From IMG/VR virus record IMGVR_UViG_3300032011_002031, positions 6,277 through 70,276 of that record: DNA of 64,000 bases; one strand, written 5' to 3'. Positions 1 to 64,000 of the stretch are shown here, in pieces (positions within the stretch are counted from its first letter, which is position 1; each line of letters begins with the position of its first letter). The notes below the pieces were generated by a model. It ran no database searches, was not told where the DNA came from, and worked only from the letters and a program-made list of their open reading frames with translations. Source of the stretch: a virus. Its lineage: Duplodnaviria > Caudoviricetes. Position numbers and translations under genes: made by a program.

Positions 1-1
1 A

Positions 2-514
2 TTGATAAAAGATTTTTGTTATTGGAATAAACCATTAGCTGGTAATGAAATACACGAGATTCATAATAATTATGGTATAAATTATTTAGCATCACAAGGA
101 CAATATAGTTCTGCAGATAATTTAAAAATATGTTATGATATGAAAAATATAGTTCTTGACCACGAATATGATTATTCACACGGAAAAGTTATAGATTTAG
201 CAAATCCTACAGAACAGAGAATGTATGCAAAAACATTTGAATGTATTCCTAAATCAGAAATGGAAATGGAAAATAAAAAGATTGTAAAACCATATCGAAG
301 AGATTGTACATTTAAATTATTAAAACACACAACAGAGGGATTTAAGGATGGTAATTGGAAAACTGAATCTACTCGTTTAAATCAACATAGATATTATGAT
401 AGTGTTGCAAACAATGAAACTAATTTAGAAACTGATGGGTTAACTACATTACACTTTGAAGAAGTAAATGAAAAGACAACAAGGAACATTACAGAATTAA
501 AGGTTACTTTATGA
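2..514 (+). CDS. 5'-truncated GT7-like glycosyltransferase/lectin hybrid (C-terminal part)
   Basis: Parallels the C-terminal half of the next ORF (lectin-like YD..K..DL segment, then RR....H...R.N...Y and DGL.L as in GT7 C-termini). Confidence 0.55.
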   Translation: MIKDFCYWNKPLAGNEIHEIHNNYGINYLASQGQYSSADNLKICYDMKNIVLDHEYDYSHGKVIDLANPTEQRMYAKTFECIPKSEMEMENKKIVKPYRRDCTFKLLKHTTEGFKDGNWKTESTRLNQHRYYDSVANNETNLETDGLTTLHFEEVNEKTTRNITELKVTL

Positions 515-1935
515 AGTTAGGTATTTGTATTCCATATAGAGATACGGGTGACGGAGTAAGAAAAAAACATTTAGATACATTAGTTCCATACTTAGAAGAG
601 TTTTTTGGTAAACGAAATATTGATTTTAGAATTTATGTAGGACACCAAGTAGATGATAAACAATTTAATAGAAGTGGTACAAAAAATGTAGCATTTCTTG
701 CAGCTAAAGAAGATGGTTGTGATTATGTAGCGTTTCACGATGTGGATATGTTACCAACAGAAGATGTTGATTATTCATATCCAGGTGAGACACCAAAACA
801 AATTGCTGCATATCTATCACAATGGGATTATACTTTACGAGATGTAGAATACTTTGGTGGGGTAGTGTTGTTCACGATAGAACAATTTGAAGCAGTTAAT
901 GGATACCATACTAACTATTGGGGTTGGGGTATGGAAGATGATGATTTATTTTGGAGATGTTATCTAAAAGGATATTATAAACCAGAATTAGTTCCAGGCC
1001 CTGGTCATAAAAAAGTTTTACAATTTGATGGGTTCACTACATATATTGAAGTACAACCAAGTACTACTTTAAATGAAGTACCAGAAAAATCTTTTAATGT
1101 AGAGATGATGGTAAAGGGTGAGGTTAAATCAGATGAAGAAGAATATCTAATAGGAAATGATAATTCACAATTTATAAAGTATCCAATATTATGTAAACAA
1201 GGTTGGGATTTTGATATTGCGTATAATAATTCACGAGCATATTCAACATCATTATGGACTTGGAAAAATGAACATATGTATAGTTGGGTAAAACGATATT
1301 CTGGTTTATGGAGTAAAGTAAATTTAGAAGTTAATGTACGAGGTGGATATAGAAAATTATATATTAACGATGTACAATATGATGAAAAGTTTGGAATACA
1401 ACAAACAGAACAAAAAATTGATGATAGGTTAAAACGATATCCACCAAGACCATTTTACATTGGTAGAAATGCACCAAACTCGTGGGGAAATATTAGAAAC
1501 TTTTTTAAGGGTGAAATGGCGTATATAAAAATTTATAATCATCAAAATAAATTAATTCTACATTATGATTTTGATAAATCATACAAAGGAAATAAAGTAT
1601 TAGATTTAAGTGGTTGTGGAAATCACGGAAAGTTGTTTTTGTATGAGGGAAAAATTAAAAAAGCAGATATATCGAACTTAATGAATACTCTTGTACCAGA
1701 TAGAAGATACGGAACTATGGAATGTATGCCACACGAAGATGAGGGTATTGTTGATAATAAGTTTAGTGGTGATATAAAAGCAACAGCAAGAAATGAAATG
1801 ATATATAGAAAGCATATGCAAAAAGGTGAAATAGATGTTGATAAAGATGAATATGGATTACACCAAATGAAATGTGAAATAGTTAATAAAGATGATATTT
1901 ATAATAGACATCAAATAGTAAATGTGAGGTTTTAA
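511..1935 (+). CDS. Family 7 (beta-1,4-galactosyltransferase-like) glycosyltransferase with an inserted ConA/LamG-like domain
   Basis: GT7 motifs IPYRD, FNR, FHDVD, GGV, NGY, WGWGMEDDDL; the central beta-rich part has LamG-like FYIGR, FKGEMAYIKIYN, LHYDFD, DLSGCGNHG. Confidence 0.8.
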   Translation: MKLGICIPYRDTGDGVRKKHLDTLVPYLEEFFGKRNIDFRIYVGHQVDDKQFNRSGTKNVAFLAAKEDGCDYVAFHDVDMLPTEDVDYSYPGETPKQIAAYLSQWDYTLRDVEYFGGVVLFTIEQFEAVNGYHTNYWGWGMEDDDLFWRCYLKGYYKPELVPGPGHKKVLQFDGFTTYIEVQPSTTLNEVPEKSFNVEMMVKGEVKSDEEEYLIGNDNSQFIKYPILCKQGWDFDIAYNNSRAYSTSLWTWKNEHMYSWVKRYSGLWSKVNLEVNVRGGYRKLYINDVQYDEKFGIQQTEQKIDDRLKRYPPRPFYIGRNAPNSWGNIRNFFKGEMAYIKIYNHQNKLILHYDFDKSYKGNKVLDLSGCGNHGKLFLYEGKIKKADISNLMNTLVPDRRYGTMECMPHEDEGIVDNKFSGDIKATARNEMIYRKHMQKGEIDVDKDEYGLHQMKCEIVNKDDIYNRHQIVNVRF

Positions 1936-3359
1936 TGTCAGGATACGACGACCAAGTAGCAGAAAATCCAGTCTTTCAAGCAACAAAAGACAAATTAGAT
2001 AGTGTAGGGTGTGGGATGTGTTTAGCAAAATGGACACAAGTAACTCTACAATTACAGACAGGACACAATCATTCCTGTCACCATCCAAAAACGCATAAAA
2101 TTAATAAACAAGAAATATTAAGAAATCCATCTGCACTTCATAACACTGGTTATAAGAAAAAACAAAGAAAAATGATGTTAGAGGGAAAACGACCACCTGA
2201 ATGTGAGTATTGTTGGAATGTAGAAGATAACTCGGATAGATTTTCAGATAGAGTATTTAAATCAGGTGAGTATTGGAGTTTACCACACTTTGATGAGATT
2301 GCAGCATCTGATTGGAGAGCAGATTACAATCCAAGATATGTAGAAGTTGCTTTCTCAAATGCTTGTAATTTCAAGTGTAGTTATTGTGGACCAGCATATT
2401 CTACTACTTGGCAAGATGAAGTTAATAATTATGGTGGTTATCCAACAAGTGATGGATTTAATGACCCAAGAGGTTTAGTTGCAGAAGATAAAGTTCCTAT
2501 ACCTAAAAGAGACCCAAATCCATATGTAGAAGCATTTTGGAAATGGTGGCCAGATTTATATCACGATTTACATACATTTAGAATCACGGGTGGAGAACCA
2601 CTATTATCAAAGGATACTTGGAGAGTTTTAGATTATATAATTGAACAAGAAGAACCAAATGATAATTTACAATTTGCAGTAAATAGTAATTTAGGTGCAC
2701 CAGATGTTTTAATTGATAAATTTATTGAAAAGATACAACGAATAGAAGATGAAGAAAGGGTTGGAGAATTTATTATATTTACATCAGTTGATACTTGGGG
2801 TAAACAAGCAGAGTATATTCGTGATGGATTAGAATTTAATAGATTTTGGGATAATCTAAATAAAATATTAGAAAAGTGTAATCGTGTAAATATGACTATT
2901 ATGTCTACATACAATTCACTATCAGTACCAAACTATGATAAGTTAATATACGAGATATATGATTTAAAAACAAAGTATGGTTCAGAGGATAGATATTGGA
3001 ACTCTGCAGTATTTTTAGATTCGAGTTATTTGAGATATCCAAGACATCAAGCGGTACAAGTATTACCAAATGAATTTGCTAAAAAAATATATAGACAAAC
3101 ACAATTAACCGAGTTTATGTCAACACCAAATTTTGAAACAAGATTGATTGGGTATTCTGATATTGAAGTTCAAAAATTAAAAAGAATATATGATTGGCAT
3201 TTATCTCGAAATTACGATGACCCACAAATTGTAGAAGATAGAAGAAACTTTTATAGATTTTTTAGTGAACACGACAGAAGAAGAAATACAAACTTTATAG
3301 AAACATTTCCTGAACTTGCAAGTTTTTATGAGGATTGTGAGAGGTTAGCTAGAAAATGA
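1935..3359 (+). CDS. Radical SAM protein with N-terminal twitch/SPASM-like Cys cluster
   Basis: CNFKCSYC (CX3CX2C) and GGEPLL; additional Cys/His in CGMC, SCHH, CEYC. Confidence 0.85.
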   Translation: MSGYDDQVAENPVFQATKDKLDSVGCGMCLAKWTQVTLQLQTGHNHSCHHPKTHKINKQEILRNPSALHNTGYKKKQRKMMLEGKRPPECEYCWNVEDNSDRFSDRVFKSGEYWSLPHFDEIAASDWRADYNPRYVEVAFSNACNFKCSYCGPAYSTTWQDEVNNYGGYPTSDGFNDPRGLVAEDKVPIPKRDPNPYVEAFWKWWPDLYHDLHTFRITGGEPLLSKDTWRVLDYIIEQEEPNDNLQFAVNSNLGAPDVLIDKFIEKIQRIEDEERVGEFIIFTSVDTWGKQAEYIRDGLEFNRFWDNLNKILEKCNRVNMTIMSTYNSLSVPNYDKLIYEIYDLKTKYGSEDRYWNSAVFLDSSYLRYPRHQAVQVLPNEFAKKIYRQTQLTEFMSTPNFETRLIGYSDIEVQKLKRIYDWHLSRNYDDPQIVEDRRNFYRFFSEHDRRRNTNFIETFPELASFYEDCERLARK

Positions 3360-4093
3360 AATTAAAGATAGTAGAAACACAGCCTTGGTATATACTACCA
3401 ACACAGAGATATGATTTAACAACGAGACCACCAAGTAAATCTATGCAAGGGGATTATACTTTCTTTTGTAGTTTTAAAGTTAATAAAAAAATAAAAACAA
3501 CAACACCTTGTTCTATAATGATGAGACCTGGAATGCATCACGGATTATGTTATGCACAAGACCCAGAAGCAATAAATTGGGAATATTGGTATAAAGATGA
3601 ATTGGGTGAAAATAAATTTGGATTTCTATCAGTTAATTTATCACAATATCATCCACAACATAAATTAGAAAATACTTGGTTTTGTGTTATTAGACATATC
3701 ACTAAGGATAAAGCATTTACACTTCACATATATGATGAGGATGGTAAACAAACAACAATGAAATCTGAATATAGTGGCGAGTTAATAAATTATTCTGGTA
3801 CACCATATAATTTTGGGTGTGGTAATTACTTTAAACAAGTTGATGATAGTCATTATTTTTTTGGTGATTACACAATGTTTAATGTGGGGATGATAGAAAG
3901 TTTAGACCACGATGATGAAGCAATACAAGAGTTTATTAGTATCAATAAGGATTCTTTTGATAAATTAGAAAAGAAAGGTAAATTAAATGAACTACTATTT
4001 TACTTTAACTTTAACAATACTAATATTTACAAAGCTTGGGATTTATCAGACCATTGTAATTTTTTAATGAAAAATGTGGATGTGTTCAAATGA
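3356..4093 (+). CDS. Stand-alone ConA/LamG-like protein
   Basis: Beta-rich; FNFGCG, FFGD and FYFNFN..KAWDLSDHCN resemble the lectin insert of 511-1935. Confidence 0.45.
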   Translation: MKLKIVETQPWYILPTQRYDLTTRPPSKSMQGDYTFFCSFKVNKKIKTTTPCSIMMRPGMHHGLCYAQDPEAINWEYWYKDELGENKFGFLSVNLSQYHPQHKLENTWFCVIRHITKDKAFTLHIYDEDGKQTTMKSEYSGELINYSGTPYNFGCGNYFKQVDDSHYFFGDYTMFNVGMIESLDHDDEAIQEFISINKDSFDKLEKKGKLNELLFYFNFNNTNIYKAWDLSDHCNFLMKNVDVFK

Positions 4094-4521
4094 TATTAAT
4101 ATCACATAGAGGAAATATAAACGGGCCAAGAAAAGAGTTAGAAAATAAACCACGATATATAAATCAAGCATTAGAATTGGGTTATGATGTAGAGATAGAT
4201 GTGTGGTGGAAAGATGATGGGTTTTGGTTGGGACACGATAAGCCACAATTTAAGGTTAATAGACAATTTTTACAAAATGATAAATTTTGGTGTCATGCAA
4301 AAAACATTGAAGCGTTTTATCATATGATTGATGATAAAAGAATACATTGTTTTTCTCACGATGAAGATGAGGTTGCATTAACATCAAGAGGATATTTTTG
4401 GTCAACAGCAGATAGTAAAATGACAGATAAAACTATTTGTGTTATGCCATCAACATTGGTAGAATTACCAAAGGGTATGGCAGGGATATGTTCTGATTAT
4501 GTAAGGAGTTATGATGAATAA
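4090..4521 (+). CDS. Glycerophosphodiester phosphodiesterase (GDPD/PI-PLC-like) small protein
   Basis: ISHRG, EN, VEIDVW, LGHD, WCHAKN, GICSD motifs. Confidence 0.65.
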   Translation: MILISHRGNINGPRKELENKPRYINQALELGYDVEIDVWWKDDGFWLGHDKPQFKVNRQFLQNDKFWCHAKNIEAFYHMIDDKRIHCFSHDEDEVALTSRGYFWSTADSKMTDKTICVMPSTLVELPKGMAGICSDYVRSYDE

Positions 4522-5359
4522 AAAAATAATAGTTTGTGATGGTGATAGTTGGACTTCAGGTGATATACTTGACCCTAAACTTGAAGAAATTGGTGAAACT
4601 TTTATAAACCACAAAGATAATGATGAGTATAGATTACCAAGAGTTTGGCCACATAAACTTGGTGAACTTACAGATACAGAAGTTTTAAATACAGCAGTTG
4701 CTGGTAGTTCTAATGATAGTATAGTTAGAAGAATTATACCACAAATATTAGAGTTATTGAAAACACATAAACCAGAAGATTTATTTGTAATCATTGGTTG
4801 GTCATCACCAGAAAGAAAAGATTTTTTTCTTAATGCACACCGAAAGTATATTACACCAAGATGGGAAACTTTATATCCAGCAGAATTAGAACAAGAACAA
4901 ATAAATGATGATATACAAAAATTTTACACTACTTACTTAAAATATTTTTGGAACATAGAAGAATTTGCAAATAGATATTTACAACAAGTATTGTTGGTAC
5001 ATAATTTTTTAACAAGTAAAGGAATTACTCATAAATTCTTTAATGCATTTTACGAAAGTTATGGAAAAGATTGGGGTGGAGATTTACACAAAAAATATTT
5101 TGATGCAAAACAAAGAGGATTGCCAGATGTTGGTACGCCAGAATTGCAAGAAGAAATGGAAGATTTGTATGGGATAGTAGATAATTTATTATTTGAAGAG
5201 TATATGAATATCTATGATAAAAATTATATAAAAGTTTCATTTAAAAGTCATTGTGATTCAATCACAAAAATATGGGGGGAGAAGTGGGATAACAATCACC
5301 CTAACGAAAAAATGCACGAACATTGGTCAGAATATCTCTATGGAGAACTTTTTAAATAA
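4511..5359 (+). CDS. SGNH/GDSL-like hydrolase or acyltransferase, paralog 1
   Basis: GDSWT (block I), GSSND (block II), IGWS, NHPNEKMH (block V). Confidence 0.7.
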   Translation: MMNKKIIVCDGDSWTSGDILDPKLEEIGETFINHKDNDEYRLPRVWPHKLGELTDTEVLNTAVAGSSNDSIVRRIIPQILELLKTHKPEDLFVIIGWSSPERKDFFLNAHRKYITPRWETLYPAELEQEQINDDIQKFYTTYLKYFWNIEEFANRYLQQVLLVHNFLTSKGITHKFFNAFYESYGKDWGGDLHKKYFDAKQRGLPDVGTPELQEEMEDLYGIVDNLLFEEYMNIYDKNYIKVSFKSHCDSITKIWGEKWDNNHPNEKMHEHWSEYLYGELFK

Positions 5360-6195
5360 TGAAACTATTACTATGTGATGGTGATAGTTGGACTGCTGGT
5401 GATATTGTAGACCCAAACTTATTTGGTGATAATTTAGCTGAAGTTCATCATCCAGATAATAACCAATATAGGTTACCAAGAGTTTGGCCACATAAGTTGG
5501 GAAAACTTTTAAATGTAGATGTTTTAAATCAAAGTATTGCTGGTAGTTCTAATGATGGTATAGTTAGGAGAGTATTAGTAAGAGTTAATAAATTACTTAA
5601 AGAATATAATTCAGATGATTTGTTTGTTTTAATTGGATGGTCATCACCAGAAAGACGAGATTGGTTTATTGATACTCAATGGAGAACTATGTATCCTGCA
5701 CAAATACATCAAGAATTTGATGTTCAAGCAATTGGAAAAAAATCTGAAGATTTAGCACAATTTTATAAAACATACTTAACACATTTTTGGGAAAAATCAG
5801 AATATATAGAAAGATACCTACAACAAACTTTATTACTGCATTACTATTTAAAAAATAAAAATATTAAACATATGTTCTTTGATGCTTTCTATGAAAAAAA
5901 AATTGTAAAGAAAAGTAAATGGTTTGAATCAAAAGGAGAATCAGAATTTACTGCAGGTGGAATGTATTGTGATGATGAAATACAAGAGGTTTTTTCTAAA
6001 GGTGTTATTTATGATGAGTTTAATTTAGTAAGAGATAATATATTTAAAGAAAAATCGTTTCGTAAATTTTTAATGATAGATAAGGAACATTTTGATGATA
6101 ACTTATGGGATGGGTTTCATCCAAACGAAAAAGGACACGAACTTTGGGCAAAAGAATTATATAAGGATATAAATGATAAAATTAATAATATTTGA
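5359..6195 (+). CDS. SGNH-like, paralog 2 (tandem duplicate of 4511-5359)
   Basis: Shares CDGDSWT, YRLPRVWPHKLG, AGSSND, IGWSSPER and FHPNEKGH with the upstream ORF. Confidence 0.7.
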   Translation: MKLLLCDGDSWTAGDIVDPNLFGDNLAEVHHPDNNQYRLPRVWPHKLGKLLNVDVLNQSIAGSSNDGIVRRVLVRVNKLLKEYNSDDLFVLIGWSSPERRDWFIDTQWRTMYPAQIHQEFDVQAIGKKSEDLAQFYKTYLTHFWEKSEYIERYLQQTLLLHYYLKNKNIKHMFFDAFYEKKIVKKSKWFESKGESEFTAGGMYCDDEIQEVFSKGVIYDEFNLVRDNIFKEKSFRKFLMIDKEHFDDNLWDGFHPNEKGHELWAKELYKDINDKINNI

Positions 6196-7540
6196 TTTAG
6201 ATGGTGTATTAGTAGATGCACGAGAGTTACATTATAATGCTTTAAACAAAGCACTTGAATCTATTGATAAAAAATTTATCATACCAAGAGATGAACACCT
6301 ATCTACATATGATGGATTATCCACCACTAAAAAATTAAATCTATTATCAGAAAATAAGAAGTTACCAAAAGAACTTCACGATAGTGTTTGGAGATTAAAA
6401 CAAGAAAAGACACGACAGATAATAGATGGGTTTAGTATTGATAGTAGGATACAAGGTATATTACGAAGTTTAAAATCTGAGGGATATATGATTGCCTGTG
6501 CAACAAACTCTATACGAGAAACTGCAAAACTACAATTAATAAGAAAAGGATTTTTTGAGTATATTGATTTTATGTACTCAAATCAAGATGTAACGAATCC
6601 AAAACCAAATTCAGAAATATATTTAAGATGTATGTTGAGAGCACAAGTTAATCCAAATGAAACATTAATCATAGAGGATTCACATATAGGTAGAAAAGGT
6701 GCAATTGCAAGTGGTGGAGTGTTGTGTGGGGTAAAGGATACAACGGATGTTACTTATGATAGGATTAAAAAATACATACAAGAATCTAATAGTGAGATAA
6801 AACCAAAATGGCAAGGTGGTAAAATGAATGTTTTAATTCCAATGGCAGGTGCTGGTTCAAGGTTTGAACAAGCAGGATATACATTTCCAAAACCAATGAT
6901 TGATGTAAATGGTAAACCAATGATACAAGTTGTAGTGGATAGTTTAAACATTGATGCAAAATATATTTATGTTGTTCAAAAAGAACATTATGAAAAATAT
7001 AATCTAAATCACTTTTTAAGATTAATAACACCAAATTGTGAAATAGTTCAGATAGATAAAATGACAGAGGGTGCTGCATGTACTACATTATTAGCAAAAA
7101 AATATATTGATAATGATGAACCACTCTTAATTGCTAATTCAGACCAATACATTGAGTGGGATAGTAATGAGTTTATGTACTCAATGGTAGCAGATGATAT
7201 AGATGGTGGTATATTAACTTTTACTGCATCACATCCTAAGTGGAGTTTTGCAAAATTAAACAAAGAGGGTTTTGTAGAGAAAGTTGCAGAAAAAGAACCT
7301 ATTAGTAATATAGCGACTGTGGGTATTTACTTTTATAGTAAGGGTAGTGATTATATAAAATATACCGAACAAATGATTGAACGAGATATCAGAACTAATA
7401 ATGAATTTTATGTTTGCCCAGTATTTAATGAAGCAATTCAAGATGGAAAGAAAATAAAAATTTATCATATTGATAAAGAACAAATGTGGGGTATGGGAAC
7501 ACCAGAAGATTTAAAAAGGTTTATTGATGAAAAATTTTAA
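6173..7540 (+). CDS. HAD phosphatase fused to a sugar-phosphate nucleotidyltransferase
   Basis: N-terminal FDLDGVL, TNS, KP, EDS..G (HAD motifs I-IV); C-terminal IPMAGAGSRF, PKPMI, EGAA, NSDQ, EK, GTPEDL. Confidence 0.85.
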   Translation: MIKLIIFDLDGVLVDARELHYNALNKALESIDKKFIIPRDEHLSTYDGLSTTKKLNLLSENKKLPKELHDSVWRLKQEKTRQIIDGFSIDSRIQGILRSLKSEGYMIACATNSIRETAKLQLIRKGFFEYIDFMYSNQDVTNPKPNSEIYLRCMLRAQVNPNETLIIEDSHIGRKGAIASGGVLCGVKDTTDVTYDRIKKYIQESNSEIKPKWQGGKMNVLIPMAGAGSRFEQAGYTFPKPMIDVNGKPMIQVVVDSLNIDAKYIYVVQKEHYEKYNLNHFLRLITPNCEIVQIDKMTEGAACTTLLAKKYIDNDEPLLIANSDQYIEWDSNEFMYSMVADDIDGGILTFTASHPKWSFAKLNKEGFVEKVAEKEPISNIATVGIYFYSKGSDYIKYTEQMIERDIRTNNEFYVCPVFNEAIQDGKKIKIYHIDKEQMWGMGTPEDLKRFIDEKF

Positions 7541-8279
7541 AAACATATACATAAATGGTTGTAGTTTTACAGCTGGACATACTTTAGAAGAAAAAGATAC
7601 TTGGCCTGAATTATTAAGTAAAAAATTAAATTTACAAAAAATTAATAAGTCAATAAATGGTCAATCTTTTGATTCTATATTTACAAATACAATTGCTCAC
7701 CTAAGTAACTTAGATTCTAATGATACTCTTGTAGTGATTGGTAACACTTGGCCAACGAGGTACTCAATACCATTTCAAAATTTAAATGTAAACATTACAC
7801 CCGCAGATATATGGGGACCAAAAGCAAAAACAAGTTTTTCAGATAAACTACATACAACCAGATTAGTATCACCATATGATATGAATTTAGATTGGGAGAT
7901 TCGAAAACAATATTTAGATGATGAGAACAATAGTACAAAACTTAAAAGGGGTTTAGATAAAGTTTGTATGTCATTTGTTAACTTTTATAAAAATTTAGTT
8001 AAATATGATAATGATTGGGAAAACAATCAAAAACTATATAATTATACAAAACTTTTAGCATTAAAATCTTTTTTAGAAGTAAATAAATTTAATTATAGGA
8101 TTGTAGATTTTATTGTACCGAAAGAAAAATTTGAAGTGTTTGATGTGGATAAACTTTATAATGATGATAACTATATTTATTTTGGTAAGGAGTGGAAAGG
8201 TAAGTATGTTGAGGGGCATCCAACAACAGAAGGTTGTATAAATATAAGTGAGGTTTTATATGATAGCTTTAATAGATAG
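7527..8279 (+). CDS. SGNH-like, paralog 3
   Basis: NGCSFTAG, SINGQS, GHPTTEG. ATG at 7527 preferred over TTG 7524. Confidence 0.65.
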   Translation: MKNFKNIYINGCSFTAGHTLEEKDTWPELLSKKLNLQKINKSINGQSFDSIFTNTIAHLSNLDSNDTLVVIGNTWPTRYSIPFQNLNVNITPADIWGPKAKTSFSDKLHTTRLVSPYDMNLDWEIRKQYLDDENNSTKLKRGLDKVCMSFVNFYKNLVKYDNDWENNQKLYNYTKLLALKSFLEVNKFNYRIVDFIVPKEKFEVFDVDKLYNDDNYIYFGKEWKGKYVEGHPTTEGCINISEVLYDSFNR

Positions 8280-9528
8280 ATTTAATCAAGTAAGTTTACA
8301 CGACCCACCACCAGATATCGCAGATATATATAAGGATGTCTCTGAAATAAATGAAATTGATAATCGTGGGTTTCCAATTTGTAGACCATTATTTAGTCAT
8401 TCGAGTTTACCAAATGAATTAGGTTTAGAAATTATAAATAGAAATGAATTTGATTTTAAATCAGAGTTTAGTTATTATGTGCATGTACATCACAATCAAA
8501 AGTTATGGGCAAAACATATTGATTTGATACCAGAACAAATTTTAAATGAAGTTAGAAAAGGTACTTGTTGGTTAATATTTGATAATACATTAGAGGGTCA
8601 TAGAATTGATGGTGATGAGTTATTAGTACCATTATATAAAAGTATTAATAAATTAAAATTACCACACGATAAAATTGTATTTATAACAAATGATTTAGAA
8701 GCAGAAGATACTCACAAAAAATTAAAAACATCAGATAAGATAAATATAATTTCATTTATGTGGAATGTACACGATGTAAAACGATTAGTTAATCATAAAT
8801 TTTTAAGAAGAAAAATTAATGTAAAACAAGAATTACAATATAAAGAAAAACATTTAAAGAAAATAAAACCATTTTTAAAAGTTAATCGTACTAATCGTGA
8901 AGAGCGAGATTTATTTATGTTGTTTATAGAACACGAAGAATTGTATAAAAAATTTAAAATTAGTTTTCCACAATTTACTGAACAAGTATATCATTCAGCA
9001 TTTAAAAAATATGTATCGAAAAAAACCATTGATGGTTTGATAAATAAAATACCATTTGATATTGATAAAACTGATAAAACAAATCACGGAGAACCAGGTT
9101 ATGGTGTAGGACAATTTAATGCAGATTTACCATTTCAACCAATACATTATAAGAATACTTTTGTTAGTGTGGTTATGTGTGCGTTTCCACATACAGAAAA
9201 TTGTTGTCACTTACATAGTTCTACTTTTAATCCAATTTATAGTGGACATCCAATTATACAATTTGGTCCTTACAAATCATTAGAAAGAATGAGAAAACTT
9301 GGATTCAAAACATTTGACAAATGGTGGGACGAAAGTTATGATGATGAACCTAATAGTTGGAAGCGATTACAAATGATTATGGATTTAACTTTAAAATTAA
9401 GTAAACTCAATAATGAGGAGTGGATAGAGATATTGTGGGATATGAAAACTATTTTACAACATAATACCGATTTAATTAATACTTATAGTATAGAGAAAGA
9501 GTTATATAAAAAGGTTTACAAAAAATGA
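8260..9528 (+). CDS. Hypothetical protein, possibly glycosyltransferase-like
   Basis: Long ORF coupled to its neighbours; C-terminal HPIIQFG...GFKTFDKWWDESYD; function not established. Confidence 0.45.
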   Translation: MIALIDRFNQVSLHDPPPDIADIYKDVSEINEIDNRGFPICRPLFSHSSLPNELGLEIINRNEFDFKSEFSYYVHVHHNQKLWAKHIDLIPEQILNEVRKGTCWLIFDNTLEGHRIDGDELLVPLYKSINKLKLPHDKIVFITNDLEAEDTHKKLKTSDKINIISFMWNVHDVKRLVNHKFLRRKINVKQELQYKEKHLKKIKPFLKVNRTNREERDLFMLFIEHEELYKKFKISFPQFTEQVYHSAFKKYVSKKTIDGLINKIPFDIDKTDKTNHGEPGYGVGQFNADLPFQPIHYKNTFVSVVMCAFPHTENCCHLHSSTFNPIYSGHPIIQFGPYKSLERMRKLGFKTFDKWWDESYDDEPNSWKRLQMIMDLTLKLSKLNNEEWIEILWDMKTILQHNTDLINTYSIEKELYKKVYKK

Positions 9529-10028
9529 GATATCCATTAACATTAATTAAAGAAAATGATGTGTGTGCCGAGATTGGTGTTTGGAAAGGAGAAACTTCAG
9601 AATTAATATTGAAGAAACATCCACAAAAATTACACTTAATTGACCCCTATATACACCAAGATTATATAGGTAGGAAGTATTCTATAGGTTACGGGTTTGA
9701 TGTGGATGAAATGTATGAGATGGTTACTGATAAATTTAAAAATAATGAAAATGTTGTTTTACATAGAGAAAAATCTATAGATGTTGATTTTCCAAACGAA
9801 TACTTTGATTGGATTTATATAGATGGAAATCATAGTTATGAAGAAGTATTAGCTGATTTAAATCACTATTATCCACTTGTTAAAAAAGGTGGTTATTTGT
9901 GTGGAGATGATTATGGTTGGACTGATGTAAATTGTAGTAAGGGCCCAAAACCTGCAGTAGATTATTTTGTTGAGAATAATAATTTGGAGATTGAAATTAA
10001 AGGTGTTCAATATGTTATACAAGTATGA
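9525..10028 (+). CDS. Class I SAM-dependent methyltransferase (Methyltransf_24-like)
   Basis: AEIGVWKG, LIDP, FDWIYIDGNHSY, KKGGYLCGDDY. Confidence 0.8.
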   Translation: MRYPLTLIKENDVCAEIGVWKGETSELILKKHPQKLHLIDPYIHQDYIGRKYSIGYGFDVDEMYEMVTDKFKNNENVVLHREKSIDVDFPNEYFDWIYIDGNHSYEEVLADLNHYYPLVKKGGYLCGDDYGWTDVNCSKGPKPAVDYFVENNNLEIEIKGVQYVIQV

Positions 10029-10723
10029 TTAACCACGAACATAAATTTATATTCTTACATATTCCAAAAAATGCTGGAACAAGTATTGCAAAAGCATTAA
10101 ATAGACAATGTGGAGTAACAGAACCATATGAATCATTTAGAATACATTCTGATGATTTTGATAAAAAAATATGGAAAGAATATTTTGTATTTACATTTGT
10201 ACGCAATCCTTTTGCAAGAATGTGGTCGCAGTACATATATCGAAATTGGTTATATGAAAAATATCCATTTAATGAAATCCTTGTAAATAATTTAGAACGA
10301 ATTTTTGATATTGAAATGGAACAAAAGGAATCGGGTAGATATTACTACGGACCTGGTGCATCAAGAGAAAATAAAATAAAAGATAGAGAAAAGATAACTG
10401 CATTCTTTTCTGAAAAGATACATTGTGCAACACAAACTGATTTTTTAAAGGGTATGTATAGTGATGGTGTAGATAAACGACCTTATATAGATTATGTAGG
10501 TAGAGTGGAAACATTACAAACTGATTTTGATTTTGTTTGTGATAAGATTGGGATTGATAGGATTAAATTACCAAGAGAAAATCGTTCTATTGGTGGTGCA
10601 GTTCATACGGGTATAGATAATTACTTAGATGCGTATGATGAAAATACTATAAGGAGTGTTGCTAAAAAATGTAGTGATGATATAAAGAATTATAAATATT
10701 ATTTTGAGGGTTTTGATGAATGA
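10025..10723 (+). CDS. Sulfotransferase (Sulfotransfer_2-like)
   Basis: 5'-PSB motif HIPKNAGTS, 3'-PB motif FVRNPFARMWS, and YVGRVETLQTDF. Confidence 0.8.
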   Translation: MINHEHKFIFLHIPKNAGTSIAKALNRQCGVTEPYESFRIHSDDFDKKIWKEYFVFTFVRNPFARMWSQYIYRNWLYEKYPFNEILVNNLERIFDIEMEQKESGRYYYGPGASRENKIKDREKITAFFSEKIHCATQTDFLKGMYSDGVDKRPYIDYVGRVETLQTDFDFVCDKIGIDRIKLPRENRSIGGAVHTGIDNYLDAYDENTIRSVAKKCSDDIKNYKYYFEGFDE

Positions 10724-11147
10724 AAATTGGTTAAATGGTAAGTATAACCTAATTTATGTAGGTAAAGAAAAAGAAACACTTGTTACAGGAAGTGTACCAA
10801 AAAATGTTGTATTACATACAGGTAAGTTATCTGATATTGCATTTAAAATCAGACAACAAGAATTGGATAATGATGAAGTGTTTAGTGGTAATTTGATTAC
10901 TACTGAATCAGTTAGTAATATAGATTTTGATACTATATTTAAATTATCACTTGATGATAATTCACTTTATGTTAATTATTTTTTAAACTCACCACATGCA
11001 ACTGAATGTGAGGTGGGTGATTCGTTAATATATTGTAGTTCAATTGTGTTGTGGATGATATCACAATATGATAGAAATGATTATTCACTTTATGCAAACT
11101 TACGGAGAAATAGAGTAGTGTTAAAAAGATTTGGAGATTATGTATGA
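10716..11147 (+). CDS. Hypothetical protein
   Basis: Fills the gap with overlapping start/stop; ATG at 10716. Confidence 0.6.
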   Translation: MNENWLNGKYNLIYVGKEKETLVTGSVPKNVVLHTGKLSDIAFKIRQQELDNDEVFSGNLITTESVSNIDFDTIFKLSLDDNSLYVNYFLNSPHATECEVGDSLIYCSSIVLWMISQYDRNDYSLYANLRRNRVVLKRFGDYV

Positions 11148-11914
11148 TAAAGTACGATAAGGTTGTCACATTTGGTTGTAGTTTTATGAATGGTGATGCT
11201 ATTGAAAACACCAACGGCAGTCCAGCAGGAAAAGATTTTGCACCACATTTAGAACTTGGTAGATTATTTAATTGTAATAGTGAAAACAGAGCCAGTTCTG
11301 GTTTTAGTAATGAACGAATAGTAAAAAGGGTATATGAATGGATTGAGTCTAATAAAGAAAGTAAAAATACTTTATTTGTAATTGGGTTATCTGAACTTAG
11401 TAGGGTTATGATATATGCAGATATGGTTGAGAGGTTTTATGATTTACAACCTGGACAACTCGCTAGTTATAGTGCTGCTGCGTTAGAAAATAATGCAAGA
11501 AAATTTGGGAGTTCGAGTGGTGAGGAATTAAAGTCTTATATGGCATACTATATAAAATACTTTTATAATGAAGAGGTAGAAATTAAAAAGTTACATAGAA
11601 TGATTCTTGGTATGGATGCATACCTAAACGCTAATAATATTGATTATATTGTATTTAATTCGTTACCTGCAAATCTTGATGGGATACGAGATAAAATTAA
11701 TTTTATGTCGTTTAATGATGATGATTATAGTGGTAGAGATACTTGGAATGATTTTCTTATGTGGCAAATGGAACATATTGATGGTAATGAGTATAATAAT
11801 GAAATATACAGAAGTCCAAAACCACCATATGGTAAACGATATTGTAATGGACATCCATCACCAAATTCAATAAAAAAACTTTGTGAAAGAATTTATAAGG
11901 AATTAAACAAATGA
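11144..11914 (+). CDS. SGNH-like, paralog 4
   Basis: FGCSFMNG, SGFSNERI, IGLS, GHPSPNS. Confidence 0.65.
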   Translation: MIKYDKVVTFGCSFMNGDAIENTNGSPAGKDFAPHLELGRLFNCNSENRASSGFSNERIVKRVYEWIESNKESKNTLFVIGLSELSRVMIYADMVERFYDLQPGQLASYSAAALENNARKFGSSSGEELKSYMAYYIKYFYNEEVEIKKLHRMILGMDAYLNANNIDYIVFNSLPANLDGIRDKINFMSFNDDDYSGRDTWNDFLMWQMEHIDGNEYNNEIYRSPKPPYGKRYCNGHPSPNSIKKLCERIYKELNK

Positions 11915-12726
11915 AGATGGCAGTTTGTCTAAGTGGTCAATTAAGACAGTGGGATTTAGCTGTAGATAACCAAAAGTGGTTTTGGGAAACTGCACAACAA
12001 AGTGGTGTAACTCAAATAGATTATTTTATACATACTTGGAGTTATAGTGCAGATAGAGCAGGTGTTTCACAAGAGTACGAGTGGAGAGATATTGATAAAG
12101 AAGAATTTAAACAAATATGTGATGCATATGAAGTTAAGGATTCAATGTATGATACAAGACCACAATCTTGGTTTTATGATTATGACCATTGGAGTGCATT
12201 ATTTTATAGTTTTGCACATTCAATAATGATGAAACGAAAATATGAATTAGAAAATAATTTTGAATATGATGTTGTTGTTAAATCAAGACCAGATATAATT
12301 TTTCATCCTAAATATACTTGTTGGTTAGAAACCTTATGGGATAATCAATTATTCAGTACACACGGCGGTGAAATGGGACACGAGTTCGGTATGTTTAATA
12401 TAGATGATTGTGTTTTTTATTCTAACTCATACACTATGGATAATATGATTAATATGTATCAGTATAGACAAAAGAATCTTGATTGTAGATTTAATAAAGA
12501 GGGTTTACCAGATAAAGAAAAGTTATCCATACAGCAATTGGGGCCTGGAGTTTTAATGCATGAATATTGTAGAGAGTATGGAATAACACCAATAATAACT
12601 TCACCACACCGAGCACACTTTCAACCAACATTATTAAAACTTGGTTGTCCAAGAGATTTAGATTTATTTAAAGCAAAAAGTTTTAATAAAATGAACAAAT
12701 ACTTTAGGGAGTTTTATACTAAATGA
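11911..12726 (+). CDS. Putative glycosyltransferase-like protein
   Basis: AVCLSGQLR, FIHTW, YDVVVKSRPD, IDD; paralogous to 20259-20915. Confidence 0.5.
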   Translation: MKMAVCLSGQLRQWDLAVDNQKWFWETAQQSGVTQIDYFIHTWSYSADRAGVSQEYEWRDIDKEEFKQICDAYEVKDSMYDTRPQSWFYDYDHWSALFYSFAHSIMMKRKYELENNFEYDVVVKSRPDIIFHPKYTCWLETLWDNQLFSTHGGEMGHEFGMFNIDDCVFYSNSYTMDNMINMYQYRQKNLDCRFNKEGLPDKEKLSIQQLGPGVLMHEYCREYGITPIITSPHRAHFQPTLLKLGCPRDLDLFKAKSFNKMNKYFREFYTK

Positions 12727-13604
12727 AAATAGCATTCATTGTTTGTTCCAACGGATATGGGCATTTCCATCGAATTTTGCAGGTCTGTGCACACTTTAAT
12801 CATCACGAGGTAGATATCTATTGTGAGCAATACCAGTATAATAGATTTAAACCAAAACAATCAAATTTAAATTTTATCTTCTATAAAACATCAAACATAC
12901 GATGGGATAATAAAGAAATTGGTTCACTTGATATTAAAAATTTAGATAAATATGATAAAGTAATTACTGATAATTTAGTAGAGGTATTGAAATATAGACC
13001 AGATGCATTATTAAGTGGTTCTTTTTTGTGGAGTGATGTATGGAGAGATAGGTTTGGTGATAATAACTTTTCAGATAAAGAGGATGAATTGTTTAATAGC
13101 GTAAAACCAAAAGTAATTTGTAATGGTGATGTGGTTTTTGGTCAGTTACAAGATTATGAAAATAAAGTTGATATTGGTTGGGGATGTAAAGATGATAGTA
13201 CAGAAGATTATAATTTGGACACAATAGTTTGTGTACCGCCATCATTAAATTATACTGATGATTATACGGATAAGTTTTATAAAATTCGAGAAGAGTATCA
13301 GAATGATTTTAATTTTAGTTTTAATATAAACCATACAGAAAATTCGATGTTTGTTATTAGACCTGGATTGGGGATGATAACTACTTGTGTATCTAAACGA
13401 ATACCTATTGTTGCATTATGGGCAGATGAAGATTCAAGTGAGATAAAACATTTAGCTAAAAAAGTAGAAGAGTTAGGTATTGGAATAAGACAAAATGTTT
13501 ATGATGATTTTATATTACCACCCGATGTAACAAAGTATAGAGAATCATTTAAAAAATTAAAATTAAATGGTTATTTAAAATTTGCAGGTTTAATAAATGA
13601 TTAA
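12723..13604 (+). CDS. Putative GT-B fold glycosyltransferase
   Basis: N-terminal NGYGHFHR and C-terminal RPGLG resemble the two Rossmann loops of GT28-like enzymes. Confidence 0.45.
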   Translation: MKIAFIVCSNGYGHFHRILQVCAHFNHHEVDIYCEQYQYNRFKPKQSNLNFIFYKTSNIRWDNKEIGSLDIKNLDKYDKVITDNLVEVLKYRPDALLSGSFLWSDVWRDRFGDNNFSDKEDELFNSVKPKVICNGDVVFGQLQDYENKVDIGWGCKDDSTEDYNLDTIVCVPPSLNYTDDYTDKFYKIREEYQNDFNFSFNINHTENSMFVIRPGLGMITTCVSKRIPIVALWADEDSSEIKHLAKKVEELGIGIRQNVYDDFILPPDVTKYRESFKKLKLNGYLKFAGLIND

Positions 13605-14553
13605 AGAATTTGAACAATTAAAAAATTGGGATTTAACTACGATGGGATATTATAGTTATCTTGATTTTCAAAATCTTGCTGATGTAAGAAGTAAACATAA
13701 ATGTAATATACATTCTGATTATTGGTGGTCAAAGGGTATTGGTAACCCATATGATAACGATGCTACTAATGTATCATATGTTTATAGGTGGTTTGACCCA
13801 AAACACAAAGATTGGAAAGATGAGCCTACACACCAAAATCCTTATTGGTTAAACTATAGAGTGGATACATATATTCAACATTCAAAAACACAACCAGACC
13901 AATTATATGTAACTCAATCAGAAACAAGAGATGTAGCTACAAGAGATATAATTCTTTATTTAAATTTACCACTTGAATATTTTAGGGATGATGTTAAAAA
14001 CACAACATACGGAGAATTTGATTATAAAGTGGTAGATAAATTTTTTAAGGAAATACATAAATTTATTGATGAACCTGATGCTTATAATAAGTTTAGAAAT
14101 TTAGTTGATGAATACAATACAAAGTATCCAGAAACAAAACAATCTCAAATGGTATGGAGTAGAAATCTTGAAATGGATTTACACTGGTCGTTTAAAAAAC
14201 ACGGACAATTAAATATACCAGTTCTTGATAGACCTTACAAATGGTTTGAGGGTTCATCACACACATTCTTTCACGCATGTTATTTAAAATGGGATAGTTT
14301 AAAAATGTTTGTAAAGGTGCCTCTAAGTGGAGACCCAAAACGATTAAGTGATAGTTGGTATTTTTATATACCACCAAATAATTTTTCACCAACACATTAT
14401 AATAATAGTGAGATATTTTATATGTGTTATATTGATATAAAAAATAAAAAGATTTATAGTAAAAAATATCCAATATCAGAGTTTGAATATTTTCGTTATA
14501 ATTTAAAGGGATTAGATAAAAATTTATATAAGGAGTGGGATAGGATATTATGA
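13597..14553 (+). CDS. Hypothetical protein
   Basis: 318-aa ORF in the operon; no confident family. Confidence 0.6.
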   Translation: MIKEFEQLKNWDLTTMGYYSYLDFQNLADVRSKHKCNIHSDYWWSKGIGNPYDNDATNVSYVYRWFDPKHKDWKDEPTHQNPYWLNYRVDTYIQHSKTQPDQLYVTQSETRDVATRDIILYLNLPLEYFRDDVKNTTYGEFDYKVVDKFFKEIHKFIDEPDAYNKFRNLVDEYNTKYPETKQSQMVWSRNLEMDLHWSFKKHGQLNIPVLDRPYKWFEGSSHTFFHACYLKWDSLKMFVKVPLSGDPKRLSDSWYFYIPPNNFSPTHYNNSEIFYMCYIDIKNKKIYSKKYPISEFEYFRYNLKGLDKNLYKEWDRIL

Positions 14554-15413
14554 ATATAATAAAAGGAGAGAAGTTTCAAGAATTGTGTGATGTATCTATA
14601 AGTAAAGATGAGCATAAAAAATTTGAAGCTAAGGATATAAATATAAAAAAAGATATTGATGTAGATACATTTGATTTTACAGATTATGATAATCCAGAAT
14701 TAATATATTGTAATGTATCTTTATTAAATACAACAAAACAAGTATTACTTGACTCGAAGTTATTAGATAAATTAAAACAATTTAAAAATCCATTTAAATT
14801 AGTTTTACATAATGCAGATGATGCATTTGGTTACAAACAATTACAGAATACCATATTAGATATACCAAATTGTAAACAAGTGTATAGTGTAAATGCTGAT
14901 TGTGAGCATCCAAACATTACACCATTACCAATTGGACAAGCAAATTATATGTGGACTTGGGGTAACGAGTGGACATTAATGGATGCAATAGATAATATAC
15001 CACCAGAGAAAGATGGTCTTGTTTATGCAAACTTTACAATGACGGGAGAAGTTCGTGCAAAAGCAAGAGAGGAGTGTTATCAATCTTTAAAACGACAGGG
15101 AGTTAAATTTACAGAGAATCAAATTTATCCTGATTACTTACAACGATTATCTACCTTTAAATATTGTACATCACCAAAAGGAAATGGAGTTGATTGTTAT
15201 AGAATGTGGGAAGCACTTTATTTAAAAGTAGTTCCTATTTGTGAACGAAGTATATTAGTAGAAGAGTTTGCAAAAACATTTCCAATTAAAATTGTTGATA
15301 CTTGGAATGATTTGGATATTAGTAAGTTAGAAGAGGAGTATGCTAATTATACTTGGGACAATTACGATTTATTAGATTTTGATAATTACATTAAACATAT
15401 AGGATTAAAATGA
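14550..15413 (+). CDS. Exostosin/GT47-like glycosyltransferase
   Basis: LPIG, LVYANF, FKYCTSPKGNGVDCYRMWEALYLKVVPI. Confidence 0.6.
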   Translation: MNIIKGEKFQELCDVSISKDEHKKFEAKDINIKKDIDVDTFDFTDYDNPELIYCNVSLLNTTKQVLLDSKLLDKLKQFKNPFKLVLHNADDAFGYKQLQNTILDIPNCKQVYSVNADCEHPNITPLPIGQANYMWTWGNEWTLMDAIDNIPPEKDGLVYANFTMTGEVRAKAREECYQSLKRQGVKFTENQIYPDYLQRLSTFKYCTSPKGNGVDCYRMWEALYLKVVPICERSILVEEFAKTFPIKIVDTWNDLDISKLEEEYANYTWDNYDLLDFDNYIKHIGLK

Positions 15414-15589
15414 AAACATCACCAATAGATTCAGTAATAGTAGATATGATTTTAACACATTATAATATACAATCATTTACAGGTAAAAGTCAAGTACTTA
15501 GTGGAGAAGAGTTTGATAGGTTGGTAAAGGAAGCAGAACAAGAATATTATAAAAAAATTTTACGAGAAGAACCAAAAGGTACATCGTGA
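15410..15589 (+). CDS. Small hypothetical protein (59 aa, absent from ORF track)
   Basis: MKTSPIDSVIVDMIL...EEPKGTS; start overlaps the upstream stop (ATGA) and stop overlaps the next GTG (GTGA), filling the gap exactly. Confidence 0.55.
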   Translation: MKTSPIDSVIVDMILTHYNIQSFTGKSQVLSGEEFDRLVKEAEQEYYKKILREEPKGTS

Positions 15590-16425
15590 AAGTATATTCC
15601 TTTGGTGATAGTTTTACAGCAGGAATAGGTTGTGATAGAGTATGGGAAGAATCTCAGTTGGGTAATCATCCAAAGTGGGATACTATGACAGATAGTGAAA
15701 AATCAATACAGAGAGGTAGTGTTGCTAATTTTAGAGAGAATAATTCGTTTACAAAAAAATTTTCAGATAGTATAGGATTTGATTCTAAAAATTTTGGAAA
15801 AGGTGGTAATAGTAACTCAAATATAGTTCAAGATATTGTATCACACTCACACTTATTTAATGATGGGGATGTTATATTAATTGGTTGGTCATCACCACTA
15901 CGAGATAAAGTAACATTTTGGCCAGAAAATCCACTACTTTGGATTTCATCTTCAAAAGATATGAGAAAATACTTTGAAGAGGTTGGAAAAACATTTCAAA
16001 TAGATATTGGTAATCCTGAATATAAAAATAAAAATTATAAAAACGAAATAGAAATAGCAGAATTTTGGAAAGAATTTGGTAAAGATTGGTTTGTAAATGG
16101 TTATGATGAAGAATATCATCATTTACAAAGTAAACAAATTTTATACTTCACTCAAGAGTTTTTAAAATACTTTGGAGTAAAGTATATTTTTTTTAATGCA
16201 TTTGAACCTATTCTTATTAGAGAAGAACCACTTATTGATATGTCAAAATATTGGAAAGGTGGTAACGAATCAATATGGTCTTATACAAAACACGATGAAA
16301 ATTTATTAGAACCTTTGGGTTATAATTTGTATAATGGTATTGAGGCTAGACATCCAAGTAGTGCAGGACATACATACTTTGAAAAAAGTTTAACAAAATT
16401 TTATAAAGAGGTATATGATGGTTAA
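15586..16425 (+). CDS. SGNH-like, paralog 5
   Basis: FGDSFTAG, GGNSNSNI, IGWS, RHPSSAGH. Confidence 0.7.
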   Translation: MKVYSFGDSFTAGIGCDRVWEESQLGNHPKWDTMTDSEKSIQRGSVANFRENNSFTKKFSDSIGFDSKNFGKGGNSNSNIVQDIVSHSHLFNDGDVILIGWSSPLRDKVTFWPENPLLWISSSKDMRKYFEEVGKTFQIDIGNPEYKNKNYKNEIEIAEFWKEFGKDWFVNGYDEEYHHLQSKQILYFTQEFLKYFGVKYIFFNAFEPILIREEPLIDMSKYWKGGNESIWSYTKHDENLLEPLGYNLYNGIEARHPSSAGHTYFEKSLTKFYKEVYDG

Positions 16426-17224
16426 GTATTGGTTTGAAACATTTAAAAGTTTAAAATCATTTGATATAGTTCCTTATCAAGAAATGGTAGATTTATATTT
16501 AAAAAATCAATCATTATTGGATGGGAGTAAATTTGAAAAACTTGGTGGTAAAAATGAACGACCAATTAATTCAGATGTAGAGAAAGTTGACCACGATGGG
16601 TTTTGGTTAGGTTATAATCCAAGATATTACAATATAGACCCACTTGGTACAAAAGTAACACAAGCCAAAGCAGATGTTGTATCTATGGATATGACTGGAG
16701 TAGGTAAAACTTGGGATGATTTTATTTATTTAGAATTACCGAGTTGGTTATTTAACAAATATCAAACTGCAGTACATTCAAATCGTGATATAACTTATTT
16801 TAAAAAATTTATGAATGATGTGGATAAAACAGATTTATCAAAAGAAAGTGTTTTAAAATTAAAAGATGAGTATGATAACAAATATAAAGACATTGCAAAA
16901 TATGTTGATTACTTTGGTGATTTCCAAGACCCTGCATGGAGATTAGATTTGGATGTTGGTCAATATGTATCAATAAAACAAAATGGATTAATCTATCCTA
17001 TAATGTTTAATAGTATAAATTATGCATTTACTCGTGGAACACATCGAGCATTATTTTTAGCTCATACTAATAGTGATGTTCCATTTGTAATGCAATATCC
17101 AAAAAGAAGAAAACGATGGCAAATTAAATTATCTGAAAACTTTGATGAAAAAAGTGTAATTATGGATGTAGATTTAAATAAAAAATCATTGAAGTTTTAT
17201 AGGGATAATATAGAATTAAAATGA
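16415..17224 (+). CDS. ParB/sulfiredoxin-like domain protein
   Basis: SIKQNGLIYP ... RGTHRA; paralog of 18421-19236. Confidence 0.45.
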   Translation: MMVKYWFETFKSLKSFDIVPYQEMVDLYLKNQSLLDGSKFEKLGGKNERPINSDVEKVDHDGFWLGYNPRYYNIDPLGTKVTQAKADVVSMDMTGVGKTWDDFIYLELPSWLFNKYQTAVHSNRDITYFKKFMNDVDKTDLSKESVLKLKDEYDNKYKDIAKYVDYFGDFQDPAWRLDLDVGQYVSIKQNGLIYPIMFNSINYAFTRGTHRALFLAHTNSDVPFVMQYPKRRKRWQIKLSENFDEKSVIMDVDLNKKSLKFYRDNIELK

Positions 17225-17778
17225 GTACACGATTTTTAAAAAAGGATAATGTAATTTTGGTTGGTCTTGCAAAGAATGGTAGTCAAACTATAAAACAAAT
17301 TGGATTAAACAATGATGGGTTTCAAATTAAAGAACAAGATAAGAATACAGATAAGTTTATAAATTGGGATGATGATAAATTATTAATTTTAATACCGATG
17401 AGAGAACCTATAGAAAGAGGATATAGTGAGATGTTAGAAGTTGCAATGGTAGTTGGTAAAGAAAATATAGAAAAAAAATTTATACCTAAAATAAATTATT
17501 TTCAGAATGATGTTATGAAATTTTTTGTAGAAAATATTATGCTAGATGAAAAATGGAAAGGTGTTCAAATAAAATTTTTTGATTTAAGTTTATTATCTAC
17601 GGGTTTACCAAAATACTTAGGTTGGGATATTGAGATACCTTATTATAATACAGCAAATCAAAATCCTAAAAAGGTAAAGTTGATGGAAGAGTTAAAAGGT
17701 GTAGAAATAAAACCACAAGAAATAGATAATTTATTTTTTAATGGAATTAAAAAAAGTAAATATTGGATAAAATTATGA
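17221..17778 (+). CDS. Divergent sulfotransferase-like protein
   Basis: LAKNGSQT and MREPIERGYS echo the PAPS-binding motifs KxGSTS and RxPxxRxxS. Confidence 0.4.
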   Translation: MSTRFLKKDNVILVGLAKNGSQTIKQIGLNNDGFQIKEQDKNTDKFINWDDDKLLILIPMREPIERGYSEMLEVAMVVGKENIEKKFIPKINYFQNDVMKFFVENIMLDEKWKGVQIKFFDLSLLSTGLPKYLGWDIEIPYYNTANQNPKKVKLMEELKGVEIKPQEIDNLFFNGIKKSKYWIKL

Positions 17779-18434
17779 AAACATTAGCAGGAATTATTCA
17801 CGCAAGAAAAACAAGTACAAGATGTCCTAATAAACATTTACGACCATTGGGTGATACAACATTGATTGATATTGCATTAGAAAATCTAAGTAAGTTAGAT
17901 GTTGATGAAAAGTATTTAGCAGTTTATGACCAAGAATTAAAAGATAAAGTTATCGATGGGGTACAAATACTACATAGAGATTATGATTCAGTTGCACCAG
18001 GTAATTGTCATCATTCGGTAATGTATAAACATTTAGAAAATGTAGAATCAGAGTTTATAGTAAACTATAATCCGTGTCAACCATTTTTACAAGTTGATAA
18101 ATTAAATCATTGTATAAGAGTTTTTAAACAAAGTAGAATGAAGAGTATGATTACAGTCCAAAAAGAAAGAAACTTCTTTTGGGATAAAACTCGTAATCCA
18201 ATAAACTTTAAACCTAATGATAGATTATCTACAACTGCAGGACCGTGGGTTTATTCCGCTACACACTCTTTAGTATTTTATGAAAAAAATTATATGTTAT
18301 CTGAATGGGAATTATTTCCAAACACAAAAGATAATCCATTTCCACTTATAACAGATTGGAGTGAAAAAGAATTGTTAGATGTAGATACAGAAACAGATTT
18401 TCAAATAGTTCGAGGATACTATGAACAATCTTAA
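17775..18434 (+). CDS. Acylneuraminate/KDO cytidylyltransferase-like (NeuA/KdsB family)
   Basis: IIHARKTSTRCPNKHLRPLG (cf. ARxGSKRxPxKN), PCQPF, DVDTETDF. Confidence 0.7.
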   Translation: MKTLAGIIHARKTSTRCPNKHLRPLGDTTLIDIALENLSKLDVDEKYLAVYDQELKDKVIDGVQILHRDYDSVAPGNCHHSVMYKHLENVESEFIVNYNPCQPFLQVDKLNHCIRVFKQSRMKSMITVQKERNFFWDKTRNPINFKPNDRLSTTAGPWVYSATHSLVFYEKNYMLSEWELFPNTKDNPFPLITDWSEKELLDVDTETDFQIVRGYYEQS

Positions 18435-19236
18435 ATTTGAACATTATAAAAAATTTAAATCTTTTGATGAAATTAAATTTACTGATTTATTAAAATTAGT
18501 ACATAAATCAAAGGATATATTACTAAGCGAGGGATGGGAATTAGGACACGAAAATCAAGTTCTTGATGTGATAGATAAAGGGGATAAATACCAATTTACT
18601 AAGATACAATTTACATATCCCAAATCAAGAAACTCAGAGGAGAAATTAAACATAACACTTGATATACAACATAAAACTATGTTTAAAGATGCTTACCATA
18701 ATGGAACATATGCGTTTATTGAAATACCAAATGAACTTTTAAAAAAATATGTAACTCAATTTAATCACAATACAGATACTACAATTTTAAATAAATTTTT
18801 AGATGAAGTTGATTGGGATGGTGATTGGTTGGGGTTACGAGATGAGTATGATAAACGATATCCAAAAAAACACAAAACAAATAAACCAGAAGAGTTTTCT
18901 TGGAGAGCAAATTTTAGTGTAGAGTGGTTTTTAAGTATCAAAAACGATGGTTTAATAACACCATTATTTAAGTTACAAGAAAATAGCGATATCTTTAATA
19001 GAGGTTCACATAGAGCTTGGATGCTTAGTAAATTAGGATACGGATTTCCAATTTTTTTTCCAAGATTTAAGGATAAACTAACATTGAAAATGTGTACATC
19101 TTGGTATAAGTGGGGTAGTGATGCATTCTTAAATCATCCATCCACAAACTATTATCTTGAAATAGATTATATTAATAAAGAATTAAATGTTTACGATGAG
19201 GATAAAGAAATATTAGACACTTATAAATGTGATTGA
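18421..19236 (+). CDS. ParB/sulfiredoxin-like domain protein
   Basis: SIKNDGLITP ... RGSHRA; paralog of 16415-17224. Confidence 0.45.
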   Translation: MNNLKFEHYKKFKSFDEIKFTDLLKLVHKSKDILLSEGWELGHENQVLDVIDKGDKYQFTKIQFTYPKSRNSEEKLNITLDIQHKTMFKDAYHNGTYAFIEIPNELLKKYVTQFNHNTDTTILNKFLDEVDWDGDWLGLRDEYDKRYPKKHKTNKPEEFSWRANFSVEWFLSIKNDGLITPLFKLQENSDIFNRGSHRAWMLSKLGYGFPIFFPRFKDKLTLKMCTSWYKWGSDAFLNHPSTNYYLEIDYINKELNVYDEDKEILDTYKCD

Positions 19237-19243
19237 TATTTAT
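19236..19243 (+). promoter_or_regulatory. ATATTTAT putative phage promoter element, 5 nt before ATG 19249 with no SD
   Basis: Same 8-mer recurs in nearly every intergenic gap. Confidence 0.45.
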
Positions 19244-19248
19244 TATTA

Positions 19249-19560
19249 ATGAAATATGTTATAGATATAGATGGCACGATTTGTGAAGAAGTTGGCTCGG
19301 TTATTGGAAGAACACCTTACACGCATAGAATCAAGCAAATAAATAAATTATATGATGAAGGTCATACGATTGTATTTTTTACTGCAAGAGGATTAAAAAG
19401 TGGTAGAGGTGAGAAACATTACCGACCAATCACAGAACAACAATTAAAAGAGTGGGGAGTGAAGTATCACGAATTGTGGTTTAAAGCACACGATGCAACA
19501 CACTACATAGATGATAAGGCATTAAGACCAGAGGAGTTTTTTGATGAAGCAGAACTTTAA
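19249..19560 (+). CDS. Small HAD phosphatase (capsule-biosynthesis phosphatase-like)
   Basis: IDIDGTIC, FTARG, K, YIDDK. Confidence 0.75.
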   Translation: MKYVIDIDGTICEEVGSVIGRTPYTHRIKQINKLYDEGHTIVFFTARGLKSGRGEKHYRPITEQQLKEWGVKYHELWFKAHDATHYIDDKALRPEEFFDEAEL

Positions 19561-20269
19561 TATTGTAGTACCTATGGCAGGACGAGGTTCAAGATTTACT
19601 GAAAATGGTTATACAGATTCAAAACCATTTATAGATGTAAATGGAAAACCAATGATACAAAGAGTAATTGAAAATCTTAATATAGAGTTTGATGACAAGT
19701 ATGAGTTTGTAATAATTTGTTTAAGGGAAGATTATGATAAGTATGATTTTAGTATCTTTAATGATATCATTGGACACGATAATTGGGATGTGATTTGTTT
19801 ATCTGATGTTACAGAGGGTGCTGCACAAACTATGTTAAAAGCAAAACCATACATCAATAATGATACACCAATGTTAAGTTTCAATACAGACCAAATGATA
19901 GATTATGATATAGATACTTGGAATCACTTTTCACAATACGATGGTGGTATTCCTTGTTTTTGGGGGGATAGTGAGGATTGGAGTTATGCAAAATGTGGTG
20001 ATGATGGATTTGTAACAGAAGTAGCAGAAAAGAAAGTTATATCAAATGATGCAACTGCAGGATATTATTATTGGAGTGAGGGTAGTGATTTCGTAAAGTA
20101 TGCAGAACAAATGATTGAAGAGAATAGTAGAACCAATGGAGAGTTCTATGTAGCACCAGTTTACAATTGGGCAATAAAAGATGGTAAAAAAATAGCAATA
20201 TCACAAGTAGATAAAGTATATGAATTAGGAACACCAGAGTATTTGGAGAATTACCTTAGTGATAAATAA
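19544..20269 (+). CDS. Sugar-phosphate nucleotidyltransferase (paralog of the C-terminal half of 6173-7540)
   Basis: VPMAGRGSRF, KPFIDVNGKPMIQ, TEGAA, NTDQ, NGEFYVAPVYN, LGTPE. Confidence 0.8.
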   Translation: MKQNFNIVVPMAGRGSRFTENGYTDSKPFIDVNGKPMIQRVIENLNIEFDDKYEFVIICLREDYDKYDFSIFNDIIGHDNWDVICLSDVTEGAAQTMLKAKPYINNDTPMLSFNTDQMIDYDIDTWNHFSQYDGGIPCFWGDSEDWSYAKCGDDGFVTEVAEKKVISNDATAGYYYWSEGSDFVKYAEQMIEENSRTNGEFYVAPVYNWAIKDGKKIAISQVDKVYELGTPEYLENYLSDK

Positions 20270-20915
20270 AAAAAGAATTGCAATATGTTTATTTGGTCAA
20301 ACACGAACATATCAAGTTATAAACGAATTATATAAAAACTTAAATGAAAATCCACATTTAGAAATAGATTTTTTTGTTTCTACTTGGGATGATTTTGAAG
20401 ATAAGAAACCATTTGATTTTTTCACTACTTCAGAATTTCTTGACCCCAATATTATAGATTTTAGAGATAATACTGATAGGGCATCATATACTATTCACAG
20501 AGTAAATTTACTAAAAACTATACACGAAGTCAATAATAATTTTATTTATGATTATGTAATGTGGACAAGGGGTGAGATACATTTTGAAAAAAAATATTTG
20601 TTACCATTTTTAAATAAAAAAGCTAATGAGAGTAAGGATTATGAAATAAATACACATAGCGAAATTATTGATGAGGCAGATGGGTTTCCATACTTACCTG
20701 CAGATTATTTTTTTATGGGAACTTCATTATCATTTGATTTATATGCTACTGGTTGGAAATCTTATTATAAACGAAATGATAAACCGATGGATATTGGTAG
20801 ACACGGCGGACACAATTTTCATGCATATGTAATAGATACATTACCATTTGAGTTAGTTGTAGAAAAATTACCACATAGATTTCAATTTAGTAAATTACAT
20901 AAACGAGAAGTATAG
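20259..20915 (+). CDS. Putative glycosyltransferase-like protein
   Basis: IAICLFGQTR, FVSTW, YDYVMWTR, ADYFF; paralog of 11911-12726. Confidence 0.5.
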   Translation: MINKKRIAICLFGQTRTYQVINELYKNLNENPHLEIDFFVSTWDDFEDKKPFDFFTTSEFLDPNIIDFRDNTDRASYTIHRVNLLKTIHEVNNNFIYDYVMWTRGEIHFEKKYLLPFLNKKANESKDYEINTHSEIIDEADGFPYLPADYFFMGTSLSFDLYATGWKSYYKRNDKPMDIGRHGGHNFHAYVIDTLPFELVVEKLPHRFQFSKLHKREV

Positions 20916-20916
20916 A

Positions 20917-21849
20917 GTGAACCAAATAACATATGCATATTTAGAAACTACAAACTATTGTAATTTAGCTTGTAGTTTTTGTAATCGAGAGGAAGTAATT
21001 GGCCCACTAAAACATATGAGTTTAGAAAATTGGGGTAAGTTACTTGATGGTATAAAACATCATCCTATTGAAGAAGCAAAACTTATGGGAATGGGAGAAC
21101 CAATGTTACATCCACAATTTGATGAAGTGTGTAGGATGTTCAAAGAAATATTTCCAAATGCAAAACTTATTGTTGCATCAAATTGTCAGTATAATATCAG
21201 AGAGGGATTAGAGTTTAGGAGAAAATATCAAGAGTGTATGAAGTATATTGATATGTTGTACTTTTCTATTGATGGTTGGGGTGAAAGTTATGAACGAGAT
21301 AGAGCACCAGCAAAATGGAATAAGTTAATAAAGTTTTTAAAAGATTTTGAAACAATCAATCGTTATGATTGTGATGTAGTTGTTAATTATGTTGTAAACG
21401 CATATAATATAAATGATATTGAAAAGGTAGATAACCTTAGAAAAGAAAATAACTTAGGAATGTTAAGATTAAACATAGCACAAATATGGGATGAAGATGC
21501 AAGTATCACTTCCGATGTTGCAACATCAGGTTATACAAAACACCAATTAGATTATTTAAAAAAAAATTGGGGTGGTAGTATAATGGGTAAATCTAAATGG
21601 GATTTTCAAGATTGTTTTTGGGTAAAAAATGGGTTATACACAACAGTCGAGGGACATGTCAAAATGTGTTGTTTAAATACTGGTGCAGAACCATTTGGTA
21701 ATTTATTCACAAACTCGATAGATGAGATTCGAGAGATGGAAGATTATCAAAATGTTAAACAAGGTTGTGAAACAAACAATCCTACATCACATTGTAAAAA
21801 TTGTTCATATAAAGAACTATCACCAATGTTAAAATACTTGGGGGTGTAA
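20917..21849 (+). CDS. Radical SAM protein with C-terminal SPASM/twitch domain
   Basis: CNLACSFC, GMGEPMLHP; CFW...GHVKMCC...FGN...CKNC. Confidence 0.85.
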   Translation: MNQITYAYLETTNYCNLACSFCNREEVIGPLKHMSLENWGKLLDGIKHHPIEEAKLMGMGEPMLHPQFDEVCRMFKEIFPNAKLIVASNCQYNIREGLEFRRKYQECMKYIDMLYFSIDGWGESYERDRAPAKWNKLIKFLKDFETINRYDCDVVVNYVVNAYNINDIEKVDNLRKENNLGMLRLNIAQIWDEDASITSDVATSGYTKHQLDYLKKNWGGSIMGKSKWDFQDCFWVKNGLYTTVEGHVKMCCLNTGAEPFGNLFTNSIDEIREMEDYQNVKQGCETNNPTSHCKNCSYKELSPMLKYLGV

Positions 21850-22787
21850 TGAAAAAGATATTGATAGGAGTAGGTTGTTCACATACACAAGGTTCTGCGT
21901 TTGTAAAACACCACGAATCAATGAGAAAATCTTCACCACGAGATATAGAGTTTGCAAGTAAAGAACTTGAAGAACTATATAAAGATGCACCAAAACTCAG
22001 TACAGATTGGATTACAAATAATCTTACTTGGGTTGGTAAGTTAAATAAGTATTTAAAATATGATGAGGTTTTAAATTTTGGTACGGGTGGATGTGGTATA
22101 GCACATAATATCAGAAGTATAAAAAATTATATATATAATCAAAAAGATTTATCTAATCATTTGATAATCCATCAATTACCAGCATTTGATAGAGTAGAGG
22201 TTAATTTTACCTTTGAAGATGTAGATGGTAATAATATAAAAAAAGTTACTAATTTAAAAGAAGCAGTATTTTATATTTTAGATAAAGATAATCCAGGTAA
22301 TAAGGGGTCATTAAAATATTCATTTGGGGATAAAACAATAGAGGATGTAAAAAACTTTTTCAATACATTTTATGATAAAGATTATTGTGATTTAAATTTT
22401 ATATATGAACTTTATTGGTTACAAGAATTAATAGAGGCAAAGGGTGGTACATATAGAGTTTGGTCTTGGTTAGAGTGTACTACAGAAAGAGCATGGCCAA
22501 GAGTTAATCTTACAGAATTAAATGATTATGCAAAAATAATGGATTCAGAATATCATAAATCTGATGAGAACCTACATAGTTTACCAAACATTGTAGATAT
22601 GCTGTATAAAATAAATTTTATTAAATTAGATGAAATGAATCTTACAGGTCTTAGATTGGCAGACCTCGGGTTAGTAAAAGAAGATTATCATCTTGGTGAA
22701 GAGGCTAACAATATGTTAGCAAAAAATATTTATAACAATTTAAAACGATATGATTTACAAGAGGAATATGAAAAAACACTTAAATAA
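21849..22787 (+). CDS. SGNH-like, paralog 6 (divergent)
   Basis: GCSHTQG, GGCG, DYHLGEEAN. Confidence 0.55.
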   Translation: MKKILIGVGCSHTQGSAFVKHHESMRKSSPRDIEFASKELEELYKDAPKLSTDWITNNLTWVGKLNKYLKYDEVLNFGTGGCGIAHNIRSIKNYIYNQKDLSNHLIIHQLPAFDRVEVNFTFEDVDGNNIKKVTNLKEAVFYILDKDNPGNKGSLKYSFGDKTIEDVKNFFNTFYDKDYCDLNFIYELYWLQELIEAKGGTYRVWSWLECTTERAWPRVNLTELNDYAKIMDSEYHKSDENLHSLPNIVDMLYKINFIKLDEMNLTGLRLADLGLVKEDYHLGEEANNMLAKNIYNNLKRYDLQEEYEKTLK

Positions 22788-23805
22788 AATAGTTAGAAAA
22801 TTTGATACTACTGATAAATCACGATATAATTATATATTAAATCAAAGTGAAAGAAGTACACATTTACAATTTATAGATTGGAAGAGATTTTTGAAAACAA
22901 TAAATCAAGAAGATTTTTTTTATTATCCAAATACTTCTACATTTAAAGAAAAAATTTCAAATCATAAATACTTTAATGTAAATGAAGATGAAATATTTTT
23001 ATGTGCAGGTTCGGATGTGGGAATCAAATCAATATTTGAAACATTTACTGATGGTGGAAGAGTAGTAACTACAGAACCATCATTTCCAATGTTTAAAGTT
23101 TATTCGGAATTATATCAATGCGAGTATTTTGGTATTCCATATGAAAAGGATTATACAATATCCGTAGAAAAAATATTATCAAATATAACCAATGATACAG
23201 ATTTAATTATATTGGCAAATCCAAATAGTCCTATGGGTGAGTATAAATCATTTGATGAAATAATTCCTATTTTAGAACAAGGTGTACCAGTATTAATAGA
23301 TGAAGCATATGTAGAGTTTACTCACGAAGAAAGTTTTATACAATATATAAATGAATATCCAAATCTAATAGTAACAAGAACATTTTCAAAAGGTTATGCA
23401 GCTGCAGGATGTAGGGTTGGGTTGGTAATTTCTAATAAGAAAAATATTGAAATGATTAGTAAATTTAGACAAATGTATGAGATTGCTGGAGTTTCAATGA
23501 AATATTGTGAGTTCTTTTTAGATAATCACGGAATCATAGAAGATTATTGGAAAGATGTTGTAGATGAAAAAAGTAGATTATTATATCAATTACGAGGATT
23601 AGAAATAATAGATACACGAACTAATTGGATACATTTTAATACAGATGATGATAATAAAAAAACAAGAGAGATATTTGCTAAGCATAAGGTTCTGGTAAAG
23701 TGGGGTACAATTCCACACGATAATAGAAAACACTGGTGTAGAATGACAATTCAACCTGGTATTGGTAATGAACCATTTATTCAAGAGTTGATAGATGCGT
23801 ATTAA
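22768..23805 (+). CDS. PLP-dependent class I/II enzyme (HisC/CobD-like)
   Basis: AGSDVG, ANPNSPMG, IDEAY, RTFSKGYAAAGCRVG (Schiff-base Lys), R near the C-terminus. Confidence 0.85.
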   Translation: MKKHLNKIVRKFDTTDKSRYNYILNQSERSTHLQFIDWKRFLKTINQEDFFYYPNTSTFKEKISNHKYFNVNEDEIFLCAGSDVGIKSIFETFTDGGRVVTTEPSFPMFKVYSELYQCEYFGIPYEKDYTISVEKILSNITNDTDLIILANPNSPMGEYKSFDEIIPILEQGVPVLIDEAYVEFTHEESFIQYINEYPNLIVTRTFSKGYAAAGCRVGLVISNKKNIEMISKFRQMYEIAGVSMKYCEFFLDNHGIIEDYWKDVVDEKSRLLYQLRGLEIIDTRTNWIHFNTDDDNKKTREIFAKHKVLVKWGTIPHDNRKHWCRMTIQPGIGNEPFIQELIDAY

Positions 23806-25060
23806 TAAAGAAAATAGAGAATTTATTGAAGAAATACTTACACGGCAGCGATTCTTTTTTACTGATGAGTTACCTTGGCAGTGGTTTAATTATGAAAATG
23901 GTAAATGGTATAAGGATAGGAGTATTCATACACGATGTGAATATTTATTTACAGAACACGGATTTTTTGCTGAAACACTAAAAGAACAAGATTATAATTA
24001 TATACATCGAGTACAAAAAAATCCTAAAGATGAAAATTGGCAACATCGACAACTAAAATATATAGCAGAAGAATTTATTAATGGTAAAGGTGTTTTTAAT
24101 AATCCGTTACACATTTCAATAGCCAAAAGAAAAACACAATCTCGTCAAGAAAAAACATATCCATTTCCACACAATGAATATAGAATAATATGTCATCCAG
24201 GTCATACAAGATTTAGAACAAGTGTGTTTTTACAACAGAATCCACAGAAAGTAATAATAACGATGAGGCGTGATGGATTTAATGATAAAATAGTAGATGG
24301 GATGAGAGAGTTAAAAACACCAGATGATTTTTTAAACTTGTGGAAACCATTACCTTTAGGTTTTGACAATGAATCAACAGAAAATCATTATTTAGAACGA
24401 GCAAATGCAGAATTTATATTTAAGGGACAATTAAAATATGATGCACGAGGTATGAAGAATGGAACAAAATACCACGAAGAAAATGAATGTAATGTTTTAA
24501 AACTTTGGAAGTTAAGAGATTCGGTAAATAATGATAAAGACCTTAATCACACAACAGATTATATAAAAGAAGTATTTAAAAGACCAACGGATGTATCAAA
24601 AATTATATTAGAAAAAACTTTAACAATCTATACCAATAGTGATAAAGATGTTGAATCTATACTTAAACAAAATCGTAAAAATCTTGTTGAAAGTGCAAAT
24701 ATAATTAGAAGTAAAAAAGTAGTAACTGCTATAGAAAGAAATTTGAATTGGATACATTTGATAAATGAATTTAACTTTGTAGTAAAGCATGTTCCAAAAA
24801 AACCAAAAAATATTTCTCAGTATAATGGTAATAAAGGATTTGCAATATGGATTGATAATGATAGGGTTAATGATATTACAAGAGAAATATATGAATTTTT
24901 ATATTATACTCGATGGGATGTTAAATTAGCAGAAACAGAAGATGGTAAGATATCCGTTGTAAATTGTTCTACTTCTAAAACTAAAAAGTGGATTATAAGT
25001 GAAAATTTTTTAGATGTAAAACCAATTGACTTAAAAAAAATAGCGAGGTATCAAAATTGA
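23795..25060 (+). CDS. Hypothetical protein
   Basis: 421-aa ORF; HPGHTR motif only weakly ParB-like. Confidence 0.6.
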   Translation: MRINKENREFIEEILTRQRFFFTDELPWQWFNYENGKWYKDRSIHTRCEYLFTEHGFFAETLKEQDYNYIHRVQKNPKDENWQHRQLKYIAEEFINGKGVFNNPLHISIAKRKTQSRQEKTYPFPHNEYRIICHPGHTRFRTSVFLQQNPQKVIITMRRDGFNDKIVDGMRELKTPDDFLNLWKPLPLGFDNESTENHYLERANAEFIFKGQLKYDARGMKNGTKYHEENECNVLKLWKLRDSVNNDKDLNHTTDYIKEVFKRPTDVSKIILEKTLTIYTNSDKDVESILKQNRKNLVESANIIRSKKVVTAIERNLNWIHLINEFNFVVKHVPKKPKNISQYNGNKGFAIWIDNDRVNDITREIYEFLYYTRWDVKLAETEDGKISVVNCSTSKTKKWIISENFLDVKPIDLKKIARYQN

Positions 25061-25878
25061 AGAATATATTATTTATTACACCAATAAATCATTTAAGAAG
25101 TTTTTATAGTGAAGTTTTTAAAAGGTTTAAATTTTTAGAATTAATGAATCCTACATATGAAGATGTAAAAACACATATAAGAAATTTTGATATATTATTC
25201 TGTGCACCAAACTACCAAAAATTTATTGTTGATGAGGAGTTAATCAAGGATTCAAATATAGAATGTATTGTTTCACCATCTACAGGTTTAAATCATATTG
25301 ATGTTGATTCAGTACCAATCATATCTATTAAGAATGATAAGATTCTTGAATCAATATGGTCTACAGCAGAACATACTTTGTATTTAATTTTATCAATAGT
25401 TAGACATACAACACCATCTATAGAATTACAAGATAAAACTTTGGGTATTATCGGTGATGGTAGATTAGGTAAGATGGTTGAGTATTTGTGTCAAAATATA
25501 TTTAAAAAAGTTATTGTAGTTGATAAGGATTATGGTGATAAGGAAAAATTATTTTTTGAATCGGATATTGTATCCTTGCATGTTGATTTAAATCCATCTA
25601 CATATCAAATGATAAATAAAAAATATATGCAACAATTTAGAAAAAGTATTTATTTAGTAAATACATCTCGTGGTGAGTTAGTAAATGAGGAAGATATAAA
25701 TGAACTTTTATTAAAGGATAGAATAAGTGGTTATGCTACAGATGTTTTACAAACAGAATATGTAGAGGAGAAGTCTATATTAGAATCAAATCATAAAGTA
25801 TTGATAACACCACACATAGCAGGAACATCAATAGAAGCACAAGAAAAAGCATATAATAGAGTATTGGAAAAAATATGA
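25057..25878 (+). CDS. D-isomer-specific 2-hydroxyacid dehydrogenase
   Basis: STGLNHID, TAEH, GIIGDGRLG, VNTSRG, TDV, TPHIAG. Confidence 0.85.
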   Translation: MKNILFITPINHLRSFYSEVFKRFKFLELMNPTYEDVKTHIRNFDILFCAPNYQKFIVDEELIKDSNIECIVSPSTGLNHIDVDSVPIISIKNDKILESIWSTAEHTLYLILSIVRHTTPSIELQDKTLGIIGDGRLGKMVEYLCQNIFKKVIVVDKDYGDKEKLFFESDIVSLHVDLNPSTYQMINKKYMQQFRKSIYLVNTSRGELVNEEDINELLLKDRISGYATDVLQTEYVEEKSILESNHKVLITPHIAGTSIEAQEKAYNRVLEKI

Positions 25879-26474
25879 AAACACTAAGTAGTTTTTTAGA
25901 AACAACAAAATATGACTGGATAAAAAATGCATTTTCGGATGTGGGTAAATATATAAATGCACTTAAACATATTGAAGAACATACACCAAAATTTATAGTT
26001 GAGTATGGTGGTGGACAAAGTACTCTTATGCTTACAGAATTTGTTAACTATTTGGATTATGGTGGGAAAGTTGTTGGTTATGAGTGTGATTCTTATTGGT
26101 ATAATGACCATATAGAAAATGGTTGGAACAAACACAACAATATAAAACTTGTTGATATTGTAGAGGATATTTATTGGCCAGTGGTTGAAGAACGCCACTA
26201 TGCCAAAGTTACAGGAGTTAGGTATATTCACCCAATAGAAGATATAGAGGGTGTTGATTTTGTTATAATAGATGGACCAGCTTTAAAAGATTTTAAATCA
26301 GAACCAACCACCACATTTAATCTAATGGATATAGTTAATCATATAGGTTATACAATTCCATATTTTATAGATGGTAGGACAGGTGCAAGAAATTTTTATG
26401 GAAATGATACAAAATTTCCAAATGTTTTTGGGTTAGATTACGGAACAGATATAGGAGATAGTAAAGAAATATGA
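25875..26474 (+). CDS. Putative class I methyltransferase
   Basis: IVEYGGGQST, VGYE, DFVIIDGP. Confidence 0.5.
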   Translation: MKTLSSFLETTKYDWIKNAFSDVGKYINALKHIEEHTPKFIVEYGGGQSTLMLTEFVNYLDYGGKVVGYECDSYWYNDHIENGWNKHNNIKLVDIVEDIYWPVVEERHYAKVTGVRYIHPIEDIEGVDFVIIDGPALKDFKSEPTTTFNLMDIVNHIGYTIPYFIDGRTGARNFYGNDTKFPNVFGLDYGTDIGDSKEI

Positions 26475-27283
26475 AGATAATAGCAGAATTATGTCAAAAT
26501 CACAATGGTGATATAGATATTGTAAAGGATATGGTTGTAAAAGCCAAATATAGTGGAGCTGATATAGTAAAGATTCAATCAATCAAAGCTAATTCACTTA
26601 CTAAACGAGAAGAGTATGAATCATTTAGAAAGTATTCAGATGAGTATCAAAGATTATCATCATTAGAATTAAGTATGGATGATGAATTAGAATTTATTCA
26701 TACCGCAAAGGTTAATAATATTATACCAATGACAACAATATTTAGTCCTAATCATTATGAGTATTACAATAGTTTAGGATATGATTATTTAAAGTTAAGT
26801 GGATATTCGATGAGGGCATTTGATTGGGGTAAAAAATTAGATAAATTTAATTTTAAACATTTAGTATTCTCTACATCAAGTTTACATCTACACGATATCG
26901 AAAAGTGTATTGAGAATTTACAAGGAGTTGATTTCACAATATTACATTGTGTTTGTTTATATCCAACACCATTTGAAAAATTAAACTTAGCATCAATAGA
27001 ACATTTAAAAACTCTACACGATAAGATAGGGTTTAGTGACCATTCAGATAATCTATTACCAAGTAAACAAGCAATCTTTCAAGGTATCGATATGTTAGAA
27101 AAACATTTTACTATTTTGGATAAAGAAGAAACAAGAGATGGTAAGGTTTCAGTTACACCAGAAGAATTAAAAGAGTTACACAAATTCAGTAACTATACAA
27201 AAGATGGTCAGTACTTAGAGTTAAATGGATTTAATGAGGAACAAAGATTTAATCACGAATATTATCAAGGTAGATTTGAATGA
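26471..27283 (+). CDS. neuB: N-acetylneuraminate (nonulosonic acid) synthase family, lacking the C-terminal SAF domain
   Basis: IIAELCQNHNGD, GADIVKIQ, LHCVCLYPTP, GFSDHS, EKHFT; only 270 aa. The symbol is family-level; substrate unknown. Confidence 0.85.
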   Translation: MKIIAELCQNHNGDIDIVKDMVVKAKYSGADIVKIQSIKANSLTKREEYESFRKYSDEYQRLSSLELSMDDELEFIHTAKVNNIIPMTTIFSPNHYEYYNSLGYDYLKLSGYSMRAFDWGKKLDKFNFKHLVFSTSSLHLHDIEKCIENLQGVDFTILHCVCLYPTPFEKLNLASIEHLKTLHDKIGFSDHSDNLLPSKQAIFQGIDMLEKHFTILDKEETRDGKVSVTPEELKELHKFSNYTKDGQYLELNGFNEEQRFNHEYYQGRFE

Positions 27284-28125
27284 TACCAGAATATAAATCA
27301 GTAAGTTATATATTAGTTTGGGCAGATACTAATACAATGTATAGAAATGATTCTTTAAATTATACTATTAATAAAGAAGTTGATAAAGCATTATTAGACC
27401 AAACTATGTATTTGATAGACCAAATATTACAATTAAATCCACACGAAATATTAATTATGGACAATGAGGGTAATTTTCCTACACACAAAAATCCATTAGT
27501 TAAAGTGATACCATCATATCAATCAGTTGGATATCTTGATGGGGAACGACCTGAGTGGTTGAATAAAATTAATATAGAAGATTACAAAGAGGATACTGAT
27601 TTTAATCATGCTAAAAGTTTAGCTATGGCATACAATCACGGATTGACAATAGCAACAGGTGATTACTTTATAATACAACATAATGATACAAGATACTTGT
27701 TTGATAATTTTGATAGTTATACACTTATATATGAGTTTATTAGTGAGTTAGAAGATGGAAAGTATGAATATATTACAATTGATAAAAAACCACCAAAGAA
27801 TACATCACCAGATGGTTATGATTACTTTGCAGATTGTTATTGGTTCTTATGTAGAAAAGATTTTTATTCTAAACATAATATTTGGGTGGATTGGGTTCGA
27901 GGTGATAACAATCATTTAGCAACTATTACTTGTAAAGATAAAGAATTAAGATACTTACACCTACCTGGATTTTTTGAAACTGAAGAACATATTCCAGAAG
28001 AGTTTAATAGAAAATATTACTTTGGTAGTAAATCAGGTAATTTACATATATTTAGAGATAAACCATTTTTATTACATTTTAAAGGTGGTACGGGTTTACA
28101 CAGAGTATTGGCAAAAAACAGATGA
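27280..28125 (+). CDS. Putative GT-A (GT2-like) glycosyltransferase
   Basis: ILIMDN, AYNHGL, GDYFIIQHND. Confidence 0.5.
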   Translation: MIPEYKSVSYILVWADTNTMYRNDSLNYTINKEVDKALLDQTMYLIDQILQLNPHEILIMDNEGNFPTHKNPLVKVIPSYQSVGYLDGERPEWLNKINIEDYKEDTDFNHAKSLAMAYNHGLTIATGDYFIIQHNDTRYLFDNFDSYTLIYEFISELEDGKYEYITIDKKPPKNTSPDGYDYFADCYWFLCRKDFYSKHNIWVDWVRGDNNHLATITCKDKELRYLHLPGFFETEEHIPEEFNRKYYFGSKSGNLHIFRDKPFLLHFKGGTGLHRVLAKNR

Positions 28126-28895
28126 TATTATTAACAAACGGAGATAGTTGGACACAAGGTGATTCACCAGCACAAGATTTAAATTGGAAAGCCACTAAAT
28201 CATTAGATTGGTATGATATCATTCCAAACTTTGGTAATAATACTAATCCTTGTGATAATAGGATTTTATATAAATTTTATGATAGTGATGTATGGCCAAA
28301 AGTATTAGGAAAAAAACTTGGTGTTGAAACTTGGAATGCTGGTAGGTTGGGTGATAGTAATGATAGGATATTTAGAACTACAATTAGTTCTATTGAGTAT
28401 TTAGAATCACTTGGTAAAAAAGATTTTTTTGTTGTGATAGGATTAACATCTATGTTTAGATATGAAACTTGGAACGATGTTGGTATTAAAGAAAATGAAA
28501 AGAAATTAAAAGGTAAGTGGATAAATGCACGAATATCACCAAAAGAATATTTAGATTTTGCAAAAGAATCCTTAGTACATAGACTTTGTTTAAATATAAT
28601 AAATCTTCAAAACTTTTTAAAGGTAAGAAATATACCATATTTAATATTTAATTGTTTTGATGATTTTGATGAGGATATTCGAGAAGATTCTTTTTTTAAG
28701 TATATTGATTTAGATTATATTTATAATAAAGACTTTAAATCACATTTTAGACTTGGTGTAGAAAATGAATTTAATACAGATTGGAGTAATACTGATGATT
28801 ATTTTCGAACAAATCATCCAACGGATAAAAGCCATATATGGTGGGGATTAAAGTTAACAAAATACATAAGGGAAAATTATGAAAATTTTAAATAA
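28122..28895 (+). CDS. SGNH-like, paralog 7
   Basis: NGDSWTQG, GDSNDRI, IGLT, NHPTDKSH. Confidence 0.7.
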   Translation: MILLTNGDSWTQGDSPAQDLNWKATKSLDWYDIIPNFGNNTNPCDNRILYKFYDSDVWPKVLGKKLGVETWNAGRLGDSNDRIFRTTISSIEYLESLGKKDFFVVIGLTSMFRYETWNDVGIKENEKKLKGKWINARISPKEYLDFAKESLVHRLCLNIINLQNFLKVRNIPYLIFNCFDDFDEDIREDSFFKYIDLDYIYNKDFKSHFRLGVENEFNTDWSNTDDYFRTNHPTDKSHIWWGLKLTKYIRENYENFK

Positions 28896-28989
28896 AATTA
28901 AAGGGTTTTATTATAAGTTAATTACAGAATATAAATTCCGTAAAAAACTAAAAGAAATAAAAAAACGCGACCCATTTATTTACAAATGA
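28879..28989 (+). CDS. Small basic protein (36 aa, ends KRDPFIYK; absent from ORF track)
   Basis: Open frame bridging the gap; stop overlaps ATG 28986. Confidence 0.5.
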   Translation: MKILNKIKGFYYKLITEYKFRKKLKEIKKRDPFIYK

Positions 28990-29375
28990 ACGAAAAAGAG
29001 TTCTTCGAAGTTTTATATCCAAAAACAAATAAGTATATCAATTCAAAAAAAGTTGATATCGAAATCATACATCCATTAGAATATTGGGATAAACCAAGAA
29101 CAAAACAAGAAGGGCCAGTTTGTGAGTGTGTGGGTGAGAATACAAACAAAGCATTGTTTGAGTATTTTATGAAATTAATTAAACAAGGTATTGAATTACC
29201 TATATATCTTAATAGTAAAAATCAGATAATGGATGGGTGGCATAGGTTTCACGCATACTATTATTTGGGTAATACTATGATTCCATTTTATCGTAATAAA
29301 TTAACAAGAAATCACGGATTTTGTTGGAAAAAAGGTTTAGAAGGTCGTAGAAGATTGCGTACTAAAACTTGGTAG
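28986..29375 (+). CDS. ParB N-terminal/Srx-like small protein
   Basis: GIELPIYL ... IMDGWHRFHAY (DGxHR motif). Confidence 0.55.
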   Translation: MNEKEFFEVLYPKTNKYINSKKVDIEIIHPLEYWDKPRTKQEGPVCECVGENTNKALFEYFMKLIKQGIELPIYLNSKNQIMDGWHRFHAYYYLGNTMIPFYRNKLTRNHGFCWKKGLEGRRRLRTKTW

Positions 29376-29379
29376 TTTT

Positions 29380-29387
29380 ATATTTAT
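29380..29387 (+). promoter_or_regulatory. ATATTTAT putative late promoter element
   Basis: Intergenic, upstream of SD GGAG and ATG 29421. Confidence 0.55.
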
Positions 29388-29420
29388 AAGTGTAACATTA
29401 CATACACATTGGAGTTTTTA

Positions 29421-30161
29421 ATGATTAAATTAATGGATTTACTAAAAGAGGGTGTACAAGATAAAGGTATATTCAAAGCCGTATTTCTTGCAGGTGGACC
29501 TGGGAGTGGTAAAACTTATGCTGCCAAACAAATATTTGGTATACCTGATAGATTTAATATATCTATGAGTGGTATGAAGATGGTTAACTCGGATAAAGAG
29601 CTAAAGTTTTTATTAAATAAATTTGGATTTGGTACTGATTTAGATAAAATGCCTGATGAAGTATTTTTAAACTTAACAGGTGATGGGCCAGATGCAAGTG
29701 GATTAAGAAAGTTTTCAAAATCACTTACCAAACAAAGAATGAAATTATATCAACAAGGTAAGTTGGGTATGATAATAGATGGTACAGGCCACGATTTTGC
29801 TAAAATACAAAAAATGAAATCTGAGTTAGAAGCAGATGGATATGATACTTATATGTGTATGGTGAATACATCATTAGAGGTGGCACAAAAAAGAAATCAA
29901 GAAAGAGATAGAATACTACCACCAGATTTATTAGAGAAGAGTTGGAAAGATGTACAGAAAAATCTTGGTGCATTTCAATCATTATTTAAAAATAATTTCG
30001 TGATAGTTGATAATTCAAAACATCTATCCGATGAAGAAGCGGAGGCAAAATTTGTTCCATTGGTTACTAAAGTTGTTAGAAAGTTTGTTGCTAAACCTAT
30101 CAAAAACAAACTTGGAAAAAAGTGGGTTGAAAAACAAAAACTACTTAATAGGAGAAAATAA
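29421..30161 (+). CDS. P-loop kinase (zeta-toxin/polynucleotide kinase-like) with MIKLMDLLKE leader
   Basis: Walker A AGGPGSGKT, VNSD, IIDGT, lid RNQER; SD GGAG at 29411. Confidence 0.75.
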   Translation: MIKLMDLLKEGVQDKGIFKAVFLAGGPGSGKTYAAKQIFGIPDRFNISMSGMKMVNSDKELKFLLNKFGFGTDLDKMPDEVFLNLTGDGPDASGLRKFSKSLTKQRMKLYQQGKLGMIIDGTGHDFAKIQKMKSELEADGYDTYMCMVNTSLEVAQKRNQERDRILPPDLLEKSWKDVQKNLGAFQSLFKNNFVIVDNSKHLSDEEAEAKFVPLVTKVVRKFVAKPIKNKLGKKWVEKQKLLNRRK

Positions 30162-30162
30162 A

Positions 30163-30645
30163 ATGTTAACAACATTCGATGAGATTATAGAAGTAACACT
30201 ACACCACGAAGGCGGATATGTTCACGACCCAAGTGATTTAGGTGGTGAAACAAACTTCGGTATAGCAAAAAGATTTTATCCAGATGTAGATATTAAGAAC
30301 CTTGATAAAGAGGGTGCTAAAGAAATCTATAAAAAAGATTATTGGGATAAAAATAAGGTAGATGATTTATCAGATGATTTAAAACATATCTTTTTTGATA
30401 TGTGTGTGAATCAAGGTAGAGGAACTGCCGTAAAGATTTTACAACGAGCGTGTAATGCAAAGGGTGCTGATTTAGCTATTGATGGTGGATTTGGACCTGG
30501 TACAAAAAGTGCAGTAGATACATATAAACCATCACTTGGTAGAGTTCGTTGTTATAGATTAAAACATTATTATGATTTAGTAAATAGAAAACCAGAACAA
30601 GAACGCTTTTTGTATGGTTGGTTTAAACGAGCATTATCAGTATAG
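30163..30645 (+). CDS. Lysozyme, glycoside hydrolase family 108
   Basis: HEGGYVHDPSDLGGETNFGI, YW, VNQG, DGGFGPGT, GWFKR; SD GGAG 30151 supports ATG 30163. Confidence 0.85.
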   Translation: MLTTFDEIIEVTLHHEGGYVHDPSDLGGETNFGIAKRFYPDVDIKNLDKEGAKEIYKKDYWDKNKVDDLSDDLKHIFFDMCVNQGRGTAVKILQRACNAKGADLAIDGGFGPGTKSAVDTYKPSLGRVRCYRLKHYYDLVNRKPEQERFLYGWFKRALSV

Positions 30646-30655
30646 GAGATAAGAA

Positions 30656-30949
30656 ATGTCAGCATTAGGAATAAAAACAATGAGTGGAAGTTTCGTAAGT
30701 AGAACCGCAGGTTCATACTCTACTTCTGCAAAATTTAAACAAATAGAAACTGTCACGGCGGATACAGATTTTTACGCAACAGGTTCATTTGCAGGTTCAA
30801 AAGGATTCATAGTCCAAACTGCAGGAAATTCAGTAATAACACCAATTCAAGGTGATAGTATTGCTGCATCAGCAGTAACTGCAAAAACACTATATGAGAT
30901 TGGTGTGAACAGAGTTAGTGGTAGTGGATTAATTAGTCTACTTTATTAA
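30656..30949 (+). CDS. Hypothetical (possibly virion) protein
   Basis: AGGAG SD; Ser/Gly/Thr-rich composition like the structural genes. Confidence 0.6.
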   Translation: MSALGIKTMSGSFVSRTAGSYSTSAKFKQIETVTADTDFYATGSFAGSKGFIVQTAGNSVITPIQGDSIAASAVTAKTLYEIGVNRVSGSGLISLLY

Positions 30950-30951
30950 AA

Positions 30952-31269
30952 ATGGCAGGAGATTGCTATCAAGCCAATGGTAATTTTATCATTGAAAAAA
31001 TGGATGACAAACAATTTAAGTTGTGTCACGGAGTTGCTTTGTTAGCAAGTGATAAGAAACCTTATGGTCATTGTTGGATAGAGAAAGGAAGTATGGTAAT
31101 GGATTTTTCTAATGGAAAAAAACTGGCATTACAAAAGAAAAAATATTACGAATTAGGTGGAATACCCGTAAAGGGATATCCAGTCTATAAATATACAGGT
31201 AGAGAAGCGGCAACACAAATGGTAAAATTAGGACATTGGGGACCTTGGGAATCCAAACCACCGAGATAA
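30952..31269 (+). CDS. Hypothetical protein with Cys/His motifs (possible papain/transglutaminase-like fold)
   Basis: GDCY ... HG ... GHCWIE. Confidence 0.4.
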   Translation: MAGDCYQANGNFIIEKMDDKQFKLCHGVALLASDKKPYGHCWIEKGSMVMDFSNGKKLALQKKKYYELGGIPVKGYPVYKYTGREAATQMVKLGHWGPWESKPPR

Positions 31270-31272
31270 ATT

Positions 31273-32364
31273 ATGAGAACATTTCACATAGATGAACCAA
31301 GAGAAATTGGAAAAAAGAAAGATAGATTATCATCAAGAGAAAAGATGATGGTTAAGAATGATATATTAGAACGATTAGCACACGAGAATACTTGTGTTAA
31401 TTGTGGTGATATTGTTAATGAAGATTTAAGAAAATGGTTTAAAGATAAATGGGTAAACATCGGTAAAAAGAAAAAAGGCGGTGGACACCCACCTTGTGGT
31501 ACGAGTGGTAAAAAAAGGGGATATGCAAAATGTGTTCCTAAAAGTAAAGCTGCTAGTATGAGTAAGAAAGATAAAAAAAGTGCAACTCGTAGAAAAAGAG
31601 CAGCACAAAACAAAGCAAATCGTGGTGGAACTGATTCCACGAGGGGTGGTGGTAAAAAACCAATCAATGTAAAAACGAAAGCGGAGAACATAATGAAGTT
31701 AGAAGAATTAGTAGGAAAAAGAATCACAGAAGCTCAATTTGATGAGGCTGCTGGTGAAAAGGATGCGTGTTATCATAAAGTAAAATCTCGTTATGATGTA
31801 TGGCCTTCCGCTTACGCTAGTGGTGCATTGGTAAAATGTAGAAAAGTTGGTGCAAAGAATTGGGGTAACAAATCTAAGAAAGAAAATGTAAAAGAAACTA
31901 AGGTTTGGAGTCTTGATGAAAAGTGTTGGAAAGGATATGAGAAAAAAGGAACAAAGAAAATGTTTGGTAAAACATATCCTAATTGTGTAAAGAAAGAGGG
32001 TGTTCAAACTAATGTTTGGTTAGGTGAAAACGAACTCTATTACGAATCCAATACAGGTGAATCTGGTGGATACACATTTGAATTTATTGATAATAATAAT
32101 TTACAAGAAGCAGAATATCAAGGAAGAAAAGTAAAACTTGGTAAGATTATGCAAGGTGATGTTAAAAAGTTTAAAGTATATGTTAACAATCCAAAAGGAA
32201 ATGTTGTTAAAGTAAACTTCGGACAGGGTGGAGATGCTAAGGGTGGAACTATGAGAATTAGAAAATCCAATCCTAAAGCTCGTAAATCATTTAGAGCAAG
32301 ACATAATTGTGATAGTCCAGGTCCAAGACATAAAGCTCGTTACTGGTCGTGTAGGAAGTGGTAG
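31273..32364 (+). CDS. Modular basic Cys/Trp-rich phage protein
   Basis: Short modules (LRKWFKDKWV..PCG; DACYHKVK..WPSAYASG; KCWKGY..PNCV; EYQGRKVKL..YWSC) separated by VNE, ITE, LDE, LQE. Confidence 0.65.
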   Translation: MRTFHIDEPREIGKKKDRLSSREKMMVKNDILERLAHENTCVNCGDIVNEDLRKWFKDKWVNIGKKKKGGGHPPCGTSGKKRGYAKCVPKSKAASMSKKDKKSATRRKRAAQNKANRGGTDSTRGGGKKPINVKTKAENIMKLEELVGKRITEAQFDEAAGEKDACYHKVKSRYDVWPSAYASGALVKCRKVGAKNWGNKSKKENVKETKVWSLDEKCWKGYEKKGTKKMFGKTYPNCVKKEGVQTNVWLGENELYYESNTGESGGYTFEFIDNNNLQEAEYQGRKVKLGKIMQGDVKKFKVYVNNPKGNVVKVNFGQGGDAKGGTMRIRKSNPKARKSFRARHNCDSPGPRHKARYWSCRKW

Positions 32365-32365
32365 A

Positions 32366-35300
32366 GTGTCTCTTCTAACAGAATGGCTAATTAAACCACT
32401 AACAGAAGATGTAAAGTTACCAATAGAAGTAGGTGATACTGTCTTGATGGGTAGGTTTAAAAATAAAAAAGTTACTGTCAAGAGTATTGATTATAACGAA
32501 AAGGGTGATTTATTAATCAATGGTAGACCTGCATTAAAATTCAGATTAACTAAACAAAATGGTAAGAAACTATTACCACAGAAAACTACAGATAAGGGTT
32601 CAGTTGCAAAAGACCCAGATATGAGAGGTGCAGAATTTAAAGGTATTCGTGCTAATAAAAAAGAAAATGTTAATGAAAATAAAATAACCATTAATGTACC
32701 TGGTGATATAAAAGGGTTACATCGTCTATTCAAGAAAAACAAAAAACAATTATACATAGTGGGTGGTGCAGTTCGTGATGCAATACTTGGTAAGAAACCA
32801 AAAGATTTTGATTTAGCTACAGATGCAAAACCAGATGAAGTATTGAAGATTGCAAAGAGTGGTGGATTCAAAACATATGAGGTTGGTAAATCATTTGGAG
32901 TAGTGGTTGTGGGTGGACACGAGATTGCAACATTCAGAAAAGATATTGGTAAAGGTCGTAGACCAGATGCAGTTGATTTCTCTGATATACAAGGTGATGT
33001 CAAACGAAGAGATTTAACTATTAATGCTATGTTCTATGATATAGGAAGTAATGAAGTTGTAGATTTGACTGGTGGATTAAAAGATTTAAAAGCAAAAATA
33101 ATAAAAACAGTCGGTAATCCTAATCGTAGGTTTGACGAAGACCCATTAAGAAAATTAAGAGCACTAAGATTTCAGGCAGTTGTTGGTGGTAAGATGGATA
33201 AAGAAACAGAAATGGCTTTATTAAAGAATCCAAGTTTAAAGGGTGTTAGTTTTGAAAGAATTAGAGAAGAGTTTGTAAAGGGAATTGAAAAGGGAAAATC
33301 ACCTAAATTATTTATGGAAGCTTGTGATAAGTTTGGATTTACAAAACAAATATTTCCCAAGTTAAATATAGCAAAACCTTATCCACAAGTCAAGGATTAT
33401 GTTTTATTTATTGCATCTATTTTAAGAAACAATAAAGTACAAAAATTAGGTAAACAATTAAACGCATTAAAGTATAGTGCAAAAGATGCTAATAATATTC
33501 AGTTTTTAGTTTATTTAAAAAACTTTAAACCAGAAAACATTTATATGATAAAGAAGGCACAAGATAAAACCACACTAACACCAAGACAAATTGTTGTGTG
33601 GGGTGGAATGATTGGTAAAGATTTTAGAAAACTTGCTACATTTAAATTAAGTGTGAAGGCAGGTGGTGATGAATTTATAGGATTAAAAGGTAAAGAGATT
33701 GGTGATAAGATAAAAGAATTAGAGAAGAAAAAATTCTTAAATGAAATGATTCCATCACCAAGTAGAAAGGGTATTAATAAAAACAAAACTGATAGAATGA
33801 GTGGATATAAAAAAGTAGAGGAAATAGCAGTTCGTAAGAAACCTAAAACATTCAGAGATATTTATAATTCAATTCCAATAGATTTAAAGAAACGAGTTAT
33901 GAACCTTAAAAACTTTGACCAACGAAGAGATGCTCATCCAGAGGGTAATGTTTTAAAACATACCATTGCTGTAACTAACAGAGCATTAAAAACAGGTGAT
34001 ATAGATTTTGCTCTATCAGCATTGTTTCACGATATAGGAAAAGATTCAACCGCAAAGATACATCCAAAGAAAGGTTTCTGGACACATTATGGACACGAGA
34101 AGGTTTCTGCTAAACTTGTATTGAAACACAAGAAGTGGATACAATCATTGGGTGGTGATGTTGATGATATACATTACATAGTAAAGAATCATATGAGAAT
34201 GAAAGTATTTGATAAGATGAGATGGCATAAACAAGATAAGATGAGGAAAGATAAAGCATTTGGTAAGTTACAAAAATTTACTACATTCGATAAAGGTGGT
34301 AGGGGTATAAGTGATGGTAAAATAAATAAAAAAACACTTGACTCTTATATGGAAAATGTCGTATATTCTATCATAGAAGATGGGGATTTTGCAATCAATT
34401 TGAACGAGAATAAGATTAAAAAAGTAATAGGTATTTATGGTGGAAGATTTCAACCATATGGTCCACATCATCACAAAACATTTAAATGGTTACAATCTAA
34501 AGTTGATGATGCATATATTACTACATCTGATATAAAGAAACCACCAAGACACCCAATGAACTTTCAAGAGAAAGCAAGACATATGGCAAAGATGGGTGTA
34601 CCAAAAAATAAAATTAGAAAAGAAAAAGTACCTTTAGTTTCAAAAGAGTTACTTAAAAAGTTTGACCCAAAAACTACCGCAGTTGTTTATATCTTTGGAG
34701 CAAAAGATGCTGGTAGATTAAGTGGTGGTAAAAAGAAAGATGGTTCACCTGGATACTTTCAAGATTACAAAAAGAATATACGAAACATAAAGGGGTACGA
34801 AGAACACGGATACTTTTTAGTTGCACCGCATGTAAGTATGAAAATCGGTAGTAATGAGGTATCAGGTACTACTATGAGAAATATATTAGGTTCACCTAAG
34901 ATTAAAGATGAGGATAGACCTAAAGTATTTAAAAAGTTATTTGGATACTACGATAAGGGTTTATATAATATGATGACTAATAAATTCAAAAAGTTATTTG
35001 AATTTTATAATCAATCATCAGTAAAAAATATATTAAAAGAAGTAAGTGCACTTGGAGATACTGTCACACCAAGTGATTTGGATGATGAGGGATTATATGA
35101 TTTCTTTAATTCATTCGGAGATTATAAAAGAATATCACCAAAACACGCAGAAATATTAGGATGGGAAGTAGTAGGTGACATAATTGGTAAAAATGCAAAA
35201 GACCCAGGTTTTGATTTCACCACATCAACGATAAGTAGAGTAGATACAGTCACATTTGGTAAAACGATAAATCAAAATACATCTAATACTGATAGTGTGA

Positions 35301-36769
35301 GTAATCCATTTCCAAAATACCAAAAGTATATGAAAGGTATTGTTGATAAGATGGGGTGGGAAATTGTAAAGTTCTTTGGTAGTAATAAACATAATAAAGG
35401 ATTTGATGATTCACCTATACACGATATGGGAACTGCAACTGCAGGTAAAAAGAATACAGAGAAACCAGAGGACCCTAAAAAATTAAAAGATTTTCACGAA
35501 ATAATTGATATAACAGAACAAACAAAGGAGTTATTACTTATGGGAGGAGCATATGGACATATGAGTCATCCTTTTGATGATAATAATCTTACATTTTCAG
35601 ACTTGAAACAGATAGTTATTAATGGCTTGGGAGGCAAGTTAGACAGAGAAGATGGAGTTACAGAAAAACTTGATGGACAGAATCTAATGGTAAGTTGGAT
35701 TGATGGGAAGTTAAGAGCAGCTCGTAACAAAGGACATATAAAGAACTTTGGAAAAACTGCACCAACCACGAATGGAATAAAATCTATGTTTAGTGGTAGG
35801 GGTAATATAGAAAAAGCCTTTGTAGGTGCGATGAAAGATTTAGAGAAATCTATAGGTAGTTTAAATGATAAACAAAAAGATAAAGTTTTCGGTAATGGAA
35901 AACGATGGATGAATTTAGAGGTTATGTATCCAGCAACAGCAAATGTAGTAGATTACGATGTAGCAGAAATAGTGTTTCACGGAACATTAGAGTATGATGA
36001 GAGTGGTAGACCAGTTGGTCAACCTAAAGATAGTGCTCGTATGTTGGCAGGTATGATTAAACAAACAAACAACCATATACAAAAAATGTTCAAGATTGGT
36101 AAACCAAATTTTTTAAGTGTACCTAAACATCAAGATTTTGGAAAGATGAAAAATAAATATTTAGGACAATTAAAAAAACTACAATCACAATATGGATTAA
36201 GTGATAAGGATACATTAGGTGAATATCACGAATCATATTGGAGAGAGTATGTATTCAATGCATCAAAACAATTTGGTGTAAAATTAAAACCAGCACAATT
36301 TGCTAAATTAATTAGAAGATGGGCATACTTTGATAAAGGATATAAAATACCAGAAATTAAAAAAGATTATAAAGACCATCCTAAATTTTTAGATTGGATA
36401 ACATCTACAGATAAACAAGACCATACTAAGATATTTAAACAAAATATAAAACCATTTGAGATATTGTTCTTCTCAGTAGGTGCAGAAATACTCAAAAATA
36501 TAAGTGGGTATATGGCAGTTAATCCAAATAAAACAATTCAGAAGATGAGAAAAGAAATGATTAGTGCAATGAAAGATTTGCAAAAACCAGATAAAATAGA
36601 AAAACTAAAAAAGTTAAAAATACAAATTGAAAAACTACAGAAGATTGGTGGTTTAGATGCAATAGTACCAAGTGAGGGTATAGTGTTTAAGTATAAAGGA
36701 AACACATATAAGTTTACAGGTGCATTTGCTCCAATCAATCAAATACTTGGTAGTATAAAATTTGGATAA
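32366..36769 (+). CDS. Polyprotein: small N-domain + CCA-adding enzyme + HD phosphohydrolase + HIGH-family nucleotidyltransferase + unknown domain + ATP-dependent ligase-like domain
   Basis: CCA class II: VGGAVRD, DFDLATD, RRDLTINA, FDEDPLRKLRALRF, ERIREE. HD: HPEG..H, FHDIGK, GHE, H. NTase: GGRFQP, SGTTMR. Ligase: TEKLDG, NLE, VFH, EGIVFK..YK. GTG 32366 (2 nt after the upstream stop) preferred over 32309. Confidence 0.85.
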   Translation: MSLLTEWLIKPLTEDVKLPIEVGDTVLMGRFKNKKVTVKSIDYNEKGDLLINGRPALKFRLTKQNGKKLLPQKTTDKGSVAKDPDMRGAEFKGIRANKKENVNENKITINVPGDIKGLHRLFKKNKKQLYIVGGAVRDAILGKKPKDFDLATDAKPDEVLKIAKSGGFKTYEVGKSFGVVVVGGHEIATFRKDIGKGRRPDAVDFSDIQGDVKRRDLTINAMFYDIGSNEVVDLTGGLKDLKAKIIKTVGNPNRRFDEDPLRKLRALRFQAVVGGKMDKETEMALLKNPSLKGVSFERIREEFVKGIEKGKSPKLFMEACDKFGFTKQIFPKLNIAKPYPQVKDYVLFIASILRNNKVQKLGKQLNALKYSAKDANNIQFLVYLKNFKPENIYMIKKAQDKTTLTPRQIVVWGGMIGKDFRKLATFKLSVKAGGDEFIGLKGKEIGDKIKELEKKKFLNEMIPSPSRKGINKNKTDRMSGYKKVEEIAVRKKPKTFRDIYNSIPIDLKKRVMNLKNFDQRRDAHPEGNVLKHTIAVTNRALKTGDIDFALSALFHDIGKDSTAKIHPKKGFWTHYGHEKVSAKLVLKHKKWIQSLGGDVDDIHYIVKNHMRMKVFDKMRWHKQDKMRKDKAFGKLQKFTTFDKGGRGISDGKINKKTLDSYMENVVYSIIEDGDFAINLNENKIKKVIGIYGGRFQPYGPHHHKTFKWLQSKVDDAYITTSDIKKPPRHPMNFQEKARHMAKMGVPKNKIRKEKVPLVSKELLKKFDPKTTAVVYIFGAKDAGRLSGGKKKDGSPGYFQDYKKNIRNIKGYEEHGYFLVAPHVSMKIGSNEVSGTTMRNILGSPKIKDEDRPKVFKKLFGYYDKGLYNMMTNKFKKLFEFYNQSSVKNILKEVSALGDTVTPSDLDDEGLYDFFNSFGDYKRISPKHAEILGWEVVGDIIGKNAKDPGFDFTTSTISRVDTVTFGKTINQNTSNTDSVSNPFPKYQKYMKGIVDKMGWEIVKFFGSNKHNKGFDDSPIHDMGTATAGKKNTEKPEDPKKLKDFHEIIDITEQTKELLLMGGAYGHMSHPFDDNNLTFSDLKQIVINGLGGKLDREDGVTEKLDGQNLMVSWIDGKLRAARNKGHIKNFGKTAPTTNGIKSMFSGRGNIEKAFVGAMKDLEKSIGSLNDKQKDKVFGNGKRWMNLEVMYPATANVVDYDVAEIVFHGTLEYDESGRPVGQPKDSARMLAGMIKQTNNHIQKMFKIGKPNFLSVPKHQDFGKMKNKYLGQLKKLQSQYGLSDKDTLGEYHESYWREYVFNASKQFGVKLKPAQFAKLIRRWAYFDKGYKIPEIKKDYKDHPKFLDWITSTDKQDHTKIFKQNIKPFEILFFSVGAEILKNISGYMAVNPNKTIQKMRKEMISAMKDLQKPDKIEKLKKLKIQIEKLQKIGGLDAIVPSEGIVFKYKGNTYKFTGAFAPINQILGSIKFG

Positions 36770-36778
36770 GGAGTTATA

Positions 36779-37357
36779 ATGGCAAGTAAATCTAAAGATA
36801 TGGAAAGACAAAATAAAGCATTAGCTGATTTGATGTCTGGAAAAGAATATGTTAAAGACTATGTTCAAGTAGGATACGAGGGTAAACAAGAAAATCTTGG
36901 TGGAAAAACAAGAGAATCTAATTTAAGTAAAGTAATGCAATCAGCAAGAATGCCTTGGTTTTGTCCAACTTGTAAAAAAGCTATGAAGAAAAAACTTGAT
37001 GATAAGTTTTGGAGAACTAAAGGACATTGTTTTGATTGTCAAATTGAGTTTGAAAACAAACTTAGAGTGAAAGGTGAATTTGAAAACTATGCAAGGACAC
37101 TTGAGATAGAGAATAGAAAGTCCTATGTAAAAGATTTAAAACAATCTCTTGTGGAATTTGAATCTACAGATGGTAAGGCAACATTTTTTAATTCAGTAGG
37201 TGTACAAGATATCGAACTTGAAAAAGAAAAGTGGGATATGGGACAGGAAAAATTTGAAACAATGGTTAAAGAAGCAAAAGAACATATAGATAAAATAGAA
37301 AAGGCTATAGATGAAGAGCAAAAAGAACTTGATTCTGCCAGAGCAGATAGTACTTGA
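36779..37357 (+). CDS. Hypothetical protein with CxxC..CxxC zinc finger
   Basis: CPTC and CFDC; AAGGAG SD. Confidence 0.65.
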   Translation: MASKSKDMERQNKALADLMSGKEYVKDYVQVGYEGKQENLGGKTRESNLSKVMQSARMPWFCPTCKKAMKKKLDDKFWRTKGHCFDCQIEFENKLRVKGEFENYARTLEIENRKSYVKDLKQSLVEFESTDGKATFFNSVGVQDIELEKEKWDMGQEKFETMVKEAKEHIDKIEKAIDEEQKELDSARADST

Positions 37358-37583
37358 TTTGATGGCATTAACTTCACGATTGGGTGAGATTGCCGTAGAT
37401 TATAATAACAAAATTGGTGGTGAAGAAACTAATTCATTAGTAAATCTTTACACGAGGGTAGTAAAAAAACTTATGAGTTTAGAATATGAAGATGTACGAC
37501 ATAAAGAAAAGTTTAATACATTTTCACTTGATGAACTCTTAGATAGTGCAGGAATAGATAAACCTAACAAGGGAGAAGAATAA
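37311..37583 (+). CDS. Hypothetical protein
   Basis: Fills the gap; its stop abuts the next ATG. Confidence 0.55.
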   Translation: MKSKKNLILPEQIVLDLMALTSRLGEIAVDYNNKIGGEETNSLVNLYTRVVKKLMSLEYEDVRHKEKFNTFSLDELLDSAGIDKPNKGEE

Positions 37584-37867
37584 TGATAGGTGGAATACTC
37601 AATTTTATATTGGGACTTTTTGGTGGAAAGAAAAAAGAAGAAATCAAAAAGTTAGATAAAGCAGTAGAAGTAAAAGAAAAAGAAGTAAAAGCTCTTGAAA
37701 AAGAGGTTGAGGTTCTTGAAAAGAAGAAAAAAGTTAACAAGAAAGAAGTTGGTAATCTTAAACGAAAAGTAACTAATACTAAAAAACAAATAATAAAAGC
37801 TAAAGAAGCATCAGATGTACAAGATGTTGATGAAGCATTAAAATATTTGAAGAAATTTAGTAAGTAA
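37583..37867 (+). CDS. N-terminal hydrophobic anchor + coiled-coil protein
   Basis: MIGGILNFILGLFGG followed by K/E-rich heptads. Confidence 0.55.
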   Translation: MIGGILNFILGLFGGKKKEEIKKLDKAVEVKEKEVKALEKEVEVLEKKKKVNKKEVGNLKRKVTNTKKQIIKAKEASDVQDVDEALKYLKKFSK

Positions 37868-37870
37868 CAC

Positions 37871-37878
37871 ATATTTAT
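37871..37878 (+). promoter_or_regulatory. ATATTTAT element 4 nt before ATG 37883 (no SD)
   Basis: Occupies a 15-nt intergenic gap. Confidence 0.5.
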
Positions 37879-37882
37879 ATAT

Positions 37883-38266
37883 ATGAAATATATTATATAC
37901 ATATTATTTTTGTTTAGTGTTCTTCTTGGTCAAACTGCAGAAGAAACCATAACTTTACCTAAAGTAGATGTAGTTGAGTGGGCAAATAAATTACAAGGGT
38001 TTGAAAAAGCCGATAGTTTATCTACAATTCTTATATCTGATTTAGAGAAGTCTATAATTTTGTTAGAAGAGAATGCATATATGGATTCTTTAATAATAGA
38101 AAAACGAGAACTTCAAATTTCGTTACTAAAGGATACAAATGAACTGATGGAACAGAAAGTTAAACTTGTTAAACCTAAGTGGCATGAAAATAAATGGTTA
38201 TGGTTTGTTTATGGTGTAGGTGCTACAGCAATTTCAGTTAACCTTGCAGGACAGATAACAAACTAA
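37883..38266 (+). CDS. Signal-peptide/coiled-coil protein with C-terminal hydrophobic segment
   Basis: MKYIIYILFLFSVLLG; coiled coil; WLWFVYGVGATAISV. Confidence 0.55.
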   Translation: MKYIIYILFLFSVLLGQTAEETITLPKVDVVEWANKLQGFEKADSLSTILISDLEKSIILLEENAYMDSLIIEKRELQISLLKDTNELMEQKVKLVKPKWHENKWLWFVYGVGATAISVNLAGQITN

Positions 38267-39840
38267 TGGCAGAACAAATAAAAGATGTAATTAAACAAGA
38301 GTACATTAGGTGTGCAAAAGACCCAGTTTACTTTTTGATGAAGTATTGTATGATACAACATCCAATCAGAGGTAAGATACCATTTGAATTGTATCAGTTT
38401 CAACAAGATACTGTCAGAGAGTTTGTAGACAATAGGTTTAATGTAATCTTAAAAGCTCGACAATTGGGTATCAGTACATTAACTGCTGGTTACTCATTAT
38501 GGTTGATGACATTTTTTCAAGATAAGAATATTCTTGTTATTGCTACCAAACAAGATACTGCTAAGAACCTTGTAACAAAAGTTCGTGTTATGCATGCAAA
38601 CTTACCTTCGTGGTTGAAACAAAGATGTGTTGAGGATAACAAATTGAACCTTAGATACACCAATGGTTCACAAATAAAAGCAAGTGCAAGTGGACCAGAA
38701 GCCGCTCGTTCCGAAGCATTATCATTATTGATATTAGATGAGGCTGCGTTTATTGATAAGATAGATGAGATATGGACTGCATCACAACAAACACTTACAA
38801 CAGGTGGTAGTTGTATTGCGTTATCAACACCTAACGGAGTTGGTAATTGGTTTCATAGAACTTGGGTAGATGCAGAAGAGGGTAGAGGATTATTTAATGA
38901 TATCAAACTTCATTGGACTGTACATCCAGATAGAGAACAAGACTGGAGAGATGAGCAAAATACCTTATTAGGATTACAAGGTGCAGCACAAGAATGTGAT
39001 TGTGATTTTATTACTTCTGGTACTTCAGTTATTGATGGTGTATTATTAGAGAAGATGAAAACAGATGTATGTCAAGACCCAATTGAAAAGAGAGGTATGG
39101 ATGGTAACTTATGGATATGGCAACCACCAAACTATACACGAGATTATATAGTATGTGCTGATGTTGGTAGAGGTGATGGTAAAGATTATAGTGCATTTCA
39201 TGTCATTGATGTGGAGAATGTAGAACAAGTTGCAGAGTACAAAGGTAGGATGAGTACTAAAGATTTTGGTAATATGTTAGTGAGTATTTCAACAGAATAT
39301 AATGATGCTTTACTAATTATAGAAAACAATAACATTGGTTGGGCAACAATCCAACAAGTAATAGATAGGGATTATCCTAATCTATTTTATACAAGCAAAG
39401 ATTTAAAATATGTTGATATGGCACATCAGATGACTAATCGATATAAACAACAAGATAAGAATATGGTGGCTGGATTCAGTACCACTATGAGAACTCGACC
39501 TTTGATTATTGCAAAGTTAGAGGAATATTTTAGGAACGAAGAAGTAGTAGTTCGTTCAAACCGATTGGTAGATGAATTATTTACATTTATTTACCATAAT
39601 AACAGAGCAGAGGCAATGACTGGATACAATGATGATTTAGTTATGTCGTTTGCTATAGGATTATGGGTTCGTGATACAGCATTAAGATTACGAACTGAGG
39701 GTATAGAATTAGTAAAGAAGTCCCTTAATAGTATGTTAGATACTGATGGACTTTATACACCCAGCGAAAATAAAAATGATAGTTGGGAAATGGAAATTGG
39801 AAGAAACAAAGAAAAAGAGGGCTTAGAATGGCTCTTATAA
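38266..39840 (+). CDS. terL: Terminase large subunit (T4 gp17-like)
   Basis: ILKARQLGIST (Walker A), LILDEAAF (Walker B), STPNG, ADVGRG..DYS, NDDLVMS. Confidence 0.95.
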   Translation: MAEQIKDVIKQEYIRCAKDPVYFLMKYCMIQHPIRGKIPFELYQFQQDTVREFVDNRFNVILKARQLGISTLTAGYSLWLMTFFQDKNILVIATKQDTAKNLVTKVRVMHANLPSWLKQRCVEDNKLNLRYTNGSQIKASASGPEAARSEALSLLILDEAAFIDKIDEIWTASQQTLTTGGSCIALSTPNGVGNWFHRTWVDAEEGRGLFNDIKLHWTVHPDREQDWRDEQNTLLGLQGAAQECDCDFITSGTSVIDGVLLEKMKTDVCQDPIEKRGMDGNLWIWQPPNYTRDYIVCADVGRGDGKDYSAFHVIDVENVEQVAEYKGRMSTKDFGNMLVSISTEYNDALLIIENNNIGWATIQQVIDRDYPNLFYTSKDLKYVDMAHQMTNRYKQQDKNMVAGFSTTMRTRPLIIAKLEEYFRNEEVVVRSNRLVDELFTFIYHNNRAEAMTGYNDDLVMSFAIGLWVRDTALRLRTEGIELVKKSLNSMLDTDGLYTPSENKNDSWEMEIGRNKEKEGLEWLL

Positions 39841-39852
39841 GCGAGGTAAAAA

Positions 39853-41661
39853 ATGGCTGATAAAACATTATTTGGTAGATTAAGACGATTATTTAGTACT
39901 AATGTAATCGTAAGAAATGTAGGTGGTAAGAAATTAAAAGTTGCCGATACAGACCAAGTACAAAAACAAGTAAAATCACATCTTGTAGATAGATATTCTA
40001 AACTACATAGTGGGTTGGAAATGAATAATACTGGTTATTCTTCATATGCACAACTACAAGCTGCAAGGACTGGATTGTTTAAGGATTATGAATCAATGGA
40101 GAGTGATTCTATAATTGCATCTGCACTTGATATCTATTCAGATGAATCAACAATGAAAAATCCATATGGTGAAGTATTAGAAGTACAGAGTGATGATAAT
40201 AATATAAAAGAAATTCTACATAACTTATTTTATGATATTATGAATATAGAGTTTAATCTTTGGCCTTGGATAAGAAACTTAACCAAGTATGGAGATTTTT
40301 TCTTGTACTTAGATGTACAAGATAAGTTCGGTATTACAAATGTAGTTCCTTTATCACCTTATGAGTTAATTCGTTCAGAGGGAGAGAATCCAGAAAATCC
40401 ATATTATACTAAATTTTATTTAGAAGCAATGGAAAATGCACATCCTTACTTTGCTAGAAGTAGTAAAAACCAAAAGATTGAATTTGAAAACTTTCAAGTT
40501 GCTCATTTTAGATTAGCTAATGATAGTAATCTATTACCTTATGGTAAATCAATGTTAGAAAGTGCTCGTAAAGTATGGAAACAGATTACATTGATGGAAG
40601 ATGCTATGTTAATCCATAGAATTATGAGAGCACCAGAAAAGAGAGTATTCAAGATTGATATCGGAAATATTCCACCAAACGAAGTTGATAATTATATGCA
40701 AAGAATTATTAACAAGATGAAGAAAACACCATTCATTGATGAGAACACTGGTGATTATAACTTGAAGTTCAACATACAGAACTTAACAGAGGATTTCTTC
40801 TTGCCAGTTCGTGGTGGGGATAGTGGTACACAGATAGAGAATATGCCTGGTATGCAATATGAAACCACAGAGGATATAGAATATTTGAAGAATCGTATGC
40901 TAGCAGCATTGCATGTTCCAAAAGCATTCTTAGGATATGAGGAATCACTTGGAAGTAAAGCAACATTGGCTGCAGAAGATGTAAGGTTTGCTAGAACGAT
41001 TGAAAGAATACAAAGAATCGTAGTTAGTGAATTAACAAAGATTGCAGTTGTTCATTTATATTCACAAGGATATACAGATGCACAATTAGTAAACTTTGAA
41101 TTGAAGTTAACTAATCCATCTACAATCTATGAACAAGAAAAAATTGAATTATGGAGTAACAAAGTTAACCTTGCTCGTGATATGAAAGATAATTCATTAT
41201 TACCAAGTGATTGGATTTATAAAAATGTGTTTAACTTTTCAGATGACCAAATTAAAAACCTTGAAAAAGGATTGGTTGATGACCAAAAAGAGAAGTTTAG
41301 ATATTCTCAGATTGAAATGGAGGGTAATGACCCACAAGAAAGTGGAGAAGCAGTTGGAACACCAAGTGATATGGCAACCGCAGACCCAGAACAAGATGGA
41401 GACCCAACACCAGCAGGTTCAGTATTTGACCAAGAAGAAGTTGCAGATGGTGTAGGTAGACCAAAAGAAGTACCGAGTTATGGTAAAGATGGTAGTGCTC
41501 GTGATAGAGACCCACTCGGTAAACATAATAAACAAATGGCTTTAGCCCATTATGATGCGTTAAAAAAATCATTTGGAAGTAAAGCAAAAGAAATCCTTAG
41601 TGAGACTAGGGAAATAGATGAATTAAATAAGGAATATAAAGAATTTACGGACGATAAATAA
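39853..41661 (+). CDS. gp20: Portal protein (T4 gp20-like)
   Basis: ALDIYSDE, YGDFF, EDAMLIHRIMRAPEKRVFKIDIGNIPP, EDFFLPVRGG, LHVPKAFL. Confidence 0.95.
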   Translation: MADKTLFGRLRRLFSTNVIVRNVGGKKLKVADTDQVQKQVKSHLVDRYSKLHSGLEMNNTGYSSYAQLQAARTGLFKDYESMESDSIIASALDIYSDESTMKNPYGEVLEVQSDDNNIKEILHNLFYDIMNIEFNLWPWIRNLTKYGDFFLYLDVQDKFGITNVVPLSPYELIRSEGENPENPYYTKFYLEAMENAHPYFARSSKNQKIEFENFQVAHFRLANDSNLLPYGKSMLESARKVWKQITLMEDAMLIHRIMRAPEKRVFKIDIGNIPPNEVDNYMQRIINKMKKTPFIDENTGDYNLKFNIQNLTEDFFLPVRGGDSGTQIENMPGMQYETTEDIEYLKNRMLAALHVPKAFLGYEESLGSKATLAAEDVRFARTIERIQRIVVSELTKIAVVHLYSQGYTDAQLVNFELKLTNPSTIYEQEKIELWSNKVNLARDMKDNSLLPSDWIYKNVFNFSDDQIKNLEKGLVDDQKEKFRYSQIEMEGNDPQESGEAVGTPSDMATADPEQDGDPTPAGSVFDQEEVADGVGRPKEVPSYGKDGSARDRDPLGKHNKQMALAHYDALKKSFGSKAKEILSETREIDELNKEYKEFTDDK

Positions 41662-41679
41662 TTATTATTTGAAGTTTTT

Positions 41680-41687
41680 ATATTTAT
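41680..41687 (+). promoter_or_regulatory. ATATTTAT putative late promoter element
   Basis: Intergenic, upstream of GGAG and ATG 41721. Confidence 0.55.
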
Positions 41688-41720
41688 ATATGGTACGAAT
41701 ATTTAACAATGGAGTGTTTG

Positions 41721-42584
41721 ATGTCAAGCAATAAAAAGCATAGTAAAATAAAAAATACAGGTATATTATTCGAACTTTTAACGAGACAGATTACTGTCGA
41801 TGTGTTAAATAGTTCAAATGAATCATCTGCAATTAAAATTCTTAAAGAATTTTTCAATCCTAAGACAGAACTTGGGAAAGAATATGAACTTTATAAGATA
41901 CTTTTAGAAAAAAAGTATGGAAAAAGTGAACAAGCTAATATATTAATAGAAGCTGTAACAAAAAATCGTAGAAGATTATCTAATCGTAGATTAAAAAACG
42001 AAAAGTATAATTTAATTAAAACGATTAAAGAAAATTATTCAGTAGTTGATTTCTTCAACACAAAAATACCAAATTATAAAGTTTTGGCATCAATTTATAA
42101 TGTATTTGAAATGGAATCATCTAAAGAAAAGATTACACCAGTTGAGGAAACTGATAGTAAAGTTACTATTATTGAAAATATTTGTACCGAACAAAAAAAT
42201 AAACCAAAGAAAAAATCTATTGTGGAATCACAAGAAAAAGATTTGCGTTTACTAACTTATCAATTATTAGTTGATAAATTTAATAAAAAATATAGTAATC
42301 TAAATGAAAGTCAAAGAAATTTATTGAGAGAATACATAAACAATCTTTCAAATACTAATTCTCTTAGAGAGTTCATCGATACTGAAGTTATAAAAGTTAA
42401 AAAAATCTTAAAAGCTCACTTAAATAAAGTGAATGATAAGATAACTAAAATAAAATTAAGTGAAGCAATCACACATACAGAAAATTCTACTACTGGTAAG
42501 TTTGTAAAAGATTCGCATGTTGTTTCATTGATGAGGTATTACGAGCTTATTAAGGAGTTAGATAATGTCCACAAAATTAAATAA
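41721..42584 (+). CDS. Hypothetical head-module protein
   Basis: KHSKIKNTGILFELL; position directly after portal; SD GGAG 41711. Confidence 0.65.
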   Translation: MSSNKKHSKIKNTGILFELLTRQITVDVLNSSNESSAIKILKEFFNPKTELGKEYELYKILLEKKYGKSEQANILIEAVTKNRRRLSNRRLKNEKYNLIKTIKENYSVVDFFNTKIPNYKVLASIYNVFEMESSKEKITPVEETDSKVTIIENICTEQKNKPKKKSIVESQEKDLRLLTYQLLVDKFNKKYSNLNESQRNLLREYINNLSNTNSLREFIDTEVIKVKKILKAHLNKVNDKITKIKLSEAITHTENSTTGKFVKDSHVVSLMRYYELIKELDNVHKIK

Positions 42585-43218
42585 AAACCAATTTATAGAA
42601 GCTCTTCGAAAACTTATAAGAAAAGAAATAGAAGAGGCATCAACAACTGCTTCAGCAGGTGGTAACCAAGGTCAAGGTATCCATTATGATACACCAAAAG
42701 CATTTGCTAGTGGTTCAGACGAGGGTAAAGGTCATCCAACAGATGGAGAAGTAGGTGGATATACAAAGGCAGAACAAGTAAATGAAGTAATGTTTGCGGT
42801 TAAGATTAGTAAAGATGGTAGTGAATTACAAACTATCGTTGGTGCATCATCTAAAGGACAAGCTAAAACAAAAGTTGCTAGAATGTTAAAAGGTGGAATG
42901 AAAGATATCATTGGTGTATCAAGAATACAACCAGCATTTGGTAAACAAATTGATAAAAAAATTGAAAATGTAAGTGAAGGTCGTTATCATCAATATCGTA
43001 ATGATGATTCTTTAACTGCAAAACAAAAGATTGGTCATTCAATGAGAGAGGTTAGGGATAAACTAACTGAATTAAGTAAACTTATTGATATGAATGTTAA
43101 ATTAAAGAATGAGTTAAGTGTTGATTCAAAATCATATTGGAAGAACACACATAAAGCAATGAGTAAAATATCAGAACGATTAGTAAAACTCGCTAATAAA
43201 GTAGGGAAACTGCAATGA
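42565..43218 (+). CDS. Modular head-region protein (candidate internal/core protein)
   Basis: Segments bounded by IEE, VNE, VSE. Confidence 0.6.
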   Translation: MSTKLNKNQFIEALRKLIRKEIEEASTTASAGGNQGQGIHYDTPKAFASGSDEGKGHPTDGEVGGYTKAEQVNEVMFAVKISKDGSELQTIVGASSKGQAKTKVARMLKGGMKDIIGVSRIQPAFGKQIDKKIENVSEGRYHQYRNDDSLTAKQKIGHSMREVRDKLTELSKLIDMNVKLKNELSVDSKSYWKNTHKAMSKISERLVKLANKVGKLQ

Positions 43219-44318
43219 ACGATAAATATTTAAAAGAATCAATGGATATACTAAATAGAAAATTTGGTGAACCATTACCAACACTTGAGGATACTACAAA
43301 AGCTTATCAAGAGATAAAGTTTGGTTCAAAAGCACAATATGATAAGTATAAGAAACAACACAAAATTAGACCTGGTACTGAAATTGATATTGATGGTAAA
43401 AAATCTAAAGAAAAAGGTGATGTAAAAGATGTAAAACCAGATAAAAAAATTGATAAACAAACATCTAAAGCAGCAGATGATGCAAATGAAAAAATGGCAA
43501 TGGCAGATGTACCAAATATTCGTATTCAACAAATTACAAATGCAGACGTAGATGTTATCAAACCAGACCATATAGCTAAAACACATAAAGCTTTGAAAAA
43601 AGCTGGTAGTAATAAAGCTGATAAATTTAAAGAATTGGGTGATGCATATGCACAAGCAGAAAAGGATAGAACTAAAGAATATCGTAAATATTATAAAAAG
43701 GACGAACCAAACGATTCTGAAGCTAATAAAAAAGCAAGAAAAGCATTTGAAGATGGTGATGACAAAGTATCAAAATTAGGTTCTGAAATGCAAAAACTTT
43801 TGGGTAAAAAAGATTTGAACAAAAGAGTAAAAGAAAATAATGTAGCACTTACTGAAAACCCAATAGTTGCAGCGACTGTAATGCATATGACAAAGATGAA
43901 TATGAAAAACCCTAAAACTGGTAGAACTATTAAAGCAATCACACCATTAAAAAATAAAGAACACCCATTACATAAGAAATCAAAGGGTATTTTTGATAAG
44001 ATTAAAGATGCTATGAAAAAGAAAAAGAAAGTAGAACCTAAAAAACAATCTAAATCAGATGCTGATTTCTATAAAAAACAATTCACTGGTGAAGTAACAG
44101 AGGGACCAGATGATAAAAGGTCTGCAAGAAGAGTATTATCAAAGATTGCTAAAACGGAAACAAAATTTAGAAAAGAAATGTATGAATTAGAACAAGCATT
44201 TCTACAAGACCCACGAACTGAAAATAAACAAGCAGCAAAAGACATAAAGAAAGCATATAAAGATGGGGTAACAAAGTTTATGAGAGATTCAGTTAAACTG
44301 ATTAAAGGGATGAAATAA
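43215..44318 (+). CDS. Modular K/D/E-rich head-region protein
   Basis: MNDKYLKE leader; internal LTE and VTE. Confidence 0.6.
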   Translation: MNDKYLKESMDILNRKFGEPLPTLEDTTKAYQEIKFGSKAQYDKYKKQHKIRPGTEIDIDGKKSKEKGDVKDVKPDKKIDKQTSKAADDANEKMAMADVPNIRIQQITNADVDVIKPDHIAKTHKALKKAGSNKADKFKELGDAYAQAEKDRTKEYRKYYKKDEPNDSEANKKARKAFEDGDDKVSKLGSEMQKLLGKKDLNKRVKENNVALTENPIVAATVMHMTKMNMKNPKTGRTIKAITPLKNKEHPLHKKSKGIFDKIKDAMKKKKKVEPKKQSKSDADFYKKQFTGEVTEGPDDKRSARRVLSKIAKTETKFRKEMYELEQAFLQDPRTENKQAAKDIKKAYKDGVTKFMRDSVKLIKGMK

Positions 44319-44319
44319 A

Positions 44320-44943
44320 ATGAAAAACTTAATTGTAGATTATATACCTTTTGAGATATCAAGAAACCAAATTCAAGAATCAATTAAAGAGAATGATGGT
44401 AAATTGGTAGTTAAAGGTGTATTACAAAGAGCAGATGCAAAGAATCAAAATGGAAGAGTATATCCAATGGAGATTCTAACAAGAGAAGCAAAGAATTATG
44501 ACGATGGATTTATTAAACAGAAAAGAGCATTAGGTGAACTTGACCATCCAGATTCATCAGTAGTTAATCTACAAAATGTATCTCACAACATTACAGAGAT
44601 GCACTTTGAGGGTGATAGTTTAGTTGGGACAGTAGAAATCTTAACAACACCAAGTGGAAACATTTTAAGAGAGTTATTTAAGAATGGTATCAAGTTAGGT
44701 ATCAGTTCTCGTGGTATGGGTTCAGTTGAGGCAGTACAAGAAGCAGATAGTAAAACACCAGTGATGAAAGTTGGACAGGATTTTGAATTAATCGCATTTG
44801 ATTTCGTATCAAATCCATCAACACACGGAGCTTTTTTACATCCAGTCAATGAGGGTGTATCACAACCACAAACACAAGGTAGAACTTGTGGTACTTATTG
44901 TAAAGCAGAAGATATAATTAACAAAATTATAAGAGGAGAGTAA
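44320..44943 (+). CDS. gp21: Prohead core protease (T4 gp21-like)
   Basis: NQNGRVYP, LGELDHP, SHNI, GISSRGMGS, FDFVSNPS. Confidence 0.95.
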   Translation: MKNLIVDYIPFEISRNQIQESIKENDGKLVVKGVLQRADAKNQNGRVYPMEILTREAKNYDDGFIKQKRALGELDHPDSSVVNLQNVSHNITEMHFEGDSLVGTVEILTTPSGNILRELFKNGIKLGISSRGMGSVEAVQEADSKTPVMKVGQDFELIAFDFVSNPSTHGAFLHPVNEGVSQPQTQGRTCGTYCKAEDIINKIIRGE

Positions 44944-44944
44944 G

Positions 44945-45151
44945 ATGCCTGGATTAGAAGAAATGCCAATACCAGATAATGGTAAAATAGAACAACCTAG
45001 CTATACAGAATTAGCAGATGGTGCAGATGCAGTAACACCACAAACGGGTAAAAAGGGATTAGATACATTTGCTATACCAGATAATGGTAAAGCTAATACA
45101 ACATTTGGAGATGGAACTGCAGGTTCTAATCCAAACCCAATTGGTGGCTAA
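44945..45151 (+). CDS. 68-aa protein with internal IPDNGK duplication
   Basis: GLEEMPIPDNGK / GLDTFAIPDNGK; SD GGAG. Confidence 0.55.
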   Translation: MPGLEEMPIPDNGKIEQPSYTELADGADAVTPQTGKKGLDTFAIPDNGKANTTFGDGTAGSNPNPIGG

Positions 45152-46350
45152 TGCCTTCCAAATCAAAAGCCCAACAAAAATTTATGGGAATAGTTCACGC
45201 CTTTAATAAGGGTGAATTAAAAAGTTCAGAGGTTAGTAAACAAGTAAAAGATGTTGCTAAATCTATGAAGAAGAAAGATACAAAAGATTTTGCAAAAACA
45301 AAACACAAGGGATTACCTAATAAAGTGACACAAGAATGGTTAAAGAAAACAATTAGAGAACTCGTAGATGAAGAGTTAAACCTTGAGGGTACTTGTGGGT
45401 ATGGTGAAGATGGTGTCTTAGGTGATGAACCTGCTGGTCCACATTTGTTGAAGAAAAAGAAAAACGAAAGTGCATCTGAAAAGAAAAAAATTCACGCATT
45501 AATGGTTAAACGAGGTGATAATCCTAAAGATGCTCAAGATTCTTTAGATAAAGTTTATGATTTTATAAAGAAAGCATATAGAAGAGCATCAGTTGCAAAG
45601 AAAGCAGAAATCGTTTCATCATTATCTAAATACGAATCTAAACAATTTAAAAAAGTAGTTGTATCAGAGGGTGTAAGAGCAACAAAAGCTTATAATCAAT
45701 TCCAAAAATCTCGTATTAATTTCTTAGAGAGATGGGGTAAACTTAAAAAACAATTAAATACTTTAAAAACTGAATCACCTAATGATGAATATTTAAGATT
45801 AGAAAAACAATTATATAAATTTGAAACTTCATTCATAGAAAATTCAGCTAAGATGATGGGTTCTCTTTCAAAGATATCAAAGAGTAATTTAACGGAAAGT
45901 TATACTTCTAATATGATGAGAGATATTCGTAAAGGTGGAACTGCAGGACCTTGGACTATTATTGTAAGTAAAAACAATAGTATAAAGAGAACCACTATGG
46001 TGAAAAATTTAAAAGAAATCCCAGCATATATGAGTGATATAAAGAAAAAATTTCCAAATCATAAGATTGGTATAGAGTCCAAAGGTGGTAAGATAGTTTA
46101 CAGAGAATCCATAAATGAGGAAGTTACCAAATCAAAAGGTGTTCAAAAGATTTTTGATATACAAAAAAATGGTTATGGAAAACTTGGTGGTAGAACATTA
46201 GATAGTTTAAGTGCTGGATTATTCACACAACTATATGATAAAGCCAGTGACCCAATAAAAGAAAAGATGAATAAACTAAACGAAAAAAGACTCTACATAG
46301 TAATTGGGAATATGTGGAAGAAGTTCGGTAAAAATGTGAGTTTAAGATAA
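45151..46350 (+). CDS. Modular head-region protein
   Basis: N-terminal MPSKSKAQQKFMG...HKGLP module; internal VDE, VSE, LTE, INE. Confidence 0.65.
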   Translation: MPSKSKAQQKFMGIVHAFNKGELKSSEVSKQVKDVAKSMKKKDTKDFAKTKHKGLPNKVTQEWLKKTIRELVDEELNLEGTCGYGEDGVLGDEPAGPHLLKKKKNESASEKKKIHALMVKRGDNPKDAQDSLDKVYDFIKKAYRRASVAKKAEIVSSLSKYESKQFKKVVVSEGVRATKAYNQFQKSRINFLERWGKLKKQLNTLKTESPNDEYLRLEKQLYKFETSFIENSAKMMGSLSKISKSNLTESYTSNMMRDIRKGGTAGPWTIIVSKNNSIKRTTMVKNLKEIPAYMSDIKKKFPNHKIGIESKGGKIVYRESINEEVTKSKGVQKIFDIQKNGYGKLGGRTLDSLSAGLFTQLYDKASDPIKEKMNKLNEKRLYIVIGNMWKKFGKNVSLR

Positions 46351-47339
46351 TGATAAAATTAAAAGATATAATCAAAGAATCAAAGGTATCGTATTTAACT
46401 GAGGCTTTTAAAAGTAAACTATTAAGAAAATTTTCTATGAATAATAGAGGTTCGTTAGATAGAGATTTATATAGTTACTTGGCAAAATTGGGTGTAGAAG
46501 CAAGTAAGATTGAAGATGGTCAAATTACAAAACAATCTAAATTACCTGGTAAGGGTGTTGCAATTGCAGTAGCAAGTAAGAAAGTAACTCTTCGAGCAAA
46601 AGGTAATAGATATTGGGAATCTAATTTAGAAATAGATAAGGGAACAATTGTAAGTGTATTCAAAGATGGTAAATCATTATGGTACACAAAATCTTGGAGA
46701 AGTAAAGATATTCAAGTAAAAAATCCTACAGCGTATGGTTCTGAAGATATGAAAACATTCGGTTTAAATAAATACGGATGGCAAAGTCCAGCATCAGTTA
46801 AAAAAATAGATGGTATTGAATTTTATAAAATCTCACTTGAGGAAGATATGCCTTATATGGGTGCTTCAAAATTAAGAAAATTAAGGTCAAGTGTTAAAGA
46901 TGGTTCTTGGGAATGGAGAACTGATAAAGATTTCCAATATGAAAACGAAAGAAGATATGAAGATGCATTAAAGAATATCTACAATGACCCAGCAAAAGTA
47001 AAAAGTGTAATTATGAAAACAAAAGATTATGCTAATAAACTAATTGTTGGATTAGTAGGTGGTAAACCAAATACACATTCTGATAAAATAATGGCTGGTA
47101 AAAAGTTAGACCCTACCAACGAGGGTGATGTAATGAGAGCATTAAGTGATATCACAACCGCTATGAATAAGTTTTATGAAAAGATAGATTCTTATCATAT
47201 GGATTTAAAAAGAGATATAGAAGATAAAAAAAGAAATCCTGATAATCCATATATGGGATTCAACGCACAAAGAGTAGGAAAACAAATTGGTAGTATGTCC
47301 AATACTATTACTTCAGGTGCATTTGCAAGAATTTGGTAA
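46350..47339 (+). CDS. Hypothetical protein with MIKLKDIIKE leader
   Basis: Leader followed by YLTE. Confidence 0.65.
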   Translation: MIKLKDIIKESKVSYLTEAFKSKLLRKFSMNNRGSLDRDLYSYLAKLGVEASKIEDGQITKQSKLPGKGVAIAVASKKVTLRAKGNRYWESNLEIDKGTIVSVFKDGKSLWYTKSWRSKDIQVKNPTAYGSEDMKTFGLNKYGWQSPASVKKIDGIEFYKISLEEDMPYMGASKLRKLRSSVKDGSWEWRTDKDFQYENERRYEDALKNIYNDPAKVKSVIMKTKDYANKLIVGLVGGKPNTHSDKIMAGKKLDPTNEGDVMRALSDITTAMNKFYEKIDSYHMDLKRDIEDKKRNPDNPYMGFNAQRVGKQIGSMSNTITSGAFARIW

Positions 47340-47340
47340 A

Positions 47341-47895
47341 ATGATTAAGTTAAAGGATTTAATAGTAGAGATTGTATTTCCAGATGACTTTATGAAAGAA
47401 ATAAAGAGAGCTGAAAAAGCAACTGGTAAAAAATTTAAAGTACCATCAAGTACAAAAAAACTTTGTATGATGGCAAAAAAGGATGGTTTTCATAAAATAG
47501 ATTATACTGGTAAACCAGGTAAGGCAAGAAAACCAGATTCATTAATGTATCAAGGGTATGCATTTATAATGGGATGGGGACATACCAAGTACAAGAACCC
47601 GTGGGATTGGAGAAGTGATAGAAGCCAACCAGTTCTACAGAACATTCAAAACTCAAGTATTTATACGAGTTTGTTTGATTATGATTTTTTACAATATCAT
47701 GTCACTACAGATTTACAAGCATCACAAGTGGTTGCTAATATCAGACCTGGTTCAAAAGATGAAGAACCAGCATACTATTTAGTTAAGGATTATTTAAATA
47801 GTTTTGGTACTCGTGGTAAGAGTCGTAGAGATGAAGAGATATTGATTAATAAAGTAGATTGGTGGTTAAAGAAAAACAAAGTAGAAACACGATGA
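47341..47895 (+). CDS. Hypothetical protein with MIKLKDLIVE leader
   Basis: ATG 47341 follows the upstream stop; leader DNA nearly identical to 47892. Confidence 0.65.
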   Translation: MIKLKDLIVEIVFPDDFMKEIKRAEKATGKKFKVPSSTKKLCMMAKKDGFHKIDYTGKPGKARKPDSLMYQGYAFIMGWGHTKYKNPWDWRSDRSQPVLQNIQNSSIYTSLFDYDFLQYHVTTDLQASQVVANIRPGSKDEEPAYYLVKDYLNSFGTRGKSRRDEEILINKVDWWLKKNKVETR

Positions 47896-48590
47896 TTAAG
47901 TTAAAAGATTTAATAAAAGAGGATTGTGGATGTGGTTGCGGTGGTTGTGAAACTAACCTAAACGAAAGTGTAACCAATATAGATTTACCACAAGGAATGG
48001 AGATGGGTAAAATCTTCACAGGTGGTGGTTTTGCGTTTAAACCAGAGAACTTAGATAAAGAACAAGTTAATGAATTTTCTATGAACCCATCAGCAGTTAA
48101 AAAGATGAGAGATGAATTTAAAAAGACAGGTGAATTACCACCACACTTAAAGAAGTTTGCAAAAGATTTAAAGAAATTTAAGGTAAAACACAAAGTAAAA
48201 AATATTGTTGTACCTGGTTTAGAGTGGATGTCCGATATAAAAGAGGATGAACAAGAAGAGAACGATTATCTTGGTAAAGATTATATTAAAAACGAATCTC
48301 TTTATAATGTAACTCAAGATATGAAAGATGGAAAGTTCGATGTTAAGAATCCACAAGTACAAATATCAGGATATGGTGTAACAAATTTAAAGACATTACA
48401 AGATAGTTTATCACGAAAGTTTACAGATTTAGCTAAAAAAGCCAAAAAGGGTGATGTTGAAAATATCGAATACATATTGAAAAAGAATGGAGTTCTTATG
48501 GGATTTGTTGAAGCGTTAGTTAATGCAAACAAAGAATTATCATCTTCAACAATGAAAAGAAAAATTACTATGTATAAGAGGAAAAGATAG
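47892..48590 (+). CDS. Modular protein with MIKLKDLIKE leader and CGCGCGGC motif
   Basis: ATGA overlap; internal LNE, VNE, IKE. Confidence 0.65.
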   Translation: MIKLKDLIKEDCGCGCGGCETNLNESVTNIDLPQGMEMGKIFTGGGFAFKPENLDKEQVNEFSMNPSAVKKMRDEFKKTGELPPHLKKFAKDLKKFKVKHKVKNIVVPGLEWMSDIKEDEQEENDYLGKDYIKNESLYNVTQDMKDGKFDVKNPQVQISGYGVTNLKTLQDSLSRKFTDLAKKAKKGDVENIEYILKKNGVLMGFVEALVNANKELSSSTMKRKITMYKRKR

Positions 48591-49009
48591 TGAATAACAA
48601 GATGTGGAATCAATGGAAAGATTGGAGACTTGAAGAACAAGATGTAGATACTCTTGATGAATTAGTACAAGTATTAGTAGAGTTAGATGGATATACAGGT
48701 CCTAAACCAAAGGGAAAGTTTAATCCAGCAATGATGAAGTATTCTAATCGAGAAGCTAAAAGATTTGCAGAAGATGATGTAAAACAAATGGGAAAAGAAT
48801 TAAATAAGGCTTCACAAAAATCAATCAAGATAATGTTGGGTAGTGTTAAAAATGGTAAGTATGATGCTATGGATATAATTCGTGCAATTAAATCGGGTGG
48901 TAGTAGAGCAGGAGATACAAGTGCAGGAGTACCTGAGATGTTGAATGTTTTGTGGAGTAAAGTAGAAAAAAGATTTCGTAAATATTTAGGCGGTAAAAAG
49001 CGAAGATAG
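48590..49009 (+). CDS. Hypothetical protein
   Basis: GTG start abutting the upstream stop; LEE at aa 14-16. Confidence 0.6.
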   Translation: MNNKMWNQWKDWRLEEQDVDTLDELVQVLVELDGYTGPKPKGKFNPAMMKYSNREAKRFAEDDVKQMGKELNKASQKSIKIMLGSVKNGKYDAMDIIRAIKSGGSRAGDTSAGVPEMLNVLWSKVEKRFRKYLGGKKRR

Positions 49010-49011
49010 TG

Positions 49012-49019
49012 ATATTTAT
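49012..49019 (+). promoter_or_regulatory. ATATTTAT putative late promoter element
   Basis: Intergenic, upstream of AAGGAG and ATG 49040. Confidence 0.55.
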
Positions 49020-49039
49020 TACCGACAAAGGAGAATGTA

Positions 49040-49738
49040 ATGGCCAAATTAAAAGATATAATTAAAGAAAATTTCTCACTCGTGGGTGGGGTAGTTTCTA
49101 CACCAGCAATTGGTAGAGGAACAAACACAGGTTTAACTGATATTGTAGAAGATATCTATGGACAATCTGAAAAGGTTTCTGCTAAACAAGTGCAGGAATC
49201 AATGAAACAATTTACTGAGTTCGGAAAGATATTCAGTAATCCAAACAATTTAAAGGAAGTTGCTGAAAAACTTTCAGAGATTGCAACTAATGCAAAATCT
49301 TACACATTAAGTGAAACTGATGATTGGTTTGATAAGGTTACTATCAATCGTAATATGAAAGAGTTAACAAACCTTTCAAAACAATTTGGTAAAATTGCAA
49401 AAGAATCTAATTCCCTACAACAAAGAATGGGTGGATTGTACGAGGATATGGGACATGTTCTTGGTAGATACTTCGAGATAGATGGTAGTGATGAAAAGCA
49501 TGTACCAGGTCACGAAAGAGATATGGAAAAACAAGCAGACCAAGAAGATGCTATGATTAGAAAAGGTTTGAAAAATGTAAAAGGCTCTGATATTAATGAG
49601 GGTGATTACGAAGCATTCTTCAAATCAGCAATGAAAAAATTTGGTATATCATCACCAGATGAATTAGAAGATGATAAAAAGAAAGAGTTCTTTAATTACA
49701 TAGATAAGAACTATTCTGGTGAAAACGAAACTGATTAA
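49040..49738 (+). CDS. Putative prohead core/internal protein with MAKLKDIIKE leader
   Basis: C-terminal module after INE: YEAFFKSAMKKFG.SSPDEL...KKEFFNYIDKNY. Confidence 0.6.
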   Translation: MAKLKDIIKENFSLVGGVVSTPAIGRGTNTGLTDIVEDIYGQSEKVSAKQVQESMKQFTEFGKIFSNPNNLKEVAEKLSEIATNAKSYTLSETDDWFDKVTINRNMKELTNLSKQFGKIAKESNSLQQRMGGLYEDMGHVLGRYFEIDGSDEKHVPGHERDMEKQADQEDAMIRKGLKNVKGSDINEGDYEAFFKSAMKKFGISSPDELEDDKKKEFFNYIDKNYSGENETD

Positions 49739-49753
49739 CAAGTAGAGGTTTAT

Positions 49754-49951
49754 TTGATAAAAGTAGAAGTCCGAAAAGGACAATCGATAGAAAAAGCTAT
49801 TTCTATCTTTAAGAAAAAAGTAAAACAAAGTGGGATGATGTTAGAATTAAGAGAAAGGTCATTCTATAGAAAAAAATCTGATTTACTTAGAGAGAAAAAG
49901 AAAAAAGCTATTCTACGAAACAAGTACAAAGTTTTAAAAGAAAAAGATTAA
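49754..49951 (+). CDS. rpsU: Ribosomal protein bS21
   Basis: V.VR.G.SIEKAI..FKKKV..SG...ELRER.FY.K.S..R..KK.A; 65 aa; TTG start with GAGG SD. Confidence 0.9.
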   Translation: MIKVEVRKGQSIEKAISIFKKKVKQSGMMLELRERSFYRKKSDLLREKKKKAILRNKYKVLKEKD

Positions 49952-49993
49952 CAAATAAATACACACTTTATGTGCATCTTTTTCAGTTTTTAT

Positions 49994-50001
49994 ATATTTA
50001 T
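49994..50001 (+). promoter_or_regulatory. ATATTTAT putative promoter of the scaffold-capsid operon
   Basis: Intergenic, directly before a structured leader. Confidence 0.55.
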
Positions 50002-50012
50002 ATAAAACTAAA

Positions 50013-50089
50013 TACACTCTCGTATTATTCAATACATCATAGAGTGTACCTGATTAAAACTAATCATATTATTGTTCCTAATAACAATA
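50013..50089 (+). promoter_or_regulatory. Three-hairpin 5' leader of the scaffold gene
   Basis: TACACTCT/AGAGTGTA (50013-20/50041-48) with inner GTATT/AATAC; TGATTA/TAATCA (50051-66); TATTGTT/AACAATA (50070-89). Confidence 0.5.
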
Positions 50090-50116
50090 CTGAAATCCAA
50101 TTTATGGAGAAATATA

Positions 50117-51241
50117 ATGGATGATTTACTAAAAGACGCTATCGCAGATGCAAAAGCAGTCCGTGAGACAGCTTTAGCAAACGCAAAGATGGCACTTGAA
50201 GAAGCATTCACACCACAACTAAAATCAATGTTGTCTAAAAAGATTCAACACGAGATTGAAGATGAAGATGAAGTAGCAGCTGATGAAGCTGAGATGGAAG
50301 AATCATACGACGAGAACGAAGTTGAAGATGGAGCTGAAGAAGCACCTGCTGATGACCAACACGCTGATGAAACTGCTAAAGTAGACGAGGGCGAAGGCGA
50401 AGACCACGACGAAGACGAAAAAGTAGATGAAGGCGAAGGCGAAGACCACGATGAAGAAGAAGCTATGGATGAAGTAGCTGATGAATCTGAAGAGGATGAA
50501 ATCGAAGAATCAGAAGAAGCTGACGAAGACGACGACCTTGATTTAGAATCAATTCTAGCTGAGTTAGAAAGTGATATCAACGAAGAAGAAGAAGAAGATA
50601 AAGTCGAAGAGGACTTAGAAGATGCTTCTGAAATCGGTGATGGAGATAACGAAGTTGATGAAGATTCAAACGATTCATCTGAAATCGGAAAAGGTTCTGA
50701 AGAACCATCTGATGCATCAGAAGAAGATGCTGGAGACGAGGGTGAGGAAGAAACCGCACCTGATGCTGAACAGCACGCTGACGAAGATGCTAAAGTTGAT
50801 GAGGACATCGATTTAGAAGAAGTTCTTAAAGCTTTATCAGAAGAAGAAGATGAAGAAGATTCAGTTGAGGAAGTGAAAACACTTCAAAAAGAGATTAAGG
50901 AACATAGAGATGTTGTAAAATATCTTCGTTCAAAACTAAATGAAGTTAACTTATTAAATGCGAAACTATTGTTTTCAAACAAACTTTTCCGTGCGTTTGG
51001 TTTAACCAACGAACAGAAAATGAAAGTTGTTGAAACTTTTGATAGAGCAGCAAATCTTAGAGAGATTAAACTTGTGTATTCTACACTTGCAGAATCTTTC
51101 CAAGGTCGTAAAGCTCAACCTATTAAGGAATCAAAAGGTTCAAGTTCGAAAGCAGTTGCTTCAACAAAACCATCTAAAGATGTAATATCTGAAGGCGGGG
51201 AATTGAAGAGTCGTTTTCAAAAGTTAGCTAATATACTTTAA
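50117..51241 (+). CDS. Prohead scaffold protein (T4 gp22-like position)
   Basis: Very acidic; AIADAKAVRETALANAK, LNEVNLLNAKLLF, FDRA...E.KLVY; directly upstream of the capsid gene; SD GGAG 50106. Confidence 0.85.
   Translation: MDDLLKDAIADAKAVRETALANAKMALEEAFTPQLKSMLSKKIQHEIEDEDEVAADEAEMEESYDENEVEDGAEEAPADDQHADETAKVDEGEGEDHDEDEKVDEGEGEDHDEEEAMDEVADESEEDEIEESEEADEDDDLDLESILAELESDINEEEEEDKVEEDLEDASEIGDGDNEVDEDSNDSSEIGKGSEEPSDASEEDAGDEGEEETAPDAEQHADEDAKVDEDIDLEEVLKALSEEEDEEDSVEEVKTLQKEIKEHRDVVKYLRSKLNEVNLLNAKLLFSNKLFRAFGLTNEQKMKVVETFDRAANLREIKLVYSTLAESFQGRKAQPIKESKGSSSKAVASTKPSKDVISEGGELKSRFQKLANIL
50378..50461 (+). repeat. 42-nt tandem duplication (KVDEGEGEDHDEDE / KVDEGEGEDHDEEE)
   Basis: Two near-identical copies at 50378 and 50420. 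Confidence 0.85.
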
Positions 51242-51267
51242 TATTAAATTACTATTAGGAGACTATA

Positions 51268-52920
51268 ATGAGTAATAAATTAAATTCAATAGAAAGCTTG
51301 ATGGATGGTTATAATCCACAACGCCAACTATTGGAACAAACTCGCAAATTAGTCAAGAAATGGGAGCCAACAGGACTTTTAGAAGGTCTTGGTGCTGAAC
51401 ACGAAACTAACGGAATGGCCGTTCTACTTGAGAATCAAGCCCGTCAATTAATTGACGAAGCTTCAAGAACAGGTGGACAAAATTCTGAAGAGTGGAGTGG
51501 AGTTGCTCTACCATTGGTTCGAAGAATCTTTGGTGAGTTAGCAGCACAAGAGTTCGTAAGTGTTCAACCTATGAACTTACCTTCAGGTCTTATTTTCTAT
51601 CTTGACTTTAAGTATGGAACTGCACAAACAGATAACCATACAAACAACGCTGATGTTTATGGTAATACATCAGGTTCGAATGTTGATGCAACTGGCGGTT
51701 TATATGGTGCTGGTAAATTTGGATATTCAATCAACGATACCGACTCAGCTGCACAAACTGCAGCCGCAGCTTTATCAAGTGGTAACTTTACTACTGGTTC
51801 AGTTGTATGGGAAGATGTTGATTTTGAACCAGACTTATCTGCTTCAGTAGCAACTGGTCACGATGCTGATAACGGTCTATGTAAAGTTACTATCCACACA
51901 GGTGGAATTGGTGATTTTGACCCAGACGGTGTTAGAGCATTCACAATTAGTGGTTCTGGCTTTGATGAAATATTCCCAGCCTACACTAAATATGATAGTT
52001 CTACAGATTCAATTGCATTTATCGTAAGAAAAGATACCGCATCTGCTGTTGCAGCTGTAGTTGCTTCTTATCATAAAGTAAAAGGACAGAACTATGATAG
52101 AACTGATTTCGAAGCTAGTGCAGCAAATATCGATGCAAACCCAGAGGGTGATATTGATATTCCTGAATTAGATATTGCGTTAAAGAGTATTCCGATAATC
52201 GCGAAAACTCGTAAGTTAAAAGCAGTCTGGACACCAGAACTTGCTCAAGACTTGAACGCTTATCATTCAGTCGATGCTGAAGCTGAATTAACAGCACTAT
52301 TAAGTGAGTACATCTCAATGGAAATTGATTTAGAAATTCTTGATATGTTGTTTGCTAACGCTTCTGCAAAATCAGAAAAATGGTCAGCAAAAGTTGGAAA
52401 CGAATACAATTCTGCAACTAAACTTTTTGAAGAAACAGCTGCTAATGCATCTGCTTACACGAAAGGAACTTGGTTCCAGACTCTTGGTAACAAGATACAA
52501 GCCGTTTCTAATGCAATTCATCAGAAAACTCTAAGAGGAGGAGCAAACTTCATCGTGGTATCACCTGAAACTGCTACTATAATCGAGAGTATTCCTGGAT
52601 ATGCTGCTGATACAAATGGTGATGCAACCAATTCATCATTCGCAATGGGCGTACAGAAAGTTGGGGCACTTAATAACAGATATACTGTCTATAAGAACCC
52701 TTACATGCTAGAGAACAAAATCCTTGTTGGTTTCAGAGGAAGTAATTTCCTTGAAACTGGTGCGGTTTATGCTCCGTATGTTCCGTTAATTATGACACCA
52801 CTTGTTTATGACCCGAAGAACTTTACTCCGCGTAAAGGGGTGATGACTCGTTACGCTAAGAAAATGGTTAGACCAGAGTACTACGGAACAGTCACAGTCG
52901 GTGATGTAAACTTAGTTTAA
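51268..52920 (+). CDS. gp23: Major capsid protein (T4 gp23-like)
   Basis: KW...GLLEGL, VSVQPMNLPSGLIFYL, KTRKLKAVWTPELAQDL, YAPYVPL, FTPRKGVMTRYA. Confidence 0.96.
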   Translation: MSNKLNSIESLMDGYNPQRQLLEQTRKLVKKWEPTGLLEGLGAEHETNGMAVLLENQARQLIDEASRTGGQNSEEWSGVALPLVRRIFGELAAQEFVSVQPMNLPSGLIFYLDFKYGTAQTDNHTNNADVYGNTSGSNVDATGGLYGAGKFGYSINDTDSAAQTAAAALSSGNFTTGSVVWEDVDFEPDLSASVATGHDADNGLCKVTIHTGGIGDFDPDGVRAFTISGSGFDEIFPAYTKYDSSTDSIAFIVRKDTASAVAAVVASYHKVKGQNYDRTDFEASAANIDANPEGDIDIPELDIALKSIPIIAKTRKLKAVWTPELAQDLNAYHSVDAEAELTALLSEYISMEIDLEILDMLFANASAKSEKWSAKVGNEYNSATKLFEETAANASAYTKGTWFQTLGNKIQAVSNAIHQKTLRGGANFIVVSPETATIIESIPGYAADTNGDATNSSFAMGVQKVGALNNRYTVYKNPYMLENKILVGFRGSNFLETGAVYAPYVPLIMTPLVYDPKNFTPRKGVMTRYAKKMVRPEYYGTVTVGDVNLV

Positions 52921-52980
52921 TTAATTTTTTAATTAGATTAAAGTCATAAGTGGTGATTTTTAATTACCACACGATTAAGT

Positions 52981-53012
52981 AAAAGGGGATGTTTTTCATC
53001 CCCTTTTTCTTT
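52981..53012 (+). terminator. Rho-independent terminator after the capsid gene
   Basis: AAAAGGGGATG-TTTTT-CATCCCCTTTT then TCTTT; a second hairpin GTGGTGATT/AATTACCAC lies at 52950-52970. Confidence 0.9.
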
Positions 53013-53018
53013 GCGTTG

Positions 53019-53026
53019 ATATTTAT
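53019..53026 (+). promoter_or_regulatory. ATATTTAT putative promoter of the neck/tail operon
   Basis: Just after the terminator; upstream of AGGAG and ATG 53064. Confidence 0.6.
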
Positions 53027-53063
53027 TATTGGAATGTTCTAAACTCATAATAGGAGAATTTAT

Positions 53064-54221
53064 ATGGCTCAAGAACCGATATGGCCAGGAAGTGGTTCGG
53101 CAGTAAGTGAATCAACACCTTTTGGATTTTATGATGATGATTCAGATTTTCAAACAGATGCACCAAAGTTTGCATCTTGGTGTGCGAAACGACTAGGATA
53201 CCCAATAACAAGTGTAGAATTACAAGATTCACAATTTTATGCGTGTTTTGAGGAAAGTATTACAGAATACTCTGCCCAAGTAAACCAATTTAATATCAAA
53301 GATAATTTATTAAGTTTAAAAGGACAATCGACTGGTTCTAATTTAACACATAAAAGACTCTCAAATACTATGGGAGAACAGATATTTTTATCAGAAACCT
53401 ACGGAACAGAAGCAGGAGTAGGTGGACAAGTTGAAACAAAGAAATCTTCAATCACAATACATAGTGGTTCACAAGATTATGATTTGAATGCGTTAATTGC
53501 AGACCCAAGTGCGAGTGGTGCAATAGAGGTTACTAAGGTATTTTATGAAGCTCCACCTGCAATTACGAGATACTTCGACCCGTATGCTGGAACTGGTCAA
53601 CAAACAAATAATATGTTAGATGCATTTGGATTTGGTGGTTCATCACCAGCAATTACATTTGTTTTACAACCAGTATATGCTGATTTACTTAGAGTACAAG
53701 CAATTGAATTTAATGACCAAATAAGAAAATCTGCATATTCATTTAATATTGTGAATAATAATTTAAAAATATTTCCAAGAATTACTTCAAATACAAGTCA
53801 ATCTTTATGGATAGAATGGAAAGAAGTAACTGATAGAGATAATGTATTAAGAACGAGGTATAGTGGTTCTGCAGATGTAGTATCTGATATCAGTAATGCA
53901 CCATACGATAATATGAAATACACAAGTATTAACGATGTTGGTAAACAATGGGTTAGAAAGTATGGATTGGCGTTAACAAAAGAGTTATTAGGTATGGTTC
54001 GTAGTAAGTATGGAACAATTCCTATTCCAGGTTCAGAAGTTTCACTCGATGGAGATACATTGAGGGCAGAAGCAACTGCTGAAAAAGAACAATTGGTAGA
54101 ACAATTAAGAGAAATATTAGACCAAACAAGTAATAGGGCACTTATGGAAGCTGATAGAGAAGCATCCGATAACTTACAAGAGAAGTTAAAGAAAGTACCT
54201 TATCCAATATACATAGGATAA
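53064..54221 (+). CDS. Neck/head-tail adaptor protein (T4 gp13-like)
   Basis: RLGYP...VELQDSQ..ACFEE, WVRKY.LA..KE.LG.VRSKY, G.EV.LDG; position after the capsid gene. Confidence 0.75.
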   Translation: MAQEPIWPGSGSAVSESTPFGFYDDDSDFQTDAPKFASWCAKRLGYPITSVELQDSQFYACFEESITEYSAQVNQFNIKDNLLSLKGQSTGSNLTHKRLSNTMGEQIFLSETYGTEAGVGGQVETKKSSITIHSGSQDYDLNALIADPSASGAIEVTKVFYEAPPAITRYFDPYAGTGQQTNNMLDAFGFGGSSPAITFVLQPVYADLLRVQAIEFNDQIRKSAYSFNIVNNNLKIFPRITSNTSQSLWIEWKEVTDRDNVLRTRYSGSADVVSDISNAPYDNMKYTSINDVGKQWVRKYGLALTKELLGMVRSKYGTIPIPGSEVSLDGDTLRAEATAEKEQLVEQLREILDQTSNRALMEADREASDNLQEKLKKVPYPIYIG

Positions 54222-54225
54222 TCAA

Positions 54226-54711
54226 ATGGCAAGTAGATATTGGCCAACAAGAGATACTAACTTAGCTAAACGATTCAATGATGAACTCGTAGGAAATCTT
54301 GCAGATGGAAAATGTGGAATCATTGGACAAGAGGTAATACTATATAGAGTTTCGGTATATGATACAAAAACAAATATGTATGGTGAAGCAGGTGGGGGTA
54401 AAACCTATGAAGCAGGAGTTAAGTTAAGTTGTATTATTGAGGCAGAAGATTTTGATTGGGAAACAAATGAATTTGGACCTGATGCAAGACAAGATATAAC
54501 AATAAATTTCCAAAGAGACATGTTAATTGATGTAAATTTCAGACCAGACATTGGTGATATCGTAAGTTGGAATCACGGATATTTTGAAATAAATAAAACA
54601 AATGAAAATCAATTAGTTGCTGGAGATTATAATAAAAATTGGTCAATTACTTGTACTGCAAATCTAACAAGAATCAGTACATTAAATATTGAACAAACAA
54701 GGGCGTTTTAA
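54226..54711 (+). CDS. Head closure/neck protein (T4 gp14-like)
   Basis: Synteny; G.EV.LYR, RPDIGD..SWN.GYFEI. Confidence 0.6.
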   Translation: MASRYWPTRDTNLAKRFNDELVGNLADGKCGIIGQEVILYRVSVYDTKTNMYGEAGGGKTYEAGVKLSCIIEAEDFDWETNEFGPDARQDITINFQRDMLIDVNFRPDIGDIVSWNHGYFEINKTNENQLVAGDYNKNWSITCTANLTRISTLNIEQTRAF

Positions 54712-56402
54712 TGGCAAGAAGTAAACCGATACCAAGAAAAGTTCGTAGGGATTTGAACTCGGTTGCAATCAGAGATGATTATAATAGAGGAAATCAGTTA
54801 CGAAGAGATGATGATAAGGTACAGAACATATCTAATACTATTATGGATATGGATGGTGCAATTATGTACTACTTCAATGAAGTAATTAAACCTAATGTCG
54901 TAGAGAATAAAGAAACAATCAAAGTACCCGTTATGTATGCATCACCAGAGAGATGGTTTGCAATACAAAAACAAGGGTTTATGAAAGATAAACGACAACA
55001 ATTAATTACACCAGCAATTGTATTTCGTAGAACAGGTATGGAACGAAATGAAAATATGCCTGTCGATAAGTTAGATGCAAATAAACCAAATAATTTTCAA
55101 ACATTTAGACAAAAGTATTCTCAGAACAATCGTTATGACCAGTTCTCACGAATCATAGGTGAAACACCTAATAAAGAATATTACAATGTAGTTATACCAG
55201 ATTATATGATATTGAATTATGAGTTTACAATTTGGACATCATACATCGAACAGATGAATAGTATTGTAGAAAAAATTAATTATACCGATGGTGCTTATTG
55301 GGGTGAACCTGGTAAGATGAAATTTAGAAGTAGGATAGAAACATTTACGGATGCAAGTGAACTTGATGCTGGTGAACGATTAGTAAAAACTAATTTTAGT
55401 GTACAATTAATGGGGTATATTATACCTGAAGAATTTAATAGTTTAGTAACAACACAGAAACAACTCACACCTAAAAAACTTATATTCAATATGGATGTAG
55501 AGAAATCTGCAGCAGAGATAAGTGAAGTTGGTGAGGGTGGTGGAGTATCAATAAGTACACCAACTGCAGATATATTTTCAATCGCAGTATCAAATGGATT
55601 AACATTTCAAGCAGGAACTGGTGTTACATTGAGTAATGATGGAGCATCATTTGATGGTTCACAACCTTTAACACAACAAATATCAATTGGTCAAGATGTT
55701 AGTACAACATCTAATGTATCGTTTAATCAAGTAACCGCAGGTTCATTAGTGTTTGGTAATCCGACTGTTTATTCATATACAGGTATTAGTGGTAGTGTAA
55801 ATATAACAGGTTCATTAACAACGAGTGGGGATATGACAGTACAAGGTGATACCACGATATTAGGTACACTAACTGCAAAAGAATTTAAAACTACATTTGT
55901 TTCATCAAGTATATTATTTCAAAGTGGTTCTACTAAATTAGGAGATACCACAGATGATAATCATCATAGAACTGGTAGTGTAAATATAACTGGTTCATTT
56001 AGTTTAAATGGATATAGTGTAAATGAGATATCAAATGATAGTGGATTAACAGACCAAAGTACAACAACATTAGTAACTGAAGCCGCATTAAAATCATTTG
56101 CAACAAGTAATGTTGAGGATACACAAAATTATTTAAGAAAACAATTTTATAAATCTACTACATCTATTCTTAATACTGCAACAGCATCATTTACTGCTGT
56201 GACTGCATCTGCACCAAGTGGTGTAACTGCAACAGATGAAAATGATTTTCTATTCTTTATTAATGGTCAATATATGGAACACGATGCTTTAACTATTCAA
56301 CAAAGTGGTTCATCTTTCCTACTACAAGTAGATACAGATGGAATCGGATACGAATTAGAAAGTGATGATGAGATTATATCGGTAGGTAAATTTAACTCAT
56401 AG
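54711..56402 (+). CDS. Tail terminator/sheath-stabiliser-like (gp15-like) N-domain fused to a Ser/Gly-rich fibre-like C-domain
   Basis: IKVPVMYASPERW, P.Y..LNYE..IWT; C-terminal half resembles 56411-57256. Confidence 0.55.
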   Translation: MARSKPIPRKVRRDLNSVAIRDDYNRGNQLRRDDDKVQNISNTIMDMDGAIMYYFNEVIKPNVVENKETIKVPVMYASPERWFAIQKQGFMKDKRQQLITPAIVFRRTGMERNENMPVDKLDANKPNNFQTFRQKYSQNNRYDQFSRIIGETPNKEYYNVVIPDYMILNYEFTIWTSYIEQMNSIVEKINYTDGAYWGEPGKMKFRSRIETFTDASELDAGERLVKTNFSVQLMGYIIPEEFNSLVTTQKQLTPKKLIFNMDVEKSAAEISEVGEGGGVSISTPTADIFSIAVSNGLTFQAGTGVTLSNDGASFDGSQPLTQQISIGQDVSTTSNVSFNQVTAGSLVFGNPTVYSYTGISGSVNITGSLTTSGDMTVQGDTTILGTLTAKEFKTTFVSSSILFQSGSTKLGDTTDDNHHRTGSVNITGSFSLNGYSVNEISNDSGLTDQSTTTLVTEAALKSFATSNVEDTQNYLRKQFYKSTTSILNTATASFTAVTASAPSGVTATDENDFLFFINGQYMEHDALTIQQSGSSFLLQVDTDGIGYELESDDEIISVGKFNS

Positions 56403-56410
56403 GGTAACAG

Positions 56411-57256
56411 ATGCCATTATTTACATTTAAGAATCCACTCACACTATCAGATGGAACAGGTTTCACTTCATCTATCGATGAGGGAATGACTGGATTATCA
56501 CCAGCAGTAAACGAACTAAGTATTGGACAAAATGTTGCCACAAGTTCGAATGTAACTTTCGGTGAAACCACACTTGATGAAACTAAAACATTTATTATTC
56601 CAAATAATGCTGGTACTCAAAATATGGTTTTGGGATATGGATTCATATCAGGTTCAACCATAGAATTTACCAATGACCTTGTTGTTAGTGAGAATCATAC
56701 ACACGAAGATGATTTAACAATAATAGGTTCAGTATCATATGGAGCATCAAATTTTAGTGGTTCATCAGTAACCACGATACATCAAAGTGGTAGTACAACA
56801 TTAGGTGATTCTCTTGATGATGTACATAATATAACGGGTAGTTATTCCATTAGTGGTTCAATTAATATTAATGGTGTAGAAATAAATGAAATAAGTAATA
56901 ATTCAGATTTTAGTGATGGTAATGCTAATGCACTTGTAACAGAAGCAGCAGCATATGTTGGGGTGTTGGGTGATACTGCAACTAATAATGTGTATCTTAG
57001 AAAAGTTTATGCAAAAAAAGGAACGATAACAAACTCAACCGCTTCATTTACAGCAGCAACTGCATCCGCAGGTACATTAACCACTACTACAAAAAATGAT
57101 TTTCAATTCTTTTTAAATGGAATGATTATGGAACCAGATGCTATAACAATAGAACAGAGTGGTTCTACATTTTTAACTCATATAAATGCATCATCATTAG
57201 GATATAATTTAGGAAGTGATGATGAGGTAGTTGCTTGGGGAAAATTTAATTCATAA
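56411..57256 (+). CDS. Structural protein, paralog of the C-terminal half of 54711-56402
   Basis: Shared SIGQ.V.T.SNV.F, QSGST.LGD..DD.H..TGS, YLRK, NDF.FF.NG, SDDE....GKFNS. Confidence 0.7.
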   Translation: MPLFTFKNPLTLSDGTGFTSSIDEGMTGLSPAVNELSIGQNVATSSNVTFGETTLDETKTFIIPNNAGTQNMVLGYGFISGSTIEFTNDLVVSENHTHEDDLTIIGSVSYGASNFSGSSVTTIHQSGSTTLGDSLDDVHNITGSYSISGSININGVEINEISNNSDFSDGNANALVTEAAAYVGVLGDTATNNVYLRKVYAKKGTITNSTASFTAATASAGTLTTTTKNDFQFFLNGMIMEPDAITIEQSGSTFLTHINASSLGYNLGSDDEVVAWGKFNS

Positions 57257-57292
57257 ATATAGAGAATCCCACATTGGTTTTACCATTGTTTG

Positions 57293-57300
57293 ATATTTAT
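57293..57300 (+). promoter_or_regulatory. ATATTTAT element 4 nt before ATG 57305 (no SD)
   Basis: Intergenic. Confidence 0.5.
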
Positions 57301-57304
57301 AAGT

Positions 57305-57580
57305 ATGAGAAAAAGACATTGGAAGAATAGAAAAAACCGAAAGTGTCCATCTTGTAGTAAGATTTTAACTTATACAAGGAAAGATGCTTTTGATAGAGCA
57401 GTAGGTAATAATAGTGTGTGTAAATCGTGTGCACAGTCCGATAGGAAATTAACTTTGGATACGATTGAGAAGATGAAACAACCAAAATCTACACAACACA
57501 AGAAAAAGATTTCGAAATCAATTACAGATTGGTGGGTAGAGAAAAAACAAGAAGATATAAGACATGGCATTAATAGATAG
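57305..57580 (+). CDS. Small zinc-ribbon/NUMOD3-like DNA-binding protein
   Basis: CPSC..CKSC; KSTQHKKKISKS; no nuclease motif seen. Confidence 0.5.
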   Translation: MRKRHWKNRKNRKCPSCSKILTYTRKDAFDRAVGNNSVCKSCAQSDRKLTLDTIEKMKQPKSTQHKKKISKSITDWWVEKKQEDIRHGINR

Positions 57581-60035
57581 TAAACAATTAAATCCGAGAC
57601 TGACTGGTTCATTTTCACTTAGTGGTTCACTAAGTGGTGTGGATATTATACCCGCAGAAGCAATTGAGGGACAACTTGGTATATTCTCACCTACGGGTTC
57701 AATACAATCTACACACAATGATTTACAAGTTACTGGTTCATTGAATGTTCAATCTGATTTAACAGAAAGTGAACCAAGTTCTTCTACAGGTATAACCACA
57801 AATAATATTACAAATGGGTATCCTACATCCAATGCATGGGGTACTGGTTTAGGTGGTAGTTACTTTAATAACTTTACATCTACTACGCATGTTAGTGAGA
57901 TTTTAAGATTTATTGCGGGTGCAATGAGTCATAGTTTAGATGTATCAGATGCCGCACCAAATACAAAGTATTGGGATACAGTCAGTACATCACATACAGA
58001 TGGAACTGAAATAAGTAAAAGTTCTTTATTAAATGGAGTGTTGGGTTCTACATATGAAAATGGTAGATTAAGTAATAGTTGGACTGGTTCGGCATTCATT
58101 GATATGGCTGAAACTGGTTCTTACAAATTAGCACTTGATTATTTAGAGTTAAAGGGATGGGTACAATCGAGTGATAGAGGAACGAATGATAATGATGTAG
58201 GAACAAATCCATTTCACGGAAGTTACGCATCAAGGATTCCATCATCAAATATTACCACACAAGCAACATTTGGTACACTTACAAACACTATAACTGCAAA
58301 TGCAGGTGGTAGTACAGGTGTAAGTAGTAATAGTAATTACTTTGGATTAGGAACATTAACAAGTGGAGGACCTACTGCATTTTCAGTTAGGGTTATAGCA
58401 TCACAATCATATAGTGATAATTATGCTGATTCCACACCTGATAAAAGTTCAACATTTCATACATCATCGTTTGTAGATTATACACAAAGTTCATTTGGTA
58501 CATCAAATGGTTTGATACTAAGTAAAATAGTAACATCACAACCTGCAGTTATTCCATCAGCGTATCAAGATGGAGATTTCAATAGTGTTGCAGGACCAAT
58601 TAGTGGTAGAAAATATACAGGTGGTGCAACAACATCTACAAATATATCTGCAAGTGGATATTATAAATTAGATGATATTGTGGTTGGATTAAAAACAGGT
58701 TCACAGAGTGATTTTGTATATAAAGATGGTACAGATGGAACAACAAGATTTTATTTATACACAGGTGGATTAACAACCGATATTACTGATGGTGCACCGA
58801 CAGTAGCAGTTACAAGTTCTTTAAGTAGAACAAGTTTCTCTGCCACATCAAGAAGTTTAAGTGGAGCACCATATCTATTAACCACGAGTTATGGATATAG
58901 TTTTGTATCAGAGGTAAGTAAATCCTTTGACCCAGTATTTGGATATGGAACATCAGTAATGGTAAATTCAAAACCAACAGATACTTGGGATAATATAGGT
59001 TCAACATCAATAAGTAATACAACCACGACTGTAAATAATAGTGGTGTATCATCAACAGGTGCAAATAATTATGTAATTGATAGAACAAAAACCACAAAGA
59101 GAAGTAGTGGTGATGACCCACAAATATCTGATATCGCAGTTGCAAGTTCTTCATTCACTTTTTCACTTGATAGTAATAGTGAAAATGTTGGACAAAATAG
59201 AACAAGTAACAATACTTTAAATTATAGTTTAACATTTAGAGCGACTGGTAGAAATTGGAAGAACTCAAGTGTAACTGATACCACACCAGCACAAAGTTTT
59301 TATGATGCAACTCTATTTGGACAACCAGCATCAAGTGGTAGTATGGCAATTTATAGTAGAGCACAAGGATATGATGGTGGTAGTTTGACTGGAACAAGTG
59401 AGGCATTTACGGGAGAAGATTTTAGAATAGTATTAGCAGATAATGTAACTGCATTTAATGGAGCATATTTCACAACAGACTCATTCCAAACGAATGATGA
59501 GGGAGATTCAGTTCTCGGTGATTATGATTTACAAGTAAAACCAGGTTACTTAGTAGAACCTGGTGGTTCTTATGGATATTGGTTTCCAGAAGATTTTGGT
59601 AGTGGAACATACAAATATTATATTAGAAGATTTCAAGATGGTAGTACGAGAACAAGTATGACAGTTAATGTGGGTAAAACATTAGTGAATTGGAACTCTA
59701 CATCAAGTGGTGTAGCAGTTGGATTAATATTTAAGAGTGGTACGAGTGCAGGGAGTAATACAAGTATTACAAATTGTAGAATATATGACCCGAGTGCAAC
59801 TACAAGTAACTTGATATCTGCAGGAGTATCAAATGATAATCATATTAATCCATTTAGTTCCAATATAGATTTATATGGAAATACAGGTGGTAGTATATCA
59901 TCGACCACTTATACTGTCCCAATGAGAAATGCAGATGGGATGTATTTAGATTCAAGTGATAATGAACTTTATGTAGTAGTTAGATATAAGGGTGACCAAT
60001 CACCAGTAACTTCAATATCATTGGCGTTTAGTTAG
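57564..60035 (+). CDS. Large Ser/Thr/Gly-rich virion structural protein
   Basis: 823 aa, beta-rich composition, structural module context. Confidence 0.65.
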   Translation: MALIDSKQLNPRLTGSFSLSGSLSGVDIIPAEAIEGQLGIFSPTGSIQSTHNDLQVTGSLNVQSDLTESEPSSSTGITTNNITNGYPTSNAWGTGLGGSYFNNFTSTTHVSEILRFIAGAMSHSLDVSDAAPNTKYWDTVSTSHTDGTEISKSSLLNGVLGSTYENGRLSNSWTGSAFIDMAETGSYKLALDYLELKGWVQSSDRGTNDNDVGTNPFHGSYASRIPSSNITTQATFGTLTNTITANAGGSTGVSSNSNYFGLGTLTSGGPTAFSVRVIASQSYSDNYADSTPDKSSTFHTSSFVDYTQSSFGTSNGLILSKIVTSQPAVIPSAYQDGDFNSVAGPISGRKYTGGATTSTNISASGYYKLDDIVVGLKTGSQSDFVYKDGTDGTTRFYLYTGGLTTDITDGAPTVAVTSSLSRTSFSATSRSLSGAPYLLTTSYGYSFVSEVSKSFDPVFGYGTSVMVNSKPTDTWDNIGSTSISNTTTTVNNSGVSSTGANNYVIDRTKTTKRSSGDDPQISDIAVASSSFTFSLDSNSENVGQNRTSNNTLNYSLTFRATGRNWKNSSVTDTTPAQSFYDATLFGQPASSGSMAIYSRAQGYDGGSLTGTSEAFTGEDFRIVLADNVTAFNGAYFTTDSFQTNDEGDSVLGDYDLQVKPGYLVEPGGSYGYWFPEDFGSGTYKYYIRRFQDGSTRTSMTVNVGKTLVNWNSTSSGVAVGLIFKSGTSAGSNTSITNCRIYDPSATTSNLISAGVSNDNHINPFSSNIDLYGNTGGSISSTTYTVPMRNADGMYLDSSDNELYVVVRYKGDQSPVTSISLAFS

Positions 60036-60044
60036 AGATAAATT

Positions 60045-61172
60045 ATGGCAATAAATAACGAAAAAAAATCAAATAGATTACTCGGTGGAAGAAGATATAC
60101 GAGTGCTGATTTAAATACTTCACAAGAAGCATTTACAGAGGTATTGGATTTAAGAGCATCGGAGATTTATACACAAGGGCATCTAATACCAGAAAGTAAT
60201 TTACCATTTAGTGGAAGTTCTCAAAGTGGAATTACATATAAAGTTGGTGGTAATGATATATTAAAATATTGGTACAGATTCAGATTAACTAAATCTAATG
60301 TTGATGAGGATGCTTGGTTTTTTATTTCACCTACGGGTAGTGCAAGTGGTGTAACACCGCAGTTGATTCAAGATGGACAACAAACAAACTTTATATCACC
60401 AAAATATTCAATCGCTTCATTAGCAAATGCTAATACAGAAGATACAACACCTGGATATGGTGTTAGAGTGTATGCTTCAACATCAACCAATAGTGGTTCT
60501 TTAGGTGGTGGAGATGTTATATCAGGTAATGATTATCAGTTTGATTATAAAACTGGTGTATTACAATTTGATTCTGCAAGAAGTTCAAATGAAATAGTTT
60601 ATATGAGTGTTTATCAGTATGTTGGTACAACACTTGCAACAGGTTTAGAAGTAGATGGTAATATCACCGCTAATCAATATATTGTAAGTTCATCAGTAAC
60701 TTATATGACTTCATCTTTTTCAAGTGGTTCTACAATATTTGGAGATTCAGTAGATGATACACACCAATTTACAGGTAGTGTTAGTATTAGTGGTTCAATA
60801 CTACCAACACAAGATGATTTAATAGATTTAGGAAGTTCAACATTTGAATGGAAAGATTTACATTTAGATGGTACTGCAAATATAGATACATTAAGTTTAA
60901 CCGATGGGTTTACTTATAATGGAGTATCATTTAATACAAGTGGAAGTGGAGCAGCAACTGGTTTACAAGTTACTGGTTCTAACTTCCAATTCAGAGCTAA
61001 TAATCCTGATAATTTATTCACTTTGAAAAATTCAAGTGATGAGATAGCAGTACAAATAGATGATAAAGTAATAATTTTAGGTGAACCTACTTCAGTACCT
61101 ACCGCAATTAAGGGTGGTATGTATTATAGTAGTTCTGCGTGGTTTTTAGGGTATGAAAACTCACCAACTTAA
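60045..61172 (+). CDS. Virion structural/fibre-like protein
   Basis: DYKTGVL; SSGSTIFGDSVDDTHQFTGSVSISGS, related to 54711 and 56411. Confidence 0.65.
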   Translation: MAINNEKKSNRLLGGRRYTSADLNTSQEAFTEVLDLRASEIYTQGHLIPESNLPFSGSSQSGITYKVGGNDILKYWYRFRLTKSNVDEDAWFFISPTGSASGVTPQLIQDGQQTNFISPKYSIASLANANTEDTTPGYGVRVYASTSTNSGSLGGGDVISGNDYQFDYKTGVLQFDSARSSNEIVYMSVYQYVGTTLATGLEVDGNITANQYIVSSSVTYMTSSFSSGSTIFGDSVDDTHQFTGSVSISGSILPTQDDLIDLGSSTFEWKDLHLDGTANIDTLSLTDGFTYNGVSFNTSGSGAATGLQVTGSNFQFRANNPDNLFTLKNSSDEIAVQIDDKVIILGEPTSVPTAIKGGMYYSSSAWFLGYENSPT

Positions 61173-61179
61173 TATTTAT
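61172..61179 (+). promoter_or_regulatory. ATATTTAT putative late promoter element
   Basis: Intergenic, upstream of AGGAG and ATG 61216. Confidence 0.55.
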
Positions 61180-61215
61180 AAATGATAAGAAAAAGCCTTA
61201 AATAGGAGAATTTAA

Positions 61216-62613
61216 ATGGCACAATGGAGAAAAGTAGTAGTATCAGGTTCATCACCCGAATTCGCGGTGGTGAGTGCATCATCTGATATTCATGCTACGG
61301 GAAATATAAAGACAGTTGGAGATTTGACTGTTGCAGGTGGAGATATAGTACTTGGAACAACAAGTATATTTTCAGGTGGAGATACCACTTCCCTAAATAA
61401 TATCGATGCAATAGATACAACTACTGAAAATACAATTGAAGCCGCATTAGATACTCTTAGTAATGTAACAACAGTCGGTGCTTTAGATGCAGGAAGCATA
61501 ACGAGTAATTTTGGTTCAATAAATAATGGTTCTTCCGCAATTACTACGACTGGTACAATTACAGGTGAACAAATAACTTCTACCGATGATATAACAGCAG
61601 CTGGAACAATTAGTGGTTCAGTACTTAATGCTGATACAATCGGACAGAACAGAGTTGATGGTATAAAAACAATTACGATAGAAGCAAATTCTACAATTAA
61701 CCAAGATGTTAGTTCAGATGCAATAGTTCAATTTGCTTCAGTTAGTGCTTCTGCAAATATACAAGCAGTAGGATATGTAAGTGCATCTTCAATAAATGTT
61801 CAAGGAGCAGCAGATTTTGATTCCTTAACATTAGATACACAATTAGCAGTAGCAGAGGGTGGAACTGGTGCAACATCATTAACCGATAAAGCAGTATTAA
61901 TTTCACAAGATAGTGGAACAGATGCAGTCGGTTCATTAGCATTGACTGGAAATGGTGAAATTATAGTTGGTGGAACAAATGGACCAGCAGTTGAAGCAGC
62001 AGCAGATGTTGCAGGGACTGGTTTAGATGCCGCAGTTGGTGATGGAACATTAGCAATTAATGTTGCAGCAGCACAAACAAGTATTACTTCGATTATAAAC
62101 TCATCATTGGGTAAAATCGGAACAGCAGCAGACCAAGAATATATTGATTTCGGTACATCAAATGAGGTAAACACTAAAATTGGTAATTCAGAAATTCATA
62201 GTGTAACTGCCGATGGTGTAGATATAACTGGTGCAGTTACTATTAGTGGTAACTTGGATGTTAATGGTTCATTGACGACAATCGATAGTACTAACTTGAG
62301 AGTTGCAGATAGATTTATCTACGCATCAAGTGGTTCAACGAGTGGAGATGGTGGTTTAATAATCGGAACTGGTGCAAATGGTATTGGTACAGCAATCGGA
62401 TATGATGATAGTGTTAAGAGATGGGGATTAACCAAAGAAGATGACACTGCTCACGATGCTACAGCAATCGCACCAAGACAATATGTTGTTTCGGTTAGTG
62501 GTTCTGCAACAGCACCAAGTACAAATCCACACGATTTTGGAACAGCAGCTGGAGATAGAATTGGTATGATGCACGTCAATACTGATAATGGGGAAATTTG
62601 GATTTATAGTTAA
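61216..62613 (+). CDS. Tail-fibre-like protein
   Basis: N-terminal MAQWRKVVVSGS; T/G/A/S-rich fibre motifs (LTTVGAL, VAEGGTGA, ISGNLDVNG). Confidence 0.7.
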   Translation: MAQWRKVVVSGSSPEFAVVSASSDIHATGNIKTVGDLTVAGGDIVLGTTSIFSGGDTTSLNNIDAIDTTTENTIEAALDTLSNVTTVGALDAGSITSNFGSINNGSSAITTTGTITGEQITSTDDITAAGTISGSVLNADTIGQNRVDGIKTITIEANSTINQDVSSDAIVQFASVSASANIQAVGYVSASSINVQGAADFDSLTLDTQLAVAEGGTGATSLTDKAVLISQDSGTDAVGSLALTGNGEIIVGGTNGPAVEAAADVAGTGLDAAVGDGTLAINVAAAQTSITSIINSSLGKIGTAADQEYIDFGTSNEVNTKIGNSEIHSVTADGVDITGAVTISGNLDVNGSLTTIDSTNLRVADRFIYASSGSTSGDGGLIIGTGANGIGTAIGYDDSVKRWGLTKEDDTAHDATAIAPRQYVVSVSGSATAPSTNPHDFGTAAGDRIGMMHVNTDNGEIWIYS

Positions 62614-62628
62614 AACAAGTGAGGTTAT

Positions 62629-62919
62629 ATGGCGATAAGAGCTAAGGAAGTAAAAACTATTGTTAATGAAGTGGCAAAGTTTAAAAAAGATGAAATAGAG
62701 TTTTTGTTTGAGTTAATTAAAAACTCTATGATTCCAGGTCAACATTTGGGTATTGCAATGGATATTGTTAATAAGTTAAAATCTCAATACCAATTGTTAA
62801 ATAGAAAGGGTGCTGTAGTTAAGACAACTAAAAGTACTAAAGATGTAGTAAGGGAAGAAGTAGAAAAAGTTCAACAAGAGATTAAAGAAGAAGATGGTGA
62901 ACTTTTTATTAAAGAATAA
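62629..62919 (+). CDS. Small hypothetical protein (possible fibre assembly factor)
   Basis: GAGG SD; located between two fibre genes. Confidence 0.6.
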   Translation: MAIRAKEVKTIVNEVAKFKKDEIEFLFELIKNSMIPGQHLGIAMDIVNKLKSQYQLLNRKGAVVKTTKSTKDVVREEVEKVQQEIKEEDGELFIKE

Positions 62920-62921
62920 CT

Positions 62922-62978
62922 TTATTGGCCTATTGTTTGGCGACAATAGGAAGTGGGCCGAAAGGTAACCAACCATAA
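62922..62978 (+). ncRNA. Candidate structured cis-regulatory RNA in the 5' leader of the fibre gene
   Basis: CCTATTGTT/GACAATAGG stem, GCC-GAAA-GGT tetraloop hairpin, and TTGG...CCAA/CCATAA closing pairings next to the SD. Confidence 0.4.
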
Positions 62979-62991
62979 GGAGATGAATTAA

Positions 62992-63723
62992 ATGCCAAAT
63001 TGGAAAAAAGTAATAGTATCGGGCTCAAATGCTCATTTAAGTTCGGTTACATCGAGTTTATTTCACACTAATCCAGATGAAAATGATTTAGTATTTGATG
63101 CTGCAGGAGATATTATATTAGATGCCGATGGTACTGATATTATATTAAAGGATGGTGGAACTGAGTTTGGTAGATTTAAAAGAGACTCTTCTGATTTTGT
63201 TATAAAATCCGCAACAAACGATAAAGATATAGTTTTTAGAGGTGAAGATGGTGGTTCAACTATAACTGCACTTACATTAGATATGTCAGAAGCTGGACAT
63301 GCACTATTTACTGGTGATGTAAGTGGTTCAAACATTAGAGCAAGTGGAGATGTTATAGCATATAATTCATCCGATGAAAGATTAAAAGATAATATAACCT
63401 ACATAGGAAAACCATTAGAAAAGTTACACAAGATTGGTGGGTATGAATTTGATTGGAATGAAAAGCAAGATATACATACAGGTAACGATGTTGGGGTTTT
63501 AGCTCAAGAAATTGAAGCCATTTTACCATCTGCAGTTTCCGACCGAGATACTGGTTTTAAAGGAGTTCAGTATCACAAGATAATTCCACTATTAGTTGAG
63601 GGAATCAAGGAATTAAATAAAAAAGTCGACCACCTTGAAAATCTTTTAGAAGAAAAAAATAGCACTGATAGAAAAATGACCCGTCTTGCAAGTGCAGTGA
63701 GAAAATTAAAGCAAAAAAAGTAG
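62992..63723 (+). CDS. Short tail-fibre protein with C-terminal intramolecular chaperone (peptidase S74)
   Basis: MPNWKKVIVSGS; SSDERLKDNI, GVLAQEIEAILP.AV, V.Y.KIIPLLVEGIKEL. Confidence 0.85.
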   Translation: MPNWKKVIVSGSNAHLSSVTSSLFHTNPDENDLVFDAAGDIILDADGTDIILKDGGTEFGRFKRDSSDFVIKSATNDKDIVFRGEDGGSTITALTLDMSEAGHALFTGDVSGSNIRASGDVIAYNSSDERLKDNITYIGKPLEKLHKIGGYEFDWNEKQDIHTGNDVGVLAQEIEAILPSAVSDRDTGFKGVQYHKIIPLLVEGIKELNKKVDHLENLLEEKNSTDRKMTRLASAVRKLKQKK

Positions 63724-63742
63724 TATTTAGAGTTATACATTT

Positions 63743-63750
63743 ATATTTAT
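63743..63750 (+). promoter_or_regulatory. ATATTTAT putative late promoter element
   Basis: Intergenic, upstream of AAGGAG and ATG 63790. Confidence 0.55.
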
Positions 63751-63789
63751 ATACAACCGAATTAAACATATTAATAAAGGAGTTATGTT

Positions 63790-64000
63790 ATGGCTGAAAA
63801 GCAAAACAAGGTAGATGAAACAAAAATCGTATTTTCAGATGATGAAATAAAATCACTTGAAGATTTGCGTACTGGATATAACACCATCCAAAATGATTTT
63901 GGTGTAATTAAAGTTCGTAAGATTTTGTTAAATCAGCAACTTGATAACTTGGAACAAACTGAGATAGAGTTAGAGACAAGATATGCTGAAAATCAACAAA
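63790..64000 (+). CDS. 3'-truncated coiled-coil protein (absent from ORF track)
   Basis: AAGGAG SD; MAEKQNKVDE... open to the window end. Confidence 0.7.
   Translation, partial: MAEKQNKVDETKIVFSDDEIKSLEDLRTGYNTIQNDFGVIKVRKILLNQQLDNLEQTEIELETRYAENQQ

Follow-up and report, generated by a model that had tools for sequence, protein, structure and literature searches.

Why should five proteins encoded by one phage, with bodies that bear no detectable resemblance to one another, all begin with the same ten residues? The window analyzed here, a stretch of 64,000 nt of viral DNA, contains a T4-type head module comprising a gp20-like portal, a gp21-like protease, a scaffold, and a gp23-like capsid protein. 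A preliminary description had proposed that the shared leader is a portable tag equivalent to the capsid targeting sequence (CTS) of T4. The CTS is the textbook route by which a phage pre-loads proteins for injection. To our knowledge, experimental work on it is limited to T-even phages and to a few cargo proteins.

Five proteins with a common leader

In a six-frame search of the 64,000-nt window, the motif M[IAVL]KL[KMR]D[LIV][LIV].E matches exactly five times, always on the plus strand and always at the start of an ORF. The 10-residue consensus is M(I/A)KL(K/M)D(L/I)(L/I)xE, and the tagged genes are the following:

29421..30161, + strand, tagged P-loop kinase (tag MIKLMDLLKE, 29421-29450)
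46350..47339, + strand, tagged 329-aa basic protein (tag MIKLKDIIKE, 46350-46379)
47341..47895, + strand, tagged 184-aa basic protein (tag MIKLKDLIVE, 47341-47370)
47892..48590, + strand, tagged mosaic protein (tag MIKLKDLIKE, 47892-47921)
49040..49738, + strand, tagged 232-aa acidic helical protein (tag MAKLKDIIKE, 49040-49069)

The shared tag on five proteins is thus confirmed as originally described, as are its two accompanying claims. Without the tag, the five bodies have no significant similarity (lowest pairwise BLASTP E-value 0.44) and fall into five separate clusters, while the tag DNAs of 47341 and 47892 are identical at 27 of 30 positions. On neither side of the tag's 30 bases is the adjoining DNA conserved among these genes. 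The span from 29421 to 49738 also holds many untagged genes, including those for the terminase, portal, and protease.

A match by chance, or through the MIK/MKL N-terminal bias of an AT-rich genome, has a next to nil probability. Other window genes do begin with MIKL, MKL, or MIK (e.g., 6173, MIKLIIFDLDG), but the full motif is absent from the ~36 genes of the 1-28.9 kb region. Chance is refuted by the controls: the back-translated pattern, found five times in the window, averages 0.00 in 100 dinucleotide-preserving shuffles, and all reversed-pattern searches gave zero, including one across nine long records that hold 25 real matches.

The kinase body is AAA_33/Zeta_toxin-like (PF06414, 2.4e-8; PF13671, 3.2e-7) with the Walker A motif GGPGSGKT, and a PDB sequence search returned only weak KaiC P-loop matches. 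In its 120 best homologs, [LIV]-x-E stands directly ahead of the kinase core G[VI]xDxGI with a single E-to-Q exception, and it is kept whether the propeptide is 10, 9, or 50 aa long. A second, internal [LIV]-x-E junction is also conserved in these homologs, far from any start codon.

The 47892 protein is composed of the tag, a Cys-rich knuckle, a GKIFTG module, a basic linker, and a C-terminal SLYNV module. The last of these (residues 136-232) is 93% identical to L042:13737, in which it sits directly behind the tag. The 47341 protein gave no match in Pfam, PHROG, NCBIfam, and Atlas searches; the same tag heads its homologs from L084 and L091. Across the tagged bodies, NCBIfam and PHROGs added nothing beyond the kinase, and the ESM Atlas held no usable match for 47341 and 46350.

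The most conserved tagged proteins are 46350 and 49040, both syntenic, helical, and poorly modeled. In the 46350 family, E10 and E18 are invariant across 13 homologs, the latter closing a second conserved site, YLTE|A, that ends at residue 18. Homologs found by the body alone bear a tag variant in 12 of 12 cases. In the 49040 family, MAKLKD and E10 are invariant across 15 homologs, and the tag is present on all 11 homologs found by the body alone. AF2 models from these alignments reach a pLDDT of 63 for the 46350 family, with no Foldseek match, and of 50 for the 49040 family, whose model is helical and poor. Foldseek searches of both models against the PDB gave no match with E < 0.87, and no fold was assigned.

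The tag in related contigs

Related viral and metagenome contigs contain 419 tagged ORFs, 313 of them unique and complete. Behind the tag lie ~139 body families, 110 of which are tied independently to the lineage and ~90% of which have no known domain. In 414 of the 419 ORFs (209 loci), the start lies within 60 codons of an upstream in-frame stop. Part of the metagenome matches may be chance N-termini; 41 of 171 tag-bearing loci have no independent tie to the lineage. NT5C, RNase_T, DUF5824, and a second AAA_33 kinase occur at loci of this kind and were not counted as established cargo. The tag occurs solely on phage contigs of this lineage; prokaryote genomes totaling 596 Gb yielded only three matches, each in a phage head module. 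No cultured close relative was found in the phage collection (best TerL identity 54%), and none of the papers searched contained the strings MIKLKD or MAKLKD.

Information content is high precisely across the tag's 30 bases; in the flanking 30 bases on each side it drops almost to zero, with a sharp edge at the Glu codon. L4 is present in 123 of 128 tags and L/I7 in 126 of 128. Position 9, which was free in the search pattern, accommodates 15 different residues. Positions 8 and 10 belonged to the pattern, and homologues found via the body alone also retain [LIVM]8 and E10. The residue after Glu10 differs widely between tags (S, N, E, D, G, V, I, K, and others).

Is the conserved element a peptide or a stretch of DNA? 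A translation-initiation region or a recombination hot spot, with the peptide incidental, would be compatible with the A/T- and Lys-rich tag, with AAA almost always at codons 5 and 9, with the near-identity of neighboring tag DNAs noted above, and with the clear shuffling of modules. Nevertheless, codon choice in the tag is approximately genomic, with most positions using several synonymous codons for an unchanged amino acid; the upstream ribosome-binding region is not conserved; a deletion variant, MIKLQNIIE|G, holds the [LI]-x-E register; and the internal junction of the kinase homologs is conserved far from start codons. A DNA element is accordingly considered very improbable.

The tag is portable. 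Tagged bodies include a P-loop kinase, a NUDIX protein, a ParB-like nuclease, and a weak 2H/Acb1-like match, and one module is found either directly behind the tag or behind the tag and further modules. The 48602 and 43215 families have members with the tag and members without it. Cargo bodies have a median length of 141 aa, and 62% have a pI above 8. The tagged repertoire differs strongly between close relatives, and in complete or long genomes there are tagged genes far from the head module. Many tagged bodies hold additional [LIV]-x-E sites.

Which enzyme would read such a peptide? An S77 protease is encoded on the same record as the tag in 32 of 50 tag-bearing records, 47 of which are at most 41% complete. 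A different recognition partner (a chaperone, an export route, or a modifying enzyme of the radical-SAM/RiPP type) could be imagined since the window's sugar cluster encodes a SPASM-domain protein. Radical_SAM, in contrast to S77, occurs on only 5 of the 50 records and is absent from the two genomes (87% and 100% complete) that contain both tags and S77; a leader recognized by a radical-SAM/SPASM protein was rejected on these grounds. The tag is also too short and too charged for a Sec or Tat signal, and its invariant C-terminal Glu and free P2 position fit the S77 cleavage rule, so that any such partner seems highly unlikely.

The head module and the likeness to T4

Further genes annotated in the window are the following:

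39853..41661, + strand, T4 gp20-type portal (Portal_T4, 9e-75; BLASTP to T4 gp20, 5e-24)
42565..43218, + strand, head-module protein with a 12-residue N-terminus, MSTKLNKNQFIE, ending hydrophobic-x-E
43215..44318, + strand, head-module protein with a variant short leader, MNDKYLKE|S (from homolog comparison)
44320..44943, + strand, prohead protease of the Peptidase_S77 (T4 gp21) family (PF03420, 1e-25; phrog_207, 3e-52)
48602..49009, + strand, untagged member of a tagged family, with a Trp-rich alternative N-terminus
50117..51241, + strand, acidic scaffold-like protein (synteny with and similarity to a Mel-JY01/immuto gene)
51268..52920, + strand, T4 gp23-type major capsid protein (Pfam Gp23, 1e-78; BLASTP to T4 gp23, 2e-32)

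The 44320 protease aligns with T4 gp21 (PDB 5jbl E, 1e-11; BLASTP, 2e-20). The ELDHP and SSRG motifs are conserved with T4 gp21/5jbl, and the catalytic His and Ser are present; it is the presumed tag-removing enzyme. Four of the five tagged genes are located between the protease and the scaffold, where they overlap or abut their neighbors, and judged by this arrangement they are translationally coupled in the head operon. The T4 late promoter TATAAATA is not enriched (19 observed vs 17.6 expected). The counterpart of 50117 in Mel-JY01 and immuto is the gene directly 5′ of the major capsid gene, and the 50117 N-terminus, MDDLLKDAIAD, is tag-like with the final Glu replaced by Asp. Leaders also vary at neighboring genes: relatives of 42565 begin with MSKHDKIAKLKE, 43215 homologs in sister phages with MKLKDLI[NK]E, and the 48602 family in sister phages L005 and L010 carries the tag MIKLKEILKE.

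The propeptides of T4 (NC_000866) provide the closest known counterparts: MKTYQEFIAE|A in IPII and IPIII, MAKINELLRE|S in gp24, MLKEQLIAE|A in gp22, and MEGLIE in gp67. Like the tag, the IPII/IPIII CTS is a 10-residue N-terminal peptide with hydrophobic positions 4, 7, and 8, a Glu at position 10, and a free position 9. It is likewise carried by unrelated, mostly small basic proteins in a genome that encodes a gp21-family protease, and in both systems some of the genes concerned are part of the head module and others are located elsewhere. Mutagenesis of the IPIII CTS assigned residues 4 and 7 to targeting and residues 8 and 10 to processing (PMC9026906). These positions correspond to the conserved L4, L/I7, I/L/V8, and E10 of the tag, an agreement in position only. 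Identity with MKTYQEFIAE is 3 of 10 (M1, I8, and E10) in a peptide too short for statistics.

There are several differences between the two systems. The cargo comprises ~139 families in the lineage, and five in the window, versus three in T4, and unlike the T4 internal proteins it takes in enzymes and multi-module mosaics. Behind the tag, the predicted cut is followed by various residues, as opposed to A or S at the T4 sites read. The T4 CTS has been characterized experimentally, and the tag is a counterpart predicted from sequence.

The closest sequence match to the tag is the gp24 propeptide, which matches it in length and in its [LI]-x-E ending; MAKLKDIIKE and MAKINELLRE share 4 of 10 identities and five conservative positions, again in a peptide too short for statistics. 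A gp24 homologue at 49040, suggested by this likeness, was rejected (E 0.33 to gp24). T4 gp24 is an HK97-fold shell protein to which the 49040 body has no similarity, and no paralogue of gp24 turned up among the window's genes.

The tag is probably a lineage-specific counterpart of the T4 CTS that loads cargo into the head and is removed by the protease. This reading of the preliminary description is supported by the S77 protease, the CTS-like length and positions, portability, co-occurrence with S77, and position in the operon, and all of its predictions testable in silico were borne out. In the proposed mechanism, the tag would act as a short, probably helical N-terminal propeptide whose hydrophobic positions 4 and 7 bind the assembling prohead scaffold core; any bearer would therefore end up inside the closed gp23-type shell. 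The gp21-type S77 protease would then cut after Glu10, at a site of the form (L/I/V)8-x9-E10, and release the mature protein inside the head. Mature proteins would leave with the DNA at infection, while some members may be degraded as core material. Core binding, cleavage, virion residence, and injection of the tagged proteins are what we infer from the combined analysis.

Alternatively, the tag could be an assembly propeptide removed by the protease, and its bearers could be core or scaffold proteins, like gp22, gp67, and gp68 of T4, destined for degradation and expulsion at maturation instead of delivery to the host. T4 core proteins also bear short N-terminal [LI]-x-E propeptides, and the 49040 and 46350 families are syntenic beside the protease and scaffold, with helical, flexible AF2 models. 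The 49040 protein, encoded just 5′ of S21 and the scaffold, is acidic (pI 4.9), which is a scaffold trait, and many bodies have extra [LIV]-x-E sites. However, kinase, NUDIX, ParB-like nuclease, and 2H-like bodies are implausible as scaffold filler, the repertoire is highly variable among close relatives, tagged genes lie distant from the head module in complete or long genomes (cf. the T4 IPs), and most bodies are basic, as are the T4 internal proteins. As a general explanation this is unlikely, albeit with a chance that deserves consideration. Nonetheless, the tagged proteins may include dispensable core components that are not injected as effectors, and 46350 and 49040 could be core or scaffold parts and not delivered cargo.

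Leaders in other phages and a possible docking helix

Numerous proteins inside the head are matured by a gp21-related protease in the giant phages SPN3US and phiKZ, where the propeptides of ejection and inner-body proteins are believed to direct them into the prohead (PMC5694885). These propeptides are mostly 80-130 residues long with no single common decapeptide, and in SPN3US an N-terminus is common to only two proteins (PMC5694885). Giant phages and the window phage are alike in having a head protease of the same gp21 family.

The cultured Flavobacterium phage vB_FspM_immuto has a TerL 53.5% identical to that of the window. Four of its genes begin with MKKS(Q/E)L..I(I/K)E, and three carry F(D/N)L(K/R)xFL(V/T)E-NKL. 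All of these leaders end hydrophobic-x-E, none is encoded more than 22 kb from the S77 protease gene, and controls gave zero; they differ from the tag in sequence and in length (12-13 aa). We know of no prior description of them. The exact tag is absent from the head regions of Mel-JY01 and immuto, and the Mel-JY01 head region has no clear leader of its own.

The architecture of the T4 CTS is extended here, as far as genes can indicate, to a distant, abundant, and uncultured marine T4-like lineage, where the tag marks well over a hundred unrelated protein families, with a sister version in immuto. Provided that it functions like the T4 CTS, the tag would offer a handle to list probable injected effectors from metagenomes, such as anti-defence or host-takeover proteins, and a ready packaging tag for engineering non-coli phages.

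A more speculative idea, which we regard as doubtful, is that the tag is a copy of a docking helix used by the head-assembly machinery itself. If so, the scaffold N-terminus would predict the targeting tag of any phage with an S77 protease, and metagenomes could be mined for capsid-delivered effectors (e.g., kinases, NUDIX hydrolases, and Acb1-like phosphodiesterases). The N-termini of the scaffold (MDDLLKDAIAD) and of the large terminase (MAEQIKDVIKQ) follow the tag's L/I-K-D-x-I-x-(E/D/Q) pattern, and in immuto the scaffold, terminase, and tag all shift together to L/I-(K/R)-Q-x-(I/V)-x-(E/Q).

Tagged genes of the window and the head module

The window (G+C about 30%, all genes called from first-ATG ORFs on the + strand) belongs to a large T4-like myovirus. 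Its genes of relevance here are as follows.

Table. Tagged genes (named by start coordinate) and head-module genes of the window
29421, +, tagged gene, MIKLMDLLKE
38266-39840, +, large terminase (TerL), 54% identity to Microcystis phage Mel-JY01 and Flavobacterium phage immuto, none closer among the cultured phages compared
39853-41661, +, gp20-type portal (Portal_T4, 9e-75)
44320-44943, +, Peptidase_S77 (S77) prohead protease (PF03420, 1e-25)
46350, +, tagged gene, MIKLKDIIKE
47341, +, tagged gene, MIKLKDLIVE
47892, +, tagged gene, MIKLKDLIKE
49040, +, tagged gene, MAKLKDIIKE
50117-51241, +, acidic scaffold-like protein (relatives' synteny and similarity)
51268-52920, +, gp23-type capsid protein (Gp23, 1e-78)

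The preliminary description had listed five leaders of the form M(I/A)KL(K/M)D(L/I)(L/I)xE, here called the tag, on otherwise unrelated proteins. A six-frame regular-expression scan of the window for M[IAVL]KL[KMR]D[LIV][LIV].E returns exactly these five, all on the + strand and each forming the first residues of its ORF. With the tag removed, the remaining bodies are indeed dissimilar, the best pairwise E-value (0.44 in a five-sequence database) not being significant; the near identity of the leader DNA of 47341 and 47892 also holds, at 3 differences in 30 bases. A chance match is a poorly supported explanation: the back-translated IUPAC pattern is observed 5 times in the window versus 0.00 expected from 100 dinucleotide-preserving shuffles, and the degenerate pattern gives 25 matches, versus 0 for its reversed control, in nine records 52-197 kb long.

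Downstream of the protease and ahead of the scaffold come four tagged genes (46350, 47341, 47892, and 49040). Of these, the first three overlap or abut the adjacent genes (TAATG; a one-base gap; ATGA) and are therefore part of the head operon. The tagged kinase gene, 29421, lies 15 kb upstream and adjoins a GH108 lysozyme, and the tag is absent from the roughly 36 genes of the window's sugar-metabolism half (1-28.9 kb). The protease can be aligned to T4 gp21 (BLASTP 2e-20; PDB 5jbl 1e-11), with ELDHP and SSRG as counterparts of the gp21 segments bearing the catalytic His and Ser.

Several other features share this region. A ribosomal protein S21 gene (49754-49951; PF01165, 1.2e-11) sits in the head operon between 49040 and the scaffold, and Mel-JY01 has one at the equivalent place (L001:22183-22410). 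The motif ATATTTAT(A) occurs on the + strand at 29380, 37871, 41680, 49012, 49994, 53019, 57293, and 61172, lying 12-123 nt 5' of the tagged kinase, 49040, the scaffold, and several structural genes; it may be a late promoter of this lineage (18 copies versus 8.9 expected from mononucleotide shuffles, the largest shuffle giving 17). T4's TATAAATA shows no enrichment in the window. A giant ORF (32309-36769, 1440-1486 aa) has PolyA_pol/CCA-adding and HD domains, and its C-terminal parts match a Mel-JY01 "cytidylyltransferase like protein" gene. It overlaps the 3' end of ORF 31273-32364, in which an in-frame internal Met (31683-31730) starts the leader-like MKLEELVGKRITE.

Distribution of the tag

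IMG/VR loci fetched by portal, without use of the tag, contain 42 further tagged ORFs, all on the gene strand and all at ORF starts, as well as one tag-like immuto N-terminus. Pattern scans covering IMG/VR (63 stretches) and metagenomes, whose totals are lower bounds, bring the count to at least 419 tagged ORFs in at least 209 loci, with two to six tagged genes per locus in at least 106 loci. Nearly all of the listed ORFs (414 of 419) have an in-frame stop no more than 60 codons upstream of their start. Among the matches listed, at least 313 unique complete tagged proteins fall into at least 100 single-linkage families, or at least 139 at 60% or more mutual coverage. Independent lineage support, counted where a locus has further homologues of window genes or two or more tags, is available for 130 of 171 loci, and the supported loci cover 110 families.

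Prokaryote genomes (596 Gb) yield only three tag matches, all of them on contigs of phage head modules that had been binned into MAGs. Of these, two belong to different contigs of one Flavobacteriales MAG, NAT55 (L153, NZWA01000064.1; L154, NZWA01000030.1), a weak hint of the host. S77 is encoded on the same record as the tag in 32 of 50 cases, 47 of the 50 records being at most 41% complete. Tagged genes directly follow the protease in three records (G003, G027, and G033) and lie tens of kilobases from it in G001 and the complete genome G002; T4 ip genes are likewise distant. Radical-SAM genes are present on 5 of 50 tag-bearing records and on neither near-complete genome. The sugar/nonulosonic-acid region of long relatives harbors many such genes, and the corresponding cluster of the window encodes a SPASM iron-sulfur domain protein (21016-21849 region; PF13186, 6e-7).

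The tag as a peptide module

Judged from sequence, the conserved unit is the peptide rather than the DNA, and it acts as a module. Over 113 unique 90-nt instances, the stretch of high information content coincides exactly with the 30 tag bases; the 30 bases on each side have at most 0.6 bit at nearly all positions (one reaches 0.9). Synonymous codons within the tag approximate genomic frequencies (e.g., K3 is AAA in 62% and AAG in 38%), and only K5 and K9 are strongly AAA. The DNA flanking the five window tags, 5' of the ATG and 3' of the Glu codon, cannot be aligned. A DNA-level element is a poorly supported reading.

Retrieval by body alone finds a tag variant on 12 of 12 relatives of 46350 and on 11 of 11 of 49040. 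The family of gene 48602 is tagged in two related loci (L005 and L010) and has a Trp-rich N-terminus in the window, while that of 43215 begins with MKLKDLI(N/K)E in some phages and with MNDKYLKE or MKQNDKYLAE in others, all versions ending in L-x-E. Residues 136-232 of 47892, its C-terminal module, share 93% identity with L042:13737, in which the module directly follows the tag; in L084, the module is preceded by the tag and a Cys-rich knuckle. Two of the three joints before this module fit [LIV]-x-E, and the window's own, IKNE, does not. Small tagged proteins (window 47892-48590; L084:787, L042:13737, L056:13137, and others) are mosaics of short modules, including the Cys-rich ECHCGDSCCS knuckle, RKFGEPLPTLED, GKIFTG, KVELYFRDDLK, and SLYNVSQDMKDG, in varying orders and with joints that are often x-N/K-E.

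The body of 29421, residues 11-246, is an AAA_33/Zeta_toxin-type P-loop kinase. The best 120 of thousands of homologues in a large protein database all start with a MIKL-type tag or have a called start inside it, and relatives include a nine-residue leader, MIKLQNIIE/G (the slash marks the leader end), that keeps the [LI]-x-E register. A 285-290-residue form carries a 41-43-residue insert after MIKLKDLLE; the insert itself ends in (L/V/I)-x-E, with one E-to-Q exception, and the invariant start of the kinase, G(V/I)xDxGI, follows immediately. In P0017, P0038, and other homologues, the insert lies between two [LIV]-x-E sites (MIKLKDLLE/ASKTG...KLKLILAE/GV). The long-form leader would be a predicted two-step propeptide, and an [LIV]-x-E junction kept before the kinase core regardless of upstream sequence is how a processing site should be expected to look.

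T4 propeptides, candidate cargo, and the cultured relative immuto

The T4 N-termini, taken directly from NC_000866, are MKTYQEFIAE/A (ipII and ipIII), a 19-residue sequence ending ITE/A (ipI), MAKINELLRE/S (gp24), MLKEQLIAE/A (gp22), and ...LLIE/T (gp21). The tag has the length of the IPII/III and gp24 propeptides, and the latter is the closest, MAKLKDIIKE and MAKINELLRE sharing four identities and five conservative positions. In the T4 capsid targeting sequence (CTS), residues 4 and 7 serve targeting and residues 8 and 10 processing, and an Asp at position 10 prevents processing while leaving targeting intact (PMC9026906, reviewing the mutagenesis by Mullaney and Black). Among 128 unique 10-residue tags, L4 is found in 123, L/I7 in 126, I/L/V8 in 127, and E10 in all 128; positions 3 and 10 are preset in the search pattern, and body-homology retrieval is independent of both. 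Position 9, the P2 of the T4 L/I-x-E rule, accommodates 15 different residues. Beside this profile, recognition by another partner is poorly supported.

By analogy, the tag is probably a T4-style CTS, which is the best-supported reading. Positions 4 and 7 would contact the scaffold core, the shell would close around the core with the tagged proteins, S77 would cleave after Glu10, and the mature protein would remain with the DNA and be ejected at infection. T4 and its close T-even relatives are known to have CTS-like leaders on variable internal proteins (PMC3012670, PMC9026906), and long propeptides are likewise established in giant phages (PMC5694885). A literature search found no paper that contains the tag string or reports a CTS from marine T4-like phages. 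What makes the tag notable is how large and mosaic its set of candidate cargo is.

The median tagged body is 141 aa long, and the pI exceeds 8 in 62%; in the window, four of five have a pI of 9.0-9.7, and 49040 has a pI of 4.9. Only about a tenth of the tagged families match a Pfam entry. The lineage-supported matches are AAA_33/Zeta_toxin kinase, NUDIX, ParBc_2, a weak 2H/Acb1-like match below threshold in G002, DUF6934, DUF7717, DUF3008, and a YunG-like domain. NT5C, RNase_T, and DUF5824 bodies come from loci without an independent tie to the lineage. Because the bodies have different folds, the tag is not left over from a shared ancestor. By inference, this repertoire points at enzyme cargo directed at nucleotides and nucleic acids. 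The main rival to a CTS with ejected cargo, that the tag is cleaved but its bearers are expendable core material, is unlikely overall and may well apply to 49040 and 46350.

Cultured immuto (MW353177), a phage of Flavobacterium sp. LMO8, carries its own two sets of leaders on otherwise different proteins. Four genes start with MKKS(Q/E)L..I(I/K)E (L002 3278, 3864, 14172, and 24339), and three carry F(D/N)L(K/R)xFL(V/T)ENKL (L002 4790, 18615, and 19616). Both sets end hydrophobic-x-E, and controls give 0. All of these genes lie in the region from 102 to 124 kb, which also contains the terminase and portal genes and ends just before the S77 gene. Being cultured, immuto gives an experimental route.

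The TerL and scaffold N-termini are tag-like in both lineages, with weak statistics. Among 67 untagged window N-termini, TerL (MAEQIKDVIKQE, 38266-38300) ranks first in tag-likeness and the scaffold MDDLLKDAIAD (50117-50150) ties for third to fourth, both rankings being statistically weak. The immuto counterparts are IKQIVAQ in TerL, LLKQAIAE in the scaffold, and LRQIIKE in the leader, and a D-to-Q change is common to all three.
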